Shown: one piece after another, positions 1 through 36,444 of the stretch | Layout of the letters: every line of letters begins with the position of its first letter | How positions within the stretch are numbered: the stretch's first letter is position 1 | Source: Chrysochromulina tobinii | Lineage: Eukaryota | DNA length: 36,444 nucleotides | Assembly (NCBI GenBank): GCA_001275005.1 | Contig: JWZX01003333.1 | Location: 1-36,444, forward strand | Direction of reading: 5' to 3' | Translations under genes and position numbers: made by a program | Notes under the pieces: generated by a model | The model's input: only the letters and a program-made list of their open reading frames with translations | Database searches by the model: none | What the model was told of the DNA's origin: nothing

Positions 1-62
1 AATTGACGAAACCCAGATCGGGTAGCAATTGACGAAACCTGCCCGCGGTGATTGACGAAACC
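1..62. repeat. Three short direct repeats (A)ATTGACGAAACC in the 3' non-coding region of the element
   Basis: Copies at 1-13, 27-39 and 51-62 with unrelated 11-13 nt spacers, plus a degenerate ATGATGAGAACC near 75-86. Confidence 0.8.
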
Positions 63-220
63 TTGGTCGTGGCCATGATGAGAACCCCATGCGTAGCGGG
101 GGGCTCGTAGAGCCCGCCCTCATCAAGGGCCATCTCCCGTCCCGCGAAGCGCGTCCCCACTCCTCAGCTCTCGAGCTGACCGTCCCTGTGCGTGAGTCGG
201 TTCCTTCCGGCAGCGGGTCG

Positions 221-1351
221 CTACCGGAATGATGCCGGCTGCACCCAACCCTTGCACAGGGTTTCCAAGTCCGCCCCGGCGGCGTCGCCCACTGCGGCGG
301 AGCCACTGAGGTGGGCCTCGGCTAGGGCTCGCTGGTAGATGAATGCTATGTCCGAGTGCCAGCGCCCCCTCTGGGTGATGATCCTCTCGGCGTCAGCCTT
401 GAAGACGTCGCGCCAGTCCGTGGCGCCCCCGATCCTGAAGCTGCTGGCCCCGAATTCGTACGGTTCGAGGCCCAGCGCCCTCGCCATGGCCTGCGCCAGC
501 TGGCGCGTGTCGATCGTGTTCCACCCCGCGCCGCTCCGGCTGAGGAAGAAGGGTTTGTCGGTGAGGGCTCCCTCCACGCGTCCCAGGGTGGGCGGCTCGG
601 TGCCGCTGCTTGCCCGCCATGCCAGAACGACCGCGTCGTATGTGCACAGCGGGTCCGACCCGATTGCTCCCCCCGCCTGCCGGCGTCGCACCGCCATGGG
701 GCAGACGCGCCGACGAGCCACTACGTCCTTGATCGGGACGACGTCCCACGTGAGCCAGGGGAGGTGGTTGCTATCCGCGCATGGCGCCTTGAACTCGATG
801 ACGCCGAAGGAGGCGTCTCGGGTCGCGTCCCATTGCTTGCCCTCGACCACACCGAGCTCGCCTCCGCGAAGGAGGAGGTTGTGGGCGACTAGCGCCGCTG
901 CCCATTCGATCATGCCACGGGCTGACGACCGATCGTATCCTATCGCCGCCAGGCTGCGCAGCATTGCGGCCCGAATGCCGCGCTTGAGCCGGCGCGTCCC
1001 TGGTGGGGCCTGCAGCTGTCGCGCGCGCTTGGAGGCTGCGGGCGCCAGCATGTTGACCTGCTGCATCGTGACCACGTAGTGGGCTTCGCAGCTCCGTAGT
1101 ATCTTGATGGCGGACACGTACCCGTCCACCGTGTCGCTGTTGAGTGGGGTGCCGAGACGGTGCCGCTGCCGCGACCCCTTGCGCCTGATGTATTCGGCGA
1201 AGAGGTCGAGCGTGTCCTGGTTGTAGCGCGCCGCGAGCATGTCCGCAGCGTGCTCCAACGGCATGAAGGGCGTCCTCCCGGTGGCCCGGAGAAAGTCTCG
1301 GAACCACTCGAGAGCGGTGCCCAGCCTGTTGCAATCCCAAGTCTCTCGCAC
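221..1351 (-). CDS. Tyrosine recombinase of the retroelement (true N-terminus probably continues in the 1352-1783 frame)
   Basis: Catalytic motifs LLRGGEL (Arg), IKD (Lys), SSFRIGGAT (the HSFRIGGAT box with His replaced) and GRWHSDIAFIY (Trp and catalytic Tyr). Confidence 0.92.
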   Translation of the reverse strand: MRETWDCNRLGTALEWFRDFLRATGRTPFMPLEHAADMLAARYNQDTLDLFAEYIRRKGSRQRHRLGTPLNSDTVDGYVSAIKILRSCEAHYVVTMQQVNMLAPAASKRARQLQAPPGTRRLKRGIRAAMLRSLAAIGYDRSSARGMIEWAAALVAHNLLLRGGELGVVEGKQWDATRDASFGVIEFKAPCADSNHLPWLTWDVVPIKDVVARRRVCPMAVRRRQAGGAIGSDPLCTYDAVVLAWRASSGTEPPTLGRVEGALTDKPFFLSRSGAGWNTIDTRQLAQAMARALGLEPYEFGASSFRIGGATDWRDVFKADAERIITQRGRWHSDIAFIYQRALAEAHLSGSAAVGDAAGADLETLCKGWVQPASFR

Positions 1352-1783
1352 CCGTTTTGGTAAGGCTCTTGCGGAGGTCCGCTAGTAGCTCTCCTCCTCC
1401 CGGCTCGGCTGCCCCGCTGATAAAACCGTCGGCAATCGCTGCTCCGAGTTCGCCCAGCATGCCGCACTCGCTCGCGAGCTGCTCAACCCGTTGCATTTGC
1501 AGTGCGAATGCGACGCTCCAGCCCGTTTGCACCGTAATCACCGGCCGCGTCGTTGCGGCTGGTTGTCGTGGCGCCGTCCGCGGTGTCCCTGATCCCAATC
1601 CCAAAATATGCGCTTTGAGCTGTGCTTCGCCGCTCCCTCGATGGCCGCGCGCGTCCTCGCGGTCGCGGTCGGCCTTCGAAGGTGGCTGCCCGTTGCGCAG
1701 CGCCCTGTGTCCCCGCTGAAGCTCCTCGCGCAGCTGGTTCACCAGGGACGAGCCCGTCGAGACCAGTCGTCTGTTACGTGAGC
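1352..1783 (-). CDS. Probable N-terminal extension of the YR ORF, opened by a splice acceptor at 1784 and joined to the YR frame by a +1 discontinuity near 1355
   Basis: The frame of ORF 771..1742 reads as helical protein (WSVAFALQMQRVEQLASECGMLGELGAAIADGF...LLADLRKSLTK). Removing one A from AAAA near 1355-1358 gives TKRVRETWDCNRLGTALEWF in the YR frame. Confidence 0.55.
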
Positions 1784-1868
1784 CTGCGTGGGCGCGTGAT
1801 TCGGTCAGTCTCCGTCAGTCCCCGTAGGGCAGCGCGCGCTGCTGGCGTGCTGCTGCTGCGTGCTGTTG

Positions 1869-4800
1869 CTATCCCCTTCCCTCCTCGGGCGGATCGCCGC
1901 GAGTGAGTGCTCCCGTTCCAAGCGCTACCGCCCGACGCAGCGCCTCCCACATCTCCGGTGTGATGTGGGCGCGTCTGACGCTCAGGCTCGCCGCCTCCGC
2001 GTCTGCAACCACCGCTGCCGGAATGCGCCAGCCGGCGCCGTCAGCCAGTGCGGTGGGGTGGCTCAGTCTGTCCGCGTCCACGTTCAGCTCGCGCGGCACC
2101 GCCACTCCCAGCCACAGCGTCGTCAGTTGACCCGCCTCGCGCAAGATGCTGCGCATCTGCGCCGTGGGGCTCGTCGCTGCGTTGAGGGCGGCCGCTGCCG
2201 GCGCGCAGTCACCGATGGCCGTGATCGCCGTCGCCCTGCGTCCTCTCTCGCTCGCTACTGCGTCGGCTACGGCGATGATGCCGAATAGCTCTGCTGCCGG
2301 CATCGAGAGTGACCCCCCTCCTGTTGGCACTGTCCCCGTCTCGGCCGCTCTGTCGAGCGCGGCCTGGATGTCCGCCGGCCACTTCTCAGAGACCAGCCAG
2401 ACTTCCCCGGGGCTGTTTGCGTCGAAGAGATATCCCCCGACCCCGTCGATGCCACTGGCGTCCGTGGTCACCGTATCCATTCCGAGCTCATCAAGTGCAG
2501 GGAATGACAGCTCGGGTGCGAGCGCCACCCCGACGTTGAGCTCGAGTAGCTCGGCTGCCACAGCCAGTAGCCCCAGCCAGTCGGTCTGCGCACTGCTACC
2601 TGTGCGTAGACGCATGCGGCGGAGGCGACGTCGCCGCCCGCCCGCTTGCCACGACGCCTTGGTGATGGCGTACCCTCCGTGTAGCACGGACTTGAGCTCT
2701 GGGAGAATCTGGGAGATGTTGACCAGCCGCCCTACCAGCGTCTCGGCGCGATCTCGGTCCACCTCGAGCGCCTCACGAGCTGCCTCTGCCTGCTTGGCCA
2801 GATCTGCCAGCATGGATGCCCGCTTGAGCGGCGGGCAGTCGATCCGCCTGGCCGCCCGGTCGATGCGCAGACCGAGCCCGATGACGGGGTCGCCCGCTAC
2901 CACCTTGTGGGGCGCCGCGTCGAGGCCTACGTCCCTGAGCCCCGCGACGGTGAGCTGCGCGTGTACGTACACGCGTGTGCTCGGGCTCGCCGCGGTTCCT
3001 CCCTCGGACCGGACCTGCTCCGGGCCGATGCTGATCCCTCGTACCTCGTCCGGCTCTGTCACCGGGTCGTCGAGTGCTGTGCCCATGAAATCATCAATGT
3101 ACACTTGCAGGTGACTGGGCATCGCCTGCACGTGTGCATTGGGTAGCTCCCCGCGAGCCTGGGCGGCGCGACGCTCGCTCATCCAGCGGCGAGCCGCCGG
3201 TGGCGGTGGCTGTGCCTCGTCGAACGCCGCCTGTTTCGTCCTAATGTGGGCCACGACCATGGTCGAGATGCGCTCGAACCTGTTGGGGGCGAAGGAGCCT
3301 CCGAACGCCGTCCGTCGGTCGACACAGATGCCTGCGCTGCCCTCTGCGTCCCACCACAAGAAGCACTGTTGCCACAGGTCCGCCTCTTGCGTGGGGCAGT
3401 ATCTATAGGCGGATTGGGCGTCTACCACGTACGAGCCCACTCGCGTTGCGTCGTCGCCAGCCGTGTCGCATATAGCTATCCCCCTCCCAAATTGCTGCAC
3501 CGTCGGCAGCTCCACCCAGCACTCGTGGTCGGGAACGCCGGCGTTCACCGACCGATCCCCGCCGTTGCTGCTGTCCTGGGTGACGCGCGGCTTCGGGTAG
3601 AGCTCGAGTGTAGGTTCTCCGCCACTCTCGCTCGGCACCAGCCTCGACCGTTCCTGCATGACGACGTTCCTCGGTAGGAGGCGGCACGGGACAAAAGGCA
3701 GGTGGCGGATCGGCTGATCTACCCACTGCTCCGCGATATCCGTCGCGACCGCCCGCTCGGCTGCGTCCACGTTCTCGATGAGCCCCAGGTGGTGGAATGC
3801 CAACACCGTGTCGAGCGGACAGTCTGAGCGTGACTCTATCCCGCCCTCGCCGACCTGGCTCACGATGTCACGATCGTGCCAGTCTAGCGCGGCTGCCACC
3901 GCCCGAAATGCGGCGCGGTCGATTTGCTTCCCCCCCTTGAACGTCGTGTGCCTCGTCGAGGGCGTCACCAGCTTGCAGTCAAGGGGGTCGGAGCAGTTCC
4001 AGACCACTCCCTGTGCCCACGTCCGCATCTGCTCTTGCCCGATGGTTCGAGTGGGGACCGCCGGTGGTGTGCGGCCCTCTTTTAGAGCTTTGGCCGCCCT
4101 GTCTGCGAGCTGTAGCCACGGCGTCACGATCCCGTCGTACACACCATCGAGGTACAGCTCCCCGATTGCGATGCTGCCCGCCCGTATGCGCTCTGCGCGT
4201 TCCACCGCGTGCTCTTCAGCTCCTGGCTGCGGCGGGCGCATGTGCGGCCTTGGCTTCCCCTTCGGCTTGCTTGGCGCTTGCGCTGGCCAGTGCATGCCCA
4301 CGGGGAACGCCTCGTGCCGGAGGCTCTCCAGCGATGCCGGCCTGCGGTTGCGCATAGACGCAAAGCGCGGTGGGCGGTGCCTGGCTTCCTCGCACGCTCG
4401 TGCGACCCCTGGACCCAGCCGCGGTCCGTCTGCCACGCGGCCGCCCCCGAGTGCCGCCGCTGCTCCCCTGCTGAGCTGGTGCTGCCCCTCCTCTTCCCTG
4501 CGCTCGCGTGCTCTCGCCGTCAGCGCGGATGCCAAGAAGGCGTTCATCGCGAGCGGGTAGGCGGCTGATGCCGCTGAGAGCGAGGATCCGTCGGCTGCCC
4601 GGCCGTGAGCCCGTCCGTCGTGCGCTGTCGCGCCGTGGTCGCACGGACGTTGGCGCAGCGGTGCCAGCAGCCCCTCGAGGTCCGATGAGTACGCGACCGT
4701 CGTCCATTTCTGCGTGGTGGCCCCAAATGCACACTGCGCAAACGTGGCTTCGCGCGCCCCTGCTGCTCCAGCGATCGCGGTCGCCACCGCCGGCTGTAGC

Positions 4801-6350
4801 CACAGCGGTGCGTGATCCGCGTGTTTCTCCCAAAAGGCCGGCGATCGTCGGTCGCCCCGATCCGCAGGATTCTCGATCACCCACGAGGCGCCCGCCGCAT
4901 GCGCTGCCGCCACCAGATCCGCCGTGAACTGTGCAAGTTCATTGTGCTTCCCCAAGTACCTCGCCCACTCGCTCGGCGTGTTCTGCAGACCAAGGGGCTG
5001 CCGCCGCGAGCGCAGCTGCGGCCGGTGAGCTATCGAGTAGCTCTGGCAAGGCGTGGCGATGAACACAGACGTGAAATCGCCGCGCCGCACCGCGTCAAGC
5101 AGGTGGCGGCGTGGCTGTGGCCTGAGCACGTTGTGTTGTTCACCGCCCTGCTTCGTGTCGATCGCCACCACGTGGAGCCCTCGAGCTCTCAGGTGTGCAG
5201 CGAGGTCCCGTTCGCTCCCCGGTCCGGCGAACACGATGAGCACCTTTGCCCATCCCGTGTCAGTCGTGTCGACTTGATCCGTGCTCGCCTCGCTCGTCGC
5301 GCTGTCATCGCTTGCCTCGCTCTGGTCGCTATCCCGTTGGCTGTCCTCTGCGTCTCCAACCCGGTCCATCATCCCCGCCGCCGCCGCCATCATCCCCGCC
5401 GCCGCCGCCCCGGCTCCAGCGGTCACGGACTCGCCCCCAGCTAAGGAGAAGAATCTTGAACCGGTGCTGAGAGCGGGCGGCTGCGACGGTGATGAGGGCG
5501 GCAAGGCAACAGCGAGCTGACTGGCCACGTCGTCCGCTTGCGCGCACCTGGTGGAGATCCAGCTGGCAATCGCGTCACCGTGGCAGCGGCTGGGGCTGCA
5601 CCCGCAGCGTAGCCACAGCGTCTCCCCCTTGCGCGCCCGCTCGGCCAGCCAGCTGAGCGCCAGCAGTCGGCTCTGTGGCGGCGTCCGAGTGCTCTTGGCG
5701 TGTGGCGGGGGCAGTCCTCTGGTGCGTGCGATCTGCTCTGGCGTCGACGCGCCTCGTAGCAGTTCCCCATATCCGTCGACCACCGCGTCCCGTTGGGCTT
5801 CACCGTGCATGAGCAGCGGGTTGCCGAACACTCCCATTTGATCTCCAGATCGCCGAATGTCGATCTCCCCAGTCACAAAAGCGTCGCCTGGTCCCAGTAC
5901 GACCACGCGACCGGCGGATGTGAGTGCCGTCTCGCTTGTATTCGCCGCGGCCGGCGGCGCGGCTATCGTTTCGTGCCTCGCCTCGGCGCGTATGCTTGTG
6001 CCCGCGCCGACGTGTGGCGGTTTGACCACTGAGATGGTGGCCTCGACCAACACGGCTGCAAAGGCGACGCGCGGAGGTTGCCTCCTGCGACGATCCAACC
6101 CCCCAAGTGCTTGCCCAGCTGGCTCGACCCTGCGCTTGTCCCCGGCTTCCGCTGTTGATGTGTTAGCTCGTTGCCCAGCGGCCTCTTCTGCTGGCTCAGC
6201 CCTGTTACCGCTCGACCCCGTTGAGGTCGACGGCTCGCCTTCGCCCGCAGCGTGTCGCCGCTCCCTGTCCAGGTACGCGTCGAGTCGTGCCTCGAAGCCA
6301 CCCTCCTGACCCAGCCCCGGCAGCGGATCGCTGCCTGGGCTGGCAATTTC
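1869..6350 (-). CDS. Pol polyprotein: DUF4326-like, C5 DNA methyltransferase, reverse transcriptase, RNase H
   Basis: The frame stays open from 6350, 84 codons upstream of the TTG at 6098. DUF4326-like DIRRS..FGNP...LRCGCSPSRCHGDAI (~5550-5880). MTase VLIVFAGPG, TPCQSYS, IENP, QCAFG, AAYP (~4530-5250). RT VVDAQSAYR, FGGSFAPNRF, VYIDD (~3090-3430). RNase H TTDASG, AAELFG, IGDC, NVDADRLSH (~2060-2470). Confidence 0.92.
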   Translation of the reverse strand, partial: EIASPGSDPLPGLGQEGGFEARLDAYLDRERRHAAGEGEPSTSTGSSGNRAEPAEEAAGQRANTSTAEAGDKRRVEPAGQALGGLDRRRRQPPRVAFAAVLVEATISVVKPPHVGAGTSIRAEARHETIAAPPAAANTSETALTSAGRVVVLGPGDAFVTGEIDIRRSGDQMGVFGNPLLMHGEAQRDAVVDGYGELLRGASTPEQIARTRGLPPPHAKSTRTPPQSRLLALSWLAERARKGETLWLRCGCSPSRCHGDAIASWISTRCAQADDVASQLAVALPPSSPSQPPALSTGSRFFSLAGGESVTAGAGAAAAGMMAAAAGMMDRVGDAEDSQRDSDQSEASDDSATSEASTDQVDTTDTGWAKVLIVFAGPGSERDLAAHLRARGLHVVAIDTKQGGEQHNVLRPQPRRHLLDAVRRGDFTSVFIATPCQSYSIAHRPQLRSRRQPLGLQNTPSEWARYLGKHNELAQFTADLVAAAHAAGASWVIENPADRGDRRSPAFWEKHADHAPLWLQPAVATAIAGAAGAREATFAQCAFGATTQKWTTVAYSSDLEGLLAPLRQRPCDHGATAHDGRAHGRAADGSSLSAASAAYPLAMNAFLASALTARARERREEEGQHQLSRGAAAALGGGRVADGPRLGPGVARACEEARHRPPRFASMRNRRPASLESLRHEAFPVGMHWPAQAPSKPKGKPRPHMRPPQPGAEEHAVERAERIRAGSIAIGELYLDGVYDGIVTPWLQLADRAAKALKEGRTPPAVPTRTIGQEQMRTWAQGVVWNCSDPLDCKLVTPSTRHTTFKGGKQIDRAAFRAVAAALDWHDRDIVSQVGEGGIESRSDCPLDTVLAFHHLGLIENVDAAERAVATDIAEQWVDQPIRHLPFVPCRLLPRNVVMQERSRLVPSESGGEPTLELYPKPRVTQDSSNGGDRSVNAGVPDHECWVELPTVQQFGRGIAICDTAGDDATRVGSYVVDAQSAYRYCPTQEADLWQQCFLWWDAEGSAGICVDRRTAFGGSFAPNRFERISTMVVAHIRTKQAAFDEAQPPPPAARRWMSERRAAQARGELPNAHVQAMPSHLQVYIDDFMGTALDDPVTEPDEVRGISIGPEQVRSEGGTAASPSTRVYVHAQLTVAGLRDVGLDAAPHKVVAGDPVIGLGLRIDRAARRIDCPPLKRASMLADLAKQAEAAREALEVDRDRAETLVGRLVNISQILPELKSVLHGGYAITKASWQAGGRRRRLRRMRLRTGSSAQTDWLGLLAVAAELLELNVGVALAPELSFPALDELGMDTVTTDASGIDGVGGYLFDANSPGEVWLVSEKWPADIQAALDRAAETGTVPTGGGSLSMPAAELFGIIAVADAVASERGRRATAITAIGDCAPAAAALNAATSPTAQMRSILREAGQLTTLWLGVAVPRELNVDADRLSHPTALADGAGWRIPAAVVADAEAASLSVRRAHITPEMWEALRRAVALGTGALTRGDPPEEGRG

Positions 6351-6353
6351 TCA
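6311..6353 (-). promoter_or_regulatory. Putative UGA readthrough signal: stop codon, 7 nt spacer, 14 bp stem-loop
   Basis: Minus strand reads TGA GAAATTG CCAGCCC-A-GGCAGCG-ATC-CGCTGCC-G-GGGCTGG, and gag and pol are in the same frame. Confidence 0.65.
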
Positions 6354-9300
6354 GATCTTGGCCTGTAGCGAGGCGACGCACGCTGCCCTTACCTTGTCCA
6401 GTGTGCCAGGCGGTACCGCCGGTGCTCCCCCGGCCTTTTTGGCCATGTCCGCCTGTGTCGTGCACGAGCGGCATGGTGGCGAGCCGATCGCTCCGCCCTT
6501 GCAGCCGCACGCGAATGCCGCGAATGCGCACGGCAGTTGGGCGTTCGAGAGGGTCGGGTGTGCTAGCCGGAGGAGATAGTCGAAGTGCTCGACCGCTCCC
6601 AGCCTCTTCGTCTTCTTGTCGATCAGCATCGTGATGCTGTTCGCCGCGAACGAAGGGACCCACGCGCGTCCGGCCGCTGCCGCCGCTGCTGCCGCCGCCG
6701 CTGATGTCGCGGCAGCTGCCGCCGCCGCCGCCGCCGTCCCGGCCGTCGTCGTCGACGTTGCCGCCGGTGTCCCCCCTGCCTTGGCCGCCTCGAGCTTGGC
6801 TGCGTATTCAAGCCGTCGCCGTTCCCCACGTGGTACCTTGGCGTCGCCCTCGGCGGTGATCACCGGCGCCTTGTGCTTGTTTCCCGCGGCCAGCGCCTCT
6901 GCTGCTGCTTGCTTGCCCGCGCGGGCCCCCGCCTCCTCCGAGTGCTCTTCACGACCGAGTGCCTCGAGCTTCTCGCGCATGTCGACCTCGATGAGCGATG
7001 CCCATCCAGTTTCGAGCACATTCGCGCGCGAGCGCTGGTGGCGTGCGCCGCGGTCCGCTCGCTGGAACAAGTCCTCAAAGAGCTCAGTCGCCTTGACGAC
7101 GGTGAGCTCTCCGAGTGCGTCTCGGGCGAGGTCGTGCATCCCGTAGTCCTCACGGGTGCCCCCGTCCTCACCGAGGGCCTTGACGCGGATCGCGAGGAGG
7201 ATCGTCCCGAGATGCATCATCGCAGTCTCGATGTCCGACGTCGCCTTCGGGCCGGTGGTTGTCCCCCAGTGGCCCGCTCCCGACTTCGAGCTCTTTGTGG
7301 CCCTGTTGTTGCTGGGTTTGGTGGACCCGAGCAGCTTGACAATCAGGGCGAAGTCGACAGACTTGCTCCCCCCCTCGACCTTCACCGCACCCGCGAGGGA
7401 TGATGTGAGGATGGCGAGAGAGAGTGCCTCGATCTCCCCCGTGCATTCCCCCGCCCGCTCCTCGGTGACGAGGCGTTCGATGAACGCCTCGATGAACGCG
7501 AGGAGCCCCTGTTGTGCCAGTAGAACCGGCGCTGCGATGGAACCTGCGAGGTCACAAGTGTGTTACCGCGTCAGCTTCCCCGACGACTGTGCGCGGCGGA
7601 TCGCTCGCGACAGTGTCGCCCCCGTTCGTCCCCGTCGCCCCGTGCGTCCCCTGTTGCTCCCGTTTCCCGATGGGCACGAGCCGGGTTTGGGTCGCTCTGG
7701 TCCAATCACTCCACGCGCCGTGCTGGGCGGTACGCTGCGACTGTCCCTTCGCTCCCCGCCCTCGTCTGCGCCCTGTTGGTTTGCTCCCCCGCGCTGTGTC
7801 TTGTGTGTGTGGGTGTGCGTGTTCGAGTGTGCGGCGCGCACCGTTGCCCGCGAGCGCGTCCTTGTACGAGCCGTCGGATGACATGAGCGCTCTCGCGGCG
7901 TCGCCGTACGAGGTGCCGACGATCCTTCGCGCCTCGTCGATCGGGTCGGCGCTGTGCTCCGCTGCTGCTTCTGCTTCCACGACCCCGGGCTCAGTCAGCT
8001 GCGTAATGATGGATGCCGCGCAAGAGAGCGCCGCCGTCGCCATCGAAGTACGCCGCACGAGCTTGACGCGAGCCGGATCGGCTTCGCTGCCCGCGTCCTT
8101 GAACGCGATCTTGTCCGGCTTGCCCGGCGAGATCTTTGTGTTCTGGTACGCCGTGATGATCTGGCGGAGCCTGTTGCCTGCTTCACGCCAGTCAGGTGGT
8201 GGTAGCTCAAAGTTGACGCCCGCTCCTTTGAGGATGATCGCGTAGTCTTCCCCGGCCGAGGTCGCCATCTCCTCGGCGGTGTCCCCTGCGAAGAGTGCGC
8301 CGGCTGGAGGCCTGCCCACCGCTGCCGCCATCGTGTCTGCCAGCAGCTGCAGCGTGGCGCCCCGTGCTTGTGCAATTTTCTCCCATGCTGCCCCCGGTGT
8401 CACCGTGCCGGTGTTCGCCGGCCTTAAAAAGGGCAGCGTCTCCGTCCACGCGGTCGTCGGTGGCCGTGGGGGCGGTGCTGTGCCCCTTGGTGCCGTTGGC
8501 GCCCCTCCCCCCAGTGCTGCCGCGGCGGCCGCCGCCGCCGCCGCTGTGGTTGCCGCCGCGATTGTTGCCGTGGTGGCCGCGGCCGCCGCGAGTGCCGCCG
8601 TGGCTGCCGCCGCTGTCGCGGACTTGGCCTCGGCCGATCCGATCGACTTCGCGAGCGCCTCGCCTACGCCAGACGGACCCAGCGTAACCCCCAGCAAGGA
8701 TGAAAGGCTCGCCGACATCTTGGCTGTGTCCCCGATGGTGGCTGAGTCAAGTGAGTCCACCAAGTCGCCGATGGCCGACTTGAGTGCCTCGGCCGCCCGG
8801 TAGAGCTGTGATTTTGGTTCGTCGTGTGTGCCCCCCGGGTCGCCCGCTCCGAGGTGTGCAAACACCACTGCGAGGGGCCGTTCGATAGCAGGATCCCCAG
8901 TGAGCCCAGCCACAAACCCCGCATAGTCGGTGACACCGGTATGCACCCCACGCGTTCCGATGTCGGAACCGATCGTCGTCAGAGCCGCGATGCGCATGAG
9001 CGCGTTCGGTCCGGTTGCCAGGTTGCCCAGTAGGATCTTTGCCGCGATTGCGACGGCTTCGGTCGGTACGCCGGCTGCCGCTTATGATCGGGCGGCGTGA
9101 TGTTCGTCCCAGCCCAGTGTTCCCAGATGTTTGGTCCCATGATTGCCTCGAGGTCGTTAAGCTTTCGCATGACCACGGTGCCTCCAATCTTCAATTGGAC
9201 TGCCTCGAGAGGGCCGGTGCTGAGCACGGGCTCGATGGTGACGCCCCAGCCCCATTCCTGTGGCCAGCGTCGCCGCCCGCGCTCCGCGTTTGAGCCCCGA

Positions 9301-9624
9301 GGTGATGCAGCCCACCATCGCTCTTATCGCTCCAGCTGTATTCATCGCTTCTTCTGTGAGCTCTTCCGTCGCCGAACTGTTGTCGGCCTTCGAGACGGTG
9401 ATCTTCAGGTTCTTCTGATCCCCGGTCTTGATGTTGGTGGGGATGTACCGCCAAGAATCGGTCCCGCCAAATCTCATCCAGACGATCGACCCCTTGAGGA
9501 GGTCTCTGGTTTCTCCCATTTTGGTGCTGTCAAATAATGCTGGCTTCGCGGGCGTGTCGCCCGCTGCCGGGTCCAGCACGAGGCCTGCCGCCTCGCGTGC
9601 CGTCCGACCCACTTCCTTGAGCAT
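6351..9624 (-). CDS. Gag-like ORF1 of the retroelement; exons ~9624-7842 and 7543-6351, with two compensating frame discontinuities near 9245 and 9083
   Basis: Position upstream of pol, Ala-rich linkers and a C-terminal Cys cluster (LPCAFAAFACGCKGGAIGSPPCRSC). ORFs 9157..9624, 8979..9227, 7552..8997 and 6351..7385 join into one protein. The Gag identity is positional only. Confidence 0.65.
7544..7841 (-). other. Spliceosomal intron (298 nt, phase 1) inside the gag-like ORF
   Basis: Donor AACG|GTGCGC at 7841, branch GCTGAC at 7575-7570, acceptor CTCGCAG|GT at 7544. Removal gives ...KDALAGN-G-SIAAPVLLAQQGLLAFIE..., in frame with ORF 6351..7385. Confidence 0.75.
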
Positions 9625-10032
9625 AGCCTTCCCGAAAAAAGAAGGAGAGGCTGCGCCCGCGCTGCCTGTCGCACGCTGTCAAGTGGCGACGAGCCCTTGA
9701 TCTTCGTGAGGGATGGGGATTTCGTTTCCACGTTCCAGACGTTCACAGCACCTGTGAGGGGGCCGGCTGTGATTGTGGTTTTTGCTTATCCCCTGGCTTA
9801 TACCCCGTATAGCTGTGACCTAGATCTGCTGGACCCAGTGTCGTGACCACGCCGTCGGCTCGACGCTCCCGGGGACACTTCACCCCCTCGGGCACAGCCC
9901 AAGGACCCACCCTGCGGCAAAAGATCGTCGAGGTGTCCGACTTTTTCATGTACATGTATAGTAACGTCCGAACATCGGGTCGCGTCGGACTCCGAGGATT
10001 TCCGGACGCCAGCTCTCCTGCGCGCCGACGAG

Positions 10033-10881
10033 ATGCCAGTCATCCTGCCCGTGCCCACCGCCGAGGGCGTCGACGAGCCGTCCATCGCCGATAGCAGTGC
10101 GCTCCACAAAGAGAGTCCGCGATATTGCGAACTCGTGCGGCAGGCGCTGGCGATGCGCGCGGGCGTTGGCTTCGGCGACGTTGAGCGGCTTGACGCCTTC
10201 CGGCTAACGGGGCCGGACAACCACGGGCGCCCCGTGTTCATGTTCCTTCCGGCTGCGATCCCCGAGACGGAAGAGACAGAGGCCATCGTCGAGAAGCTCA
10301 CGCTCTACGTGCTCTCGCTGGTACATGATCTGGTAGTCAACCAGCAGCAGGGCTACACGGCCATCTGGATGTGCAACAACCACTCAGAGTCGCGGCCGCT
10401 CTCCGCCCGCTGGTTCTACAAGATGCATCGATGCGTGCCGTACTGCTACCACGAGCGCCTCGCCGGCCTCTGCCTGGTGCACCCGTCGGTCACCGTGCGC
10501 TGCCTGATCTTTCTGCTCTCGTACCTGCCGCGCGTCTCGTTTTGGGAAAAGCTCAACTACTGCGACCGTCTCGAGTTCCTGGACGCGGACGTGCCGGTCG
10601 CGCTCATCAAGACCGTGCCACAGCTCTACAAGGACTACGACAAGCAGCTCGACCGCGAGATGTACGAGAGCTCGGACCGGCTCGGCGCGGGCGGCGCCCT
10701 CGGCGGAAGCAGTATGGCGGGCATGGCAGGCATGGGCGGACTGCCCGGCGGGCTGGGCATGGGTGTCGGCGGCATGGGCATGGGTGGCGTGCCTGGCGTC
10801 TACGGCGGCGCGAGCGCCGAGGGCGAGCAGTCGGTGCGGCCTAAGGTGGACCTGCCCAAGCGCAATTGGGAGACGGACTGA
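10033..10881 (+). CDS. CRAL-TRIO/BCH (Sec14-like) domain protein with a Gly/Met-rich tail
   Basis: GPDNHGRPVFMFL, YHERLAGLCLVHPS and SFWEKLNYCDRLEFL resemble the BCH/CRAL_TRIO_2 consensus; clean 282 aa ORF. Confidence 0.85.
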   Translation: MPVILPVPTAEGVDEPSIADSSALHKESPRYCELVRQALAMRAGVGFGDVERLDAFRLTGPDNHGRPVFMFLPAAIPETEETEAIVEKLTLYVLSLVHDLVVNQQQGYTAIWMCNNHSESRPLSARWFYKMHRCVPYCYHERLAGLCLVHPSVTVRCLIFLLSYLPRVSFWEKLNYCDRLEFLDADVPVALIKTVPQLYKDYDKQLDREMYESSDRLGAGGALGGSSMAGMAGMGGLPGGLGMGVGGMGMGGVPGVYGGASAEGEQSVRPKVDLPKRNWETD

Positions 10882-11213
10882 GAGAGATAACTTACAGTAG
10901 AGAATCAGGTCTTAGAAATCGCCAGAGGCCAGTCCGCTGCCTCTCGTGGCACTCGACGGTTTTCCTATACCTCGTTGTCAGCCCCGGTGTCAGCCGCGCC
11001 TCGTGCGCGTGCATGCAATTGCGTGCATGCTCGTGCGCGGGGGAGCGCGGCTCCCTGAAAGCGACACTGCTTAACTCAGGAAAGCCTCTTCAAGTTTCGA
11101 ACCAAAGAATTCACTCCTCACCTGTTTCCCCACAGGGGAGTCGGCCCGGCTCGCTCGGCCACCATTCACAATGAGAAAGGAGGGGCTGCAAAAGAATTTC
11201 GCCCGAAGCGCGA

Positions 11214-12425
11214 ATGTCAACTGTGGACCCGTCGAGGCTCAAGGTCTCGGAGCTCAAGGCCATCCTGCGCGAGCGAAATGTGGCATTTGAAGGTGCGGTC
11301 GAGCGGCAGGACCTGCTTGATCTTGTGATGCAGAGCGGTGGGCTTCCAGGGACAGCGAGCAAGGCAGGAGCTGGCCGGAAAGAGCGCAAAGCATCCGGCA
11401 TACCGAGTGCGGATCGCCAGCGTCAGGATGAGAAGGGCGAAGCGGCCTACTTGCGCCTCGTTGCGGCAGCAGACGTGCTGAAGATCAGCGTGGACGCGGC
11501 TGATGATGTCGTCAAAGCGGCTCACACAAGGCTTGCAAAGGAACACCACCCGGACCGTGTGGGAGCGGACGATCGGGAGAGGGCAACGGCGCTCTTCATC
11601 GAGGCGCAGGCGGCATTCGAGCTGATCGTGTCGGTGCCGCATAAAGCGCGCGCCCACGCTATGCGCACCGCCAAACGGAAGTTGGCTGCTCGTCAGCAGG
11701 CCACAGCTGCCGCGGGGCTGAGCAGCGGCACAGAGCTCAGCAGCCCAGATGACGTGCCGGAGACGTGGCCCGAGTTGGTCTCAGCGTCAGATGCAGAGCA
11801 GCAGGCGTCGACGGCGCATCGTCATCGGAGAGCTCCGCCGCCGCAACAGCAAGACCAGGCCCCAAGGCGTGCCCAAGACGGCGGGACGCCGAGACGAGGC
11901 CCCTCTCCCGTCGCGGGGACCCCAAGACGGAATCCGCAGCAGTTCCAGGACATCTTGGCGGAGGCGGCACGCGAAAGCACCAGGGCCGCCCGCCCTAAGT
12001 CTGCTCAGGCCATGGCTCAGGGACCAGTGCCGCAGGAGATGGAATCTCGCGCTGGACCGACCGATACGGGAGAGAACCGACGCGGCGATGGGTTTGACGA
12101 TGGGCTAGGCCCGTGCATCGAGGTCTTCACGTGCTTTGCATTCGGCTACATACTGTGCCAGGACGGTCTCAACCGGTGCACCAAGTGCGTCTGCACCTGC
12201 GGCGGCCTACTCGATATCTCCGAGGAGGAGCTGCGATCGTGGGGCTATCGCGTGGAGGAGCACCAGATCGCGCGCTACAGGCACGAGCCCCAGCTCCCAC
12301 GAGATGGAGCCGCGGCACATCGAGCGCAGGTGCGACGCGCGGCGCGGTCGCACACGCAGGAGTTCGAGCAGCAGCAGTACGCGGCGTCGGGGATTAAATC
12401 CCCGGCCGGGATGCACAGAGTTTAG
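11214..12425 (+). CDS. J-domain (DnaJ-type) protein with an N-terminal SAP-like helical motif
   Basis: VLKISVDAADDVVKAAHTRLAKEHHPDR...FIEAQAAFELI contains the HPD motif; the N-terminus has LKVSELKAILRERNVAFEGAVERQDLLDLV. Confidence 0.85.
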   Translation: MSTVDPSRLKVSELKAILRERNVAFEGAVERQDLLDLVMQSGGLPGTASKAGAGRKERKASGIPSADRQRQDEKGEAAYLRLVAAADVLKISVDAADDVVKAAHTRLAKEHHPDRVGADDRERATALFIEAQAAFELIVSVPHKARAHAMRTAKRKLAARQQATAAAGLSSGTELSSPDDVPETWPELVSASDAEQQASTAHRHRRAPPPQQQDQAPRRAQDGGTPRRGPSPVAGTPRRNPQQFQDILAEAARESTRAARPKSAQAMAQGPVPQEMESRAGPTDTGENRRGDGFDDGLGPCIEVFTCFAFGYILCQDGLNRCTKCVCTCGGLLDISEEELRSWGYRVEEHQIARYRHEPQLPRDGAAAHRAQVRRAARSHTQEFEQQQYAASGIKSPAGMHRV

Positions 12426-12591
12426 AAATAAATAACATGAAACATCCCTGACCCAACGCAGGCATTGACCATTGTGAAAAAAAGTAAATGATAACATGAG
12501 CGAGGGTGGCAGCGGAGCACCAGGTCGCGCGGAACGAGTCCTGAGAGCATCGTTGCGATGACGGGGGTACCAGACATACCTGGGGGTAAAA

Positions 12592-15500
12592 ATGGTCCTC
12601 CATTGCATGCATTCGAATTCTTTACGAACCTGCCCGTTGATTTCGAGGAAAGTTGCGTCATCGCTCTCGGCCCAGTGCACAGGCTGCTGCTGCTCGAGTT
12701 GCCTCCCTCCCGTGGGCAAAATGCCTCCAGTGGGCAAATTGCCTCCCGTGGTCGCACACACAGCCCCGTCCGTTGGAGGAGATTGCCCATACATCCTGGT
12801 GACTGGTGCTGGCGAGGCGGCCGTCAACGGATTGTACGCGCTCGCCGCTCTCGCCAACGAACGGCCCACTTGGAAGGCGCTCACAAACGACGACGCTATC
12901 ATCCAATTCAATACGGCCGCCGAGGCGGACGGCTGGTTTGGCGCGGGCACGGGTGCCATCTACGCCATCGTGGACAAAACGCACAAGTACATCGCCAAGG
13001 ATACGGCCAGCACGGGCCTGCGCTCGCCGCCAACCACTGGCTTCGTCGCACGCTCGAAAAAGGTCAAGGAGCCCGCCCCGACGCTCGCGTGTGCCGCGGT
13101 GGCTCCCTCGTGCGCGCGTGCCCGCGCCATCGCATCGGGGCTCCCGTTTGCGTCGGGCGCGCTCTTCACGCGCAGCAGCTCCCTCGTGCCTCGGACAACG
13201 TACACGCACGCGCTCGCCGCCGGACAGGCGACGCTGAGCTGGCAGGACGCAAGCGCGGCGACTCGCGGGGCCACCGGCGGCGGCACGAGCGGCGGCGCCG
13301 CATGGCTGCTGATCGCGCCGGACGCTGTGAGCGGTCAGCCCCTGGCGCTCTTGAGCGCTCCTGATGCACTCTCGCGGGCGCTAGGCCCGCCTGTGAACAA
13401 TTGGATCCCGCGACCGAGCAAGCACAAGCCGAACAAGGGTGAGGCTCCTCCATCTCTGCGCCTTGAGTGCGCGTGCGGCGCGGCGCATTTCGAGTCGGCC
13501 GAGGCGCTCGGGTACCTTCCACGCTCGTCGAGCTGCGCACGCGAGTGTACGCAGGCGCCTGCGAGTAGCGCTTGCCTTGGCTGCCTGTGCGTGGCTTGCG
13601 GTGTGTGTCCGCCGCCGCCGCCGCCGCCGCCTGCGCCGCCCTCGCCGCCGCCGCCGCCACGAGATCCTTCGCCGCCGCCGCCGCCGCCGCAGCCGACGAG
13701 CCAGACGCTGCTCGCGACGGGCTTCGAAGATGGAGGCGGAGGTGTCGAGGTCTCTGACTCGGGCGGCGGCGGTGGCGGCGTGCTCATGCACGAGATGCCC
13801 TCGCGTGCGGCGAAGCGAATGGGAAGCTACGGCTTACGGCTCGAGGTGCGCATGGCCTTTGAGGCCTCCCTAATTGCCACCCTAATTGCCTCCCTAACTG
13901 TGCCACCTCCTTTTTGCTCCCCAATTGCCTCCCTCCTCCCTAATTGCCTCCCTAATTGCCTCCCCCATTGCCTCCCTAATTGCATGCAGGTGCGCAAGGC
14001 CTTTGAGCCGGCGTACAAGGGCAAAGTTCAGCTGGGCTCCTTTTTGGTCGCGGGGGGCTTCACGCTCCTAACGGTCTCGCTTTGGGTTCGCGCCGAGGAC
14101 GGCGCGCAGCTGCCCTTGCCCAAACTAGACGTCCTCGACGCCGATGAGGGCTATGAGTGGCTCGGATCGGCCGAACCCTGCCTCGTGTCGGCGACCGAGT
14201 GGCGGCAGTGCTCGGCGACCGTGGCGCTCGATACGGCGCGTAGGGGTCACGCACTCGAGTGCAATCTGGTCGTGGGCGGTCACGTGGGCGTTCTGTACGT
14301 GGACGACATCCTCGTCGTCCAATCGATCGCATCGCCACCCAGCCCGCCGACCCCGCCGCCGCCCGCCCCGCCCCTCGATCCGATCCTGCGCATCGAGACA
14401 TTCGAGACCTCGAGCGTGCAGCCGTGGCCTGCGCCTGAGGTGGGCTCAGCCGAGGCGGCGCTCTACAGCCGCCTCGCGGCCCCCGTGCACGCGCGCACGA
14501 TCGTCGCTAGTGATGGTAAGGAGGGCAAGATGGTCGCGGAGATCCCGTCGGGCGGCGGGCGGCCGCCCTCCAAACGCGCCGCGCGGATTGACGTCCAGTC
14601 AGTCTACCGGCCCGCCTGGCGCGCGCGACTGGAGCTGGGCAGGTACGTGGTGCAGCTGAGCGAGCTCCGAGTGCGACTGTGGGGGCGTGCCACCAGGCAC
14701 GTCGAGAGGGGCGATGGCAGGCGGTTGGACGGCGACGATGGCAGGCGGTTGGATGGCGACGATGGCAGCGACGATGGCAGGCGGTTGGACGGCGACGATG
14801 GCAGCGACGATGGCAGTGGTGCCGGCGCCGGCGAGAATGTGCGCGTGACGATTGACGTGACCGACGAGTCCGTGGGCGGCGAGTGGGTGGGCTCTGCTCA
14901 GCCGTTGTACTTTGGGCCCGTGTGGAAGGAGCACACGGTGACGGTGGTGCTTGACACAGCGCGCTCGCTCCACGTGCTTTCGCTGGCTCTGATCGTCGGT
15001 GGGACGGCGGCGGAGTATTGGGTGGACGATGTGGCCATCGAGCAGGCCGTGCCGCCCCGTGGGCTGCGCGAGGGGATCCTGTCCATCGGCTTTGAGGAAG
15101 ATGAACCTCATGACGCCGCGGACGGCGGCCTCGCCATCGTACGCCACCCAGCTGCCCCCGCAGGCGCCCTCCCTTATAGCCGTTCGACTCTCGCGGCTCC
15201 GCTGAGCACCGCCGACCGGATGATCGTACCGCCCGCTGTCGGGCCTACAGGAAGCCGTTGCGCCAAGCTCGTGGTCGAGCAACCGGCCGAGCCGCCCTGG
15301 TACCCGAAGCTCGGATGGCGCCTGATTGCATGCTGATTGCATGCTGATTGCACGCTGATTGCATGCTGATTGCATGCTGATTGCATGCTGATTGCATGCT
15401 GATTGCCTCCCTCATCAGGTACCTGAAGCTCCGGCTCGGAACCTTCCGTGCCGCGAACCAGATGCTTCACGTGGCGCTCACTGCACGGCTGGAGGCCGAC

Positions 15501-18500
15501 GGCGGTGTCGGCGAGTCGCCGCAGCCAAGCCGTCACCACCATCACGGCCGGCGCAGCGCAGAAGTCGCCGCCTCCGCGTCGAATGACGTGCCCCCGTTTT
15601 TCACCGTCGACATCGTCGATGGCGCAGATTGGATCGGGAGTTGGGTGCACTTGAACCTGAGCTCGAGCGCCTGGCAGCGGTACGAGGTCTCGGTGCCACT
15701 GCCCTTTTCGCGCCGCGGCCACTTTCTCGACGTCGCTGTGGTCGTTGGCCATCGGGCGGGCACGTACCTGATCGATGACGTGAATGTCACCCAAACGCTC
15801 GCGCCGCCGCCGCCGCCCGCACCCCCGTCGGTCGCCTGGGGTGCCACTTACGACTTTGAGAGGTTGCCCAGGGTGGAGGGGGGCGCCATGGCCGTGCGTC
15901 TCATCACGTATACGCCCGAGGCGGCTGCGGGCGCGAGTGCGGACCTCTGTGCCTCGTCCGCCGGGCGCGCGGGTGGGCACGGCGCCATGATCACCGTCAG
16001 CCGGGCGCCAGCTCAGCCATGGCATACGCGGATCGGTCTCGGGCTCTTTGAAGCACAACGCGCGGCACTGGTCCTCAAATTCTCCGCCAAGCTCGCGTCG
16101 CCCGCCGCGGGCGCTCAGCTCACGCCGCCACCGCCGCCGCCGCCCTTCCCGCCGCAGCCGCCTCCCTCTGGTCTAGCCATGCCATGCACGAATGCACACG
16201 GCCCTACGGATTCCAAGGTCGAGAAATGCATGGGCTGGTGCACCGAAGGGGCCGCCTCCCAGCGTTCACAGCGCTGTGCCTATTGCAAGTGCCGCCAGTG
16301 CCCGGCATGCCTGGCGGCAGCGGCCACGGGTCCCTTTCTAACGGTGAGCGTCACCGACGCCGACAACGCCTCCGAGTGGCTGGGCTATTGGCAGAGACTC
16401 AACCTGAGCTCCGCCGAATGGCGACAGTTTAAGGTGACGGTGCCGCTCTCCGCCGCCAAGCGCGGACACACGCTCGAGACTTCGATCGTTCTCGGGCACG
16501 CGGCCGGCGTGTACCTGATCGATGATGTCTCCATCTACCAGACGGACCCGGTCGCGCTCGCTCTCCAAGTCGGATTCGAAGAGCCCGACGCCGCCGTCGT
16601 CGCTGTGGGCACAGGTGGCAGTGTCGCTGTGCCGGTGGCCGGGGGCGGCCTGATGACGGCCAATCTCGCCTCTGAGGCGGCGGCGCACGGCGGCGGCAAG
16701 GGCGCCGAGGTGGTGATCCGCGAGCTGTTCACACCAGCCTGGCAGGGGCGTCTGGAATTAGGCACGATCGTAGCTACCCTCAATGCGCTCACCATTCGCC
16801 TCTGGGGACGCGCGAGTCGCCCCGCGCCCATCCACGCCAATCTCATCGACAGCGCGGCGGCCTACGAGTGGTTGGCGTTTTGGGAGCCTCTCAATCTGAC
16901 GAACCACTGGGCAGAGCACTCAACTGTCGCGCCGCTCGACCCTACGCGCCGAGGACATCGACTCCAAATGTCCCTCGTGATGGGTGCCATCGCCGCCACG
17001 TACTCACTCGACGACATTTCACTCACGCAGAGCTGTGAAAACTGGCCGACGCCCTGGCTGCCGCCGGCGCCACTCGGCTCACTCTATACGGGCTTCGAGG
17101 ACTGCACTGGTGCTATCCCCCGGATGGACAGCGCCACGTCGAGCGGCGGCGCCCGGTACAGCGCGACGTCGGGCGGCGGCGCCCGAGACAGCGCGACGTC
17201 GGGCGTCGGTAGCAGCGGTGGCAGTCCGATCGCAGCAGAGCTGTACGCGCCCATGGCGGCGCGTACCGGCCAGCTGGGGATGAGGCTCAAGGTGCGGCGC
17301 CACCTGCATATTGATGAGGAGCGACCCAAGCTCATCCTCGGCAGCTTGATCCTGGCGGACGCGTCGCGCGCTTCGGATGCAATCCTTCTGTCGCTCTGGG
17401 CCAAGATGCAGGTGTGCAAGCAGACACCGTGGAACGCCTCTGAGCGCCACTCAGTGTCATTGAGTGCCCTTGGTAGTGTGCCCTTGGTAGTGGGTGCCAC
17501 AGTGGTCCAGTGCCACGGAGAGCCTAGAGTCCCTTGATTGCCGCTTGAGCTCCCTTGATTGCCCATTGATTGCCCATTGATTGCCCATTGATTGCCCATT
17601 GATTGCCCTTGATTGCCCATTGATTGCACTTGATTGCCCCTTGATTGCCCCTTGATTGCCCTTGATTGCCACGGAGAGCCTCCGAGTCCCACACCCCTTG
17701 ATTGCCGCTGATGAGCGCCAAGTGACCCCCGATCGTTCTTCCCACAGCCCGGCGAGACGGCGGAGCACGGCGAGACACCTCCGTCGATCACCTTCGAGCT
17801 ACTCGACGTCAACCAATCGTACACGTGGATTGGGCACTGGCGTGCGTGCAACATGACGCACGGGCGTGCGTGGACCAAATGTGCTGCCGAAGTCCCCATC
17901 ACGCCAGCTCTCGCGCTGCACGTGATTCAAGTGAGCATCCTCTTTGGAGCGGTACGCGCCTCGTATCTCGTCGATGATCTCGCCGTCGAGCTCTGATGAG
18001 CTCTGATGACCTCTGATTGCCTCCCTCATCAGGTACGCGCCTCGTATCTCGTCGATGATCTCGCCGTCGAGCAGCGCTCTCGTTCGAGCAGCGCCGCCGC
18101 GAGCCGCTCGTATGTGCTCCTGTCCGAAGGCTTCGAAACCGCCGCAAGGCCGCCCAAGCCGCTCGCCTACGGTGCGCATCTCGAGGCGCGCATGTGCATG
18201 CATGCATGCATGCATGCATGTGCTCACCACGGCGCCCGGTGTTCCCCACAGGTGCGCATCTCGAGGCGCGCATGTCCGATGGGGGGTCGGCGATAGCCGC
18301 GGGCATGCATGCCGACTTGCATGCCGCCGACGCGGCGCATGCAAGGCATGGGAGCAAGGCGGGCGCGCAGGTGCGCGTGCCGGCGCGCCTCTCCCCCCAC
18401 CAGCAGACCCTGAGCATGCATGTGCTCATCACGGCGCCCGGTGTTCCCCACAGGTGCGCGTGCCGATGCTTCCGCCGGCGGCGGGCGGCGGCGGCGCACG

Positions 18501-20557
18501 CAAGCCGCTGCTCGCGCTGGGCAAGTTTCACGCGGTCGCGGGCACGTTGCGCGTGGCGGTTTGGGCGAGGGCGGGCGCCGTCGCGGGCGCCACCGCCAAG
18601 GATCTCGCGCTCGGCCTCGAGGTGCTTGACGAAACTGACGAATTCCGCTGGCTCGGGAGCGCCACGACGGCGCCTGTGGGCAGCGCGTGGAAGAAGCTTA
18701 GTATGGAAGTGGACGTGGCCGAATCGGTCGATGGACACCTGCTTGACGTGTCCCTCACGTTTGGGGGCGGAGGCAATTACGATCTCGACGACCTCGAGAT
18801 CACGTGCCCGGAGCGCGCGCTGTCCACAATCCTCAACGTGACGTTCGAGACGAGCGACGCAGTGACCCTCGCCCCGCGCGTCGCCGCGGGCGCCCAATAC
18901 GACGCGCTTCGCACGGCGCTCACGCTCGACGCGCCCATCGCCGGCGCCGGGCGCGCGTCGGCCCACGGCGCCGTGCTGGGCGTCTCTCAGCGCTTCGTCA
19001 ACCCGAGCGATGCCAAATTACGCCTCATCAGGGTGAGCGCCGTTCCGGGCATCCTCAACGTCTCCCTGTGGGTGAAGCTGGCGGACGCGTCCTCTGTAGC
19101 CAGGCTCATCAGCAGTGGCGGCAGCGACAGCAGCGAGACTGGCAGCAGCAGCGGCGGTAGCAGCAGCAGCAGCAGCGGCGGTAGCAGCAGCGGCAGCAGC
19201 GGCGGTAGCAGCAGCAGCAGCAGCGGCGGTAGCAGCAGCGGCAGCACGGGCAGCGGCAGCACTGGCGGCAGCAGTGCAGCTTCGAAGAAGAAAAAGAGCT
19301 CGTCATCAAGCTCCCACAGCTCGTCATCATCAGGCTCATTAGCCAGCCACGGGCGCGAGCTGCTGGCAACGGCGAGCGGCGGCGCCAGCGCCGGCAAGGG
19401 CGGCAAGGGCGGCGGGTCGGCGCCCGGGGCGGCGCCGTCCGGTCCATACGTCAAGATCGAGGTCCTCGACGAAACTGCGGACTTCGAGTGGCTCGGCGCG
19501 TGGATGACGTTCGCCATCAGCGCCTCCGAATGGACGCGCATCGAAGCCATCATTCCCATTCACACCTCCCGTGCCGGCCATTCGCTCGACGTGGCGCTGG
19601 CAGTGGGAGCTGCGACTCCGGGGATACTGCTCGACGACATCGTCATCGCCGCCCCTTCGCTCGTGGGCGCCGGCGTACCGGTCAAGGCGCTGAGCGTCGG
19701 CTTCGATGATGTGGCAAGCACGCGACACATTGGCGTCATCTACTCGGGGGGCACCCCTGGCACCCCTACCATCCTCGGAGGCGGCCCCCATGTACGCTTG
19801 CAGCTGAGCTCTGATGACCTTTGATTGCCTACCATCCTCGGAGGCGGCCCCCATGTACGCTTGCAGCTGAGCTCTGATGACCTTTGATTGTCTTATTGAT
19901 GGCCTCTGATGGCCTCTGATCACCTCTGATCGCCCCTTGATTGCCTCTGATTGCCTCTGATTGCCCTCTGATCGCCTCCTTCATCAGGTGCGCGTGCAGC
20001 TGAGTTCCCCACACGCCGCCCGCACCGGGGTCGCCGGCGCGATGTTCAACGTGCTCGAACCGGTCGGCGCGCCCGCGACGGCGCGCCTGGCCATCTGCAC
20101 CGTCGTCAGCGCCATGCCGGGCGCCCTCAAGGTTGCCTTTTGGGCGCGAACGCCCGAACGGCATCCGGCGCCGCGCCTGGCAGTGGACTTTTTGGATGCG
20201 AGTGACGGCTGGCACTACCTCGGGTTAGCCGATGACTTCCGGCTGAGCACCACGTGGCAGCGCTTCGAGGTCTCCATCCACTTGGGCGCGAGTCGGGTGG
20301 GCCATAAGATCGAGGTGGCGTTACAACTTGGCCGAGCAGCAGAGAACCCTAATTGCCCCCTAATTGCCTCCTAATTGCCTCCTAATTGCCTCCTAATTGC
20401 CTCCTAATTGCCTCCTAATTGCCTCCAGGTGGCGTTACAACTTGGCCGAGCAGCAGGTGTCATCCTCCTCGATGATCTCGAGGTCTGGGGGCCTCGCTCG
20501 GCCGACGGGTACCCGCCGCGCGCCATGCCGCCGCTGCTGCCCGAGCCGGAACCCTAA
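12592..20557 (+). CDS. ~2270 aa repeat protein with about eight galactose-binding-like/CBM-like beta-sandwich modules and Pro-rich or Ser/Gly linkers; 9 exons
   Basis: Exons 12592-13845, 13990-15299, 15419-17411, 17748-17951, 18033-18171, 18252-18370, 18454-19791, 19988-20314 and 20429-20557 join with consistent phases at GT-AG sites. The recurring module is GFE...LWxR...YEWLG...WxxxxVxxxL...GHxLxxxLxxG...YxxDDxxI. The start codon is uncertain (12592 or 12721). Confidence 0.75.
13846..13989 (+). other. Intron (144 nt): exon-duplicated 5' end and (CCTAATTGCCT)-type repeats
   Basis: Starts GTGCGCATGGCCTTTGAG; the next exon starts GTGCGCAAGGCCTTTGAG; ends ATGCAG. Confidence 0.85.
14710..14818 (+). 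repeat. Coding tandem repeat (GDDGRRLD / GDDGSDDG)
   Basis: Repeated GACGATGGCAGGCGGTTGGAYGGC units within exon 2 of the large gene. Confidence 0.85.
15300..15418 (+). other. Intron (119 nt): exon-duplicated 5' end, (CTGATTGCATG)n array, family A 3' end
   Basis: GTACCCGAAGCTC versus next exon GTACCTGAAGCTC; ends GATTGCCTCCCTCATCAG; splicing restores PPW-YLKLRLG. Confidence 0.88.
17412..17747 (+). other. Intron (336 nt) with an internal (TTGATTGCCC)n array
   Basis: CAG|GTGTGC...TTCCCACAG|CCC restores WAKMQ-PGETAEH; the array is flanked by two copies of TGCCACGGAGAGCCT..GAGTCCC. Confidence 0.8.
17952..18032 (+). other. Intron (81 nt): perfect 40 nt duplication of the next exon, family A 3' end
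   Basis: 17952-17991 equals 18033-18072; ends CTGATTGCCTCCCTCATCAG. Confidence 0.9.
18172..18251 (+). other. Intron (80 nt): 24 nt duplication, family B 3' end
   Basis: GTGCGCATCTCGAGGCGCGCATGT at 18172 and 18252; ends GCATGCATGTGCTCACCACGGCGCCCGGTGTTCCCCACAG. Confidence 0.88.
18371..18453 (+). other. Intron (83 nt): 12 nt duplication, family B 3' end
   Basis: GTGCGCGTGCCG at 18371 and 18454; ends GCATGCATGTGCTCATCACGGCGCCCGGTGTTCCCCACAG. Confidence 0.88.
19112..19340 (+). repeat. Coding Ser/Gly low-complexity linker
   Basis: (AGC)n/GGC repeats encoding SSSGGSSSSSSGG. Confidence 0.85.
19792..19987 (+). other. Intron (196 nt): degenerate exon duplication, internal ~62 nt re-duplication of the donor junction, family A 3' end
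   Basis: GTACGCTTGCAGCTGAG versus next exon GTGCGCGTGCAGCTGAG; ends CGCCTCCTTCATCAG. Confidence 0.82.
20315..20428 (+). other. Intron (114 nt): 28 nt duplication and (CCTAATTGCCT)n array
   Basis: GTGGCGTTACAACTTGGCCGAGCAGCAG at 20315 and 20429; ends GCCTCCAG. Confidence 0.88.
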
Positions 20558-20907
20558 TTGCCTCCTAATTGCCTCCGAATCGCCTCCTTATTGCCTCTTA
20601 ATTGCTCGAGCCGGAACCCGCGGCGTCGGGGCAGTTGTGAGAGAGCGGCGCCGCGAACTCGCCGCCTTTCTGACGCATGTGGAACGATGCCTGGATGATT
20701 GCGTTATGCCTGGATGATATCTATGTTTGTTCCTCTAAGACGTCCTAATAGCGCGAGCTCTAGCGGTAGCACTACGAGTACGTTTACGATAAGCCGTCGA
20801 GTCGATGCATGGCGTGCATGGACCATGTGGACCGCATGGTGCCCGTCGGTGCGGGTGTGCATTGCGTTGTGCACATTGACACAAAAAATACACTCTTCGG
20901 GGCGACC

Positions 20908-22110
20908 CTATTTCTGCAAATGGTAGCTAGAGTCTACGCCCTCGCCGCCGCCGCCCTTGCCGCTGCCGCCCTCGCCGTCGCCGCCTTCACCGCCACCGCG
21001 ATCGTCCTCACCCTCCTCGTCGTCCTCCCCCTCCTCGTCGTCCTCCCCCTCCTCGTCGTCCTCCCTCTCCTCGTCGTCCTCCCCCCCCTCCTCCTCACCC
21101 TCCTCATCGTCCTCACCCTCCTCATCGTCCTCTGCCTCATCCTCGCCTTCCGAAGCCGATGCCTCCGACGCTGACAGAGCGCTCGCATCCGACTCATGAT
21201 CATCACCATCCTCCTCCTCTTCTGGGCGCAGAGCATCGACGGCCCATCGATCATCATCATTCCCAGTCCCCTCCCAATCTCCCTGCCTTGGAGTAGTCAA
21301 CGGTCCAAAAGGCAAAGCGGCCATGAAAGCGCGCCTGTTCGCACTAACCGTGTCGCTGATGCGAAGCTTCGCGGAGCGCCACGGGGAAGACTCGTCGAGG
21401 TGATCACTAAGATCACAAAGAGAGTATCCCGACGGGAGAGTATCCCGATGCCAAGAGAGCCAAACATCCACAAGTGCGACCGCCTTCTGCATGTTCTCCT
21501 CCCGCCAGAGCTGGACGAGAGCAGCCAGAACCCGCTCCAGGGTCCGCATGTCACGCTCGATCTCCAGGGTTGAGGGCCAGGGTCGAAAACTCGTCCATAC
21601 GTAGAGCACGCGGCCGGCCGCCTCGACGTTGCGCCAGCGCTGTAGGCCGCAAACGATCGATTGGAGGCGGCGCGTGTACTTCCTGTTGCGCCTGAACAGA
21701 TAGTGGACCTCTTCCTGCCCCTCCCCGTACCGGTCCTTGAATCGTGAGGCCATGGCTATGAGAAAGTGGCCCGCCATGTTTGCTTTGTGCCAGAATTCGA
21801 GGCCCAGCATGAACTGCATCGGGTCGCGCTTCCAGAGCGGCTTGAAGCGCCGCAGCAACTTGGGGCACGTGCCCCATCTGTGTGTTTGCTCCTGAATAAG
21901 CAAGTCTGATTTCACGTAGTCATCTTCAGCAGCCGCCACAGCGCACGCGACGCTCCATTCGCTGACTAGGACAGCACGCCCCAGGCGGCACATAGCCCAA
22001 GAAATAGCTTTGAGAGCCCGAAGCTGATCAAAGCTGCAGTGTATTATGATTTGTCGCTGCAGATCCTCCGACAGGCTATCCCACGGCGCAGCGAACGCAG
22101 GCGCCGACAT
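20908..22110 (-). CDS. Hypothetical protein with an N-terminal F-box-like motif and an acidic (EDDEEG)n tail
   Basis: WDSLSEDLQRQIIIHCSFDQLRALKAISWAMCRL resembles an F-box; single 400 aa ORF. Confidence 0.65.
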   Translation of the reverse strand: MSAPAFAAPWDSLSEDLQRQIIIHCSFDQLRALKAISWAMCRLGRAVLVSEWSVACAVAAAEDDYVKSDLLIQEQTHRWGTCPKLLRRFKPLWKRDPMQFMLGLEFWHKANMAGHFLIAMASRFKDRYGEGQEEVHYLFRRNRKYTRRLQSIVCGLQRWRNVEAAGRVLYVWTSFRPWPSTLEIERDMRTLERVLAALVQLWREENMQKAVALVDVWLSWHRDTLPSGYSLCDLSDHLDESSPWRSAKLRISDTVSANRRAFMAALPFGPLTTPRQGDWEGTGNDDDRWAVDALRPEEEEDGDDHESDASALSASEASASEGEDEAEDDEEGEDDEEGEEEGGEDDEEREDDEEGEDDEEGEDDEEGEDDRGGGEGGDGEGGSGKGGGGEGVDSSYHLQK

Positions 22111-22746
22111 CGCTGTTCGCTCGACTTTCCTAACTTAGATTTTGCGCCGTAATGGGCACAGTGCGGCACAAGGAGGTGCTTGGTGGGAAAACTGTGCAGT
22201 TACTTGTAACGTATACATAGCACGCATAAGAGGACCCGCAAACTGGAATGCCGTGGGGTGGCCAAAGCCCGCAAACCGGGACCGATGAGCTCCGAGCAAT
22301 TGGCTCCGAGGCGTGGCGCTGTTCAACGCAACGGCCATGAACGCTAAATTGGTAAATAAGCGGAGGCACGAGGCACCATCAAGGTGTAGGCGTAAAGGGT
22401 TTATTTGGTGCAATGCGCTTTTAAACATTGGTCATTGCCTTTGCGAAATATGGCTATTTCTTGGGCTATTTGGCGCGACACCCCGCACGACGTGAAACCA
22501 ATGCGTGCAACTCGGCACGCACCGGATCGCAAGGTTCGCGCGACGCGGCGCCGTGTTCGTAGGTCCGACAGAGTCAGACCGCGCGACTGACCGACGGACT
22601 TGAAGATACTTCGCTGACAGACGACGCCGAGAGGGCGGGAAGCGCCTTTTCGGGCAAGGCGATCCCACAGGGGTCAAGGCGGTGTGGAGCTCTCACTTCT
22701 GGCGCTCATCAGCCTCGTCACCTTTGAGGCAATCTCCCGATGTGTC

Positions 22747-23481
22747 TCACTTCTTGGCGGCCATCAGCCTCGTCACCTTTGAGGCAATCTCCATCTTCTC
22801 CTCGGCATCAAGCTCACGCCCGAGGACCTCCTCTTTGTTCTTAATCGAGGCCTCTATCAGGCCTTCGAGCGTGAGCGGCACCTCCGACACGGACGAGGAG
22901 CGTGTCGACTCGCCTACACTCTTTCGGGGCGCGGCCGCGACGGCCACCGGAGCCGGTGCCGGCTCGTCACCGGAGAGCACCTTCGCCAGCAGCGGCTTCA
23001 CCTCCTCGTCTCGACACACCTTGCCGCCGAAGCCGTCCGGCTTCAGCTTTTTGCAACCCGCCACGGGCGACGCCGGCTTCGAGCCAGGCGGTTCCATGTC
23101 CCCATAGTTGCGTTTCTTGAACTGCAGAAGAGCGGAGGAGGCGAAGCGTGTCGGGACCCATGGACAATGAGTGTGTTCACCGGAGTGGCAGCTGGAATAT
23201 TCCTTTGCAGAAAGGGCTCGCTGACAGAAGGTTTCACTGGCAGTAGGCTTCAGAGGCTGGGTCCGGGACCGCTGTTTCCATGCATGCCTTCATGTGCATG
23301 CTCCAGAAGGCGGACACACCTGCACCTCCCCTCGATCGAGAGGATTGACGATTGCAAACGATGGGGCGATGGGTGCGAGGGCTGCGATGCATCCGCCTAT
23401 GGCGGCGCGTCGGCCGACGCCAAGCTGCAGGCCACTGGCAGTGCCGATCACGACCAAAAGTCCGAACAAAGTGCGCAACAT
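22747..23481 (-). CDS. Small, probably plastid/thylakoid-lumen-targeted protein; exons 23481-23320 and 23121-22747
   Basis: Signal peptide MLRTLFGLLVVIGTASG, then an RR-hydrophobic-SFA segment resembling a Tat signal. Intron 23122-23319 (CAG|GTGTGT...TTCTGCAG|TTC) joins EVQ-FKKRNYGDMEPP in frame. Confidence 0.7.
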
Positions 23482-23654
23482 TTTATTGCCGCACCTCGCC
23501 GAAATCTCGGTGCTGGACTGACGAAATCTGAATGTTTTGGGTTGAGGGAAGAAGCGGAGGACAGTGGCACGAAAGCTTCACGCACTTACATTAAGTGCTT
23601 CGAACAAGTCTCCACCAAAGATGGTCATATGCAGACAGGTCTGACAGGACGCAA

Positions 23655-26035
23655 ATGCTGAGCCTCGAGCGCCGGCTTTCGGCGCAGCTGAGCTTCGACG
23701 ATAGCAAGCAAAAGATCCTCGCGGCGCTGCTCGCCGATAATGAGGACCTGCGCAAGCAGAACATCTAGCTCGAGATGGAGAACCGCCGGCTGCAGCACAC
23801 GCTCGACCTCGAGGAACGCCGCCAACCACGAGATGGCGTCCGCGAATCTGTTTTCGGACGCGTACGATTGGATCGTGGACATCCAGCTGCTTTCCGACGT
23901 GTCCAAACAGGGCTGGAAGGTCCAGTTCTCGGGCGAATTCCTCGCCGGCCTTGACAAGGCCGAGCGCGCACAGGTGCTCTCGCAAGGCAAGTGGACTGCC
24001 GAGGACGGCGCGCAGAGCACGGATGGCTTCGGGCAGCCGCCGGCGTCCGCGTGGCGCGGTGCCATCGTCGCCGTGCTCGGCCTGTACGACAAGGGCAAGA
24101 CCTTCGTGCTCAACAACATCTCGAACGCGAAGCTGCCCTCGGGCAAGAAGGTGGCGACCAAGGGCCTCTCCTTCAAGCACGTCGACTGATTGCATGCTGA
24201 TTGCATGATGAGTGCCTCCCTCATCAGGTGGCGACCAAGGGCCTCTCCTTCAAGCACGTAGAGGTGTCCGGCGGCACCAAGTTCATCCTGCTCGACTCGG
24301 AGGGCTCGTTCTCACCGGTCAAGGTTTCGAATGAGCTCTCGGTCGTCGAGAAGGAGGCCACAGAGCTCTTCCTACAGGAGCTCATCTTCGAGATGTCGGA
24401 TTACTTCCTGTGCGACGGATTGCGTCTGATGGCGTCTGATGGCGTCTGATGGCGTCTGATTGCGTCTGATTGCGTCTGATTGTGTGTGATTGCCTCTGAT
24501 TACATCTGATTGCCTCTGATTACGACGAGTGCTTCTCCTTGCCGCTGATTGCATCGGATTACCTCTGATTGCCTCTGATTGAGATGGATTGCCACCGATC
24601 GACTGCAGGTGCGTCGTCAACGACTTCACCTCGCTTGACCAGCGCTATCTCGACAAGTTGACACGCAATCTCCAAAACTCCAAAAAGGACTTTCGCGAGG
24701 TGATCGTGGTACACAACTGTAAGGAGGTCATTGACGAGGATACACTCCGATACGTGTGGGAGACGCAGGCGACTGCCATCTATGGCAGCGGCACGCCGCA
24801 GACGACGCTTGTAGCCGCGACCGACCCGGCCACGAACACCCTCGTTGAGAAAGCCGTGGGCTGGTTCAAGACGCCCTTTTCCCGCCACGTGCTCCTCGCG
24901 AACTCAGACTCCGATCTCGGAGAGAATCTCAACCCGTGGGCCTTCTCCTTGCTGCGCTACTGGCTCAAGAGTGAGCTGTTGATGACCTCTGATGACCTCT
25001 GATGGCCTCTGATGGCCTCTGATGGCCTCTGATGACCTCTGATGACCTCTGATGACCTCTGATGACCGCTCGTCTCAAGAGTGAGCTGCTGATGAGCGCT
25101 GATGAGCTCCGATGGTCGTTGATGGCAGTTGATGGCCGCTGATGACCTCCGATGGCCGCTGAGCGCCACCGATCGCCCCATAGGCGTCTTCATCCCCGTC
25201 GCTCGCGATTTCTCGGTCGTCGACGCGGTGGTGCACTATTCGAATCAGAAGCTCGCCACGCACTTCAAGACGCACCCGCAGCTGGCGCTCACGCACACAG
25301 AAGAGGCAGGTACAGAAGGGCGCGTCTGGTACATCCGCTCGCACTCGGAGGCTCCGGAGCGATTGCGGCTTCATCAGCTGTCCGTCGATGCTTCCGGCAT
25401 CATGCTGGCGCGTCCGGACTCGTACCTGCCGCCTGTCGACATCGTGCGAGAGCCGGACGCGTACAACATCTACATGGACCTGCCCGGCATGACGCGTGAC
25501 CAGGTGAAGCTCTCCCGCCAAAACGTGGTGACCATCGTCAAGGCCGTCGAGCTGCATGCAGGTGCTCACCGCGGCGCCCGCCCCTCTTCCCCACAGGTGA
25601 AGCTCTCCCGCCAAAACGTGGTGACCATCGTCAAGGGTACCCGGGAAAGTGGCCTGTCAGACCGTGAGATCGCAACCTCGGTCACGCGCCAGGAGCGCAA
25701 GGCAGGAGAGTTCACGATGACCTTCCGGATCCCCGAGGAGTATCAGGTGAGATTGCCTCTGATTGCCTCTGATTGCCACTGATGGTCTCTGATTGCCTCT
25801 GATTGTCTCTGATTGCCACTGACCTTTCGGATCCCCGAGGAGTACCAGGTGAGATTGCCTCTGATTGTCTCAGATTGCCTCTGATGGTCTCTGATTGCCA
25901 CTGACCTTTCGGATCCCCGAGGAGCAACAGAGACGATGGGAGTCGGCCGACATGGAGAATGGCGTGCTGCGAATCAGATACCTCAAGGACGAGGAGGAGG
26001 AGGAGGGCAAGGGCGAAGTTAATCCTATTGCATAG
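23655..26035 (+). CDS. P-loop GTPase-like domain fused to a C-terminal HSP20/alpha-crystallin domain; 6 exons; the 5' coiled-coil part has an in-frame TAG (23766) and a frame discontinuity (~23815)
   Basis: VAVLGLYDKGKTFVLN (Walker A), TKG, LLDSEG, VVHN; then PPVDIVREPDAYNIYMDLPGM...ERKAGEFTMTFRIP...MENGVLRIRY (HSP20). Exons end at 24150, then 24228-24409, 24609-24970, 25184-25503, 25597-25746, 25931-26035. Alternative ATG at 23833. Confidence 0.8.
24151..24227 (+). other. Intron (77 nt): perfect 32 nt duplication, family A 3' end
   Basis: GTGGCGACCAAGGGCCTCTCCTTCAAGCACGT at 24151 and 24228; ends GTGCCTCCCTCATCAG. Confidence 0.9.
24410..24608 (+). other. Intron (199 nt) made of (CTGATKGCST)n decamers
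   Basis: CT|GTGCGACG...ACTGCAG|GTGCGTCG restores DYFLCVVNDF. Confidence 0.85.
24971..25183 (+). other. Intron (213 nt) with (CTGATGRCCT)n and an internal copy of its own donor junction
   Basis: CTCAAGA|GTGAGCTG at 24964-24978 recurs at 25074-25088; the acceptor CCCATAG|GC restores WLKSVFIP. Confidence 0.83.
25504..25596 (+). other. Intron (93 nt): perfect 40 nt duplication, family B 3' end
   Basis: 25504-25543 equals 25597-25636; ends GCATGCAGGTGCTCACCGCGGCGCCCGCCCCTCTTCCCCACAG. Confidence 0.9.
25747..25930 (+). other. Intron (184 nt) whose 3' end copies the upstream exon end
   Basis: GACCTTYCGGATCCCCGAGGAGYAHCAG occurs three times (ending 25746, 25848, 25930); splicing restores EEYQ-RRWESADMENG. 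Confidence 0.83.
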
Positions 26036-26659
26036 GGCGGCAGCGCTCCCCGAGCATCGTCTATGAAGCCTGCAAGCAGCAAGAAGATGCCCTTGCCGCG
26101 CACTAATCCGGCCTGAGGCATTCCGCGGGCACCGCAAGCAGGTCGTACGTTACGTAGTAGACGCGTCAGTACGTAGTAGAGTTTAGGCAGGCATTGAGTT
26201 TGAGATGCATCGTGTACTGTACCACACACATAACCCGCACACCCGAAGGGAACGTAAACGGAACGCCGCACGGCCATGTGCCGTCCGGGAGCCATGCCGG
26301 GAGCGTGCACCTTGCACCTTGTCCTTGACGCTTGAGAGACCTGACTCATAGTCATACAGACTTTCATGTTGAGCCCGGTGAGCGGACGGGATCTAGACGG
26401 AAGGATGATGCATGCGAGTTGAGTTTGTTGCATACGGCAACACCACCGGTCGACGCCTGCAATGTGGGTTTTCGAGGTGTGCCAAACAGTATACATGGAC
26501 GGGACTGAAATGAAACGAGTGTGAACGTCTACGAGGTGTGAAACGTGTCAAGTCAAGCCTATACATAAACAACAGACAACCGTACGAAAGCCTAACTGCA
26601 GTACTTGACTTGACTTGACAAGTGTTAAAAAGAGGTGTTAAGTCTGTCCGGAGGTGTTA

Positions 26660-28571
26660 ATGCCTGTCGTGCCGCTGCTTGCGGCTGCCTTCCTCCTTGG
26701 ACATGCCATCTGGCCTGCCGCCGCGAGCTGGACCAGGCACGAGGTGTTCCTCACCTGGGCTCGCCAGCAGGGGCTACGCCTTGGACCCGTTTGCATTGTG
26801 CCCTCGACTCTCGGCGGCTTCGGTGTTTTCGCGGAACGCGACATTGCACTCGGGGAAATGGTGTTTGCCGTGCCGAAACGATTGCACGTGGGCTTGAAGG
26901 CAGCATTAGCTGACCCAAGCTGAGGCGCAGAGTTTGAATCTCGCGTCGAGGATGGCAATGCTCTTGGCGTGCTGTGCGCGTTTCTGGCCAAAGAGGCCTT
27001 GTGCAGCGACGGAGCCTTCAAACCGTACATCGACACCCTGGACTTGACCGTCGCAAATCCCGACTATGTGCAGTTCTGGACCGAGGAGGAGGTGGATCTG
27101 CTCTCCGGCACCGCCGCGTACCAGATCGCTTTGGACGTGCGGGCCGAGGCCGAGGACGTCGTCAGGTTTGCGCTCAGTCTGGATTCCCTCCGGAGGTGTG
27201 TGCATCAGGACCTATCGGCGCGAGGTGTACCGATGGACGCGGCGGTAGTCGAGGAGAGGATCGCGACGTGCGTCCGCCGCGCACACGCCGCGGTGCTCAG
27301 CCGCTCGTTTGACGACCTGAGCGACTTTGGCGCGCGGGAGATGATCCCTCTCCTCGACGTGCTGCAGCACGGCAAGCCGCCGTCCGTTCAACATCGAACG
27401 AAGGGGTCCGTGGACTTTGAACAGCCCGTGGATTGGACGGAGTGGGCTGATGAGGATGGAAGAGATGAGTGGGAGGAGGCGGCTCTCTCAGAGCCCTGTC
27501 TCGTCGCTCGCACGCGGCGATCTGTAGCCGCAGGTGAGCTCATCTTTTTTGGCGACCACCCTGAGTGCCTCCCTGAAGACCTCTCTGAGTGCATGCTGAT
27601 TGCCTCCCTCATCAGGCGAGGAACTACTCAACTTTTATGGAGACCACCCACATTTTGTGTTTGCGATGCACTACGGATTTGTGCCAAAGGTCGGTGTGCC
27701 TGCAGGCGTGCCTGCAGGCGTGCCTGCAGGCGTGCACCAAATGGCGACGTGCGTCCTGAACCTCGAGGGCGTCGCGGCGAAGATGGGCAGGACGATGGGC
27801 CCCGCCATCGCCTTGGCCGCGCAGTCGCGTGCGCTCGAGCTTTCGGACGACTGGACGCCTGACGACTTCGATGCGCACGACGACGATGCCTACCAGGGAG
27901 GGAGCGGGACGGAGCCGGCGCCGATCGAAGTGGAAGATGGGCACACATTCTTGGCCCATGTGCTCGCAGATGCTGCGCTGTGGATGAGGCTGCCCGAGCT
28001 CACCTTCTTCGTGAGCGACGAGCTCATTGAGCTCGCAATCTCTGAGGCCGAGATTGGCCGCTTGCCGTCGAACCAGTACGGCGCGGCGGCGCTCGTGGTC
28101 TGTGCGCGGCTGTGCGCGCTCGATGGGAGGACCCTCGAGGCCGTCGGCGGCCAGCAGACCGACCCGAACGAACAGCTCGAGGTGTGGGCACGTCCTCTGC
28201 CTCGTGTGCGCATGCAAGTGCTCACGACGGCGCCCACCTCCCCACAGGCCATGTTTCGTCAACTCCTCGACTCGGAAGATGGGCGGCTCTCGGCCGAGAA
28301 CGACTGGTTAGCGGCCTCGTTGCTCAGGGAAGCCGCGAGGGAGCGGCTGGCCGTGTGCCACGAGCCGCATGGGTGGCTATCCCAGGCGATGATGACGGCG
28401 AGGGAGGCTGGCGGAGCACCAGCACCACGGGAGGCGTGCGTTCGGCTGGCACGCGAGGTGCGCGAGGCGGAAGTGCTCGTCCTCGAACGGCTAGCGCATG
28501 GAGATGTCGCCGAGAGGATGTTCACCACACCCGAGATGCGACTGAATCGTGCAGCACAAACGCAAACGTAA
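26660..28571 (+). CDS. SET-domain protein lysine methyltransferase (Rubisco LSMT/SETD3-like) with a signal peptide; exons 26660-27533, 27616-28181, 28248-28571; in-frame TGA at 26921-26923
   Basis: GGFGVFAERDIALGEMVFAVP, FKPYIDTL, FWTEEEVDLLSGT, VLSRSF, MIPLLDVLQH and AGEELLNFYG...YGF. Confidence 0.85.
27534..27615 (+). other. Intron (82 nt): diverged exon duplication, family A 3' end
   Basis: CTCATCTTTTTTGGCGACCACCC in the intron versus CTCAACTTTTATGGAGACCACCC in the next exon; ends CTGATTGCCTCCCTCATCAG. Confidence 0.87.
28182..28247 (+). other. Intron (66 nt, in frame), family B 3' end
   Basis: GAG|GTGTGG...GCATGCAAGTGCTCACGACGGCGCCCACCTCCCCACAG|GCC. Confidence 0.8.
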
Positions 28572-28637
28572 CTGAGCTGTTCGTGGCGACCTTCCAAGAA
28601 AAGTAATATTGTTTACTAATTTTCGCGCACTGTTGCT

Positions 28638-28711
28638 AGTTTGAGAAAGGGTCAGTTGAATCGACACACAAGGCGAGTTTGAGAAAGGGTCAGTTGAATC
28701 GACACACAAGG
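28638..28711. repeat. Intergenic 36 bp perfect tandem duplication
   Basis: AGTTTGAGAAAGGGTCAGTTGAATCGACACACAAGG at 28638-28673 and 28676-28711. Confidence 0.9.
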
Positions 28712-28895
28712 TACCGACCAGCCACTACCACGCGAAACACTGCCACGCAGTGGTCGCGTCGCTCGGTGGACTAACACACCGGCGAGGATTTTTAAGGATC
28801 CGGCCCCCACCCCCGTCCCGGCCACGCGGCGAGTTTGTGCAGCTTCACAGATTGCTTCACAGCCAAATTGGTTTCTTCGGAGTCGGGGAAAATCG

Positions 28896-30074
28896 ATGCG
28901 ACTCCACAATTGGACGGAGATCCTCGCTCCTCTGGGCGAGGTACACAGTCTGGGGCACAGACGTCCGTTTCCGTGGAAAACTTCAACGCCATGCACATCA
29001 CGTGCAATCAGCCGCTCCGCCACGTCCGACGAGGGTTGGCATTGTGTTTGCAAGGCATCCCACCCCATGTTTCGGCACGTGCCCACATACCCGAAATCAC
29101 GACGTGCAGAAGAGGAGGAGTCTGTGTTTATGGCGGTTGCAAACACCACGGCACGCGTGCGTGCGACTGGTCTTCCGTTATGTCCGGAGGGTCTGGCGTT
29201 TAACGCGTTCGCACTCACAGAGGACGTTGCATGCCAAAAGCATCTGCCTGTATTCCAGCTCTTCGCATCAGCCGCGCGCTCTGAATCCCCACATGTTCGA
29301 TCCCAACCAGAGCTCATCAGAGAGTGGCTCGGCAACGCCCGGCCCTGGAGCTGGGACTGCGAGGCCAACACTTACACGGCTCCATACGCGGCGAACGTGC
29401 CAAGCCGCGCCGTGGACTGCTTGCGTGGCGACTCGCCACGCGGCGTGGATTTACCGACTGTCGATGAGGAGTACTTTGAGCTCGCGGACGCCATGATGGC
29501 CGTCGCATCGGCTGACATTGGAGGCAAATTCATCGTCGTCGAGGTTGGAGCCCGTTACGCGCCGTGGGCAGTGCGTGCCATGACCGCGGCGCGAATCTTG
29601 GGCCGCTCGCGCTCCTGGTTTGCCGTTGTGGTCGAGCCGGAGGCGCTACATGTCGCGTGGCTGAGGCAGCACTTTGCCATGAATGGGTTCGGGCCCGATA
29701 CGTACCGGGTCATTCAAGCACCATTCGACCGCGCGCCTCGAGGCGTCACACTCAACGAAACTTTACGTGGCCTCGAGCACGTCGACTTTCTCGACATGGA
29801 TGCGCAACGAGGCGAAATGTTCTTGGTGCAGAGCGCTGCCGATTCCGACGCCCTGCGCCGCGTGCGCCGCGTGCACATCGAAGGCCATGCTGACCACATC
29901 TCGGAGCATGTGGTCAGCACCCTGGAACGGCATGGCTTCAATGTGGTGCGTAACGCGAGCGCGCGTGTCTTCGACGTGTACCACTCCGCGGCCATGGGGC
30001 GCATGCAATTTCGCGGCGCCAGCATCTTCGGCGCGAACCGTCATTCGGCCAATACATGTCTTGGTATGTGTTGA
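28896..30074 (+). CDS. FkbM-like SAM-dependent methyltransferase (start uncertain)
   Basis: IVVEVGARYAPW, VVVEP, VDFLDMDAQRGE, VRRVHIEGH and LERHGF match the FkbM/Methyltransf_21 pattern. Confidence 0.75.
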   Translation: MRLHNWTEILAPLGEVHSLGHRRPFPWKTSTPCTSRAISRSATSDEGWHCVCKASHPMFRHVPTYPKSRRAEEEESVFMAVANTTARVRATGLPLCPEGLAFNAFALTEDVACQKHLPVFQLFASAARSESPHVRSQPELIREWLGNARPWSWDCEANTYTAPYAANVPSRAVDCLRGDSPRGVDLPTVDEEYFELADAMMAVASADIGGKFIVVEVGARYAPWAVRAMTAARILGRSRSWFAVVVEPEALHVAWLRQHFAMNGFGPDTYRVIQAPFDRAPRGVTLNETLRGLEHVDFLDMDAQRGEMFLVQSAADSDALRRVRRVHIEGHADHISEHVVSTLERHGFNVVRNASARVFDVYHSAAMGRMQFRGASIFGANRHSANTCLGMC

Positions 30075-30257
30075 GAGGAGGACACCAGTGACAGGTCAAG
30101 GCAGCGAGCGGGGGAAAGACGCATACCGGTACCGAATGATATGGAGAGATTCGATGGAGAGATTTTCGGCTAAGAGCTCGAGTTACCCTTCGACGCTGGT
30201 TCCCTTCATTGTTACTTTTCAGACACTTTGGCGCAGCGCGCACCGCTGACCGCCTCT

Positions 30258-31622
30258 CTACAAACTCCGTTGCGTGCACGCGCCCCTCATGAGCTTCCGA
30301 CGCAGGTCATCGGGTGGTAAGGGCTCCTCGTTGCGGTGGGGACGTTTCTTAGCGGCCCTCGCGGCCACTCCCAGCCGCGGCTCGCGCACGTCGCCCACAT
30401 CGGCCTCGTCCGCACATGCCGCCGCGCATGCCGCTGCACCGGTCGCACCGGGATCGCCTGTCGTAGGCAGACGCATTCCAAGTTTGGTCATCAGAGTGCG
30501 CGTGCGCTCGGACGCGATCTCGTGAGGCTCCAGATTGTGCTCGAGGGCGTCGCGCAGGGCGTCGCCGTCGAGTTCGAGGGTGAGAGGCTCCATGCGGCTC
30601 AGCGCACGAAGGGCAAGAGCGCGAGCGCTCGAGCGGCTCTGCGCATGAAGGCACTGCATTAGATCCGGTACAAAGTACGGCAGCTCGACCGTGGCCTCGA
30701 GCGAGTCCAAGGCGAGCAGAGCGCGCTTGCGCATCGTCTCGTCGTCAGACGACAGTCGCGGCACGAACCAATCGACCGCCCAGGTTCCCGCCGACCACTC
30801 CGGATTCGCTCGCCACGCCGAGCACGCGTCGCCGAGGACGCGGCGGGCACGGGCTCGCCACAGACGGGAGACGGCCTTGAGGTTGCGCAGGGAGCGCGCG
30901 TCGAGGTCAGCCAGGCAGGCGCCCCAGCAGTCGGCGTCGGACCTCACGAGGCCATCGGCAGTGTCCACCTCGACCTCGTCCTCAGCAGTCGGCGGCGTGA
31001 ACAACGGCTCGGCGAGCGCCTGCGCTCGCTCCTGTGGAGTCAAGTCATCTTCGGCCTCTAGGATGATCTGAAGCACTTGGCAGGATTTGCCTCGGAGCAC
31101 TTCGCTGATGGCGATGGTCGCCATGCGCGCGACCGAACGAAACTCCAAGAGCTGGGAGGCACGCAGCACGGCCATCCGACGCGGCAGCGACAGCCTCCGC
31201 AGCTTATCAAGGGCAGAAAGAGAGGCCGTCGTCGGCCTGGAGGTGAAGAAGCGCGACACAAGCGCGTCGGCGACTGCGACGAGATCGACGAGTGTCTGGG
31301 CCGGGGCGGCCACATGCACGCAAGGCGCCGAAGGATACATCGGAGCATCAGAGAGCGATGCCGTGGCGCGCGATAGACGCACGATCTTCCCATCTGATGA
31401 GATTACTTCCACGCTGTCATGCGTGACGGTCAGCGGCGTCGAGTCTGTGTACGTTGACAGCATCCGAAGCGGACCGGCGCGGGTGAGACAAGAGGCCATC
31501 TGGTCGTCCGATCGTAGCAGGAAAGTGGCCGGGCGCTCGCTCTCGGATTGTCGTTTCGCGCCTGACGAGCAAACCTCTCGTCTTCCCACTGCCCGCGGAA
31601 GCAGAAGTGCTCTCACAGCCAT
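30258..31622 (-). CDS. Skp1-like domain fused to an F-box-like motif and a HEAT-like repeat (start may be an internal Met)
   Basis: VEVISSDGKIVRLSRATA (Skp1 N-terminus); ASQLLEFRSVARMATIAISEVLRGKS...ILEAEDDLTPQE (Skp1 C-terminus); CWGACLADLDARSLRNLKAVSRLWR (F-box-like); VPRLSSDDETMRKRALLAL (HEAT-like). Confidence 0.7.
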   Translation of the reverse strand: MAVRALLLPRAVGRREVCSSGAKRQSESERPATFLLRSDDQMASCLTRAGPLRMLSTYTDSTPLTVTHDSVEVISSDGKIVRLSRATASLSDAPMYPSAPCVHVAAPAQTLVDLVAVADALVSRFFTSRPTTASLSALDKLRRLSLPRRMAVLRASQLLEFRSVARMATIAISEVLRGKSCQVLQIILEAEDDLTPQERAQALAEPLFTPPTAEDEVEVDTADGLVRSDADCWGACLADLDARSLRNLKAVSRLWRARARRVLGDACSAWRANPEWSAGTWAVDWFVPRLSSDDETMRKRALLALDSLEATVELPYFVPDLMQCLHAQSRSSARALALRALSRMEPLTLELDGDALRDALEHNLEPHEIASERTRTLMTKLGMRLPTTGDPGATGAAACAAACADEADVGDVREPRLGVAARAAKKRPHRNEEPLPPDDLRRKLMRGACTQRSL

Positions 31623-31822
31623 GGTAAGTGTCTTGCGGGACGCACTTCTGTTAGCTAGGTGGTTTCAAATAATATTGATGTGTAGACACTTAGGCCACGG
31701 TTGTTTAGGGGCCAGGTTTCGCGCAATGTCTGCAACGGTATTCCGAAACTGTTCCGAAACGTACTCATCCGTCACGCTCTAGAGTTCCACACTTCGTGTC
31801 CATTTATAATCAGAAACGAGTT

Positions 31823-34593
31823 CTAGTCCTCCTCAAGGTAGTAGACCTGCAGCCAGGCCATTTCGCCGTGATGGCCGTAGGTGTTGTTGGTGGTCGCCTC
31901 CGCGTACAGGTTGACGCCGCTGATGAGCGGTGGCGGCTCGAGACCGTGCTCACTCCGCCCCCAGACGCACGGGGGCTGGGCAATGTAGCCGGGCTCATCA
32001 TAGACCGTCCCCGCGAGGCGAGGGTCGCCCCGTCCGCCGTAGATGGGGCGCTCCTCGCACAGGAGCGTCTTGTTCTGGCAGCTCGTGTGCACGGCTGGGT
32101 CGCACGTGTAGAGCGAGATCGCGAGACATGTGGGCGCATGGCAGTGGAAGTTGGCCTTGACAAGCCGTTGGTGGGGCGACGTGGCCGACGGCTTCGGTTG
32201 GAAGATGCCCAGGCTGGTGATCGTGTGGTTGCACTGGGCTGTTGGCGTGCCAGGTGCGCACTGCGCGACGTCGTACTCGACCGGCGATCCGAGTCCCCAT
32301 GTATTCCGGTACCTGATCAGGGAGGCAATCAGGTGCCATCAGGTGGCACTCAGGTGCCATCAACGAGGCCGAGCCCTGATTGCGGGAGCCATCAGCAAGG
32401 CCGGGCCCTGATTGCGGGAGCCATCAGCAAGGCCGAGCCCTGACTGCGGGAGCTTACACGTTGGTGTGGAAGCTCGGGTCGTACGGCTGCACCCAGTAGC
32501 GGAACTTGAGCTGGTACTCGAGAGGCTGGTCAGCCCACGGCGTGGGTTGGTCCGCGTCGAGGAGGACCCACTCATGATGGCAGGCAATCTGGCCGCCAGC
32601 GTATGTGCGCAGATCGCACGCGGGGTTTTTCTCGGCGAGGGTATCCATCCGGGGCGGCGGCGCGCAGGTGTTGTCGAACCCGACCTTGCCTTTGCTACTA
32701 TTGGTCACGGGGTCAATGTACTCGAGCGTGCCCTTGGCAAAGCCAAAGGCGGGCTCGGGCGCGGGGCAGATGCACATTGGGGCCTCGAGTTGGAGCAGCG
32801 CAAGGGTCGTGGTGGTCTTCTGACTATGGTGGTCGAGCCCAAACGTCGGGCCACTCCCGATCGCGCTGATGATGCTCAGCAGGGACGCGTCGCCCTGAGC
32901 GTCGTCCTCCAAGCGGAACGAAAAGTGCTGTGGCGTCGTGCCGTTGAGTGGACGCTCGAGGACGAGGGTTCGCTTCCCATCGAGCACAGCGCTCGAGAGC
33001 ACCTTGATCGAGGGTTCAAGGAGCTCTCCGGCGGCGTGGTTGTACAGCCGACGCTCACTCACCTCCCCATCGCCCCCGCCCACGAGGATCGCGTACGGGC
33101 CGGTCGGGTCTCCAGGGGCACCACCGCCCATCGTAGTCGCATTGAACCCAACGCCAAACCACTCGTCGGCCGGGCCGGTGATGGTCAGGGTAGCTGTCTG
33201 GTTGGGCTCCGACAGGCTCACTTCAAGGTGCCAGCCGGAGAGGGCGCTGACGACGCCGGCCGCGCGCCGCTTGCCGGCATGGTCCTTGGCTTTGCCGCCA
33301 CATGGACTCGTAGGAGACTCGGGCGGTGCGGAATTCCATGTGGCAGCGCACGACACTGCGCCCGTGGCAGCGCCCGTGGCAGCGCCCGAGGCAGCGCTTG
33401 TGGCAGCGCTCGGCGTCAGCGTCAGGGCGCATCCGGCGGGGACCGTCTTCGACTCCACACTGTGAGTCGTCATCGAGGCGCCACACCTGATGAGGGAGGC
33501 AATCGGACTGATGAGGGAGGCAATCGGACTGATGAGGGAGGCAATCAGACTGATGAGGGAGGCAATCGGACGCCATCAGAAGCCATCATTTGACTCCACA
33601 CTGTGAGTCGGCATCGAGGCGCCGCACAGAGAGGAGCCAAGACCCTTGGCCGCCGCGAAGCACTCGGCCGCGCTCTTCGGACTCCCCACAGCCCCCTCGC
33701 AGCCACCGACTTGCCCAGAGCTGAGCGGCACGTAGCCCGCCTGTACATGCTTGATGATCCGAGAGGTCACTGGGCACTCTAGAAGGCCGCTGTACAGGAT
33801 GTCGGAGGGGGACTTGGGGGGCACGTTGCGCGAGCCGGGAGACGAGCGCCGACGCGGGCAGCGGCCCCGGCACGAAGGGAGTGGACCCATCCAGCGACAT
33901 CAGATCTCTGTTCCACGTGTCGATTTGCATCGGCGTGATGTGCCACGTCGTTGGCGACTCGATGACCTGAACATAGCCGGGGGCGTACCCGTGGAAACTC
34001 TTGCGGTACTCCCCGCCATTGGCGCCGCCAAAGTCCTGCGAGGTCGGAAGGGTCTTGCCCCCCACCTTGATGCCGGGCGAAAGCTCGCGTACGACCCATG
34101 CATAGTCCGCGGTAGTAGAGCCGTGCCCATGCCCGTGACGCCGAGGGTCGTCGGGGCCGCCAAGCTTGACCTTCTCCAAGACCGACTTGTTTCCCGTCAT
34201 GGTGCTCTCAAAGTGGTGGTTGTACGCCACGTTGATCGGCACCGAGACCTCCTCGCCAGTGGCCGTGCGCCGCACCTGGTTGGTCTCAAAGCCGACGACC
34301 GCCATGCCCTTTCCGGCGTATTTGGCGACGATGGCTTGCGGGAGCGGCACCGGGTCAAGCAGCGTCCAGAAAACCTCACCGTATGTCGACCGGATCATCG
34401 GCGAGTACAAGTCGAAAAATTCCACGTCTCCTGGGTAGTCCGAGAAGCGCTTGGGGAACTTGGACCCGGACTTGTCCGCACCGGGGGTTGCCGAGAGCGG
34501 ATAGTCGCCATTCATGTTCTCCGCCTTCGGCCCTTGTGCGGTGGTTGCCACGAAGAGGGAGAGGCCCAGCGACAAGCACAAGGTGCGAAGCAT
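31823..34593 (-). CDS. Secreted His-rich protein resembling a copper monooxygenase, with a DOMON-like domain; exons 34593-33628, 33486-32458, 32312-31823; frame discontinuity ~33838
   Basis: Signal peptide MLRTLCLSLGLSLFVA; YNHHF, CHH, FHCHAPTC and GHHGEM motifs; DOMON-like ATLTITGPADEWFGVGF. Confidence 0.7.
32313..32457 (-). other. Intron (145 nt) with ~33 nt internal repeats, family A 3' end
   Basis: GT|GTAAGC...CTGATTGCCTCCCTGATCAG|G restores HTNVYRNTWG. Confidence 0.85.
33487..33627 (-). other. Intron (141 nt): 36 nt duplication and four tandem family A acceptor units
   Basis: GTGCGGCGCCTCGATGCCGACTCACAGTGTGGAGTC versus exon GTGTGGCGCCTCGATGACGACTCACAGTGTGGAGTC; (TCYGATTGCCTCCCTCATCAG) x4. 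Confidence 0.87.
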
Positions 34594-34963
34594 TTTTTCC
34601 AAATCGCGATTGTACCGGGCACCCAACAAAGAATGACGAAGCCGCGGGGTTCGAGACGTATCGACTGGCGCTTGCTGCGGCAGACTTAAAAAGGTCAACG
34701 CCGAAAGGTACACGCTTCAGAATGGTACACCTACACGCTCGAGAGCGGAGAGGCAACAACGAGTAGGAACACGAAGCGTGGCAAGGAAAGGTTACACCCG
34801 GGGGTCGTCGAGCGGGGTCTCGAGACACGTAGCCGGGAAGTCGGAAGCGTACAGCAAGAGGCACATGACAGTTACAGGATGAAGAAATTGCACAGGTTGG
34901 AGCTCTTGGAGGTCGGGGTCGGATTGTACAGGGGGGAGGAGGTTGTCGAGCAAGATGGTGGGT

Positions 34964-35968
34964 TCATGACCCGGCCCGGCTCGCGAGCGTGAGCGCGGTC
35001 TGACCGTGCAGTGGCCAGCGCAGCTGCGTCACCTGGCCGCGCGCGCCCGGCACTGCCGCGGCCACACCCGATGCGACGCCGGAAGCGACGCCGGAGAGCA
35101 TGCGCTGCGAGAGCCACATAGGGCCACTCTTGTACTTGCGATGCGCGGCGCCGCCCCACATCGCGTGCTCGTGCATGCGCTCGGTGCGGACTTGGATCTC
35201 AAACAGCTGCCCGTTCGGGAGCCGCAGGGTGTCATGGAGCCCCTGGTAGCCGTTGGGTTTGGGTCTCCGCACGTAGTCTTTGAAGCGCCCCTCGCCCACC
35301 GAAGGGTAAAGATGGCGGATGGCCGCGAGGGCTTCGTAGACGTCGGCGGCGTCCTCACCGCGCACGACCACGCGCACGGCCAGCACGTCGTGAACCGTCT
35401 TCTGACGCACCGTCGCCTTGTGGAACGTGCTCCACAAACCCTTTGAGCGCACGGCCACAGCGGCGTGCCGGAGCACGGGATGCTCGTTGCCCATGGCGCG
35501 GATCTGCTGCTTGGTGGACTCGAGGCACGCCTTCATGGCCTCCTGCGCGCCGAAGGCCTGCATCCGCCACTCACGCAGCAGCCAGTACGCCTCGGGCGAG
35601 ACGAGCGCCAGCATGATGTCGTCCGCAGGGATGTTTTGGAGCTGGAGCATCGAGTGCTTGAGCCTCAAGGCAACGGCGGACGACTTCAAACGCCTGGACG
35701 TCTCGTGGAGCAGCAGCGAAGGGAAGGTTGCCTGCACAGCGAGAGCACGTGGGGGCGTGCGCGTCTCAGCCAAAGTGGGGCGCTTGGATTGTTGCTGAAA
35801 CGTGGAGGGGGGCGGCGGCGCAAAGGGGTGGGGCCTTGGGCGCACCGAGAAAGAGGGCAACGTTTCCAATTGCAGTGCGGCGGTTGCCGTCGGTGCCAGT
35901 GCAACGCGCGAAAGTGCATTTGGCAACACGAACACGACCGCGGTTGCGATGAAGAGTGGGACGATCAT
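34964..35968 (-). CDS. RelA/SpoT homologue, (p)ppGpp synthetase domain, probably plastid-targeted
   Basis: RSKGLWSTFHK, VHDVLAVRVVV, KDYVRRPKPNGYQGLH and FEIQVRTERMHEHAMWGGAAHRKYK; hydrophobic N-terminus from Met at 35968. Confidence 0.92.
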   Translation of the reverse strand: MIVPLFIATAVVFVLPNALSRVALAPTATAALQLETLPSFSVRPRPHPFAPPPPSTFQQQSKRPTLAETRTPPRALAVQATFPSLLLHETSRRLKSSAVALRLKHSMLQLQNIPADDIMLALVSPEAYWLLREWRMQAFGAQEAMKACLESTKQQIRAMGNEHPVLRHAAVAVRSKGLWSTFHKATVRQKTVHDVLAVRVVVRGEDAADVYEALAAIRHLYPSVGEGRFKDYVRRPKPNGYQGLHDTLRLPNGQLFEIQVRTERMHEHAMWGGAAHRKYKSGPMWLSQRMLSGVASGVASGVAAAVPGARGQVTQLRWPLHGQTALTLASRAGS

Positions 35969-36042
35969 CTGGACGGCCTCGAGTTTGGGGTCGGACGGAT
36001 GCAAGAATCCGGAAGGATACATGATACATGATGCATGATTCA

Positions 36043-36444
36043 TCAAGTCGATACGGAGGGACCCATGTTCTTTCCGACAAGAGCGTGGGTCATTCCGACA
36101 TGTTCATGAACTTGTCGGACATGTTCGATGATCAATACAAAGTCAGAATCACGTATTTGTGGTTGAATGGCCGTCATCTCATCCGCGTCCCAACATACTG
36201 CATCCTGCTCTAATGGCACTTCATCTGCATCCCAAGCCGCAACCCTTTGAAACCCTATGCTGCGAATCTCGGCCGGCATTGGCGCCACATGTCGAGGAGA
36301 GCGCGCAGGTGCGGAGGAACGCGCATGTTGCGGCGATCTCAACAAGGGTTGGGGGTGGCAGGTGCGCCAGAATGAGCTCGAGCAGGCCGAGCTCCTTGTC
36401 GCGCAGGTCGGTCAACATGGCGACACTGACAGCCACAACCTCGT
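36043..36444 (-). CDS. Partial F-box-like protein (5' end off the window; frame change between two ORFs)
   Basis: DLRDKELGLLELILAHLPPPTLVEIAATCAFLR is F-box-like; continuation into ORF 36043..36345 is uncertain. Confidence 0.4.

Follow-up and report, generated by a model that had tools for sequence, protein, structure and literature searches.

A conserved, predicted phase-1 splice acceptor points to a likely Gag-tyrosine recombinase fusion in a DIRS-order retrotransposon of Chrysochromulina tobinii

Ngaro elements, as described in the accessible text of PMC3783388 and PMC4157794, carry gag, a pol with reverse transcriptase (RT) and RNase H, and a separate downstream ORF for the tyrosine recombinase (YR), within repeats in the order A-coding-B-A-B, with the internal repeats behind YR and no DDE integrase seen. 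Ribosomal frameshifting has been guessed as the route to their recombinase (Poulter and Butler 2015, cited through an accessible part of PMC13003380). SymbioDIRS-Dnmt3 from Symbiodinium shows the same repeat order, a cytosine methyltransferase combined with RT in its Pol ORF and a separate YR ORF (PMC5890265), and the ALOG-containing DIRS1-like retroposons possess a YR whose N-terminus bears a helical DNA-binding domain (PMC3537659). In murine leukemia virus, a gag-internal donor and a distant acceptor of the SD' RNA fuse the N-terminal part of Gag to integrase, yielding P50 (PMC10496198); in Arabidopsis Ty1/Copia elements, conserved alternative splicing to a short GAG RNA sets the protein ratio, with the unspliced RNA as template (PMC5580714). 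For YR itself we found no report of expression by splicing: the accessible text of PMC3783388, PMC3266345, PMC4157794, PMC6681497, PMC9210276, PMC3537659 and PMC7192593 holds nothing on YR expression through splicing or introns.

The element examined here resembles all of these systems in the traits just named, some of them observed and others putative or proposed, and differs from each as far as the accessible passages of the same sources go. Compared with Ngaro by layout and domains, it alone has a spliceosomal gag intron, a C5-methyltransferase-like domain in Pol and a haptophyte host; its YR lacks a -1-frame overlap with pol and has a conserved splice acceptor. SymbioDIRS-Dnmt3 inhabits another host and is described as intronless, with no mention in those passages of a splice route to YR. 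P50 is an accessory protein whose integrase part is limited to the final 116 residues of a DDE enzyme, whereas here a whole recombinase would result; in Ty1/Copia splicing yields Gag alone and the integrase belongs to Gag-Pol; and the DIRS1-like retroposons encode both an adenine methylase and a zinc ribbon.

Element layout and coding sequences

The window, that is, the whole 36,444-nt stretch of C. tobinii contig JWZX01003333.1, holds a tyrosine-recombinase (DIRS-order) retrotransposon of 9.7 kb with A-coding-B-A-B repeats and all genes on the minus strand, on which all features given below lie. Repeat A1 (274 nt, 9634..9907) forms its 5' end and has an identical copy, A2, downstream and outside the window; repeat B1, 311 nt in full, starts at 1..88 and extends past the window edge. 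In the DNA contig L001, where B1 is followed by A2 and, across a spacer of 167 nt, by B2, both the A pair (1465-1738 and 11593-11866) and the B pair are 100% identical. L001 and L002 are identical to each other and 99.965% identical to the window; they represent one locus, counted once, and are possibly the source of the window itself. The split direct repeats A1-coding-B1-A2-B2, with internal repeats downstream of YR, correspond to Ngaro, and self-comparison of L001 returned direct repeats only, with neither the inverted terminal repeats nor the internal complementary region of DIRS1-like elements. A Dam-like adenine methyltransferase, which PAT-like elements have in pol and Ngaro elements lack behind RNase H, was not detected by Pfam or Atlas, the split direct repeats being present. 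No DDE integrase or protease appeared in the Pfam scans or the fold search, of which Pfam also missed RT and YR. The tyrosine recombinase ORF and the LTR-type RT/RNase H pol agree with the DIRS order. Among viral contigs, six pattern matches were obtained and none was confirmed.

Exon 1 of gag (7842..9624) begins at ATG 9624 and comprises 594 codons and one base in the RNA strain, relative to which the window alone has one extra base near 9247, and the window, L001 and L002 lack one base at 9081/9082. It ends at a phase-1 donor, GTGCGC (7836..7841; context AACG|GTGCGC), followed by a 298-nt GT-AG intron (7544..7841) with a branch-like GCTGAC at 7575-7570 and a proximal acceptor ...CCTCGCAG terminating at 7544, and then by exon 2 (6351..7543), which encodes a Cys-rich C-terminus and ends at TGA 6353-6351. 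Exon 1 is homologous to gag-like ORFs of L009/L010, L014, L017, L019, L025 and L047/L048, and a first ORF with a Cys-rich end is conserved in seven families. The name 'gag' rests on position: Pfam and PDB sequence searches gave no match for this ORF to a known Gag, nor any for RT and YR.

The pol ORF (1869..6350, 1493 codons) lies in frame behind the gag TGA and stops at TAG 1871-1869. It encodes DUF4326 (Pfam E 1.7e-05), a cytosine-methyltransferase-like domain, RT and RNase H. Its model (pLDDT 82) led Foldseek to retroviral and Ty3 RTs (HERV-K, Ty3, CaMV; E 1.8e-09), and it conserves the motifs IDD and TDASG, which we take to be those of RT and RNase H. The C5 DNA methyltransferase-like domain (4491..5258), with conserved motifs that are presumably the PC and ENP motifs of such enzymes, precedes RT, and the pol model ends shortly past RNase H. 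Its Atlas score to PF00145 clusters, 0.88, falls under the 0.9 line and is a lead only; all 10 of its named Atlas matches belong to one family or clan. The in-frame gag-pol arrangement is not conserved among relatives, nor do gag exon 2, pol and YR keep a common frame there, the frame offsets being split 14, 11 and 5 over 30 loci. A third, pol-specific acceptor was considered and rejected, there being no phase bias ahead of pol in the loci examined.

In the recombinase exon (221..1783) a variable linker of about 95 codons comes first, ahead of the in-frame ATG 1496, a conserved block from about 1490 and the catalytic domain. Foldseek placed Cre/Tre structures in rows 1-9 for its model (pLDDT 76; best E 4.5e-03, probability 0.99, none at E<=0.001), and Atlas scored it 0.97-0.98 to Phage_integrase/ALOG clusters, an ALOG/Phage_integrase cluster standing at rank 2 (0.98); Pfam ALOG matched none of 33 YR members. 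The +1 discontinuity near 1355, which the initial annotation had left to be explained, is real in the window but amounts to one surplus A in a run at 1355..1358. This base is absent from L001, L002 and the RNA contigs of all three polyA runs (X1-X3), and P0003, a protein 98% identical, continues through the break; with the A set aside the exon is continuous. We rejected both programmed +1 frameshifting and a small intron as explanations, because the extra base exists in the window alone. P0123, a Chrysochromulina parva gene model in which pol and YR pieces are joined, was dismissed as an automatic misprediction without the RT core and the YR N-terminus, and informs the host assignment alone.

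Conservation of the predicted recombinase acceptor and the gag donor

It had been proposed from the sequence that the gag donor also serves a second acceptor ahead of YR, and the features named in that proposal are all present. The predicted phase-1 acceptor (1784..1792), reading ...CCCACGCAG, terminates at 1784, 85 nt past the pol stop, behind two tandem branch-like GACTGAC motifs (1804..1820; 1820-1814 and 1810-1804), the first of which encloses a second in-frame stop, TGA 1817-1815. Donor 7841 and acceptors 7544 and 1784 are all phase 1 in the frames of gag, gag exon 2 and YR. Of the three GACTGAC copies in the whole 9.7-kb element, two lie at this acceptor, and the looser pattern CTGAC-N8-35-YGCAG yields four acceptor positions (7544, 4498, 2003 and 1784). 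By itself the motif thus exceeds chance only modestly; the weight for the acceptor comes from the relatives.

From 79 loci, 69 had a YR start, 39 of these also had a pol stop lying 250 nt or more before it, and 30 remained after dereplication at 90% YR identity; in each we scored the best pyrimidine-rich YAG|G between the pol stop and the YR core. The best site is phase 1 in 23 of the 30 loci, the YR frame being open in all 23, and in the window it is exactly 1784; the other seven comprise four in phase 2, two in phase 0 and one without a site. Codon shuffles (2000) gave a mean of 9.4 phase-1 sites (sd 2.4, maximum 18), and control windows gave 12 of 71 in pol and 16 of 50 in the YR core. Dereplication at 75% left 20 of 26 in phase 1. 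The first rule was fixed only after the loci had been inspected; seven other scoring rules returned 19-26 of 30, values reached by 0-2 of 300 shuffles, and 1784 scored best in the first rule and six of the seven variants. Acceptor and phase are kept across relatives at 33-60% YR identity.

The YAG|G falls on the Gly codon at which clade-level conservation starts (G-V-x-W-G or G..VxGRTxGG) in 17 of 18 loci, L009 and L010 being read at the Gly of GVRWG, while the preceding residue differs between loci (any of T, A, S, V, L or I); L025 instead reads AAG at the conserved Gly, its phase-1 TAG|G lying 27 nt further upstream. A search for branch-like CTNAY at a distance of 12-60 nt succeeded for 17 of 30 acceptors, against 158 of 1326 pol windows; we treat this as a side count, since it includes seven acceptors picked by protein motif and two loci from outside the 30-locus set. 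An intron between pol and YR was rejected because the end of pol has no shared donor: a phase-1 donor is missing from its last 300 nt in 16 of 30 loci, and none occupies a common place.

The position of donor 7841 is also kept in relatives that lack the local gag intron. At the Gly codon of the window donor, L014 and L019 read AAAG|GTATCG, L025 AAAG|GTGTCG, L010 GCAG|GCATCG and L017 AAAG|GCGAGG, while the more distant L048 lacks the donor-like site (GACG|GA). In the gags of L014, L019 and L025, at 43-50% amino acid identity, this site is the sole A|GGT among 88, 51 and 108 Gly codons, respectively, and among 172 residues identical across the three only two codons end in A/T in all of them, namely those of the donor-like site. 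Five sequences of the gag alignment have donor-like context at the window-donor column, against at most three at any other column; five families enter the donor comparison. Judged by the consensus MAG|GTRAGT the donor is weak: it is not top-ranked in four of the five gags checked, and two of the five relatives have GC instead of GT. Since these gags have no intron at the site, a donor there needs a distant partner.

RNA evidence and alternative routes to the recombinase

The RNA contigs X1, X2 and X3 (three polyA runs of one study) end at 9696-9706, and all show a joint that skips 298 nt, so that donor 7841 is real and the gag intron is removed in 3/3 runs, as seen in assembled contigs; the X14 contig retains the intron across the donor, a form in which the gag reading halts at TGA 7554-7552. 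Of the two predicted junctions only this one, 7841-7544, was found: the 7841-1784 joint is absent from the contigs of all eight runs (six on record as RNA, two untyped), which are assemblies and drop rare forms, and X4, X5 and X7 cover the element in short pieces, whose missing junction says little. X1-X3 run unbroken over 1784 as well as over the short splice, which means that in those runs the long splice does not predominate. Remaining joints, with sides of 20-43 letters at GC-rich repeats, were treated as noise. Nor did a fused protein appear: proteins of 677-2000 aa gave five matches, none with gag, those of 1095-3125 aa gave none, the best 150 representatives held no fusion, and a gag profile found nothing below E 0.039 in 259 proteins. 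The proposed fusion through 7841 and 1784 therefore stands on a used donor and a conserved acceptor and phase, but not on an RNA joint or a fused protein.

Acceptor 1784 might be real and yet joined to another phase-1 donor, for instance that of a short leader exon close to where gag begins, in the manner of env-type subgenomic RNAs, and YR would then carry few Gag residues. The acceptor evidence by itself names no donor, and the consensus weakness of the conserved donor and its absence from L048 lend this reading some room; we nevertheless consider it unlikely, because the RNA-proven donor is phase 1 and occupies the one gag column with five donor-context sequences, a comparison that is a weak test given the few families with 5' parts. 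YR could instead come from its own RNA, with transcription beginning in the 3' portion of pol and translation at ATG 1496, directly ahead of the conserved block, leaving the acceptor-like site unused or incidental. Contigs unspliced at 1784 agree with this, as do the breaks of the X1 contigs at 2404-2375 and 2090-2061, with depth climbing toward the 3' end (86, 143, 206). PolyA libraries favor 3' ends; an internal promoter could also give such a rise, but contig depth cannot reveal starts, and X2 and X3 are unbroken there. A Met ahead of the YR block is not conserved among homologues (L006, L009, L010 and L071 have none upstream of the YR core), the 95 codons before the ATG stay open in the window and, through an in-frame deletion, in P0003, and the phase-1 acceptors of relatives are conserved, so this origin seems quite improbable.

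Least probable is a Pol-YR fusion by frameshifting or stop readthrough, the route in print for Ngaro (Poulter and Butler 2015, in the passage quoted in PMC13003380). Although the window element and 14 of 30 loci have pol and YR in the same frame, frameshifting cannot reach the recombinase in the former, where two in-frame stops (1871, 1817) intervene, and the fusion is already contradicted there unless both are read through. Across the 30 loci, stops cut YR off from pol in 16, a single in-frame stop precedes it in six, and the two overlap in eight, four in each direction; such mixed relations leave no common frameshift or readthrough route.

A proposed expression scheme

We consider it likely that the Gag(N)-recombinase protein is made by splicing, a reading strongly supported by the comparison of relatives with its conserved phase-1 acceptor and conserved donor-like Gly codon. 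A single promoter in repeat A1 would give rise to three RNAs. The unspliced one, given that the DNA still contains the intron, would serve as the template for copying. The 7841-7544 splice, seen in RNA, would provide Gag, and Pol may come from the same spliced RNA, possibly by readthrough of TGA 6353-6351. A 7841-1784 splice, at a lower rate, would remove gag exon 2 together with the entire pol and join the N-terminal half of Gag to the recombinase in a predicted fusion of about 1,110 residues. The start codon of this fusion would come from its Gag part, which would probably also bring the recombinase into the particle. In the initial annotation one donor served two acceptors; the donor and both phases hold, but the two-acceptor layout is special to the window lineage. 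Four related families have gag continuous across the donor, which makes the choice there one between unspliced and spliced RNA; the former would yield Gag and a single splice Gag-YR.

We lean slightly toward the broader view that the pol-skipping Gag-recombinase splice is standard and ancestral in the haptophyte-type clade, perhaps in YR retrotransposons at large, in place of the frameshift model; the window lineage would then have acquired another acceptor downstream of that donor, making Gag splice-dependent and leaving the unspliced RNA as template only. The RNA-proven donor and the widely conserved acceptor define one exact, testable junction, and the genus Chrysochromulina has cultured strains. 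If the scheme is true, the integrase of these elements is a Gag fusion, the starts of their YR ORFs are misannotated, and such elements handle spliced and unspliced RNA as retroviruses do.

The element, its host and its surroundings

The YR (tyrosine recombinase) retrotransposon occupies window positions 9907 to 1 on the minus strand and continues past the window end. This locus is also present in two mutually identical metagenome contigs, L001 and L002, which are 99.965% identical to it and show the whole element, in the order A1 (274 nt), coding region, B1 (311 nt), A2, 167-nt spacer and B2; the two A copies are identical, as are the two B copies. For the last ORF the predicted fold is of the tyrosine recombinase type (pLDDT 76; Foldseek rows 1–9 Cre/Tre, best E 4.5e-03), with Atlas scores of 0.97–0.98 to Phage_integrase/ALOG clusters. 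The long ORF contains reverse transcriptase (RT) and RNase H (E 1.8e-09), preceded by DUF4326 and likely by a cytosine methyltransferase domain ahead of RT (Atlas 0.88, a lead). At the related locus L049 (282–5441) the methyltransferase-like domain of pol lies behind RT/RNase H instead, as in the two SymbioDIRS layouts. Pol lies in one frame with both gag exon 2 and the N-terminus of YR, the three being separated by TGA 6353, TAG 1871 and TGA 1817.

Compared with the RNA strain, the window, L001 and L002 are one gag base short at 9081/9082, which makes gag of the genomic copy appear broken, whereas in the expressed strain it is open; the window copy lacks this base despite its identical terminal repeats. 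Chrysochromulina parva has a 95%-identical gene model and the runs containing the stretch are freshwater, which makes this haptophyte or a close relative the most likely host.

Repeat B carries five copies of TTCGTCAAT, spaced 23–35 nt (window 1–62; L001 11311–11430 and 12063–12182). In 12 other loci this motif, a candidate recombinase binding site, follows YR, either on the same strand or on both; overall 15 of 79 loci contain it, and in L017 it forms a near-palindrome. A gag start comes after the end of YR in L009, L014, L017 and L047, and L017 and L047 have the same sequence at both ends (units of 11,014 and 13,321 nt), as in tandem or collapsed copies.

Head to head with the element stands a CRAL-TRIO gene (9847–10881, plus strand); RNA contigs start near 10005 on its side and 9700 on the element side, leaving a short shared promoter region. 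Further ORFs encode a DnaJ domain (11175–12425, plus) and a RelA/SpoT domain (34964–36103, minus). The numerous short tandem arrays of 13850–33590, with 10–12 nt units and a common acceptor-like tail at the end, are probably host introns.

Acceptor and donor sites in related loci

The phases of two sites in relatives make it probable that a Gag(N)-recombinase is produced by splicing the gag donor at 7841 to a predicted acceptor at 1784, before the YR exon (1783–221, minus strand). A scan by YR alignment yielded 79 loci, 30 of them non-redundant with both a pol stop and a YR start. The most pyrimidine-rich YAG|G between these points, chosen blind to frame, is in phase 1 in 23 loci, phase 2 in four and phase 0 in two, with no site in one; the controls gave phase 1 in 12 of 71 (pol) and 16 of 50 (YR core), and codon shuffles 9.4 +/- 2.4 (maximum 18, n=2000). 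Because this rule was fixed after the data had been viewed, seven others were tried: they placed 19–26 of the 30 in phase 1, matched by 0–2 of 300 shuffles. For the window's element, 1784 is chosen by the first rule and six of these seven. YR begins with a clade motif in 18 loci, a set containing close pairs; in 17 of them the first Gly codon of the motif falls on YAG|G while the preceding residue varies, which indicates a constraint on nucleotides rather than on protein.

In four families (L009/L010, L014, L019, L025), and likewise in L017, gag runs uninterrupted across the position of the window's intron. The aligned Gly codon reads AG|GT or AG|GC in phase 1 in all five, and no other gag alignment column has such a site in more than three sequences. 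A|GGT is unique to this Gly in L014, L019 and L025, which have 88, 51 and 108 Gly codons. The three agree at 172 residues, and among these only the site's two codons end in A or T throughout, a pattern that speaks against shared descent alone. The site is absent from the distant L048. Measured against the general consensus it is weak, and so is the donor proven in the window. A donor preserved without a local intron needs a partner acceptor; the sole conserved one found lies before YR, in the same phase, and a search of the relatives for one before pol found none. We infer that the two are paired, and the short intron was apparently acquired later, at a donor that already existed. In L017 gag a second candidate intron (9627–9921; 295 nt, GT-AG, phase 1) lies about 85 codons further down; it is unrelated to the window's intron but opens with the same six letters.

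Transcripts and competing routes to the recombinase

The initial annotation had proposed one gag donor with two acceptors, and every motif and phase it named is present in the window. The 298-nt GT-AG intron 7841–7544 is removed in X1, X2 and X3, polyA runs of one study, and use of the gag donor is shown in RNA; a further run of unrecorded type (X14) retains the intron. The join of 7842 to 1783 appears in none of the eight runs, all assembled contigs, which lose rare variants and show presence rather than absence. Contigs of X1–X3 cross 1784 unspliced, so the sampled RNA is not mainly the long-spliced form. The short splice recreates G|GT in phase 1 at the junction 7842/7543, and the spliced RNA could in principle act as donor again through recursive splicing. 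The +1 break noticed near 1355 resolves into one extra A confined to the window, missing from L001, L002 and the X1–X3 contigs.

Could YR be reached otherwise? Ribosomal frameshifting, suggested for Ngaro in work quoted in PMC13003380, finds no common footing here: YR is separated by stops in 16 of the 30 loci, follows one in-frame stop in six and overlaps in eight, four in each direction. The window's copy may possibly start YR on its own, with ATG 1496 available and X1 depth rising toward the 3' end, but the YR start Met is not conserved. Joining of the acceptor to a different upstream donor is also possible. An intron between Pol and YR was rejected, no donor being common to the loci. Protein searches for a fused Gag-YR found none, which is weak evidence because genes are mostly called on DNA.

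Proposed expression scheme and known elements

With Gag-YR splicing, a single transcript would be initiated in A1, RNA contigs of the element ending at 9696–9706, and the template would be unspliced RNA, given that the intron persists in DNA. The short splice, which the RNA shows, yields a Gag of about 990 residues; the long splice would give a product of about 1,110 residues, made up of 594 codons from gag, one Gly at the junction and 519 codons from YR. Pol might arise by putative readthrough of TGA 6353; in six of nine loci, pol and gag do not share a frame. In four loci an in-frame open stretch of 160–212 codons follows the gag stop (L009 3119–3607, L015 1025–1504, L019 1644–2243, L025 3237–3872), and pol starts in another frame.

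The element resembles Ngaro in layout and SymbioDIRS-Dnmt3 in Pol, and assignment to either would need trees. The nearest known splice to the proposed join is SD'/P50 of MLV (PMC10496198). A search of the openly readable literature found no report of spliced YR expression. What the window newly contributes is RNA evidence for a gag donor, an apparent frameshift explained away, and intronless relatives that retain the donor.

Follow-up and report, generated by a model that had tools for sequence, protein, structure and literature searches.

We analysed a 36,444-nucleotide stretch of Chrysochromulina DNA, hereafter the window, and propose with moderate confidence that a transcribed recombinase retrotransposon located in it carries, inside Pol, a domain of predicted C5-cytosine methyltransferase fold, likely derived from a virus, which likely methylates the element's own new DNA prior to integration (Table 1). 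The domain lies within a single Pol frame, ahead of the reverse transcriptase (RT) and RNase H. A first-pass annotation of this DNA had claimed methyltransferase motifs I, IV and VI, followed by QCAFG and AAYP, in frame upstream of RT, and all of them are present in that order on the minus strand, within the open frame 1869-6350.

Table 1. Features of the retrotransposon in the window (amino acid numbers refer to Pol; L001 positions lie outside the window)
Feature	Positions	Strand	Details
5' repeat A1	9634-9907	minus	274 bp; its partner A2 at the 3' end (L001 15478-15751) is 100% identical
gag-like ORF1, 5' piece	9157-9678	minus	named by position only; no Pfam match
gag-like exon	7842-9081	minus	not in the same frame as the 5' piece in the window copy
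GT..AG intron	7544-7841	minus	298 nt; absent from polyA RNA contigs
last gag-like exon	6351-7543	minus	Cys/His-rich end; TGA followed directly by Pol, in frame
Pol open frame	1869-6350	minus	1,493 codons, stop to stop
DUF4326 (PF14216)	5565-5864	minus	25.8 bits against a cut-off of 25
C5-cytosine methyltransferase-fold domain, compact	4521-5255	minus	~245 aa; by predicted structure and profile comparison
motif I, F-A-G codons	5223-5231	minus	
motif IV, Pro-Cys	5046-5051	minus	Pol 434-435
motif VI, Glu-Asn-Pro	4866-4874	minus	Pol 493-495
Cys of QCAFG	4731-4733	minus	
predicted zinc site C540, C570, H/C572, H577	4620-4733	minus	all four in 156/163 relatives; His/Cys exchange at 572
K-x-T at the place expected for motif VIII R-x-R	4701-4709	minus	K in 163/163, T in 158/163 relatives
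Y-P of AAYP	4554-4559	minus	
reverse transcriptase	2751-3713	minus	invariant Asp 977, Asp 1086-1087
RNase H	2016-2483	minus	invariant D1297, E1354, D1381, D1427
tyrosine recombinase ORF	221-1814	minus	530 codons in L001
start of repeat B1	1-88	minus	B1 of 311 bp; B1-A2-167 bp spacer-B2 runs beyond the window (L001 15167-16229)

The identity of the domain is argued from its fold and its conservation. An AlphaFold model built from 49 sequences reached a pLDDT of 95.4, and all the matches listed for it were C5 methyltransferases, both in Foldseek against the PDB (46/46) and in a narrow VIA structure search (50/50, with M.HhaI at the top). M.HhaI aligned with the model at Z 11.6 and rmsd 3.8 over 202 residues, covering chain positions 10-320 and including the C-terminal motif X helix; DNMT3A was about level with it (Z 11.1). 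The best viral match in Foldseek was a putative cytosine methyltransferase of Tetraselmis virus 1 (TM 0.56/0.63). In the ESM Atlas, the top clusters, at 0.96, bore no name, and the named entries at 0.88-0.89, which serve as leads only, were viral or bacterial cytosine methyltransferases. Overall, the model predicts that the domain folds as a C5-cytosine methyltransferase, and the identity given to it by the annotation is supported by structural similarity.

The annotation had also named an HMM search against PF00145 as a check, and this check failed: a Pfam search gave no match to this profile for the window protein, for any of 32 relatives or for any of the 43 members of our alignment. The claim therefore rests on structure and conservation. 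When PDB sequences were searched, first with the domain alone and also with profiles of its family, chance matches and DNMT2 (E 0.66-0.9) were all that came back. The ordered pattern F[AS]G..PC..EN[PV] occurred once in the six frames of the window and never in 100 triplet shuffles, a loose control, since the pattern was written from the finding itself.

Conservation was assessed on 163 non-redundant full-length domains drawn from 214; as these relatives were gathered by similarity to the domain, its conservation is inflated in the counts given here. Pol-sized proteins yielded 57 relatives, and the whole domain family comprises 1,040 clusters at 50% identity, 150 of which were listed. The PC and ENP motifs, on whose conservation among copies the annotation had staked its claim, are kept in this set of non-redundant relatives: motif IV retains Pro in 161/163 and the catalytic Cys in 162/163, and motif VI retains Glu in 163/163 and Asn in 150/163, the third residue being P and not V. 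Taken jointly, P, C, E and K are present in 160 of the 163 relatives, at identities down to about 30-35%. Across motifs I-III, F is found in 145 of the same 163 domains, G in 149, the second G in 56, D/E398 in 161 and D/N407 in 160.

Motif VIII is where the family departs from the canon. At the expected place of R-x-R it carries K-x-T, which we equate with motif VIII by motif spacing and strand position and not by residue-level superposition, and neither R-x-R nor QxRxR was found at motif VIII in any of the 163 relatives. Other arginines are conserved, namely R447 in 156 and R498 in 143 of the 163. The R165A exchange is reported to slow M.HhaI by a factor of 10^5, and Dnmt3a is described as dependent on both of its motif VIII arginines (PMC4802922). 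Because R-x-R is absent from all 163 relatives and these arginines are essential in M.HhaI and Dnmt3a, activity seems less certain than the other motifs suggest; the missing arginines are the main result against it. Further, the co-occurrence of C540, C570, H/C572 and H577, together with the His/Cys exchange at 572, suggests a zinc site.

Over 49 proteins, the domain is conserved to about the same degree as RT, with median identities to the window of 54% and 58%, against 48% in the linker. Domain and RT distances co-vary (rho 0.78, with 0/500 permutations as high, in 55 of 61 rows), and fast trees of the two have only 17/52 splits in common; here too, the choice of relatives by their likeness to the domain introduces a bias.

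The element that houses the domain could be followed past the window edge on two metagenome contigs representing the same locus (99.97% identity). Its layout is A1, the ORFs, B1, A2, a spacer and B2, and each repeat pair is 100% identical; identical split direct repeats are taken as a sign of recent insertion in a work on such elements (PMC6681497). The element ends carry direct repeats only, no inverted terminal repeats being found, and the sequence at the repeat junction showed no overlap with the insertion flanks. The RT is too diverged for Pfam: the window proteins gave no match to RVT_1, nor to Phage_integrase. However diverged, the part of Pol downstream of the domain is modelled as RT and RNase H with a pLDDT of 93.4 and has HERV-K, MMLV and Ty3 RT as its best matches (E down to 4e-13), and the RT/RNase H acidic residues are invariant in 66 sequences. 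The last ORF appears to encode a weakly recognisable tyrosine recombinase, for which all eight PDB matches were Cre, the best with a weak E of 0.014, and whose residues R, K, R, W and Y are kept without exception across 34 sequences. With A-coding-B-A-B repeats, an RT/RNase H model and a Cre-like recombinase, the element can be regarded, as had been claimed, as a recombinase (YR) retrotransposon with the domain in Pol ahead of RT.

Pol ends ~50 residues after RNase H, and hence there is no room for a DIRS1-type adenine methyltransferase. DUF4326 was found in one other family only among the 307 proteins searched, so that it is not a fixed part of these elements; it adjoins the methyltransferase in three distant elements (that of the window, P0260 and P0252), either before or after the domain. 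The first Met of Pol lies ~170 codons in, and the gag TGA (6351-6353) is directly followed by Pol in frame. Read-through of this stop codon is possible.

The haptophyte-like host proposed by the annotation is indeed a haptophyte, given that a gene model of Chrysochromulina parva is 98% identical over the domain. PolyA RNA contigs (two runs, one study) span most of the element without the 298-nt intron, which is kept in DNA run X1, and this difference shows transcription from the minus strand. Removal of the intron joins two gag exons into one frame of 810 codons. RNA contigs of runs X13 and X14 stop ~115 nt into A2, and none of the contigs of this one study runs over the spacer or B2; we do not take these stops as evidence for transcript ends.

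As for the state of this copy, one extra base at window position 1355 splits the recombinase ORF and is absent from L001 and from all three covering runs, and at position 9244 the window has one base more than L001 and all four runs compared. Both extra bases are probable assembly errors. At the gag junction (window 9081), the RNA strain carries an additional base and, by frame arithmetic only, its gag would be continuous; the copy of the window strain may be impaired, its gag 5' part appearing out of frame. Of the differences listed in Pol, 13/18 are silent. Contig depth inside the element is about that of the flank and about double at the repeats, a pattern that suggests one copy, bearing in mind that depth is not a copy number. 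No depletion of CpG was seen (observed/expected 1.10 in the element vs 1.11 in the flank), nor any element-specific depletion of CpG, CHG or 4-mers, and C/T differences showed no CpG excess (13/29 in CpG vs 37% expected, p 0.24, with 40 of 65 differences compared). Since the active SymbioDIRS-Dnmt3 likewise lacks CpG depletion, its absence here is weak counter-evidence.

The closest profile to the domain family is a viral one. PHROG profile phrog_757 matches 19/43 alignment members, and comparison of the family profile with a phrog_757-like viral family gave an HH probability of 99.3% and E 3.5e-20 over 201 columns. The alignment runs end to end and takes in C-x-x-G..K-x-T, C..H and the terminal P. 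The viral set behind it consists of 105 loci (L003-L107) from a motif scan whose pattern fixed K-x-T in advance but not C67, E106-N107, C154, C158, H170 or P194. All 12 viral loci tested match phrog_757 best, and 11 of them pass PF00145. The family profile scores 101/105 viral loci (median 20 bits vs a shuffled-copy maximum of 12), the viral profile finds M.HhaI at E 3e-7, and the family profile retrieved no DNMT3 chain from the PDB at E up to 10. A tblastn search of phage genomes gave no match, and word-based scans of viral contigs and prokaryote genomes gave no relative, at a low sensitivity by which absence is not implied.

Two trees, one of 98 rows and one of 50, set the retroelement domains on a separate side from the viral ones (100/100), with viral rows as the only outgroup, with no DNMT3, SymbioDIRS or SymbioLINE rows and with sets that differ in letter make-up. 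For these reasons, we consider a virus the likely donor of the domain and do not put it more firmly. The first-pass suggestion of a further lineage or acquisition gains support as a separate acquisition, the nearest profile being that of the viral family and not DNMT3.

The domain is not confined to elements like that of the window. Among 205 proteins examined, 96 have a window-like RT and most others are fragments; for most rows, the recombinase label reflects RT similarity and not sight of a recombinase gene. Pfam identifies ten distinct proteins as Copia; in these, the domain precedes RT and, in those that have an integrase, follows the integrase. P0241, a diverged Copia protein whose domain comes behind RNase H, brings the Copia total to 11. 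P0250 is a Gypsy-like polyprotein with the domain at its start, and in P0252 and P0270 the domain interrupts the RT region of a recombinase-fused Pol; these four proteins (P0241 included) are single records that could be misassembled. By eye, P0250 also shows another methyltransferase-like segment (DLYCG..NPPY), which lies between its RNase H and its integrase, and a chromodomain-like end. Across the architectures, the domain thus occupies five positions, and in every classifiable one it is fused to RT. For the main Copia layout there are several records, in clusters that count 18 and 25 members. On the tree, eight Copia proteins and the Gypsy-like one form a single clade (100/100), P0241 and P0243 branch outside it, and no fewer than two changes are required for the Copia label. 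Two relatives carry a bacterial MAG label, which is probably contamination.

How might such a domain serve its element? Translation that reads through the gag TGA, or that begins internally, would yield Pol, and the domain would stay tethered to RT/RNase H. On the double-stranded copy, Glu493 would hold a flipped cytosine while Cys435 attacks its C6, and the methyl group would come from SAM at motifs I-III; Lys548, together with the family-conserved Arg447 or Arg498, might replace the missing motif VIII arginines. A small zinc-stabilised segment would stand in place of a target-recognition domain, which would imply a short or loose target. The recombinase would then integrate a copy already bearing host-like 5mC. 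Broad, nucleosome-linked 5mC associated with DNMT5 is described in haptophytes such as Emiliania (PMC9998398, PMC12344493), and we infer that a pre-methylated element copy would look like host DNA against this background. The fusion of the domain to RT in every classifiable architecture fits action in cis. A reported activity for the viral phrog_757-like family was not found in the literature.

The constant fusion to RT also bears on whether the element's own DNA copy is the substrate. It is possible, if somewhat unlikely, that an active C5 methyltransferase of this kind has another main target, be it element RNA or an RNA-DNA hybrid, host chromatin at the target site or invading viral DNA. 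Such a reading agrees with the conserved catalytic Cys and Glu, with an element free of CpG depletion and with the missing canonical target-recognition domain (245 aa vs 327 in M.HhaI), and an antiviral role of retrotransposon methylases has been put forward as a hypothesis (PMC6338049). However, the domain is always joined to RT in Pol and not expressed alone, and its closest kin are genes of DNA viruses. We think it rather improbable that no methyl group is transferred at all, the domain being a SAM- or nucleic-acid-binding module or its Cys serving a different reaction, for instance cytosine deamination or covalent trapping. The near-invariance of Cys and Glu would be hard to explain without catalysis, and the free-standing viral genes keep C and E-N, residues absent from the pattern that fetched them; on the other hand, both motif VIII arginines are absent, the second Gly of motif I is kept in little more than a third of the relatives, and the adenine-type domains of DIRS1 have been argued to be inactive (PMC4738411).

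The remaining alternative concerns origin, and we give it very little credence: the domain would be a much-diverged DNMT3 or an orphan SymbioLINE-type DNMT, that is, a member of an already described lineage. The A-coding-B-A-B layout with a DNMT in Pol is that of SymbioDIRS-Dnmt3, DNMT3A ties with M.HhaI in structural comparison, and our trees were built from sets other than DNMT3, SymbioDIRS or SymbioLINE sequences. Yet the PDB search turned up no DNMT3 chain, and it is the viral family that aligns end to end; DNMT3 enzymes have ENV and QxRxR according to PMC4802922, whereas the window family has ENP, K-x-T and a likely zinc site. Moreover, the Symbiodinium retrotransposon domains are reported to have been found via PF00145 (PMC5890265), which misses the domain of the window. 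We thus retain, at the strength given above, the reading of a likely virus-derived domain that likely methylates the new DNA of its own element.

DNMT-bearing recombinase retrotransposons as such are already known, from Symbiodinium. Retrotransposons with C5 methyltransferases have been described as SymbioDIRS-Dnmt3, SymbioLINE-Dnmt and KnitGypsy-Dnmt3, and isolated SymbioDIRS-Dnmt3 domains are reported to methylate CG in yeast (PMC5890265). The same 2018 survey by de Mendoza et al. credits Chrysochromulina tobin with four DNMT genes and Emiliania with 12; its main text makes no mention of haptophytes and has Symbiodinium Copia elements without DNMT (PMC5890265). A later paper places DNMT3 in Copia and DIRS (PMC12344493) on the authority of the 2018 paper, where the text speaks of Gypsy. 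Like SymbioDIRS-Dnmt3 as described, the element of the window is a recombinase retrotransposon with A-coding-B-A-B repeats, an enzyme in Pol with RT, a separate recombinase ORF and no CpG depletion. The enzyme of SymbioDIRS-Dnmt3, however, is of the DNMT3 clade, detectable by Pfam and from Symbiodinium, whereas ours is viral-type, invisible to PF00145 and from a haptophyte. By analogy, the element would work like SymbioDIRS-Dnmt3 without being a member, and its C5-fold domain fails the canonical motif VIII test.

Other known elements differ further. DIRS1-like elements share gag, RT/RNase H, a recombinase and a methyltransferase-like domain in Pol (PMC3266345, PMC4738411), but their ends are described as inverted repeats and their methyltransferase-like domain as N6-adenine-type and placed behind RNase H, and the element of the window shows neither trait. 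Membership of the DIRS1-like superfamily, which is also marked by an internal complementary region, was rejected on account of the direct repeats and of where Pol ends. Ngaro-, PAT- and VIPER-like elements have the same A1-ORFs-B1-A2-B2 split direct repeats, identical at insertion (PMC6681497); according to published descriptions, Ngaro and VIPER are devoid of a methyltransferase, whereas this element has a domain of predicted C5 fold. The compact viral methyltransferases resemble the domain in size (~200-250 aa) and in LFxG, PC, ENP, C-x-(Y/F)G..K-x-T, a downstream Cys/His and the terminal P, but they are free-standing viral genes, and the retroelement domains lie on their own side of the tree, which would place the donor outside the sampled set.

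EpiLTRs are LTR retrotransposons of Cymbomonas and Euglena with a non-DNMT3 cytosine methyltransferase, DAM and a chromodomain (bioRxiv 10.64898/2026.05.21.726589); the element of the window is a recombinase element and gave no such Pfam matches. Two loci filed as viruses, L033 (1-1461) and L055 (1-1560), have a long frame ending in a chromodomain and a viral-family cytosine methyltransferase. The chromodomain is above the cut-off in L033 and weak in L055, and both resemble an EpiLTR tail. L033 shows the 3' layout described for EpiLTRs (SH3, chromodomain, DNMT) with an enzyme of the same viral family, and from this layout we infer that it is an EpiLTR; in the tree, its enzyme nests among viral enzymes, apart from the family of the window.

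In our literature searches, we did not find a haptophyte host, the viral-type enzyme or its spread, and the review by Iyer et al. 2011 on rare DNMT-RT fusions may mention haptophyte cases. Published surveys of retrotransposon methyltransferases relied on PF00145 and were blind to this family, so such elements may be far commoner than thought, as its 1,040 clusters would suggest. Should it be active, a 245-residue C5 methyltransferase devoid of arginines held essential would bear on mechanism and could serve as a compact tool. It is tempting to go further, and we do so only tentatively: this may be an unrecognised, Pfam-invisible class of small zinc-containing enzymes with a lysine for two "universal" arginines, captured once from algal viruses by recombinase retrotransposons and then passed repeatedly into Copia and Gypsy at five places of Pol, which would make self-methylating retrotransposons common in the genomes of haptophytes and other plankton and a hidden source of 5mC. 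The element of the window is young and transcribed, apparently exists in one copy and lives in a freshwater alga that can be cultured, and it makes self-methylation of retrotransposon cDNA directly testable there.

Finally, we would like to comment on the surroundings of the element. A host CRAL-TRIO gene (9847-10881, plus strand) starts beside its 5' end. Tandem repeats of 10-11 nt, of the type CTGATTGCCT, abound in the host introns between 15300 and 33600, and an ORF at 34964-36103 may encode a RelA/SpoT-type synthetase, which it resembles by eye.

Follow-up and report, generated by a model that had tools for sequence, protein, structure and literature searches.

The window analysed here is a 36,444-nt stretch of Chrysochromulina tobinii DNA (JWZX01003333.1). 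Near its start lies a retroelement whose minus strand carries a gag-like ORF, a long pol ORF and a tyrosine recombinase (YR) ORF, with direct-repeat sequence at either end (Table 1). Its insertion adjoins a host CRAL-TRIO gene (9847–10878, plus strand), and further host genes have DnaJ (11175–12422, plus strand) and RelA/SpoT (34967–36103, minus strand) domains. Several host introns (13850–13990, 15300–15420, 17520–17700, 19880–20600, 24400–25900 and 32300–33600) consist largely of tandem repeats, 10–12 nt long and of the GCCTCTGATT type, and have a common 3' end, GCCTCCCTCATCAG. Repeats like these are known from introns of freshwater haptophytes.

Table 1 Features of the element in the window, listed in the direction of its transcription.
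Feature	Position	Strand	Remarks
5' repeat A, 274 bp	9634..9907	-	L001 self-comparison
gag-like ORF exon 1, ATG at 9624	7842..9624	-	two frame breaks in window
GT-AG gag intron, 298 nt, phase 1	7544..7841	-	skipped in RNA contigs
gag-like ORF exon 2, Cys-rich C-terminus	6354..7543	-	invariant P241, C242, C261 (alignment A6)
splice-donor-like GTAAGG, phase 0, 39 nt upstream of stop	6387..6392	-	absent in relatives
in-frame TGA, inferred readthrough codon	6351..6353	-	sole stop between gag and pol
stop-to-stem spacer, 7 nt	6344..6350	-	
predicted hairpin, predicted readthrough stimulator	6311..6343	-	RNA folding
pol ORF, 1493 codons	1869..6350	-	linker, DUF4326, C5-methyltransferase, putative RT and RNase H
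RVxF-type motif RVAF, pol residues 94-97	6060..6071	-	upstream of first ATG
DUF4326 domain, pol residues 163-262	5565..5864	-	Pfam E 1.7e-5
C5 cytosine methyltransferase domain, pol residues 364-617	4500..5261	-	predicted structure, pLDDT 94.5
VYIDD, putative RT catalytic motif	3090..3104	-	
tyrosine recombinase ORF	221..1814	-	530 codons open in L001; window 1-nt break at 1355
branch-point + acceptor-like site, head of YR frame, phase 1	1784..1808	-	
beginning of 3' repeat B (full length in L001, 311 bp)	1..88	-	L001 self-comparison

Because the repeats run A-coding-B-A-B, pol contains a methyltransferase fold and the last ORF is Cre-like, the element is a YR retrotransposon of the split-direct-repeat kind whose pol includes a C5-methyltransferase domain. 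The repeat order was read from L001, a separate assembly in which the same element extends past the window end; its self-comparison gave A-coding-B-A-(167 bp)-B with copies 100% identical, and RNA contigs likewise hold a second copy of 9793–9900 beyond position 1. Pfam and PDB sequence searches returned no match for RT or RNase H in pol, and they also missed the methyltransferase and the YR. Predicted structures placed the latter two. The top Foldseek matches of the methyltransferase model were MET1, DNMT1, ZMET2 and M.HhaI (E 1.8e-5 and up), at 10–15% identity, which does not place the clade, and the YR model matched Cre recombinase structures (E 2.9e-4), with R135, K181, R279, W304 and Y312 invariant. 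We take VYIDD in pol to be the reverse-transcriptase catalytic motif and, together with TDASG, to mark putative RT and RNase H domains. The DUF4326 domain is an insertion in the window's pol, and Pfam marks it in only one other of 49 Pol relatives.

Three frame breaks interrupt the window's copy. The break at 9244 in gag exon 1 is not in a DNA run (X9), the break at 1355 in the YR is missing from RNA contigs, and L001 and L002 are 2 nt shorter there with the YR open, so both are likely assembly errors of the window. The other gag break (9081–9085) is common to X9 and L001 and missing in the strain that supplied the RNA; gag exon 1 may thus be broken near 9081 in the window strain's copy. When the differences of the RNA strain were applied, gag was open for 991 codons from its ATG, with pol and YR open too, and 19 of the 25 coding differences checked between that strain and the window were silent.

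At the junction, the gag end reads ...AAG ATC TGA and the pol frame opens with the very next codon, running to a closing TAG at 1871–1869. A single in-frame TGA therefore divides gag from an open pol, as an earlier note on this DNA had claimed from the sequence alone. The note's estimate that the first pol ATG lies about 170 codons on, in the DUF4326 domain, was also borne out: it is codon 172 (5837), within the Pfam match. Folding likewise recovered the proposed stem of 7+7 bp with one mismatch. It is a plain hairpin of 7 bp, one A.G mismatch, 7 bp and a 3-nt loop, at -29.7 kcal/mol, and no pseudoknot was found at the window junction. Its z-score is -3.6 in a 54-nt and -5.9 in a 46-nt segment, none of 200 shuffles was as stable, and it is the top-stability window among 9,460 40-nt windows of the element (9700–240). 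Two features had been missed: the 298-nt gag intron, and a strong donor-like site, AAG/GTAAGG, upstream of the stop, which holds the only GTAAG on the element's sense strand (9.5 kb).

Polyadenylated RNA contigs from one study (X13 and X14), from freshwater samples and a strain about 99.5% alike, cover this junction. Since the gag intron (7841–7544), retained in the DNA of X9, is skipped in both, they represent processed mRNA. They run gap-free and unspliced over stop and stem (6669–5200 and 6638–5620), with both unchanged and the closest differences at 6372 and 6282. Because this strain keeps the TGA together with open gag, pol and YR, the TGA is part of an intact, expressed element. The earlier note had named splicing across the stop as an outcome that would speak against it; no such joint occurs in the contigs X13, X14 and X16, and no loose end there among those listed, in a type of assembly that loses rare isoforms. 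Contig X16, from another study (depth 3.6), spans 6138–6669 with one of its five differences listed and none at the stop, and was left uncounted; X15 and X17 do not reach the junction.

The end of Gag is conserved at the same place. A profile search with the Gag C-terminus gave 234 clusters, and among the best 150 of these all 113 relatives that reach the profile end stop within 0–32 residues of it. A sense codon at this point in other copies, which would have spoken against the earlier note, was accordingly not encountered. None of these 150 carries a Pol match. Among 49 Pol relatives (950–1,527 aa, with lengths up to 2,613 aa searched) none has fused length. Proteins longer than Gag were absent with a single-Gag query, and the three found with the profile query each end at the Gag end; viral contigs gave 0/33 and 0/44 pattern matches. 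One relative's cluster contains a protein labelled Phaeocystis antarctica.

We then compared loci at the DNA level. A metagenome scan gave 48 loci, of which 28 distinct ones were counted; left out were 13 without a recognisable gag end, six near-duplicates (L002, L005, L009, L018, L024 and L041) and L038, which is chimeric upstream. In three of the counted loci (L043, L044 and L046) the upstream ORF (511–932 codons) counts as gag because of where it lies, with no match to the profile. A single stop followed by a frame open into the methyltransferase was found in 13 of the 28 loci (3 TGA, 10 TAG) against 0.37 expected by chance from off-frame stop density, several of the 28 being close kin. L012 carries a second in-frame TAG. 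An in-frame ATG ahead of the methyltransferase is present in nine of these 13 direct loci and missing from the other four, as well as from both counted loci of a +1 subclade described below; AUG initiation is therefore not a general route to Pol. Nine of the 28 linkers carry an RVxF-type motif, presumably like a PP1-docking motif, in the reading frame; among the 56 off-frame readings, two do (Fisher p 0.0006). Because the window's copy of this motif precedes the first ATG in frame, it suggests that the stretch right past the stop is translated. RVx[FW] motifs recur ahead of both the methyltransferase and the recombinase, and one is also found in the YR N-terminus of L021.

What is conserved is the position of the stop, and not its identity. 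The earlier note had asked whether the TGA itself is kept; the stop is, while 16 of 26 loci use UAG and 10 use UGA, with both types mixed within clades in a quick tree of the relatives that contains several short rows and was used only for this and for the nesting of the +1 group. Two other features were tried as evidence for readthrough and dropped after controls with the pol and YR stops. G follows the stop in 19 of 26 loci against 19 of 37 pol/YR stops, an excess that is not significant (p 0.12), and the absence of UAA is uninformative, as pol and YR stops rarely use TAA either.

Structure past the stop is similarly variable. The 60 nt past the stop fall in the locus's own top 5% for structure in 8 of 28 loci (p 5e-5 if loci were independent, which kin are not), and the post-stop mean z of -0.99, against -0.2 to -0.8 nearby (p 0.043), is a weak family-wide enrichment. 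Covarying stems were seen in one clade with 10 of 26 pairs (0/500 shuffles), beginning 11–14 nt past the stop, and in a second with 7 of 28 pairs (3/500 shuffles); both structures were derived from the same small alignments, which favours them, and both belong to clades other than the window's lineage. The earlier note had named an unconserved stem among the outcomes that would speak against it. The window's own 7+7 stem is not kept beyond its lineage, and six of 28 loci (L007, L010, L013, L027, L033 and L035) have no notable stem; the stem is therefore no family-wide requirement. Judged from the sequences compared, the window's hairpin is lineage-specific, and a 3' stem is common in the family, selected in some lineages and not required in all. 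Three of the stemless loci (L007, L010 and L013) are very G-rich after their TAG, where a G-quadruplex or purine-tract stimulator is possible.

In a further 13 of the 28 loci pol is not open in the DNA. The best-scoring predicted GT-AG intron restores the gag frame in 11 of these 13, with one tie and one against, on scores from an ad hoc matrix. A common predicted donor, CAG/GTGA in phase 0, is shared by L017, L021, L023, L025 and L028, and L040 has a clear polypyrimidine acceptor. In these six loci and in L026 the predicted in-phase introns lie 10–700 nt past the gag stop. Messenger RNAs with introns downstream of a leaky stop would resemble targets of nonsense-mediated decay.

The +1 subclade is arranged differently. 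Here gag ends GTT TAG C and pol lies in the +1 frame, in the two counted loci L016 (9796–9806) and L019 (9811–9821) and also in L018, L024 and L038, with no ATG ahead of the methyltransferase. In the quick tree the subclade nests among direct loci. A GUU_stop_C motif has been proposed for +1 frameshifting in closteroviruses, in the text available of PMC3542737, and by analogy we regard the subclade as a candidate for closterovirus-like frameshifting. With GUU-UAG-C and pol in +1, its recoding would sit at the same stop.

The YR could be reached by a different route. The acceptor-like site near the start of the YR frame has the same phase, 1, as the donor of the gag intron (7841), so splicing of Gag(N) to YR may be how the recombinase is produced. 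No gag-to-YR splice joint was present in the RNA contigs, and no phase-1 donor in pol and no conserved splice donor in late gag were found among the relatives compared. A phase-1 acceptor-like YAG/GC at the head of the YR frame recurs just after the pol stop in L011, L012, L014, L023, L025 and L028, and L021, L025 and L028 carry a phase-1 AAG/GT at the column of the gag intron donor.

A YR ORF and split direct repeats point to order DIRS. It is not DIRS1-like: L001 has direct repeats only, with no inverted terminal repeats or internal complementary region. The earlier note had contrasted the junction with the overlapping ORFs of DIRS elements; the comparison was loose, since the repeats here are split direct ones, and where DIRS1-like elements are described as having long overlaps, as half of them do, it is pol and YR that overlap (available text of PMC3266345). 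Its layout resembles that of Ngaro and PAT-like elements, which share split direct repeats and the order gag, RT/RH, YR (PMC8547959, PMC6681497, PMC3266345, as far as their text was available). Ngaro is described without a methyltransferase in the available part of PMC3266345, whereas the window's element has one, and the likeness is one of layout; the same sources, in the parts available, describe no mode of pol expression. Similar in layout, too, is SymbioDIRS-Dnmt3 of Symbiodinium, a YR element with A-coding-B-A-B repeats, a C5 methyltransferase and RT in its Pol ORF and a separate YR ORF (PMC5890265, in part). The window's element has both the methyltransferase within pol and the split repeats; its host, in contrast, is likely a haptophyte, and the accessible text on SymbioDIRS-Dnmt3 describes no gag-pol stop or readthrough. 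None of the full-text literature found (including PMC8547959, PMC6681497, PMC3266345, PMC8226300 and PMC5890265, in the parts available) describes readthrough between gag and pol for a YR retrotransposon; a description may exist in subscription reviews (Poulter and Butler 2015, for example), in Repbase or in supplements.

The junction itself has the layout of programmed readthrough, a single conserved in-frame stop and, behind it, an ORF that lacks a usable start. Gammaretroviruses and alphaviruses are established cases of readthrough at a stop followed by a spacer and a 3' structure (PMC3542737, PMC13517186, in the parts available), and these sources give gammaretroviruses, epsilonretroviruses and alphaviruses the same in-frame stop, a 7–12 nt spacer, a 3' structure and a polymerase fusion as the minor product. 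The element differs from those viruses in its simple hairpin, its UGA-GAA context, the use of both UGA and UAG in the family and introns on either side of the stop. Type II readthrough combines UGA-CGG or UGA-CUA with a stem-loop about 8 nt past the stop; the element lacks the context and has a predicted stem-loop after 7 nt. Of the type III features (UAG, a 3' G or purine-rich octamer, 3' structure), the window shows UGA-G and 5/8 purines downstream. Tca2 of Candida albicans, also a retrotransposon, has gag-UGA-pol and a predicted 3' structure, although it is a copia LTR element and its junction alone gave no readthrough in S. cerevisiae (PMC2194720, in part); it warns that a gag-UGA-pol layout need not act canonically in reporters. 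The closterovirus motif matches the five +1 relatives and not the window's element, and here it would operate in a retrotransposon (PMC3542737, in part).

We consider it probable (roughly 0.7) that Pol is made as a Gag-Pol fusion by readthrough of the gag UGA. The spliced mRNA would carry gag and pol in one frame, divided by the UGA. A majority of ribosomes would stop there and release the free 991-residue Gag, and a minority would accept a near-cognate tRNA at the UGA, likely assisted by the hairpin 7 nt downstream. The product, of about 2,485 residues, would carry the methyltransferase, RT and RNase H and be made at a low Pol:Gag ratio. The layout, the splicing of the gag intron, the unspliced run over the stop and the conservation of stop position and frame were observed, and the hairpin and the relatives' introns are predictions; that readthrough takes place, how often it does, which residue goes in at the UGA and what the stem contributes are inferred. 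Features of the window that speak against this reading are the UGA-GAA context, which fits neither the type I nor the type II motif, type III usually having UAG, the ATGs at codons 172–328 ahead of the methyltransferase, and the strong donor-like site 39 nt before the stop.

Those ATGs would serve a Pol translated separately, from a subgenomic RNA or an internal promoter; its translation would begin at AUG 172 or 320, or else at a non-AUG codon. Either AUG would retain the methyltransferase, RT and RNase H, an AUG of this kind is present in nine of the 13 direct loci, and Tca2 has a minor promoter at its junction (PMC2194720, in part). Separate initiation is still unlikely: the AUG is missing from four direct loci and both +1 loci, AUG 172 would truncate DUF4326, and neither the frame kept from the stop nor the RVxF motif upstream of the first AUG would be explained. 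Improbable, too, is the other main rival, a minor splice from 6392 to 6306 (AAG/GTAAGG to CAG/GAG), which would excise 87 nt, taking out both stop and hairpin and leaving the frame intact. The donor is the element's only GTAAG and stands in phase 0 close to the stop, the first good in-phase AG lies directly behind the hairpin, whose folding would place a branch point close to the acceptor, and the family uses introns, in gag and, as predicted, in relatives. Yet none of the three RNA contigs that span the junction shows the joint or, among those listed, a loose end; relatives have GTC, GTG or ATC at the donor codon and no common donor; and the acceptor is purine-rich, scoring 5.5 against 7.5 for the acceptor in use.

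It is very improbable that decay of this copy gave rise to the TGA as a nonsense mutation, or that gag and pol abut in frame by chance. The break near 9081, shared with X9, would suit decay, but the RNA strain, whose gag, pol and YR are unbroken, retains the TGA, all 113 Gag relatives that reach the profile end among the best 150 of 234 stop at the same place, and the frame is conserved far above chance. The earlier note offered readthrough or selenocysteine insertion. Its readthrough half stands as the best explanation, given the 113 of 113 Gag ends and the lack of a splice in the contigs, and the selenocysteine half falls. Algae of this kind use selenoproteins, and in having a stem 3' of its UGA the junction is like the SELENON element. 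With UAG at the same place in 16 of 26 relatives, UGA and UAG mixed within clades, and no SECIS family matched by Rfam up to E 5 in the element or in its 3' repeats, selenocysteine is excluded at the family level; the stop also sits in a variable linker with no catalytic site, and in the window this decoding is almost certainly not used.

Beyond the window's readthrough, a wider reading seems to us evenly balanced between true and false: that a large, undescribed haptophyte family of methyltransferase YR retrotransposons recodes at one fixed gag stop, switching among readthrough of UGA, readthrough of UAG and +1 frameshifting of the closterovirus type, with lineage-specific stems, in-phase introns past the leaky stop, and the YR made through a separate phase-1 splice. 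If true, that family would be a natural series for the interconversion of readthrough and frameshift signals.

How YR retrotransposons express pol is unsettled in the literature found, in the parts available. Gag-pol readthrough itself is well known elsewhere, and what is added here is the family view of one fixed stop with UGA, UAG and +1 versions and predicted in-phase introns past it. The family is a panel of variants that differ in their stop (UGA or UAG) and in whether a stem follows, and it includes a sister clade bearing a candidate +1 frameshift at the same codon. Annotation would also need correction if the reading holds, as gene callers split or truncate every Pol of the family, their predicted Pol starts landing in the linker or within the methyltransferase. 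With a conserved leaky stop, the control of the Gag:Pol ratio known from retroviruses would reach order DIRS as well, and there would be readthrough signals for an algal lineage in which we found none described.

Follow-up and report, generated by a model that had tools for sequence, protein, structure and literature searches.

Introns opening with a duplicate of the following exon in Chrysochromulina tobinii, and their possible origin in repair templated on existing introns

Two common intron types were sampled in the haptophyte alga Chrysochromulina tobinii, and roughly half of these introns begin with a 12–50-nt copy of the exon that follows them. We analyzed a window of 36,444 nt (contig JWZX01003333.1, the whole stretch) together with 0.7 Mb of related loci, which amount to about 1% of a genome. 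The next-exon copies, the exact removal of the introns wherever RNA allowed a check and two instances of copying between unrelated genes make it likely that new introns arise by repair templated on existing introns, and we put a specific form of this process, template-switch repair that copies an existing intron into a target duplication, at somewhat better than even. Intron gain as such is inferred. The origin of new spliceosomal introns is a long-open question; the accessible part of a current survey credits discrete transposons for bursts of intron gain (PMC12130899), and the dense footprint in C. tobinii is of a different kind.

Next-exon copies and splicing in the window

An independent recount of the window agrees with the 18 host introns of the first-pass annotation, 11 with a next-exon copy and seven without (Table 1). 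An unbiased scan, which compared every GT or GC with every AG|GT or AG|GC 35–700 nt downstream, recovered ten of the 11 sites named in that annotation as exact or near-exact copies. The exception is the diverged copy at 27534, where the exon now begins with GC; of 300 random windows, about 1% attain its local score of 17. The weakest individual sites are 15300 and 18371, with copies of 12–13 nt. AG precedes the donor at six of the 11 sites and TG, CG, CG, AT or CT at the other five, as had been remarked for several donors. A homologous repeat at 14944–15045 has no interruption, in contrast to the intron at 17952. The private tails of the type-2 ends are identical between introns 18172 and 18371, and the type-1 end includes a short CTGAT...ATCAG hairpin. 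The mirror-type intron at 25747, which closes with a copy of the previous exon's end, has two copies inside. Rfam gave no match within 12000–36444.

Table 1. Introns and one related lesion in the window
Position	Strand	Feature	Next-exon copy	Other characters
13846..13989	+	intron	17/18	CTAATTGC-type repeats
15300..15418	+	intron	12/13	type-1 end; TG|GT; retention truncates
17412..17747	+	intron	none	internal duplication flanking repeats
17952..18032	+	intron	40/40	type-1 end; CG|GT
18172..18251	+	intron	24/24	type-2 end
18371..18453	+	intron	12/12	type-2 end
19792..19987	+	intron	15/17	AT|GT; later 63-nt tandem duplication spans donor
20315..20428	+	intron	28/28	CTAATTGC repeats
20542..20619	+	unspliceable lesion of same kind		13-nt duplication flanking CTAATTGC repeats
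23122		intron	none	
24151..24227	+	intron, spliced (RNA)	32/32	type-1 end
24410		intron	none	
24971..25183	+	intron, spliced	none	inside: copy of upstream exon end plus donor
25504..25596	+	intron	40/40	type-2 end; spliced despite being in frame
25747..25930	+	mirror-type intron, spliced	none	GT from insert; AG from copy of previous exon's end
27534..27615	+	intron	diverged, ~30 nt, with indels	type-1 end
28182..28247	+	intron, spliced, 66 nt	none	whole copy (64/66) of L034 intron
32313		intron	none	
33487..33627	-	intron	34/36	tandem type-1 ends; CT|GT

RNA contigs from two runs skip 24151–24227 (77 nt, GT..AG, with 34 letters fitting both sides) and 25504–25596 (93 nt, GT..AG, 43 letters), so the exact removal proposed in the first-pass annotation is borne out at both introns. 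An RNA joint together with a homologue alignment shows precise splicing of the 28182 intron as well, and at these three sites splicing restores the coding sequence. At 27534 and 33627, RNA contigs halt at the boundary and then resume, with no joint among the matches listed; for the seven sites in gene 12721–20557, no covering RNA contig is among the matches listed. Removal of the eight introns of that gene leaves 2227 codons open, and keeping any single intron truncates the frame in seven of eight cases. The exception, 13846, is in frame and stop-free, and its splicing is suggested by repeat alignment. The lesion at 20542 provides the stop codon of its gene, about six codons early; its repeats resemble those of intron 20315 and may derive from this local template.

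We give almost no credence to the idea that these structures are assembly artefacts at repeats. The repeats are high-copy and the window holds at least two likely errors (23824 and 26923), but RNA skips exactly the predicted lengths and a read-derived 1148-nt DNA unitig, possibly from the same culture, contains both 18172 and 18371 with zero differences. The lesions are also seen again in further assemblies and in strains that have diverged, and the copies contain mismatches.

Anatomy of the footprint across related loci

After redundant loci were removed (19 of 128 sequences for the end-motif acceptor count and 22 for later counts), type-1 or type-2 ends were present at 447 acceptors across 109 loci, a sequence shared by unrelated loci. 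A next-exon copy accompanies 156 of the 317 acceptors with exon-like downstream sequence, against a null of 2.4% de-duplicated by downstream sequence, which supports the genome-wide pattern proposed from the window. Once the search pattern's own hits are discounted, the copy is found at 60 of 157 type-1 and 33 of 44 type-2 acceptors, and GT directly follows the acceptor at 102 of the 157 and 33 of the 44.

Each lesion has the anatomy D–insert–D, where D is the duplication. In 82 clean cases, D measures 12–50 nt with a median of 25, and 49 copies are perfect; 12 nt is the floor of the duplication filter, and shorter repeats lie outside the count. The long and variable duplications described for the window are therefore general to these cases. 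Inserts are 22–192 nt long and have variable 5′ ends, with type-2 core offsets of 1–43 nt. In the 25 of 82 cases where it is testable, the mean microhomology between D and insert is 2.16 nt, compared with 0.46 nt in 2000 shuffles (maximum 1.12), and it drops to 1.7 nt once two doubtful rows are removed. Mismatches in D show no concentration in its first bases across the 82 cases, and adaptation of the donor is thus not seen.

An exact cut is possible in 80 of 100 isolated D-flanked inserts, compared with a null of 29 (maximum 44), and in 74 with GT only, compared with a null of 9.6. The cuts fall into three registers: GT or GC opens D in 59 inserts, AG closes it in 12, and both sites lie within D in 9. 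The view that the duplicated target gives the donor and the insert the AG consequently holds for the first register, one of the three, and among inserts overlapping a donor already present, many lack an AG end. Plain AGGT tandem duplication had been discounted in the first-pass annotation; AG precedes D in just 36 of the 82 clean cases, and the nine inserts with both sites inside D each carry filler, the set having been built that way.

The broad range of D, in place of a short fixed target-site duplication (TSD), also bears on a conventional, MITE-like introner, with CTGATGA...TCATCAG ends and a short TSD, whose long copies would reflect later tandem duplication or slippage. Shared type-1 and type-2 ends and the short hairpin at the type-1 end fit such an element, as does the geometry of classes 4/5 and 6/8/10 in Symbiodinium and Polarella glacialis; there and in Aureococcus, as here, the 5′ site comes from the TSD start, the 3′ site from the insert, and several registers are possible (10.1101/2020.10.14.339549, accessible part). 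Those introners are discrete elements with fixed 3–8-nt TSDs and, in Symbiodinium, inverted repeats, whereas here D spans 12–50 nt, the 5′ end is not fixed and templates can be traced to individual host introns. Perfect 7-nt inverted ends occur in two of 50 type-1 and none of 24 type-2 inserts (none above 4/7), and the absence of TIRs noted in the window is thus the rule. The first 12–50 nt of each intron are unique, so that the introns are not similar from end to end, and inserts differ among serial events at a single site. We regard this reading as already weakened and very improbable.

Existing introns as probable templates

The 28182 intron matches an intron of locus L034 at 64 of 66 positions over its whole length, with unrelated flanks, and it opens with 30 nt that belong to a RING-finger exon in L034, an unrelated gene. 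Judged by sequence, it is a complete copy of an intron born in that RING-finger gene. In a second pair, the intron of L089 consists of its own 25-nt D followed by the 3′ part of the L047 intron, including 9 nt of the exon copy of L047; the junction matches at 13 of 15 positions, and a 28-nt probe occurs in just these two of the 128 sequences. The new observations here are the whole-intron copy and this second donor–recipient pair joined through microhomology, so that copying between unrelated genes is represented once as a whole (L034 to 28182) and once in part (L047 to L089). The exon-derived birthmark shows the direction from donor to recipient, which cases of intron transposition rarely offer. 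A junction search for further recipients among the 82 cases returned a single clear one, where the null gives 0–1, the other hits being weak and at null level. Neighbouring inserts share repeat units in nine of 79 pairs (1.8 expected, P=0.0004), in a test designed after an earlier, cruder one gave no signal (P=0.23). Identical type-2 tails all lie within one locus in five of five cases, two of which are tandem duplicates.

Under template-switch repair, a DNA end left by a break or stall within a transcribed gene would switch onto an existing intron, probably guided by microhomology, and would then rejoin upstream of its departure point, leaving the 12–50-nt duplication around a piece of intron. 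Any intron might serve as template, with those of the same gene perhaps somewhat favoured. A GT at the start would act as a survival filter, with only exactly spliced-out lesions persisting in exons; D would afterwards decay, and the branch-site repeats would expand through slippage. Inserts lie in sense orientation, and just two of 100 unit hits fall outside genes, in 14.8 kb of which 9.9 kb is retroelement; on both grounds we lean towards a transcription-coupled process. At L043, the copy continues into the start of the following intron rather than exon 3, which indicates that its template was unspliced.

The searches for a dedicated element bear on an alternative, TPRT in trans, in which a non-LTR retrotransposon protein would nick the target and prime either on the AG-terminated RNA of an excised intron or on a master RNA resembling a SINE, with 5′ truncation and with staggered nicks duplicating the target. 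Long variable duplications, 5′ truncation with microhomology, sense orientation and the bounding of the 28182 copy precisely by GT and AG are all expected of it. Four inserts stop at a type-1 AG ahead of a target that starts with neither GT nor GC, and at L064 an insert does so without microhomology; exonic cases carry the AG end, which selection also requires there. The many D-flanked inserts that are repeats only and lack a terminal AG are difficult to derive in this way, and we saw neither an A-tail nor a fixed cut-site motif beyond G|GT. The near absence of units outside genes is not typical of LINE-driven insertion. A motif heuristic found no non-LTR RT in the loci, and distant-duplication and RT-motif searches found no autonomous EN-RT partner in the 0.7 Mb; nor did this sample yield a master element or a fixed TIR. 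The first-pass annotation had suggested a search for a longer autonomous element sharing the 3′ ends; the templates found are other host introns. We consider TPRT in trans unlikely. A long-insert search returned only three distant matches (686–2405 nt), which we take to be repeated-domain genes, and the end motif had zero matches in viral-contig and genome-contig collections. Neither a telomerase-type origin of the repeats nor their likeness to snoRNA C/D boxes gained support in a literature search.

A broader form of the template-switch account, in which ordinary introns without any master element template new ones, in whole or in part, by transcription-coupled repair or reverse transcription into a 12–50-nt duplication, thousands have been created and the birthmark gives a directed pedigree, has in our view an even chance of being correct. 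Counting against template switching are the lack of an empty allele among the alignments listed, the shared 24151 site and the junction-like nested copies, as well as the negative result of the cruder locality test and the restriction of cross-gene copying to two pairs.

Repeated sites, strains and known systems

Thirteen of the 82 clean cases are nested, of which ten remain after exclusion of three whole-unit tandems; in these ten, the inner exon-end copy ends 1–9 nt beyond the inner donor and resembles a spliced junction. L071 and L083 show serial hits at one GT, with different inserts in each event, and the eight introns of a nine-repeat gene occupy eight different alignment columns. At the 24151 site, where the window's copy is perfect, the diverged paralogue L108 also carries an intron, so that the site was either hit again, in a parallel gain, or rewritten; it also has an intron where gene 23833–26035 is uninterrupted. 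The first-pass annotation's reading of the copies as an age series finds no clear backing. Its description of the process as ongoing likewise finds none, with no presence/absence difference in close strains among the alignments listed: nine locus pairs yielded no empty alleles there, the differences being confined to repeat number and to indels between genes. From the lake runs X20 and X21 came only repeats and short pieces, and their low word shares carry no weight. When 90 spliced junctions were used to look for empty sites, the matches were all to repeats internal to the genes concerned.

These observations raise a reading with no net gain, in which a break in an old intron is patched from spliced mRNA, as an abortive intron loss, and the 5′ part is replaced from the next exon, the 3′ part from the previous exon or the middle by a junction copy. 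Such remodelling would account for copies starting precisely at the junction, for their sense orientation, for nested junction copies, the perfect copy at the paralogue-shared site and the serial hits at L071 and L083. It would need two patches for the AG|GT-inside-D register (9/100), does not fit the L043 copy, which holds intron instead of exon 3, and leaves unexplained both the cross-gene copies and the GT that follows so many type-1 and type-2 acceptors; we hold it to be distinctly improbable. With the birthmark, the nature of the template (RNA or DNA), the choice between gain and remodelling, and parallel gain become directly testable in this cultured alga with a public genome.

We found no such intron system described in the literature covered, which lies mostly outside subscription journals. 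In its accessible part, the survey of introners scores zero families for C. tobinii (PMC12130899), plausibly because every intron begins with unique exon sequence. Non-LTR-derived introners make up about 5% of the classified families there and share with the present case a possible retro-mechanism, but no element family turned up in the loci sampled here. Introners of marine Chrysochromulina MAGs, from the same genus, also lack TIRs and co-opt one splice site, and differ in a 4-bp TSD and a 5′ site carried by the element (PMC9860276, accessible part); the two end motifs of C. tobinii are absent from the searched part of its supplement.

Other comparisons, likewise drawn from accessible parts of the sources, concern repair and transposition. 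Gains by staggered-DSB repair in Daphnia resemble ours in their terminal direct repeats, internal repeats and frequent parallel gains at one site, but their filler is mostly of unknown source, whereas here other introns supply it and roughly half of the introns of two types bear the footprint (PMC4202315). Templated sequence insertions similarly patch in a distant template, class 1 with a TSD and class 2 with microhomology; in the present case the patch is taken from an intron and gives rise to an intron that is spliced, and neither poly(A) nor a TTTT/A site is present (PMC5110952). Intron transposition offers a parallel to 28182, where an entire intron was copied into a G|G junction, and tandem AGGT duplication to the register with AG|GT inside the duplication; transposition models involve no long duplication and pure duplication no foreign filler, whereas both occur here in one lesion (PMC3443670).

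Exon copies and their splicing

In this GC-rich eukaryotic DNA, 11 of 18 introns were described in the first-pass annotation as beginning with a direct copy of the exon that follows. By scanning every GT/GC against every downstream AG|GT/GC, we recovered 10 of the 11 named copies (12–40 nt); the copy at the eleventh site, 27534, is present but diverged, and the count of 18 introns in the window, 11 of them with a copy of the next exon, stands. RNA contigs from sequencing runs X14 and X16 skip 24151–24227 and 25504–25596 exactly, and likewise the introns at 24410, 24971 and 25747; the intron at 28182 is skipped in an X14 contig, and contigs also skip those at 32313 and 23122. Retention of the segments in mRNA, the first of the outcomes that the annotation had set against its own proposal, is excluded where tested. 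An exon of the gene at 23833–26035 matches haptophyte GTPase-HSP20 proteins (Prymnesium parvum, 88%). The C. tobinii protein KOO21802.1, from the 90% cluster of the best such match, has both 24151 and 25504 spliced out, and we attribute the DNA to C. tobinii or a very close relative. Homologues contain the duplicated peptide once. In the 2227-codon gene, seven of eight introns truncate the reading frame if retained, and the frame points to splicing at its seven named sites. One read-derived unitig spans two named sites. We consider an artefact extremely unlikely. The minus-strand intron at 23122–23319 is an ordinary spliced intron with neither repeats nor copy; it belongs to a short transcript for which three RNA runs give coverage.

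A pattern scan, centred on type-1 acceptors with GT directly after them, collected at least 127 loci (725,946 nt). An upstream copy scoring at least 10 was found at 156 of 290 acceptors in these loci, compared with 2.4% of shuffled pairings, which bears out the proposal of a genome-wide pattern; the figure is 156 of 317 when limited to exon-like downstream sequence. With the pattern's own hits left out, a copy accompanies 60 of 157 acceptors of type 1 (CCTCCCTCATCAG end) and 33 of 44 of type 2 (GCTCACCACGGCG...CCCACAG end), the two common 3'-end types. The direct duplication of host sequence flanking the insert, D, measures 12–50 nt (median 25; 82 clean cases, 54 loci), with 0, 1, 2, 3 and 4 mismatches in 49, 14, 13, 5 and 1 cases, respectively, perfect copies being favoured by detection. 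Of the 82 copies, 36 have AG immediately before D and 67 have G (exonic GTs, 7% and 27%); the usual bias at 5' splice sites would fit this excess, and so would microhomology to the AG of the insert. The pattern is real, genome-wide and spliced where testable.

Inserts and splice registers

The inserts (22–192 nt) consist of branch-site-like units (CTGAT, CTAAT, CTCAC), have no fixed 5' end and lack a consistent inverted repeat. They do not pass the tests that membership in introner families sets for a discrete element, and a search of the collected loci found no long element with these ends. That the inserts are decayed MITEs is very improbable. Over a mean of 2.16 nt (25 testable cases; null, 0.46), the last bases of D agree with those that usually stand just ahead of the insert start.

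Of 100 duplication-flanked inserts whose flanks are free of repeats, 80 can be cut out exactly: at the start of D (58 GT, 1 GC), inside it (7 GT, 2 GC) or at its end (9 GT, 3 GC). The last of these is a mirror type, exemplified by window 25747, in which a copy of the preceding exon closes the intron. Random targets permit 29 of 100 (maximum 44; GT alone, 9.6). A large number of additional lesions lie across existing donors, and these lesions often lack a terminal AG. We therefore prefer to see the GT start as a filter acting on a broader kind of lesion.

Repeat clusters are on the same and opposite strands in ratios of 690:35 within 1 kb and 203:205 beyond 8 kb, and 98 of 100 unit hits in the window fall inside genes (21.6 kb, by boundaries drawn in this analysis). 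A rare orientation exception occurs at locus L072 (5299–5448), where ~2.7 head-to-tail copies of a whole intron-like unit lie antisense within an intron.

Existing introns as probable templates

The intron at 28182–28247, in a SET-like gene (weak Pfam match, E 0.18), does not copy its own next exon. It is identical at 64 of 66 positions to an intron of another locus, L034, and the flanks share only one G on each side. The first 30 nt of the L034 intron duplicate exon sequence of L034 itself that amounts to half of a RING finger (matches to six RING families, E 0.016–0.39, below cut-offs); the direction of copying is therefore from an L034-type intron to the window. In the L089 intron, its own 25-nt duplication is followed by the 3' part of an L047 intron. 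This part takes in 9 nt of the exon copy of L047, and the join lies within a 13/15 match. Junctions were then searched systematically, and no further clear donor–recipient pair emerged; as a rough estimate from n = 2, two pairs in ~1% of a 59-Mb genome (PMC4580454) would imply that pairs are very common. Same-gene templating was negative in a crude test and positive in a later unit-based one (9 of 79 versus 1.8). The RING-finger gene of L034 (~4500–5300) is split by numerous duplication-type introns that lie close together and in some cases are nested.

We lean towards template-switch repair onto existing introns, with selection keeping exact-splicing products. An end within a transcribed gene would switch by microhomology onto an existing intron, copy it partly or wholly and rejoin 12–50 nt upstream; products spliced exactly would be kept by selection. 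Element-free intron propagation has a fair chance, and spliceosome-made intron circles (PMC10996645) are a possible RNA template. TPRT in trans on excised introns predicts a near-identical lesion but would need an AG end that stays constant, together with an EN-RT partner. A search of the collected loci found no non-LTR RT. We consider this route rather unlikely.

No two of the eight introns in the nine-repeat gene share an alignment column, and L108, a paralogue of the gene at 23833–26035, contains an intron at a point that is continuous in the window gene. At the 24151 site, both L108 and the window gene are interrupted, and the two introns start with their respective exon variants; this shared site counts against simple gain. 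Ancient positions, the third outcome that the annotation had set against its proposal, were examined on this one paralogue and the internal repeats. Ten nested cases contain an apparent spliced junction, and three loci (L071, L083, L089) each carry, in series at one and the same GT, two inserts that differ from each other and in the length of their duplications. Remodelling of old introns by an mRNA patch explains all three observations. It does not account for the inside-D register or the cross-gene copies, nor for the copy in L043, which continues into the next intron; we judge it improbable. In Daphnia, parallel gains are frequent (43 of 90; PMC4202315). No empty allele in close strains appeared among the alignments listed, and the description of the process as ongoing therefore rests on perfect copies alone.

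Known systems and neighbouring features

The introners of dinoflagellates and Aureococcus (10.1101/2020.10.14.339549) share this splice geometry but have fixed 3–8-nt TSDs, in contrast to a D of 12–50 nt. Amoebophrya introners have 3–5-nt direct and 8–20-nt inverted repeats (PMC7789003), and those of marine Chrysochromulina have 4-bp TSDs (PMC9860276). In its workings the pattern resembles staggered-break gain combined with intron transposition (PMC4202315, PMC3443670), and also templated insertions (PMC5110952). In their accessible text, a 2025 introner survey gives none for C. tobinii (PMC12130899) and the genome paper mentions introns once (PMC4580454). We found no published description of the pattern in the literature searched. 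We regard the pattern as a new variant of intron gain; the donor pairs, the three registers and the RNA joints come from the present analysis.

Other features of the window
Feature	Position	Strand	Remark
Retroelement-like block	1–9900	minus	Pfam match to DUF4326 only
ORF	221–1381		may be a tyrosine recombinase
1493-aa ORF	1869–6350	minus	YIDD RT motif
2227-aa protein	12721–20557		nine diverged repeats, proline-rich linkers; no Pfam match for two exons tested
Extra base	23824		absent from contigs of culture DNA run and RNA runs
Stop	26923		contigs of culture DNA run and RNA runs read C
Intergenic 38-nt tandem duplication	28635–28710		in high-DNA-depth stretch (dispersed repeat)

The extra base and the stop are likely window errors that break two genes. 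The retroelement-like block is presumably a DIRS-with-methyltransferase, and motifs of its 1493-aa ORF resemble, by eye, a C5 cytosine methyltransferase.

Follow-up and report, generated by a model that had tools for sequence, protein, structure and literature searches.

Introns that share one 3′ end in unrelated genes of the haptophyte Chrysochromulina tobinii often begin with a copy of the start of the next exon. By a slight margin, we favour the view that these introns (family A) arose when a staggered break at a G|GT or G|GC site received a copy of an existing intron's 3′ end, with intron RNA as the probable template. The window, that is, the whole 36,444-nt stretch analysed, holds seven of them in four genes (Table 1).

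The shared acceptor end

When the window was scanned with up to three mismatches, the 18-mer that forms the 3′ terminus of the seven introns matched 10 times, with 0.02 matches expected (shuffles: mean 0.02, maximum 1). The acceptors at 15418, 18032 and 27615 (plus strand) and 33487 (minus strand) match it exactly, and those at 24227 (plus, one mismatch), 19987 (plus, two) and 32313 (minus, one) inexactly. Three extra exact copies (33508, 33529 and 33550) are arranged in tandem within the intron 33487..33627 on the minus strand. All seven introns are GT..AG and sense to the host gene; the near-identical termini and the constant orientation described in the first-pass annotation were thus confirmed. 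Excision of the seven together with the other introns gave open frames of 2234, 525, 499 and 596 aa. Splicing of two of the seven is seen in RNA contigs, at 24151-24227 (77 nt skipped, GT..AG) and 27534-27615 (82-nt gap); frame restoration is the sole basis for the other five, and gene A is nearly without RNA cover.

The shared block is no more than 20 nt long, beginning at the predicted branch A and ending with the AG. Among 78 non-exact copies, conservation peaked at A-17 (0.94) and fell to about 0.4 at -21. The 5′ parts of the introns are locus-specific, with no similarity along the whole element. Family A consists of introns with similar sequence in non-homologous genes (the four in the window, and 120 unique terminal sites outside it). 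In reverse complement, one repeat unit matches the last 7-8 nt of the tail; this inverted motif begins only 11 of 48 inserts, which as a class are not bounded by terminal inverted repeats. Unusual folding was seen in none of the seven pieces (z-scores of -0.94 or weaker), a viral contig scan returned 0 matches, and in an Rfam scan of the window no family overlapped the motif or the family-A introns. A hammerhead or snoRNA reading of the tail, suggested by the CUGAUGA core, is unsupported: the two weak Rfam matches lie elsewhere, off the motif.

Duplication of the next exon start

At 53 of the 120 independent terminal sites outside the window, the intron 5′ end is an in-register copy of the first 13-55 nt of the next exon (null for the 120 sites: mean 0.1, maximum 1). 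This copy, a feature overlooked in the first-pass annotation, provides the GT or GC donor. In 34 single-copy cases the duplication had a median length of 24 nt (range 13-55), was free of mismatches in 10, and was anticorrelated in length with the insert (rho -0.53, p=0.001, n=34), the foreign insert measuring 26-163 nt. AG precedes the donor in just 16 of these 34. Microhomology at the left junction was 1.26 nt versus 0.54 nt simulated (p=0.00015; 20 of 48 inserts scoreable). The 67 sites lacking a long duplication carry short matches in excess (at score 7, 12 against 1.6), and 59 of them likewise begin with GT/GC. Unique terminal copies outside the window are followed by G in 114/120 and by GT or GC in 107/120.

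Pfam names could be assigned to few single exons. Of 84 clean 150-nt pieces lying downstream, a codon model that was itself accurate in 72 of 78 cases scored 76 as sense and 8 as antisense; the equal frequency in antisense or intergenic positions that the first-pass annotation had named as the contrary case was not seen.

The same plan is followed by a second acceptor family, family B (in-register duplication in 19/37, null 0.27), and by a mirror, donor-carrying class (8/51, null 0.02), the latter counted in a stricter search, given that the first mirror searches included ordinary tandem arrays. A repeat array at 20542-20619 has a 13-nt duplication and lacks the family tail.

Table 1. Introns and insertion sites in the window
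Position	Strand	Feature	Basis
13846..13989	+	intron with 17/18 copy, CTAAT-type 12-nt repeats	frame restoration
15300..15418	+	family A; next exon start copied over 13 nt (12/13); 11-nt repeats and 20-nt tail	frame restoration only
17952..18032	+	family A; 40/40 copy of 18033-18072 at 17952-17991, followed by three 10-nt repeats and the tail	frame restoration; junction also read in P0144
18172..18251	+	family B with 24/24 copy	frame restoration
18371..18453	+	family B with 12/12 copy	frame restoration
19792..19987	+	family A; 17-nt copy (15/17), internal 63-nt duplication, 10-nt repeats	frame restoration only
20315..20428	+	intron with 28/28 copy, CTAAT-type 11-nt repeats	frame restoration
24151..24227	+	family A, GTPase-Hsp20 gene; 32/32 copy of 24228-24259 at 24151-24182	RNA joint
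25309..25310	+	empty CAG|GT site, apparently occupied by a family-A intron in allele P0112	inferred from protein N-terminus
25504..25596	+	family B; 40/40 copy of next exon start; missing in 8 near-identical alleles	RNA joint
25747..25930	+	mirror type carrying its own donor; the end of the upstream exon is copied (26/29) at its 3′ end	RNA joint, skips 184
27534..27615	+	family A; decayed copy of next exon start (20/23 local match)	RNA contig, 82-nt gap
28182..28247	+	whole-intron copy of a family-B intron of the unrelated RING-finger gene L073, with L073 exon letters	
32313..32457	-	family A; duplication of ≤3 nt detectable; 32-nt and 10-nt internal repeats	frame restoration only
33487..33627	-	family A; 36-nt copy (34/36) of next exon start; tail four times	frame restoration only

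A copied intron and differences among alleles

The intron 28182-28247 is an end-to-end copy of the RING-gene intron, with both ends within about 1 nt of the splice sites, and is the single case of a precise whole-intron copy; on its acceptor side, which is the side covered, RNA contigs resume at 28246. Since it was copied whole with RING-gene exon letters, existing introns serve as templates. Together with the 20-nt block and the several like families, this traced intron suggests that the template of family-A ends appears to be other introns. Of the sources offered in the first-pass annotation, the evidence supports a common template with an introner-like origin and does not favour a small RNA or a single retro-element end.

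Presence and absence among alleles were read from proteins. In metagenome gene calls, eight near-identical alleles lack the intron 25504-25596, and the P0112 allele appears to carry its family-A intron at 25309|25310, a site that is empty in the window. At the level of called proteins rather than DNA, these empty sites would point to recent gain of both introns, with the caveat that partly spliced RNA is present in the same collection (P0115, P0121). No close intron-less allele of the 24151 intron was found among the longer proteins, and P0138, a distant relative at 66% identity, carries one at this site. Relatives P0145 and P0146 read through the site of the 17952..18032 intron. In the one aligned allele pair (L004/L006), introns were identical and the repeat number differed. 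Three DNA runs from lake or unspecified metagenomes, at 80% likeness, covered the repeats and almost none of the exons, and are uninformative on empty sites. We rejected an assembly artefact because the same arrangement is seen in many assemblies and P0144 independently reads the 17952 junction.

Proposed routes of intron gain

The inserts bear marks of target-primed insertion, namely a variable target duplication, a fixed 3′ end and a variable 5′ end with microhomology; duplications of variable length are a mark of non-LTR elements (PMC9977147). From the observed anatomy, splicing, sense bias and whole copy, the following steps may be proposed: (i) nicks on opposite strands, 13-55 nt apart, would leave 3′ overhangs; (ii) the GT-side end would prime synthesis on an intron 3′ end, as in target-primed reverse transcription, stopping after about 25-160 nt; (iii) the other end would be joined through 1-4 nt of microhomology, and fill-in would duplicate the target; (iv) the duplicate would supply the donor and the insert the branch point and AG, so that the mRNA would be unchanged; and (v) selection would retain sufficiently long sense inserts, the 10-11 nt repeats would vary through slippage, and every new intron could be a further template. 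Against this copying model, the mirror class (8/51) would not be expected from priming at a free 3′ end, selection alone could account for the precise ends of the whole copy, and the P0138 intron at the 24151 site, the 67/120 sites without long duplication and the 8/84 antisense calls also count.

Non-LTR and Penelope-like insertion (PMC9977147, PMC8557442) is alike in its variable duplication, fixed 3′ end, 5′ truncation and junction microhomology, but C. tobinii inserts have no element body, ORF or tail. A poly(A)-like or simple-repeat tail is absent at the primed end; the fixed end is the splice acceptor and the repeats are at the variable end. Intron transposition, fungal introner-like elements and tandem genomic duplication (PMC3443670) resemble the present case in that a whole intron turns up in a new gene, as with 28182-28247, and a splice site is drawn from duplicated exon sequence. 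Reverse splicing, however, leaves no long duplication, and the AGGT type of tandem duplication yields an entirely exon-derived intron; here the acceptor is foreign and AG is often missing before the donor.

The main rival to copying of intron RNA is DNA-templated break repair, which we regard as possible, though doubtful. A break with 3′ overhangs would be repaired by microhomology-primed copying of another intron's genomic boundary (polymerase theta-like templated insertion), and selection would keep spliceable products. Junction microhomology, the coexistence of acceptor-carrying and donor-carrying classes, and the tail-less 20542-20619 array agree with it, and breaks of this kind are described as yielding tandem duplications (PMC8355091). 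The whole copy ending at both splice sites and the AG at the right junction in all families argue against it. In Daphnia, the repair of staggered double-strand breaks is described as a source of new introns (PMC4202315): the adjacent exon end is repeated directly at the far end of the new intron, and new introns are polymorphic with internal repeats. The direct repeats in Daphnia, however, are only 4-12 bp and the insert source is mostly unknown, whereas here they are longer and the inserts can be recognised as intron ends.

It is improbable that family A comes from a single short non-autonomous transposon spreading from a master copy as a MITE- or SINE-like introner. The fixed 3′ end and the inverted repeat unit in the tail would suit such an element. 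Introners (PMC9860276, PMC12130899, PMC11282704) repeat intron sequence across unrelated genes, occur in marine Chrysochromulina sp. assemblies, and carry one splice site while co-opting the other, including the donor (PMC9860276), from a target-site duplication, with the mRNA unchanged. Their duplications, however, are 3-9 bp (4 bp, with a carried 5′ site, in the Chrysochromulina sp. example), against the variable 13-55 nt here. In C. tobinii sharing is limited to the last 20-40 nt and stops at -20 in family A, the template apparently being other introns; the scarcity of the inverted motif at insert starts, the weak folding and the similar behaviour of unrelated tails also speak against an element. 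The published introner screen from this work gives 0 families for C. tobinii.

Very improbable is an origin from old introns whose 5′ part was overwritten when aborted cDNA-mediated intron loss copied the next exon start into the intron: equal duplication and microhomology would be expected and P0138 has the 24151-site intron, but the shared tails, the GT/GC exon starts at 59/67 sites without long duplication, and the empty alleles and relatives reading through are left unexplained. Convergence on a strict species-specific splice signal is hardly credible, for although the block runs from a branch-like motif to AG with its strongest position at the predicted branch A, other introns of the same genes splice with unrelated tails, and the duplications and the copied intron are unexplained.

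The origin of new spliceosomal introns is a long-standing question, and for most new introns the source is untraceable. Young C. tobinii introns keep an insertion footprint and appear to be present in some alleles and absent from others; one of them identifies its parent intron. If pieces of introns are indeed pasted into new genes, this would be a traceable and ongoing route of intron making, and screens for whole-intron similarity may overlook gains of this kind, whose products have no more than their ends in common. In this small, culturable alga, RNA and DNA templates for intron copying can be told apart by direct tests. In its fullest form, which we put forward tentatively, C. tobinii might house an intron factory that feeds itself and needs no element: RNAs of spliced introns would be reverse-copied into nicked exons, whole, 5′-truncated or 3′-truncated, a target duplication of 13-55 nt would supply the missing splice site, and parent-child pairs in their thousands would be traceable by the exon letters of the parent gene.

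Introns with a shared 3′ end

At up to 2 mismatches, the family-A 18-mer matched the window 10 times, compared with 0.02 matches by chance. Seven copies form the ends of GT..AG introns in four genes, and the other three lie in tandem within the last family-A intron. The near-identical 3′ ends reported in the first-pass annotation for seven introns in four genes were thus borne out, and the intron-end feature is real. Removal of the introns left open frames of 2234, 525, 499 and 596 aa in the four host genes. In the GTPase-Hsp20 gene all five introns, family-A 24151-24227 among them, were spliced in one RNA contig, and the spliced protein matches KOO21802.1 of Chrysochromulina tobinii. The 82 nt of family-A intron 27534-27615 were absent from another RNA contig; the five other family-A introns of the window were defined by frame restoration. 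At 23824, one base was missing in four of four runs (compare gene call P0114); the N-terminal frameshift of GTPase-Hsp20 at this position probably stems from misassembly and makes the annotated protein too short.

The shared block extends from position -20 to the AG, with a CTGAT motif at its start. In 78 copies that did not match the search pattern exactly, among the matches listed, A-17 was best kept (0.94) and conservation fell to 0.41 at -21. From the branch consensus, we take A-17 to be the probable branch point. Upstream of the block, repeats of 10-11 nt echo the motif and vary from intron to intron.

Other features of the window
Feature	Coordinates	Strand	Description
Retrotransposon-like block	221-9100	minus	1493-aa ORF with YIDD and TDAS motifs
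CRAL/TRIO gene	9847-10878		single long ORF, without tail-type introns
DnaJ gene	11175-12422		single long ORF, without tail-type introns
2234-aa protein	12700-20554		repeated beta-sandwich-like domains, Pro- and Ser/Gly-rich linkers
Repeat array	20542-20619		13-nt direct-repeat flanks; near end of gene A; no family tail
198-nt intron, small gene	23122-23319	minus	RNA-spliced; without family tail or long duplication
Apparent frameshift	33850-33900	minus	between two long ORFs, family-A host gene
RelA/SpoT gene	34967-36103		single long ORF, without tail-type introns

The retrotransposon-like block is presumably of DIRS/Ngaro type; the ORF downstream of its 1493-aa ORF resembles a tyrosine recombinase, and DUF4326 was the only Pfam name given. 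The repeat array reflects either a non-intronic insertion supplying the stop codon or a candidate intron (20509-20610). The 2234-aa protein had no Pfam match, and the repeats of its gene differ from each other in intron positions.

Exon duplications at intron ends

In 10 of the 18 window introns examined, the first 12-40 nt repeat the start of the following exon in register; in one, the last 29 nt repeat the end of the preceding exon. Among the seven family-A introns, five carry this duplicate of the exon start, one has it in decayed form and one lacks it.

Metagenomes scanned for exact matches to the 18-mer gave at least 143 loci and at least 189 unique sites; 59 with another tail within 120 nt downstream and 10 with short flanks were left out, and 120 were kept. 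Among the matches listed, GT or GC directly followed the tail at 107 of the 120 sites, and a duplication of 13-55 nt was present at 53, compared with a shuffled mean of 0.1. The duplicate-plus-tail unit was itself repeated in 14 of the 48 listed duplication sites starting with GT/GC. In the remaining 34 single-unit sites listed, the median duplication was 24 nt, 10 duplications had no mismatch, and insert length decreased as duplication length increased. The 67 listed sites without a long duplication (59 with a GT/GC start) showed an excess of short matches and behave as older or shorter cases would. In L021:2501-2782, L068, L114 and L115 (metagenome loci) the unit is amplified up to 6-7 times, giving stacked potential splice sites within a single intron.

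Microhomology at the duplicate/insert junction exceeded the matched simulation across the 20 inserts, of 48, that were scorable, and a codon model placed 76 of 84 sites in sense, near its own accuracy (72/78); both results are among the matches listed. Family B (core GCATGCAAGTGCTCAC, end CCCACAG) had the duplication in 19/37 sites (null 0.27). The mirror class, with its own donor and a 3′ copy of the upstream exon, accounted for 8 of 51 candidate donors (null 0.02); it is represented in the window by intron 25747-25930, which RNA confirms. One donor-plus-branch cassette is common to four unrelated loci.

A copied intron and signs of gain

Intron 28182-28247 aligns end to end, with one mismatch and one gap, to a 65-nt intron of metagenome locus L073, and the host genes share no other sequence. 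Its first 30 nt duplicate L073's own downstream exon, which by its pattern encodes part of a RING-like motif; the intron was therefore born in the RING gene. As judged from this alignment, a single case, the RING-gene intron was copied whole to 28182-28247, at an AG|G site.

Intron presence or absence among alleles and relatives was read from proteins rather than DNA, in a collection that includes partly spliced RNAs. Eight gene calls share 97-99% identity with the protein of the window; all terminate in translated intron 25747 and read across the 25504-25596 site without its 31 in-frame residues; seven start within the translated tail of intron 24971. The eighth (P0112) starts with LHPSS, then GTEGRV; a tail variant found at least 6 times in the loci translates to LHPSS when read through, here at a CAG|GT site where the window has no intron. 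The 24151 site is read through in six further haptophyte-like gene calls, whose breaks lie elsewhere, but P0138 carries an intron at 24151. In the relatives P0145 (71% identity over the query exon) and P0146, four intron sites of gene A are read through, and the gene calls stop at other places, within intron-like stretches. The retained intron-like C-terminus of a relative (P0145/P0146) translates to a different repeat; this relative may have its own repeat-rich introns.

Possible mechanism and relation to introners

One scheme very probably covers all parts: a staggered break would leave 3′ overhangs, synthesis would be templated by the end of an existing intron, and joining by microhomology would be followed by fill-in. 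The donor would come from the duplicate, and branch and acceptor from the insert. An RNA template, favoured by the fixed 3′ ends, variable duplications and precise whole-intron copy, has a slightly better than even chance. The same scheme with a DNA template is less probable; the mirror class speaks for it, as does the fact that no reverse transcriptase is known here.

A further 40 or so near-match tails occur in the loci, which overlap, were selected by motif and total 257 kb; extrapolated to the 59-Mb genome given in PMC4580454, this suggests thousands of copies.

Introner splice sites are co-opted from 3-9 bp duplications (PMC9860276), and new Daphnia introns have exon repeats of 4-12 bp (PMC4202315). 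In a 2025 introner screen, C. tobinii has 0 families and Emiliania a family of 5 members with a co-opted 5′ site, noted with 10-bp terminal direct repeats (PMC12130899). The family-A motif was not found among 32 of the 214 Chrysochromulina mentions in the PMC9860276 supplement. The intron anatomy described here was not found in the literature searched, with subscription journals, bioRxiv supplements and the introner sequence repository outside the search. The suggested introner origin stands in part: the introns described here work in the same way, but they fail the whole-element, fixed-duplication and inverted-repeat tests. Their best reading is intron gain through insertion, in a new form.
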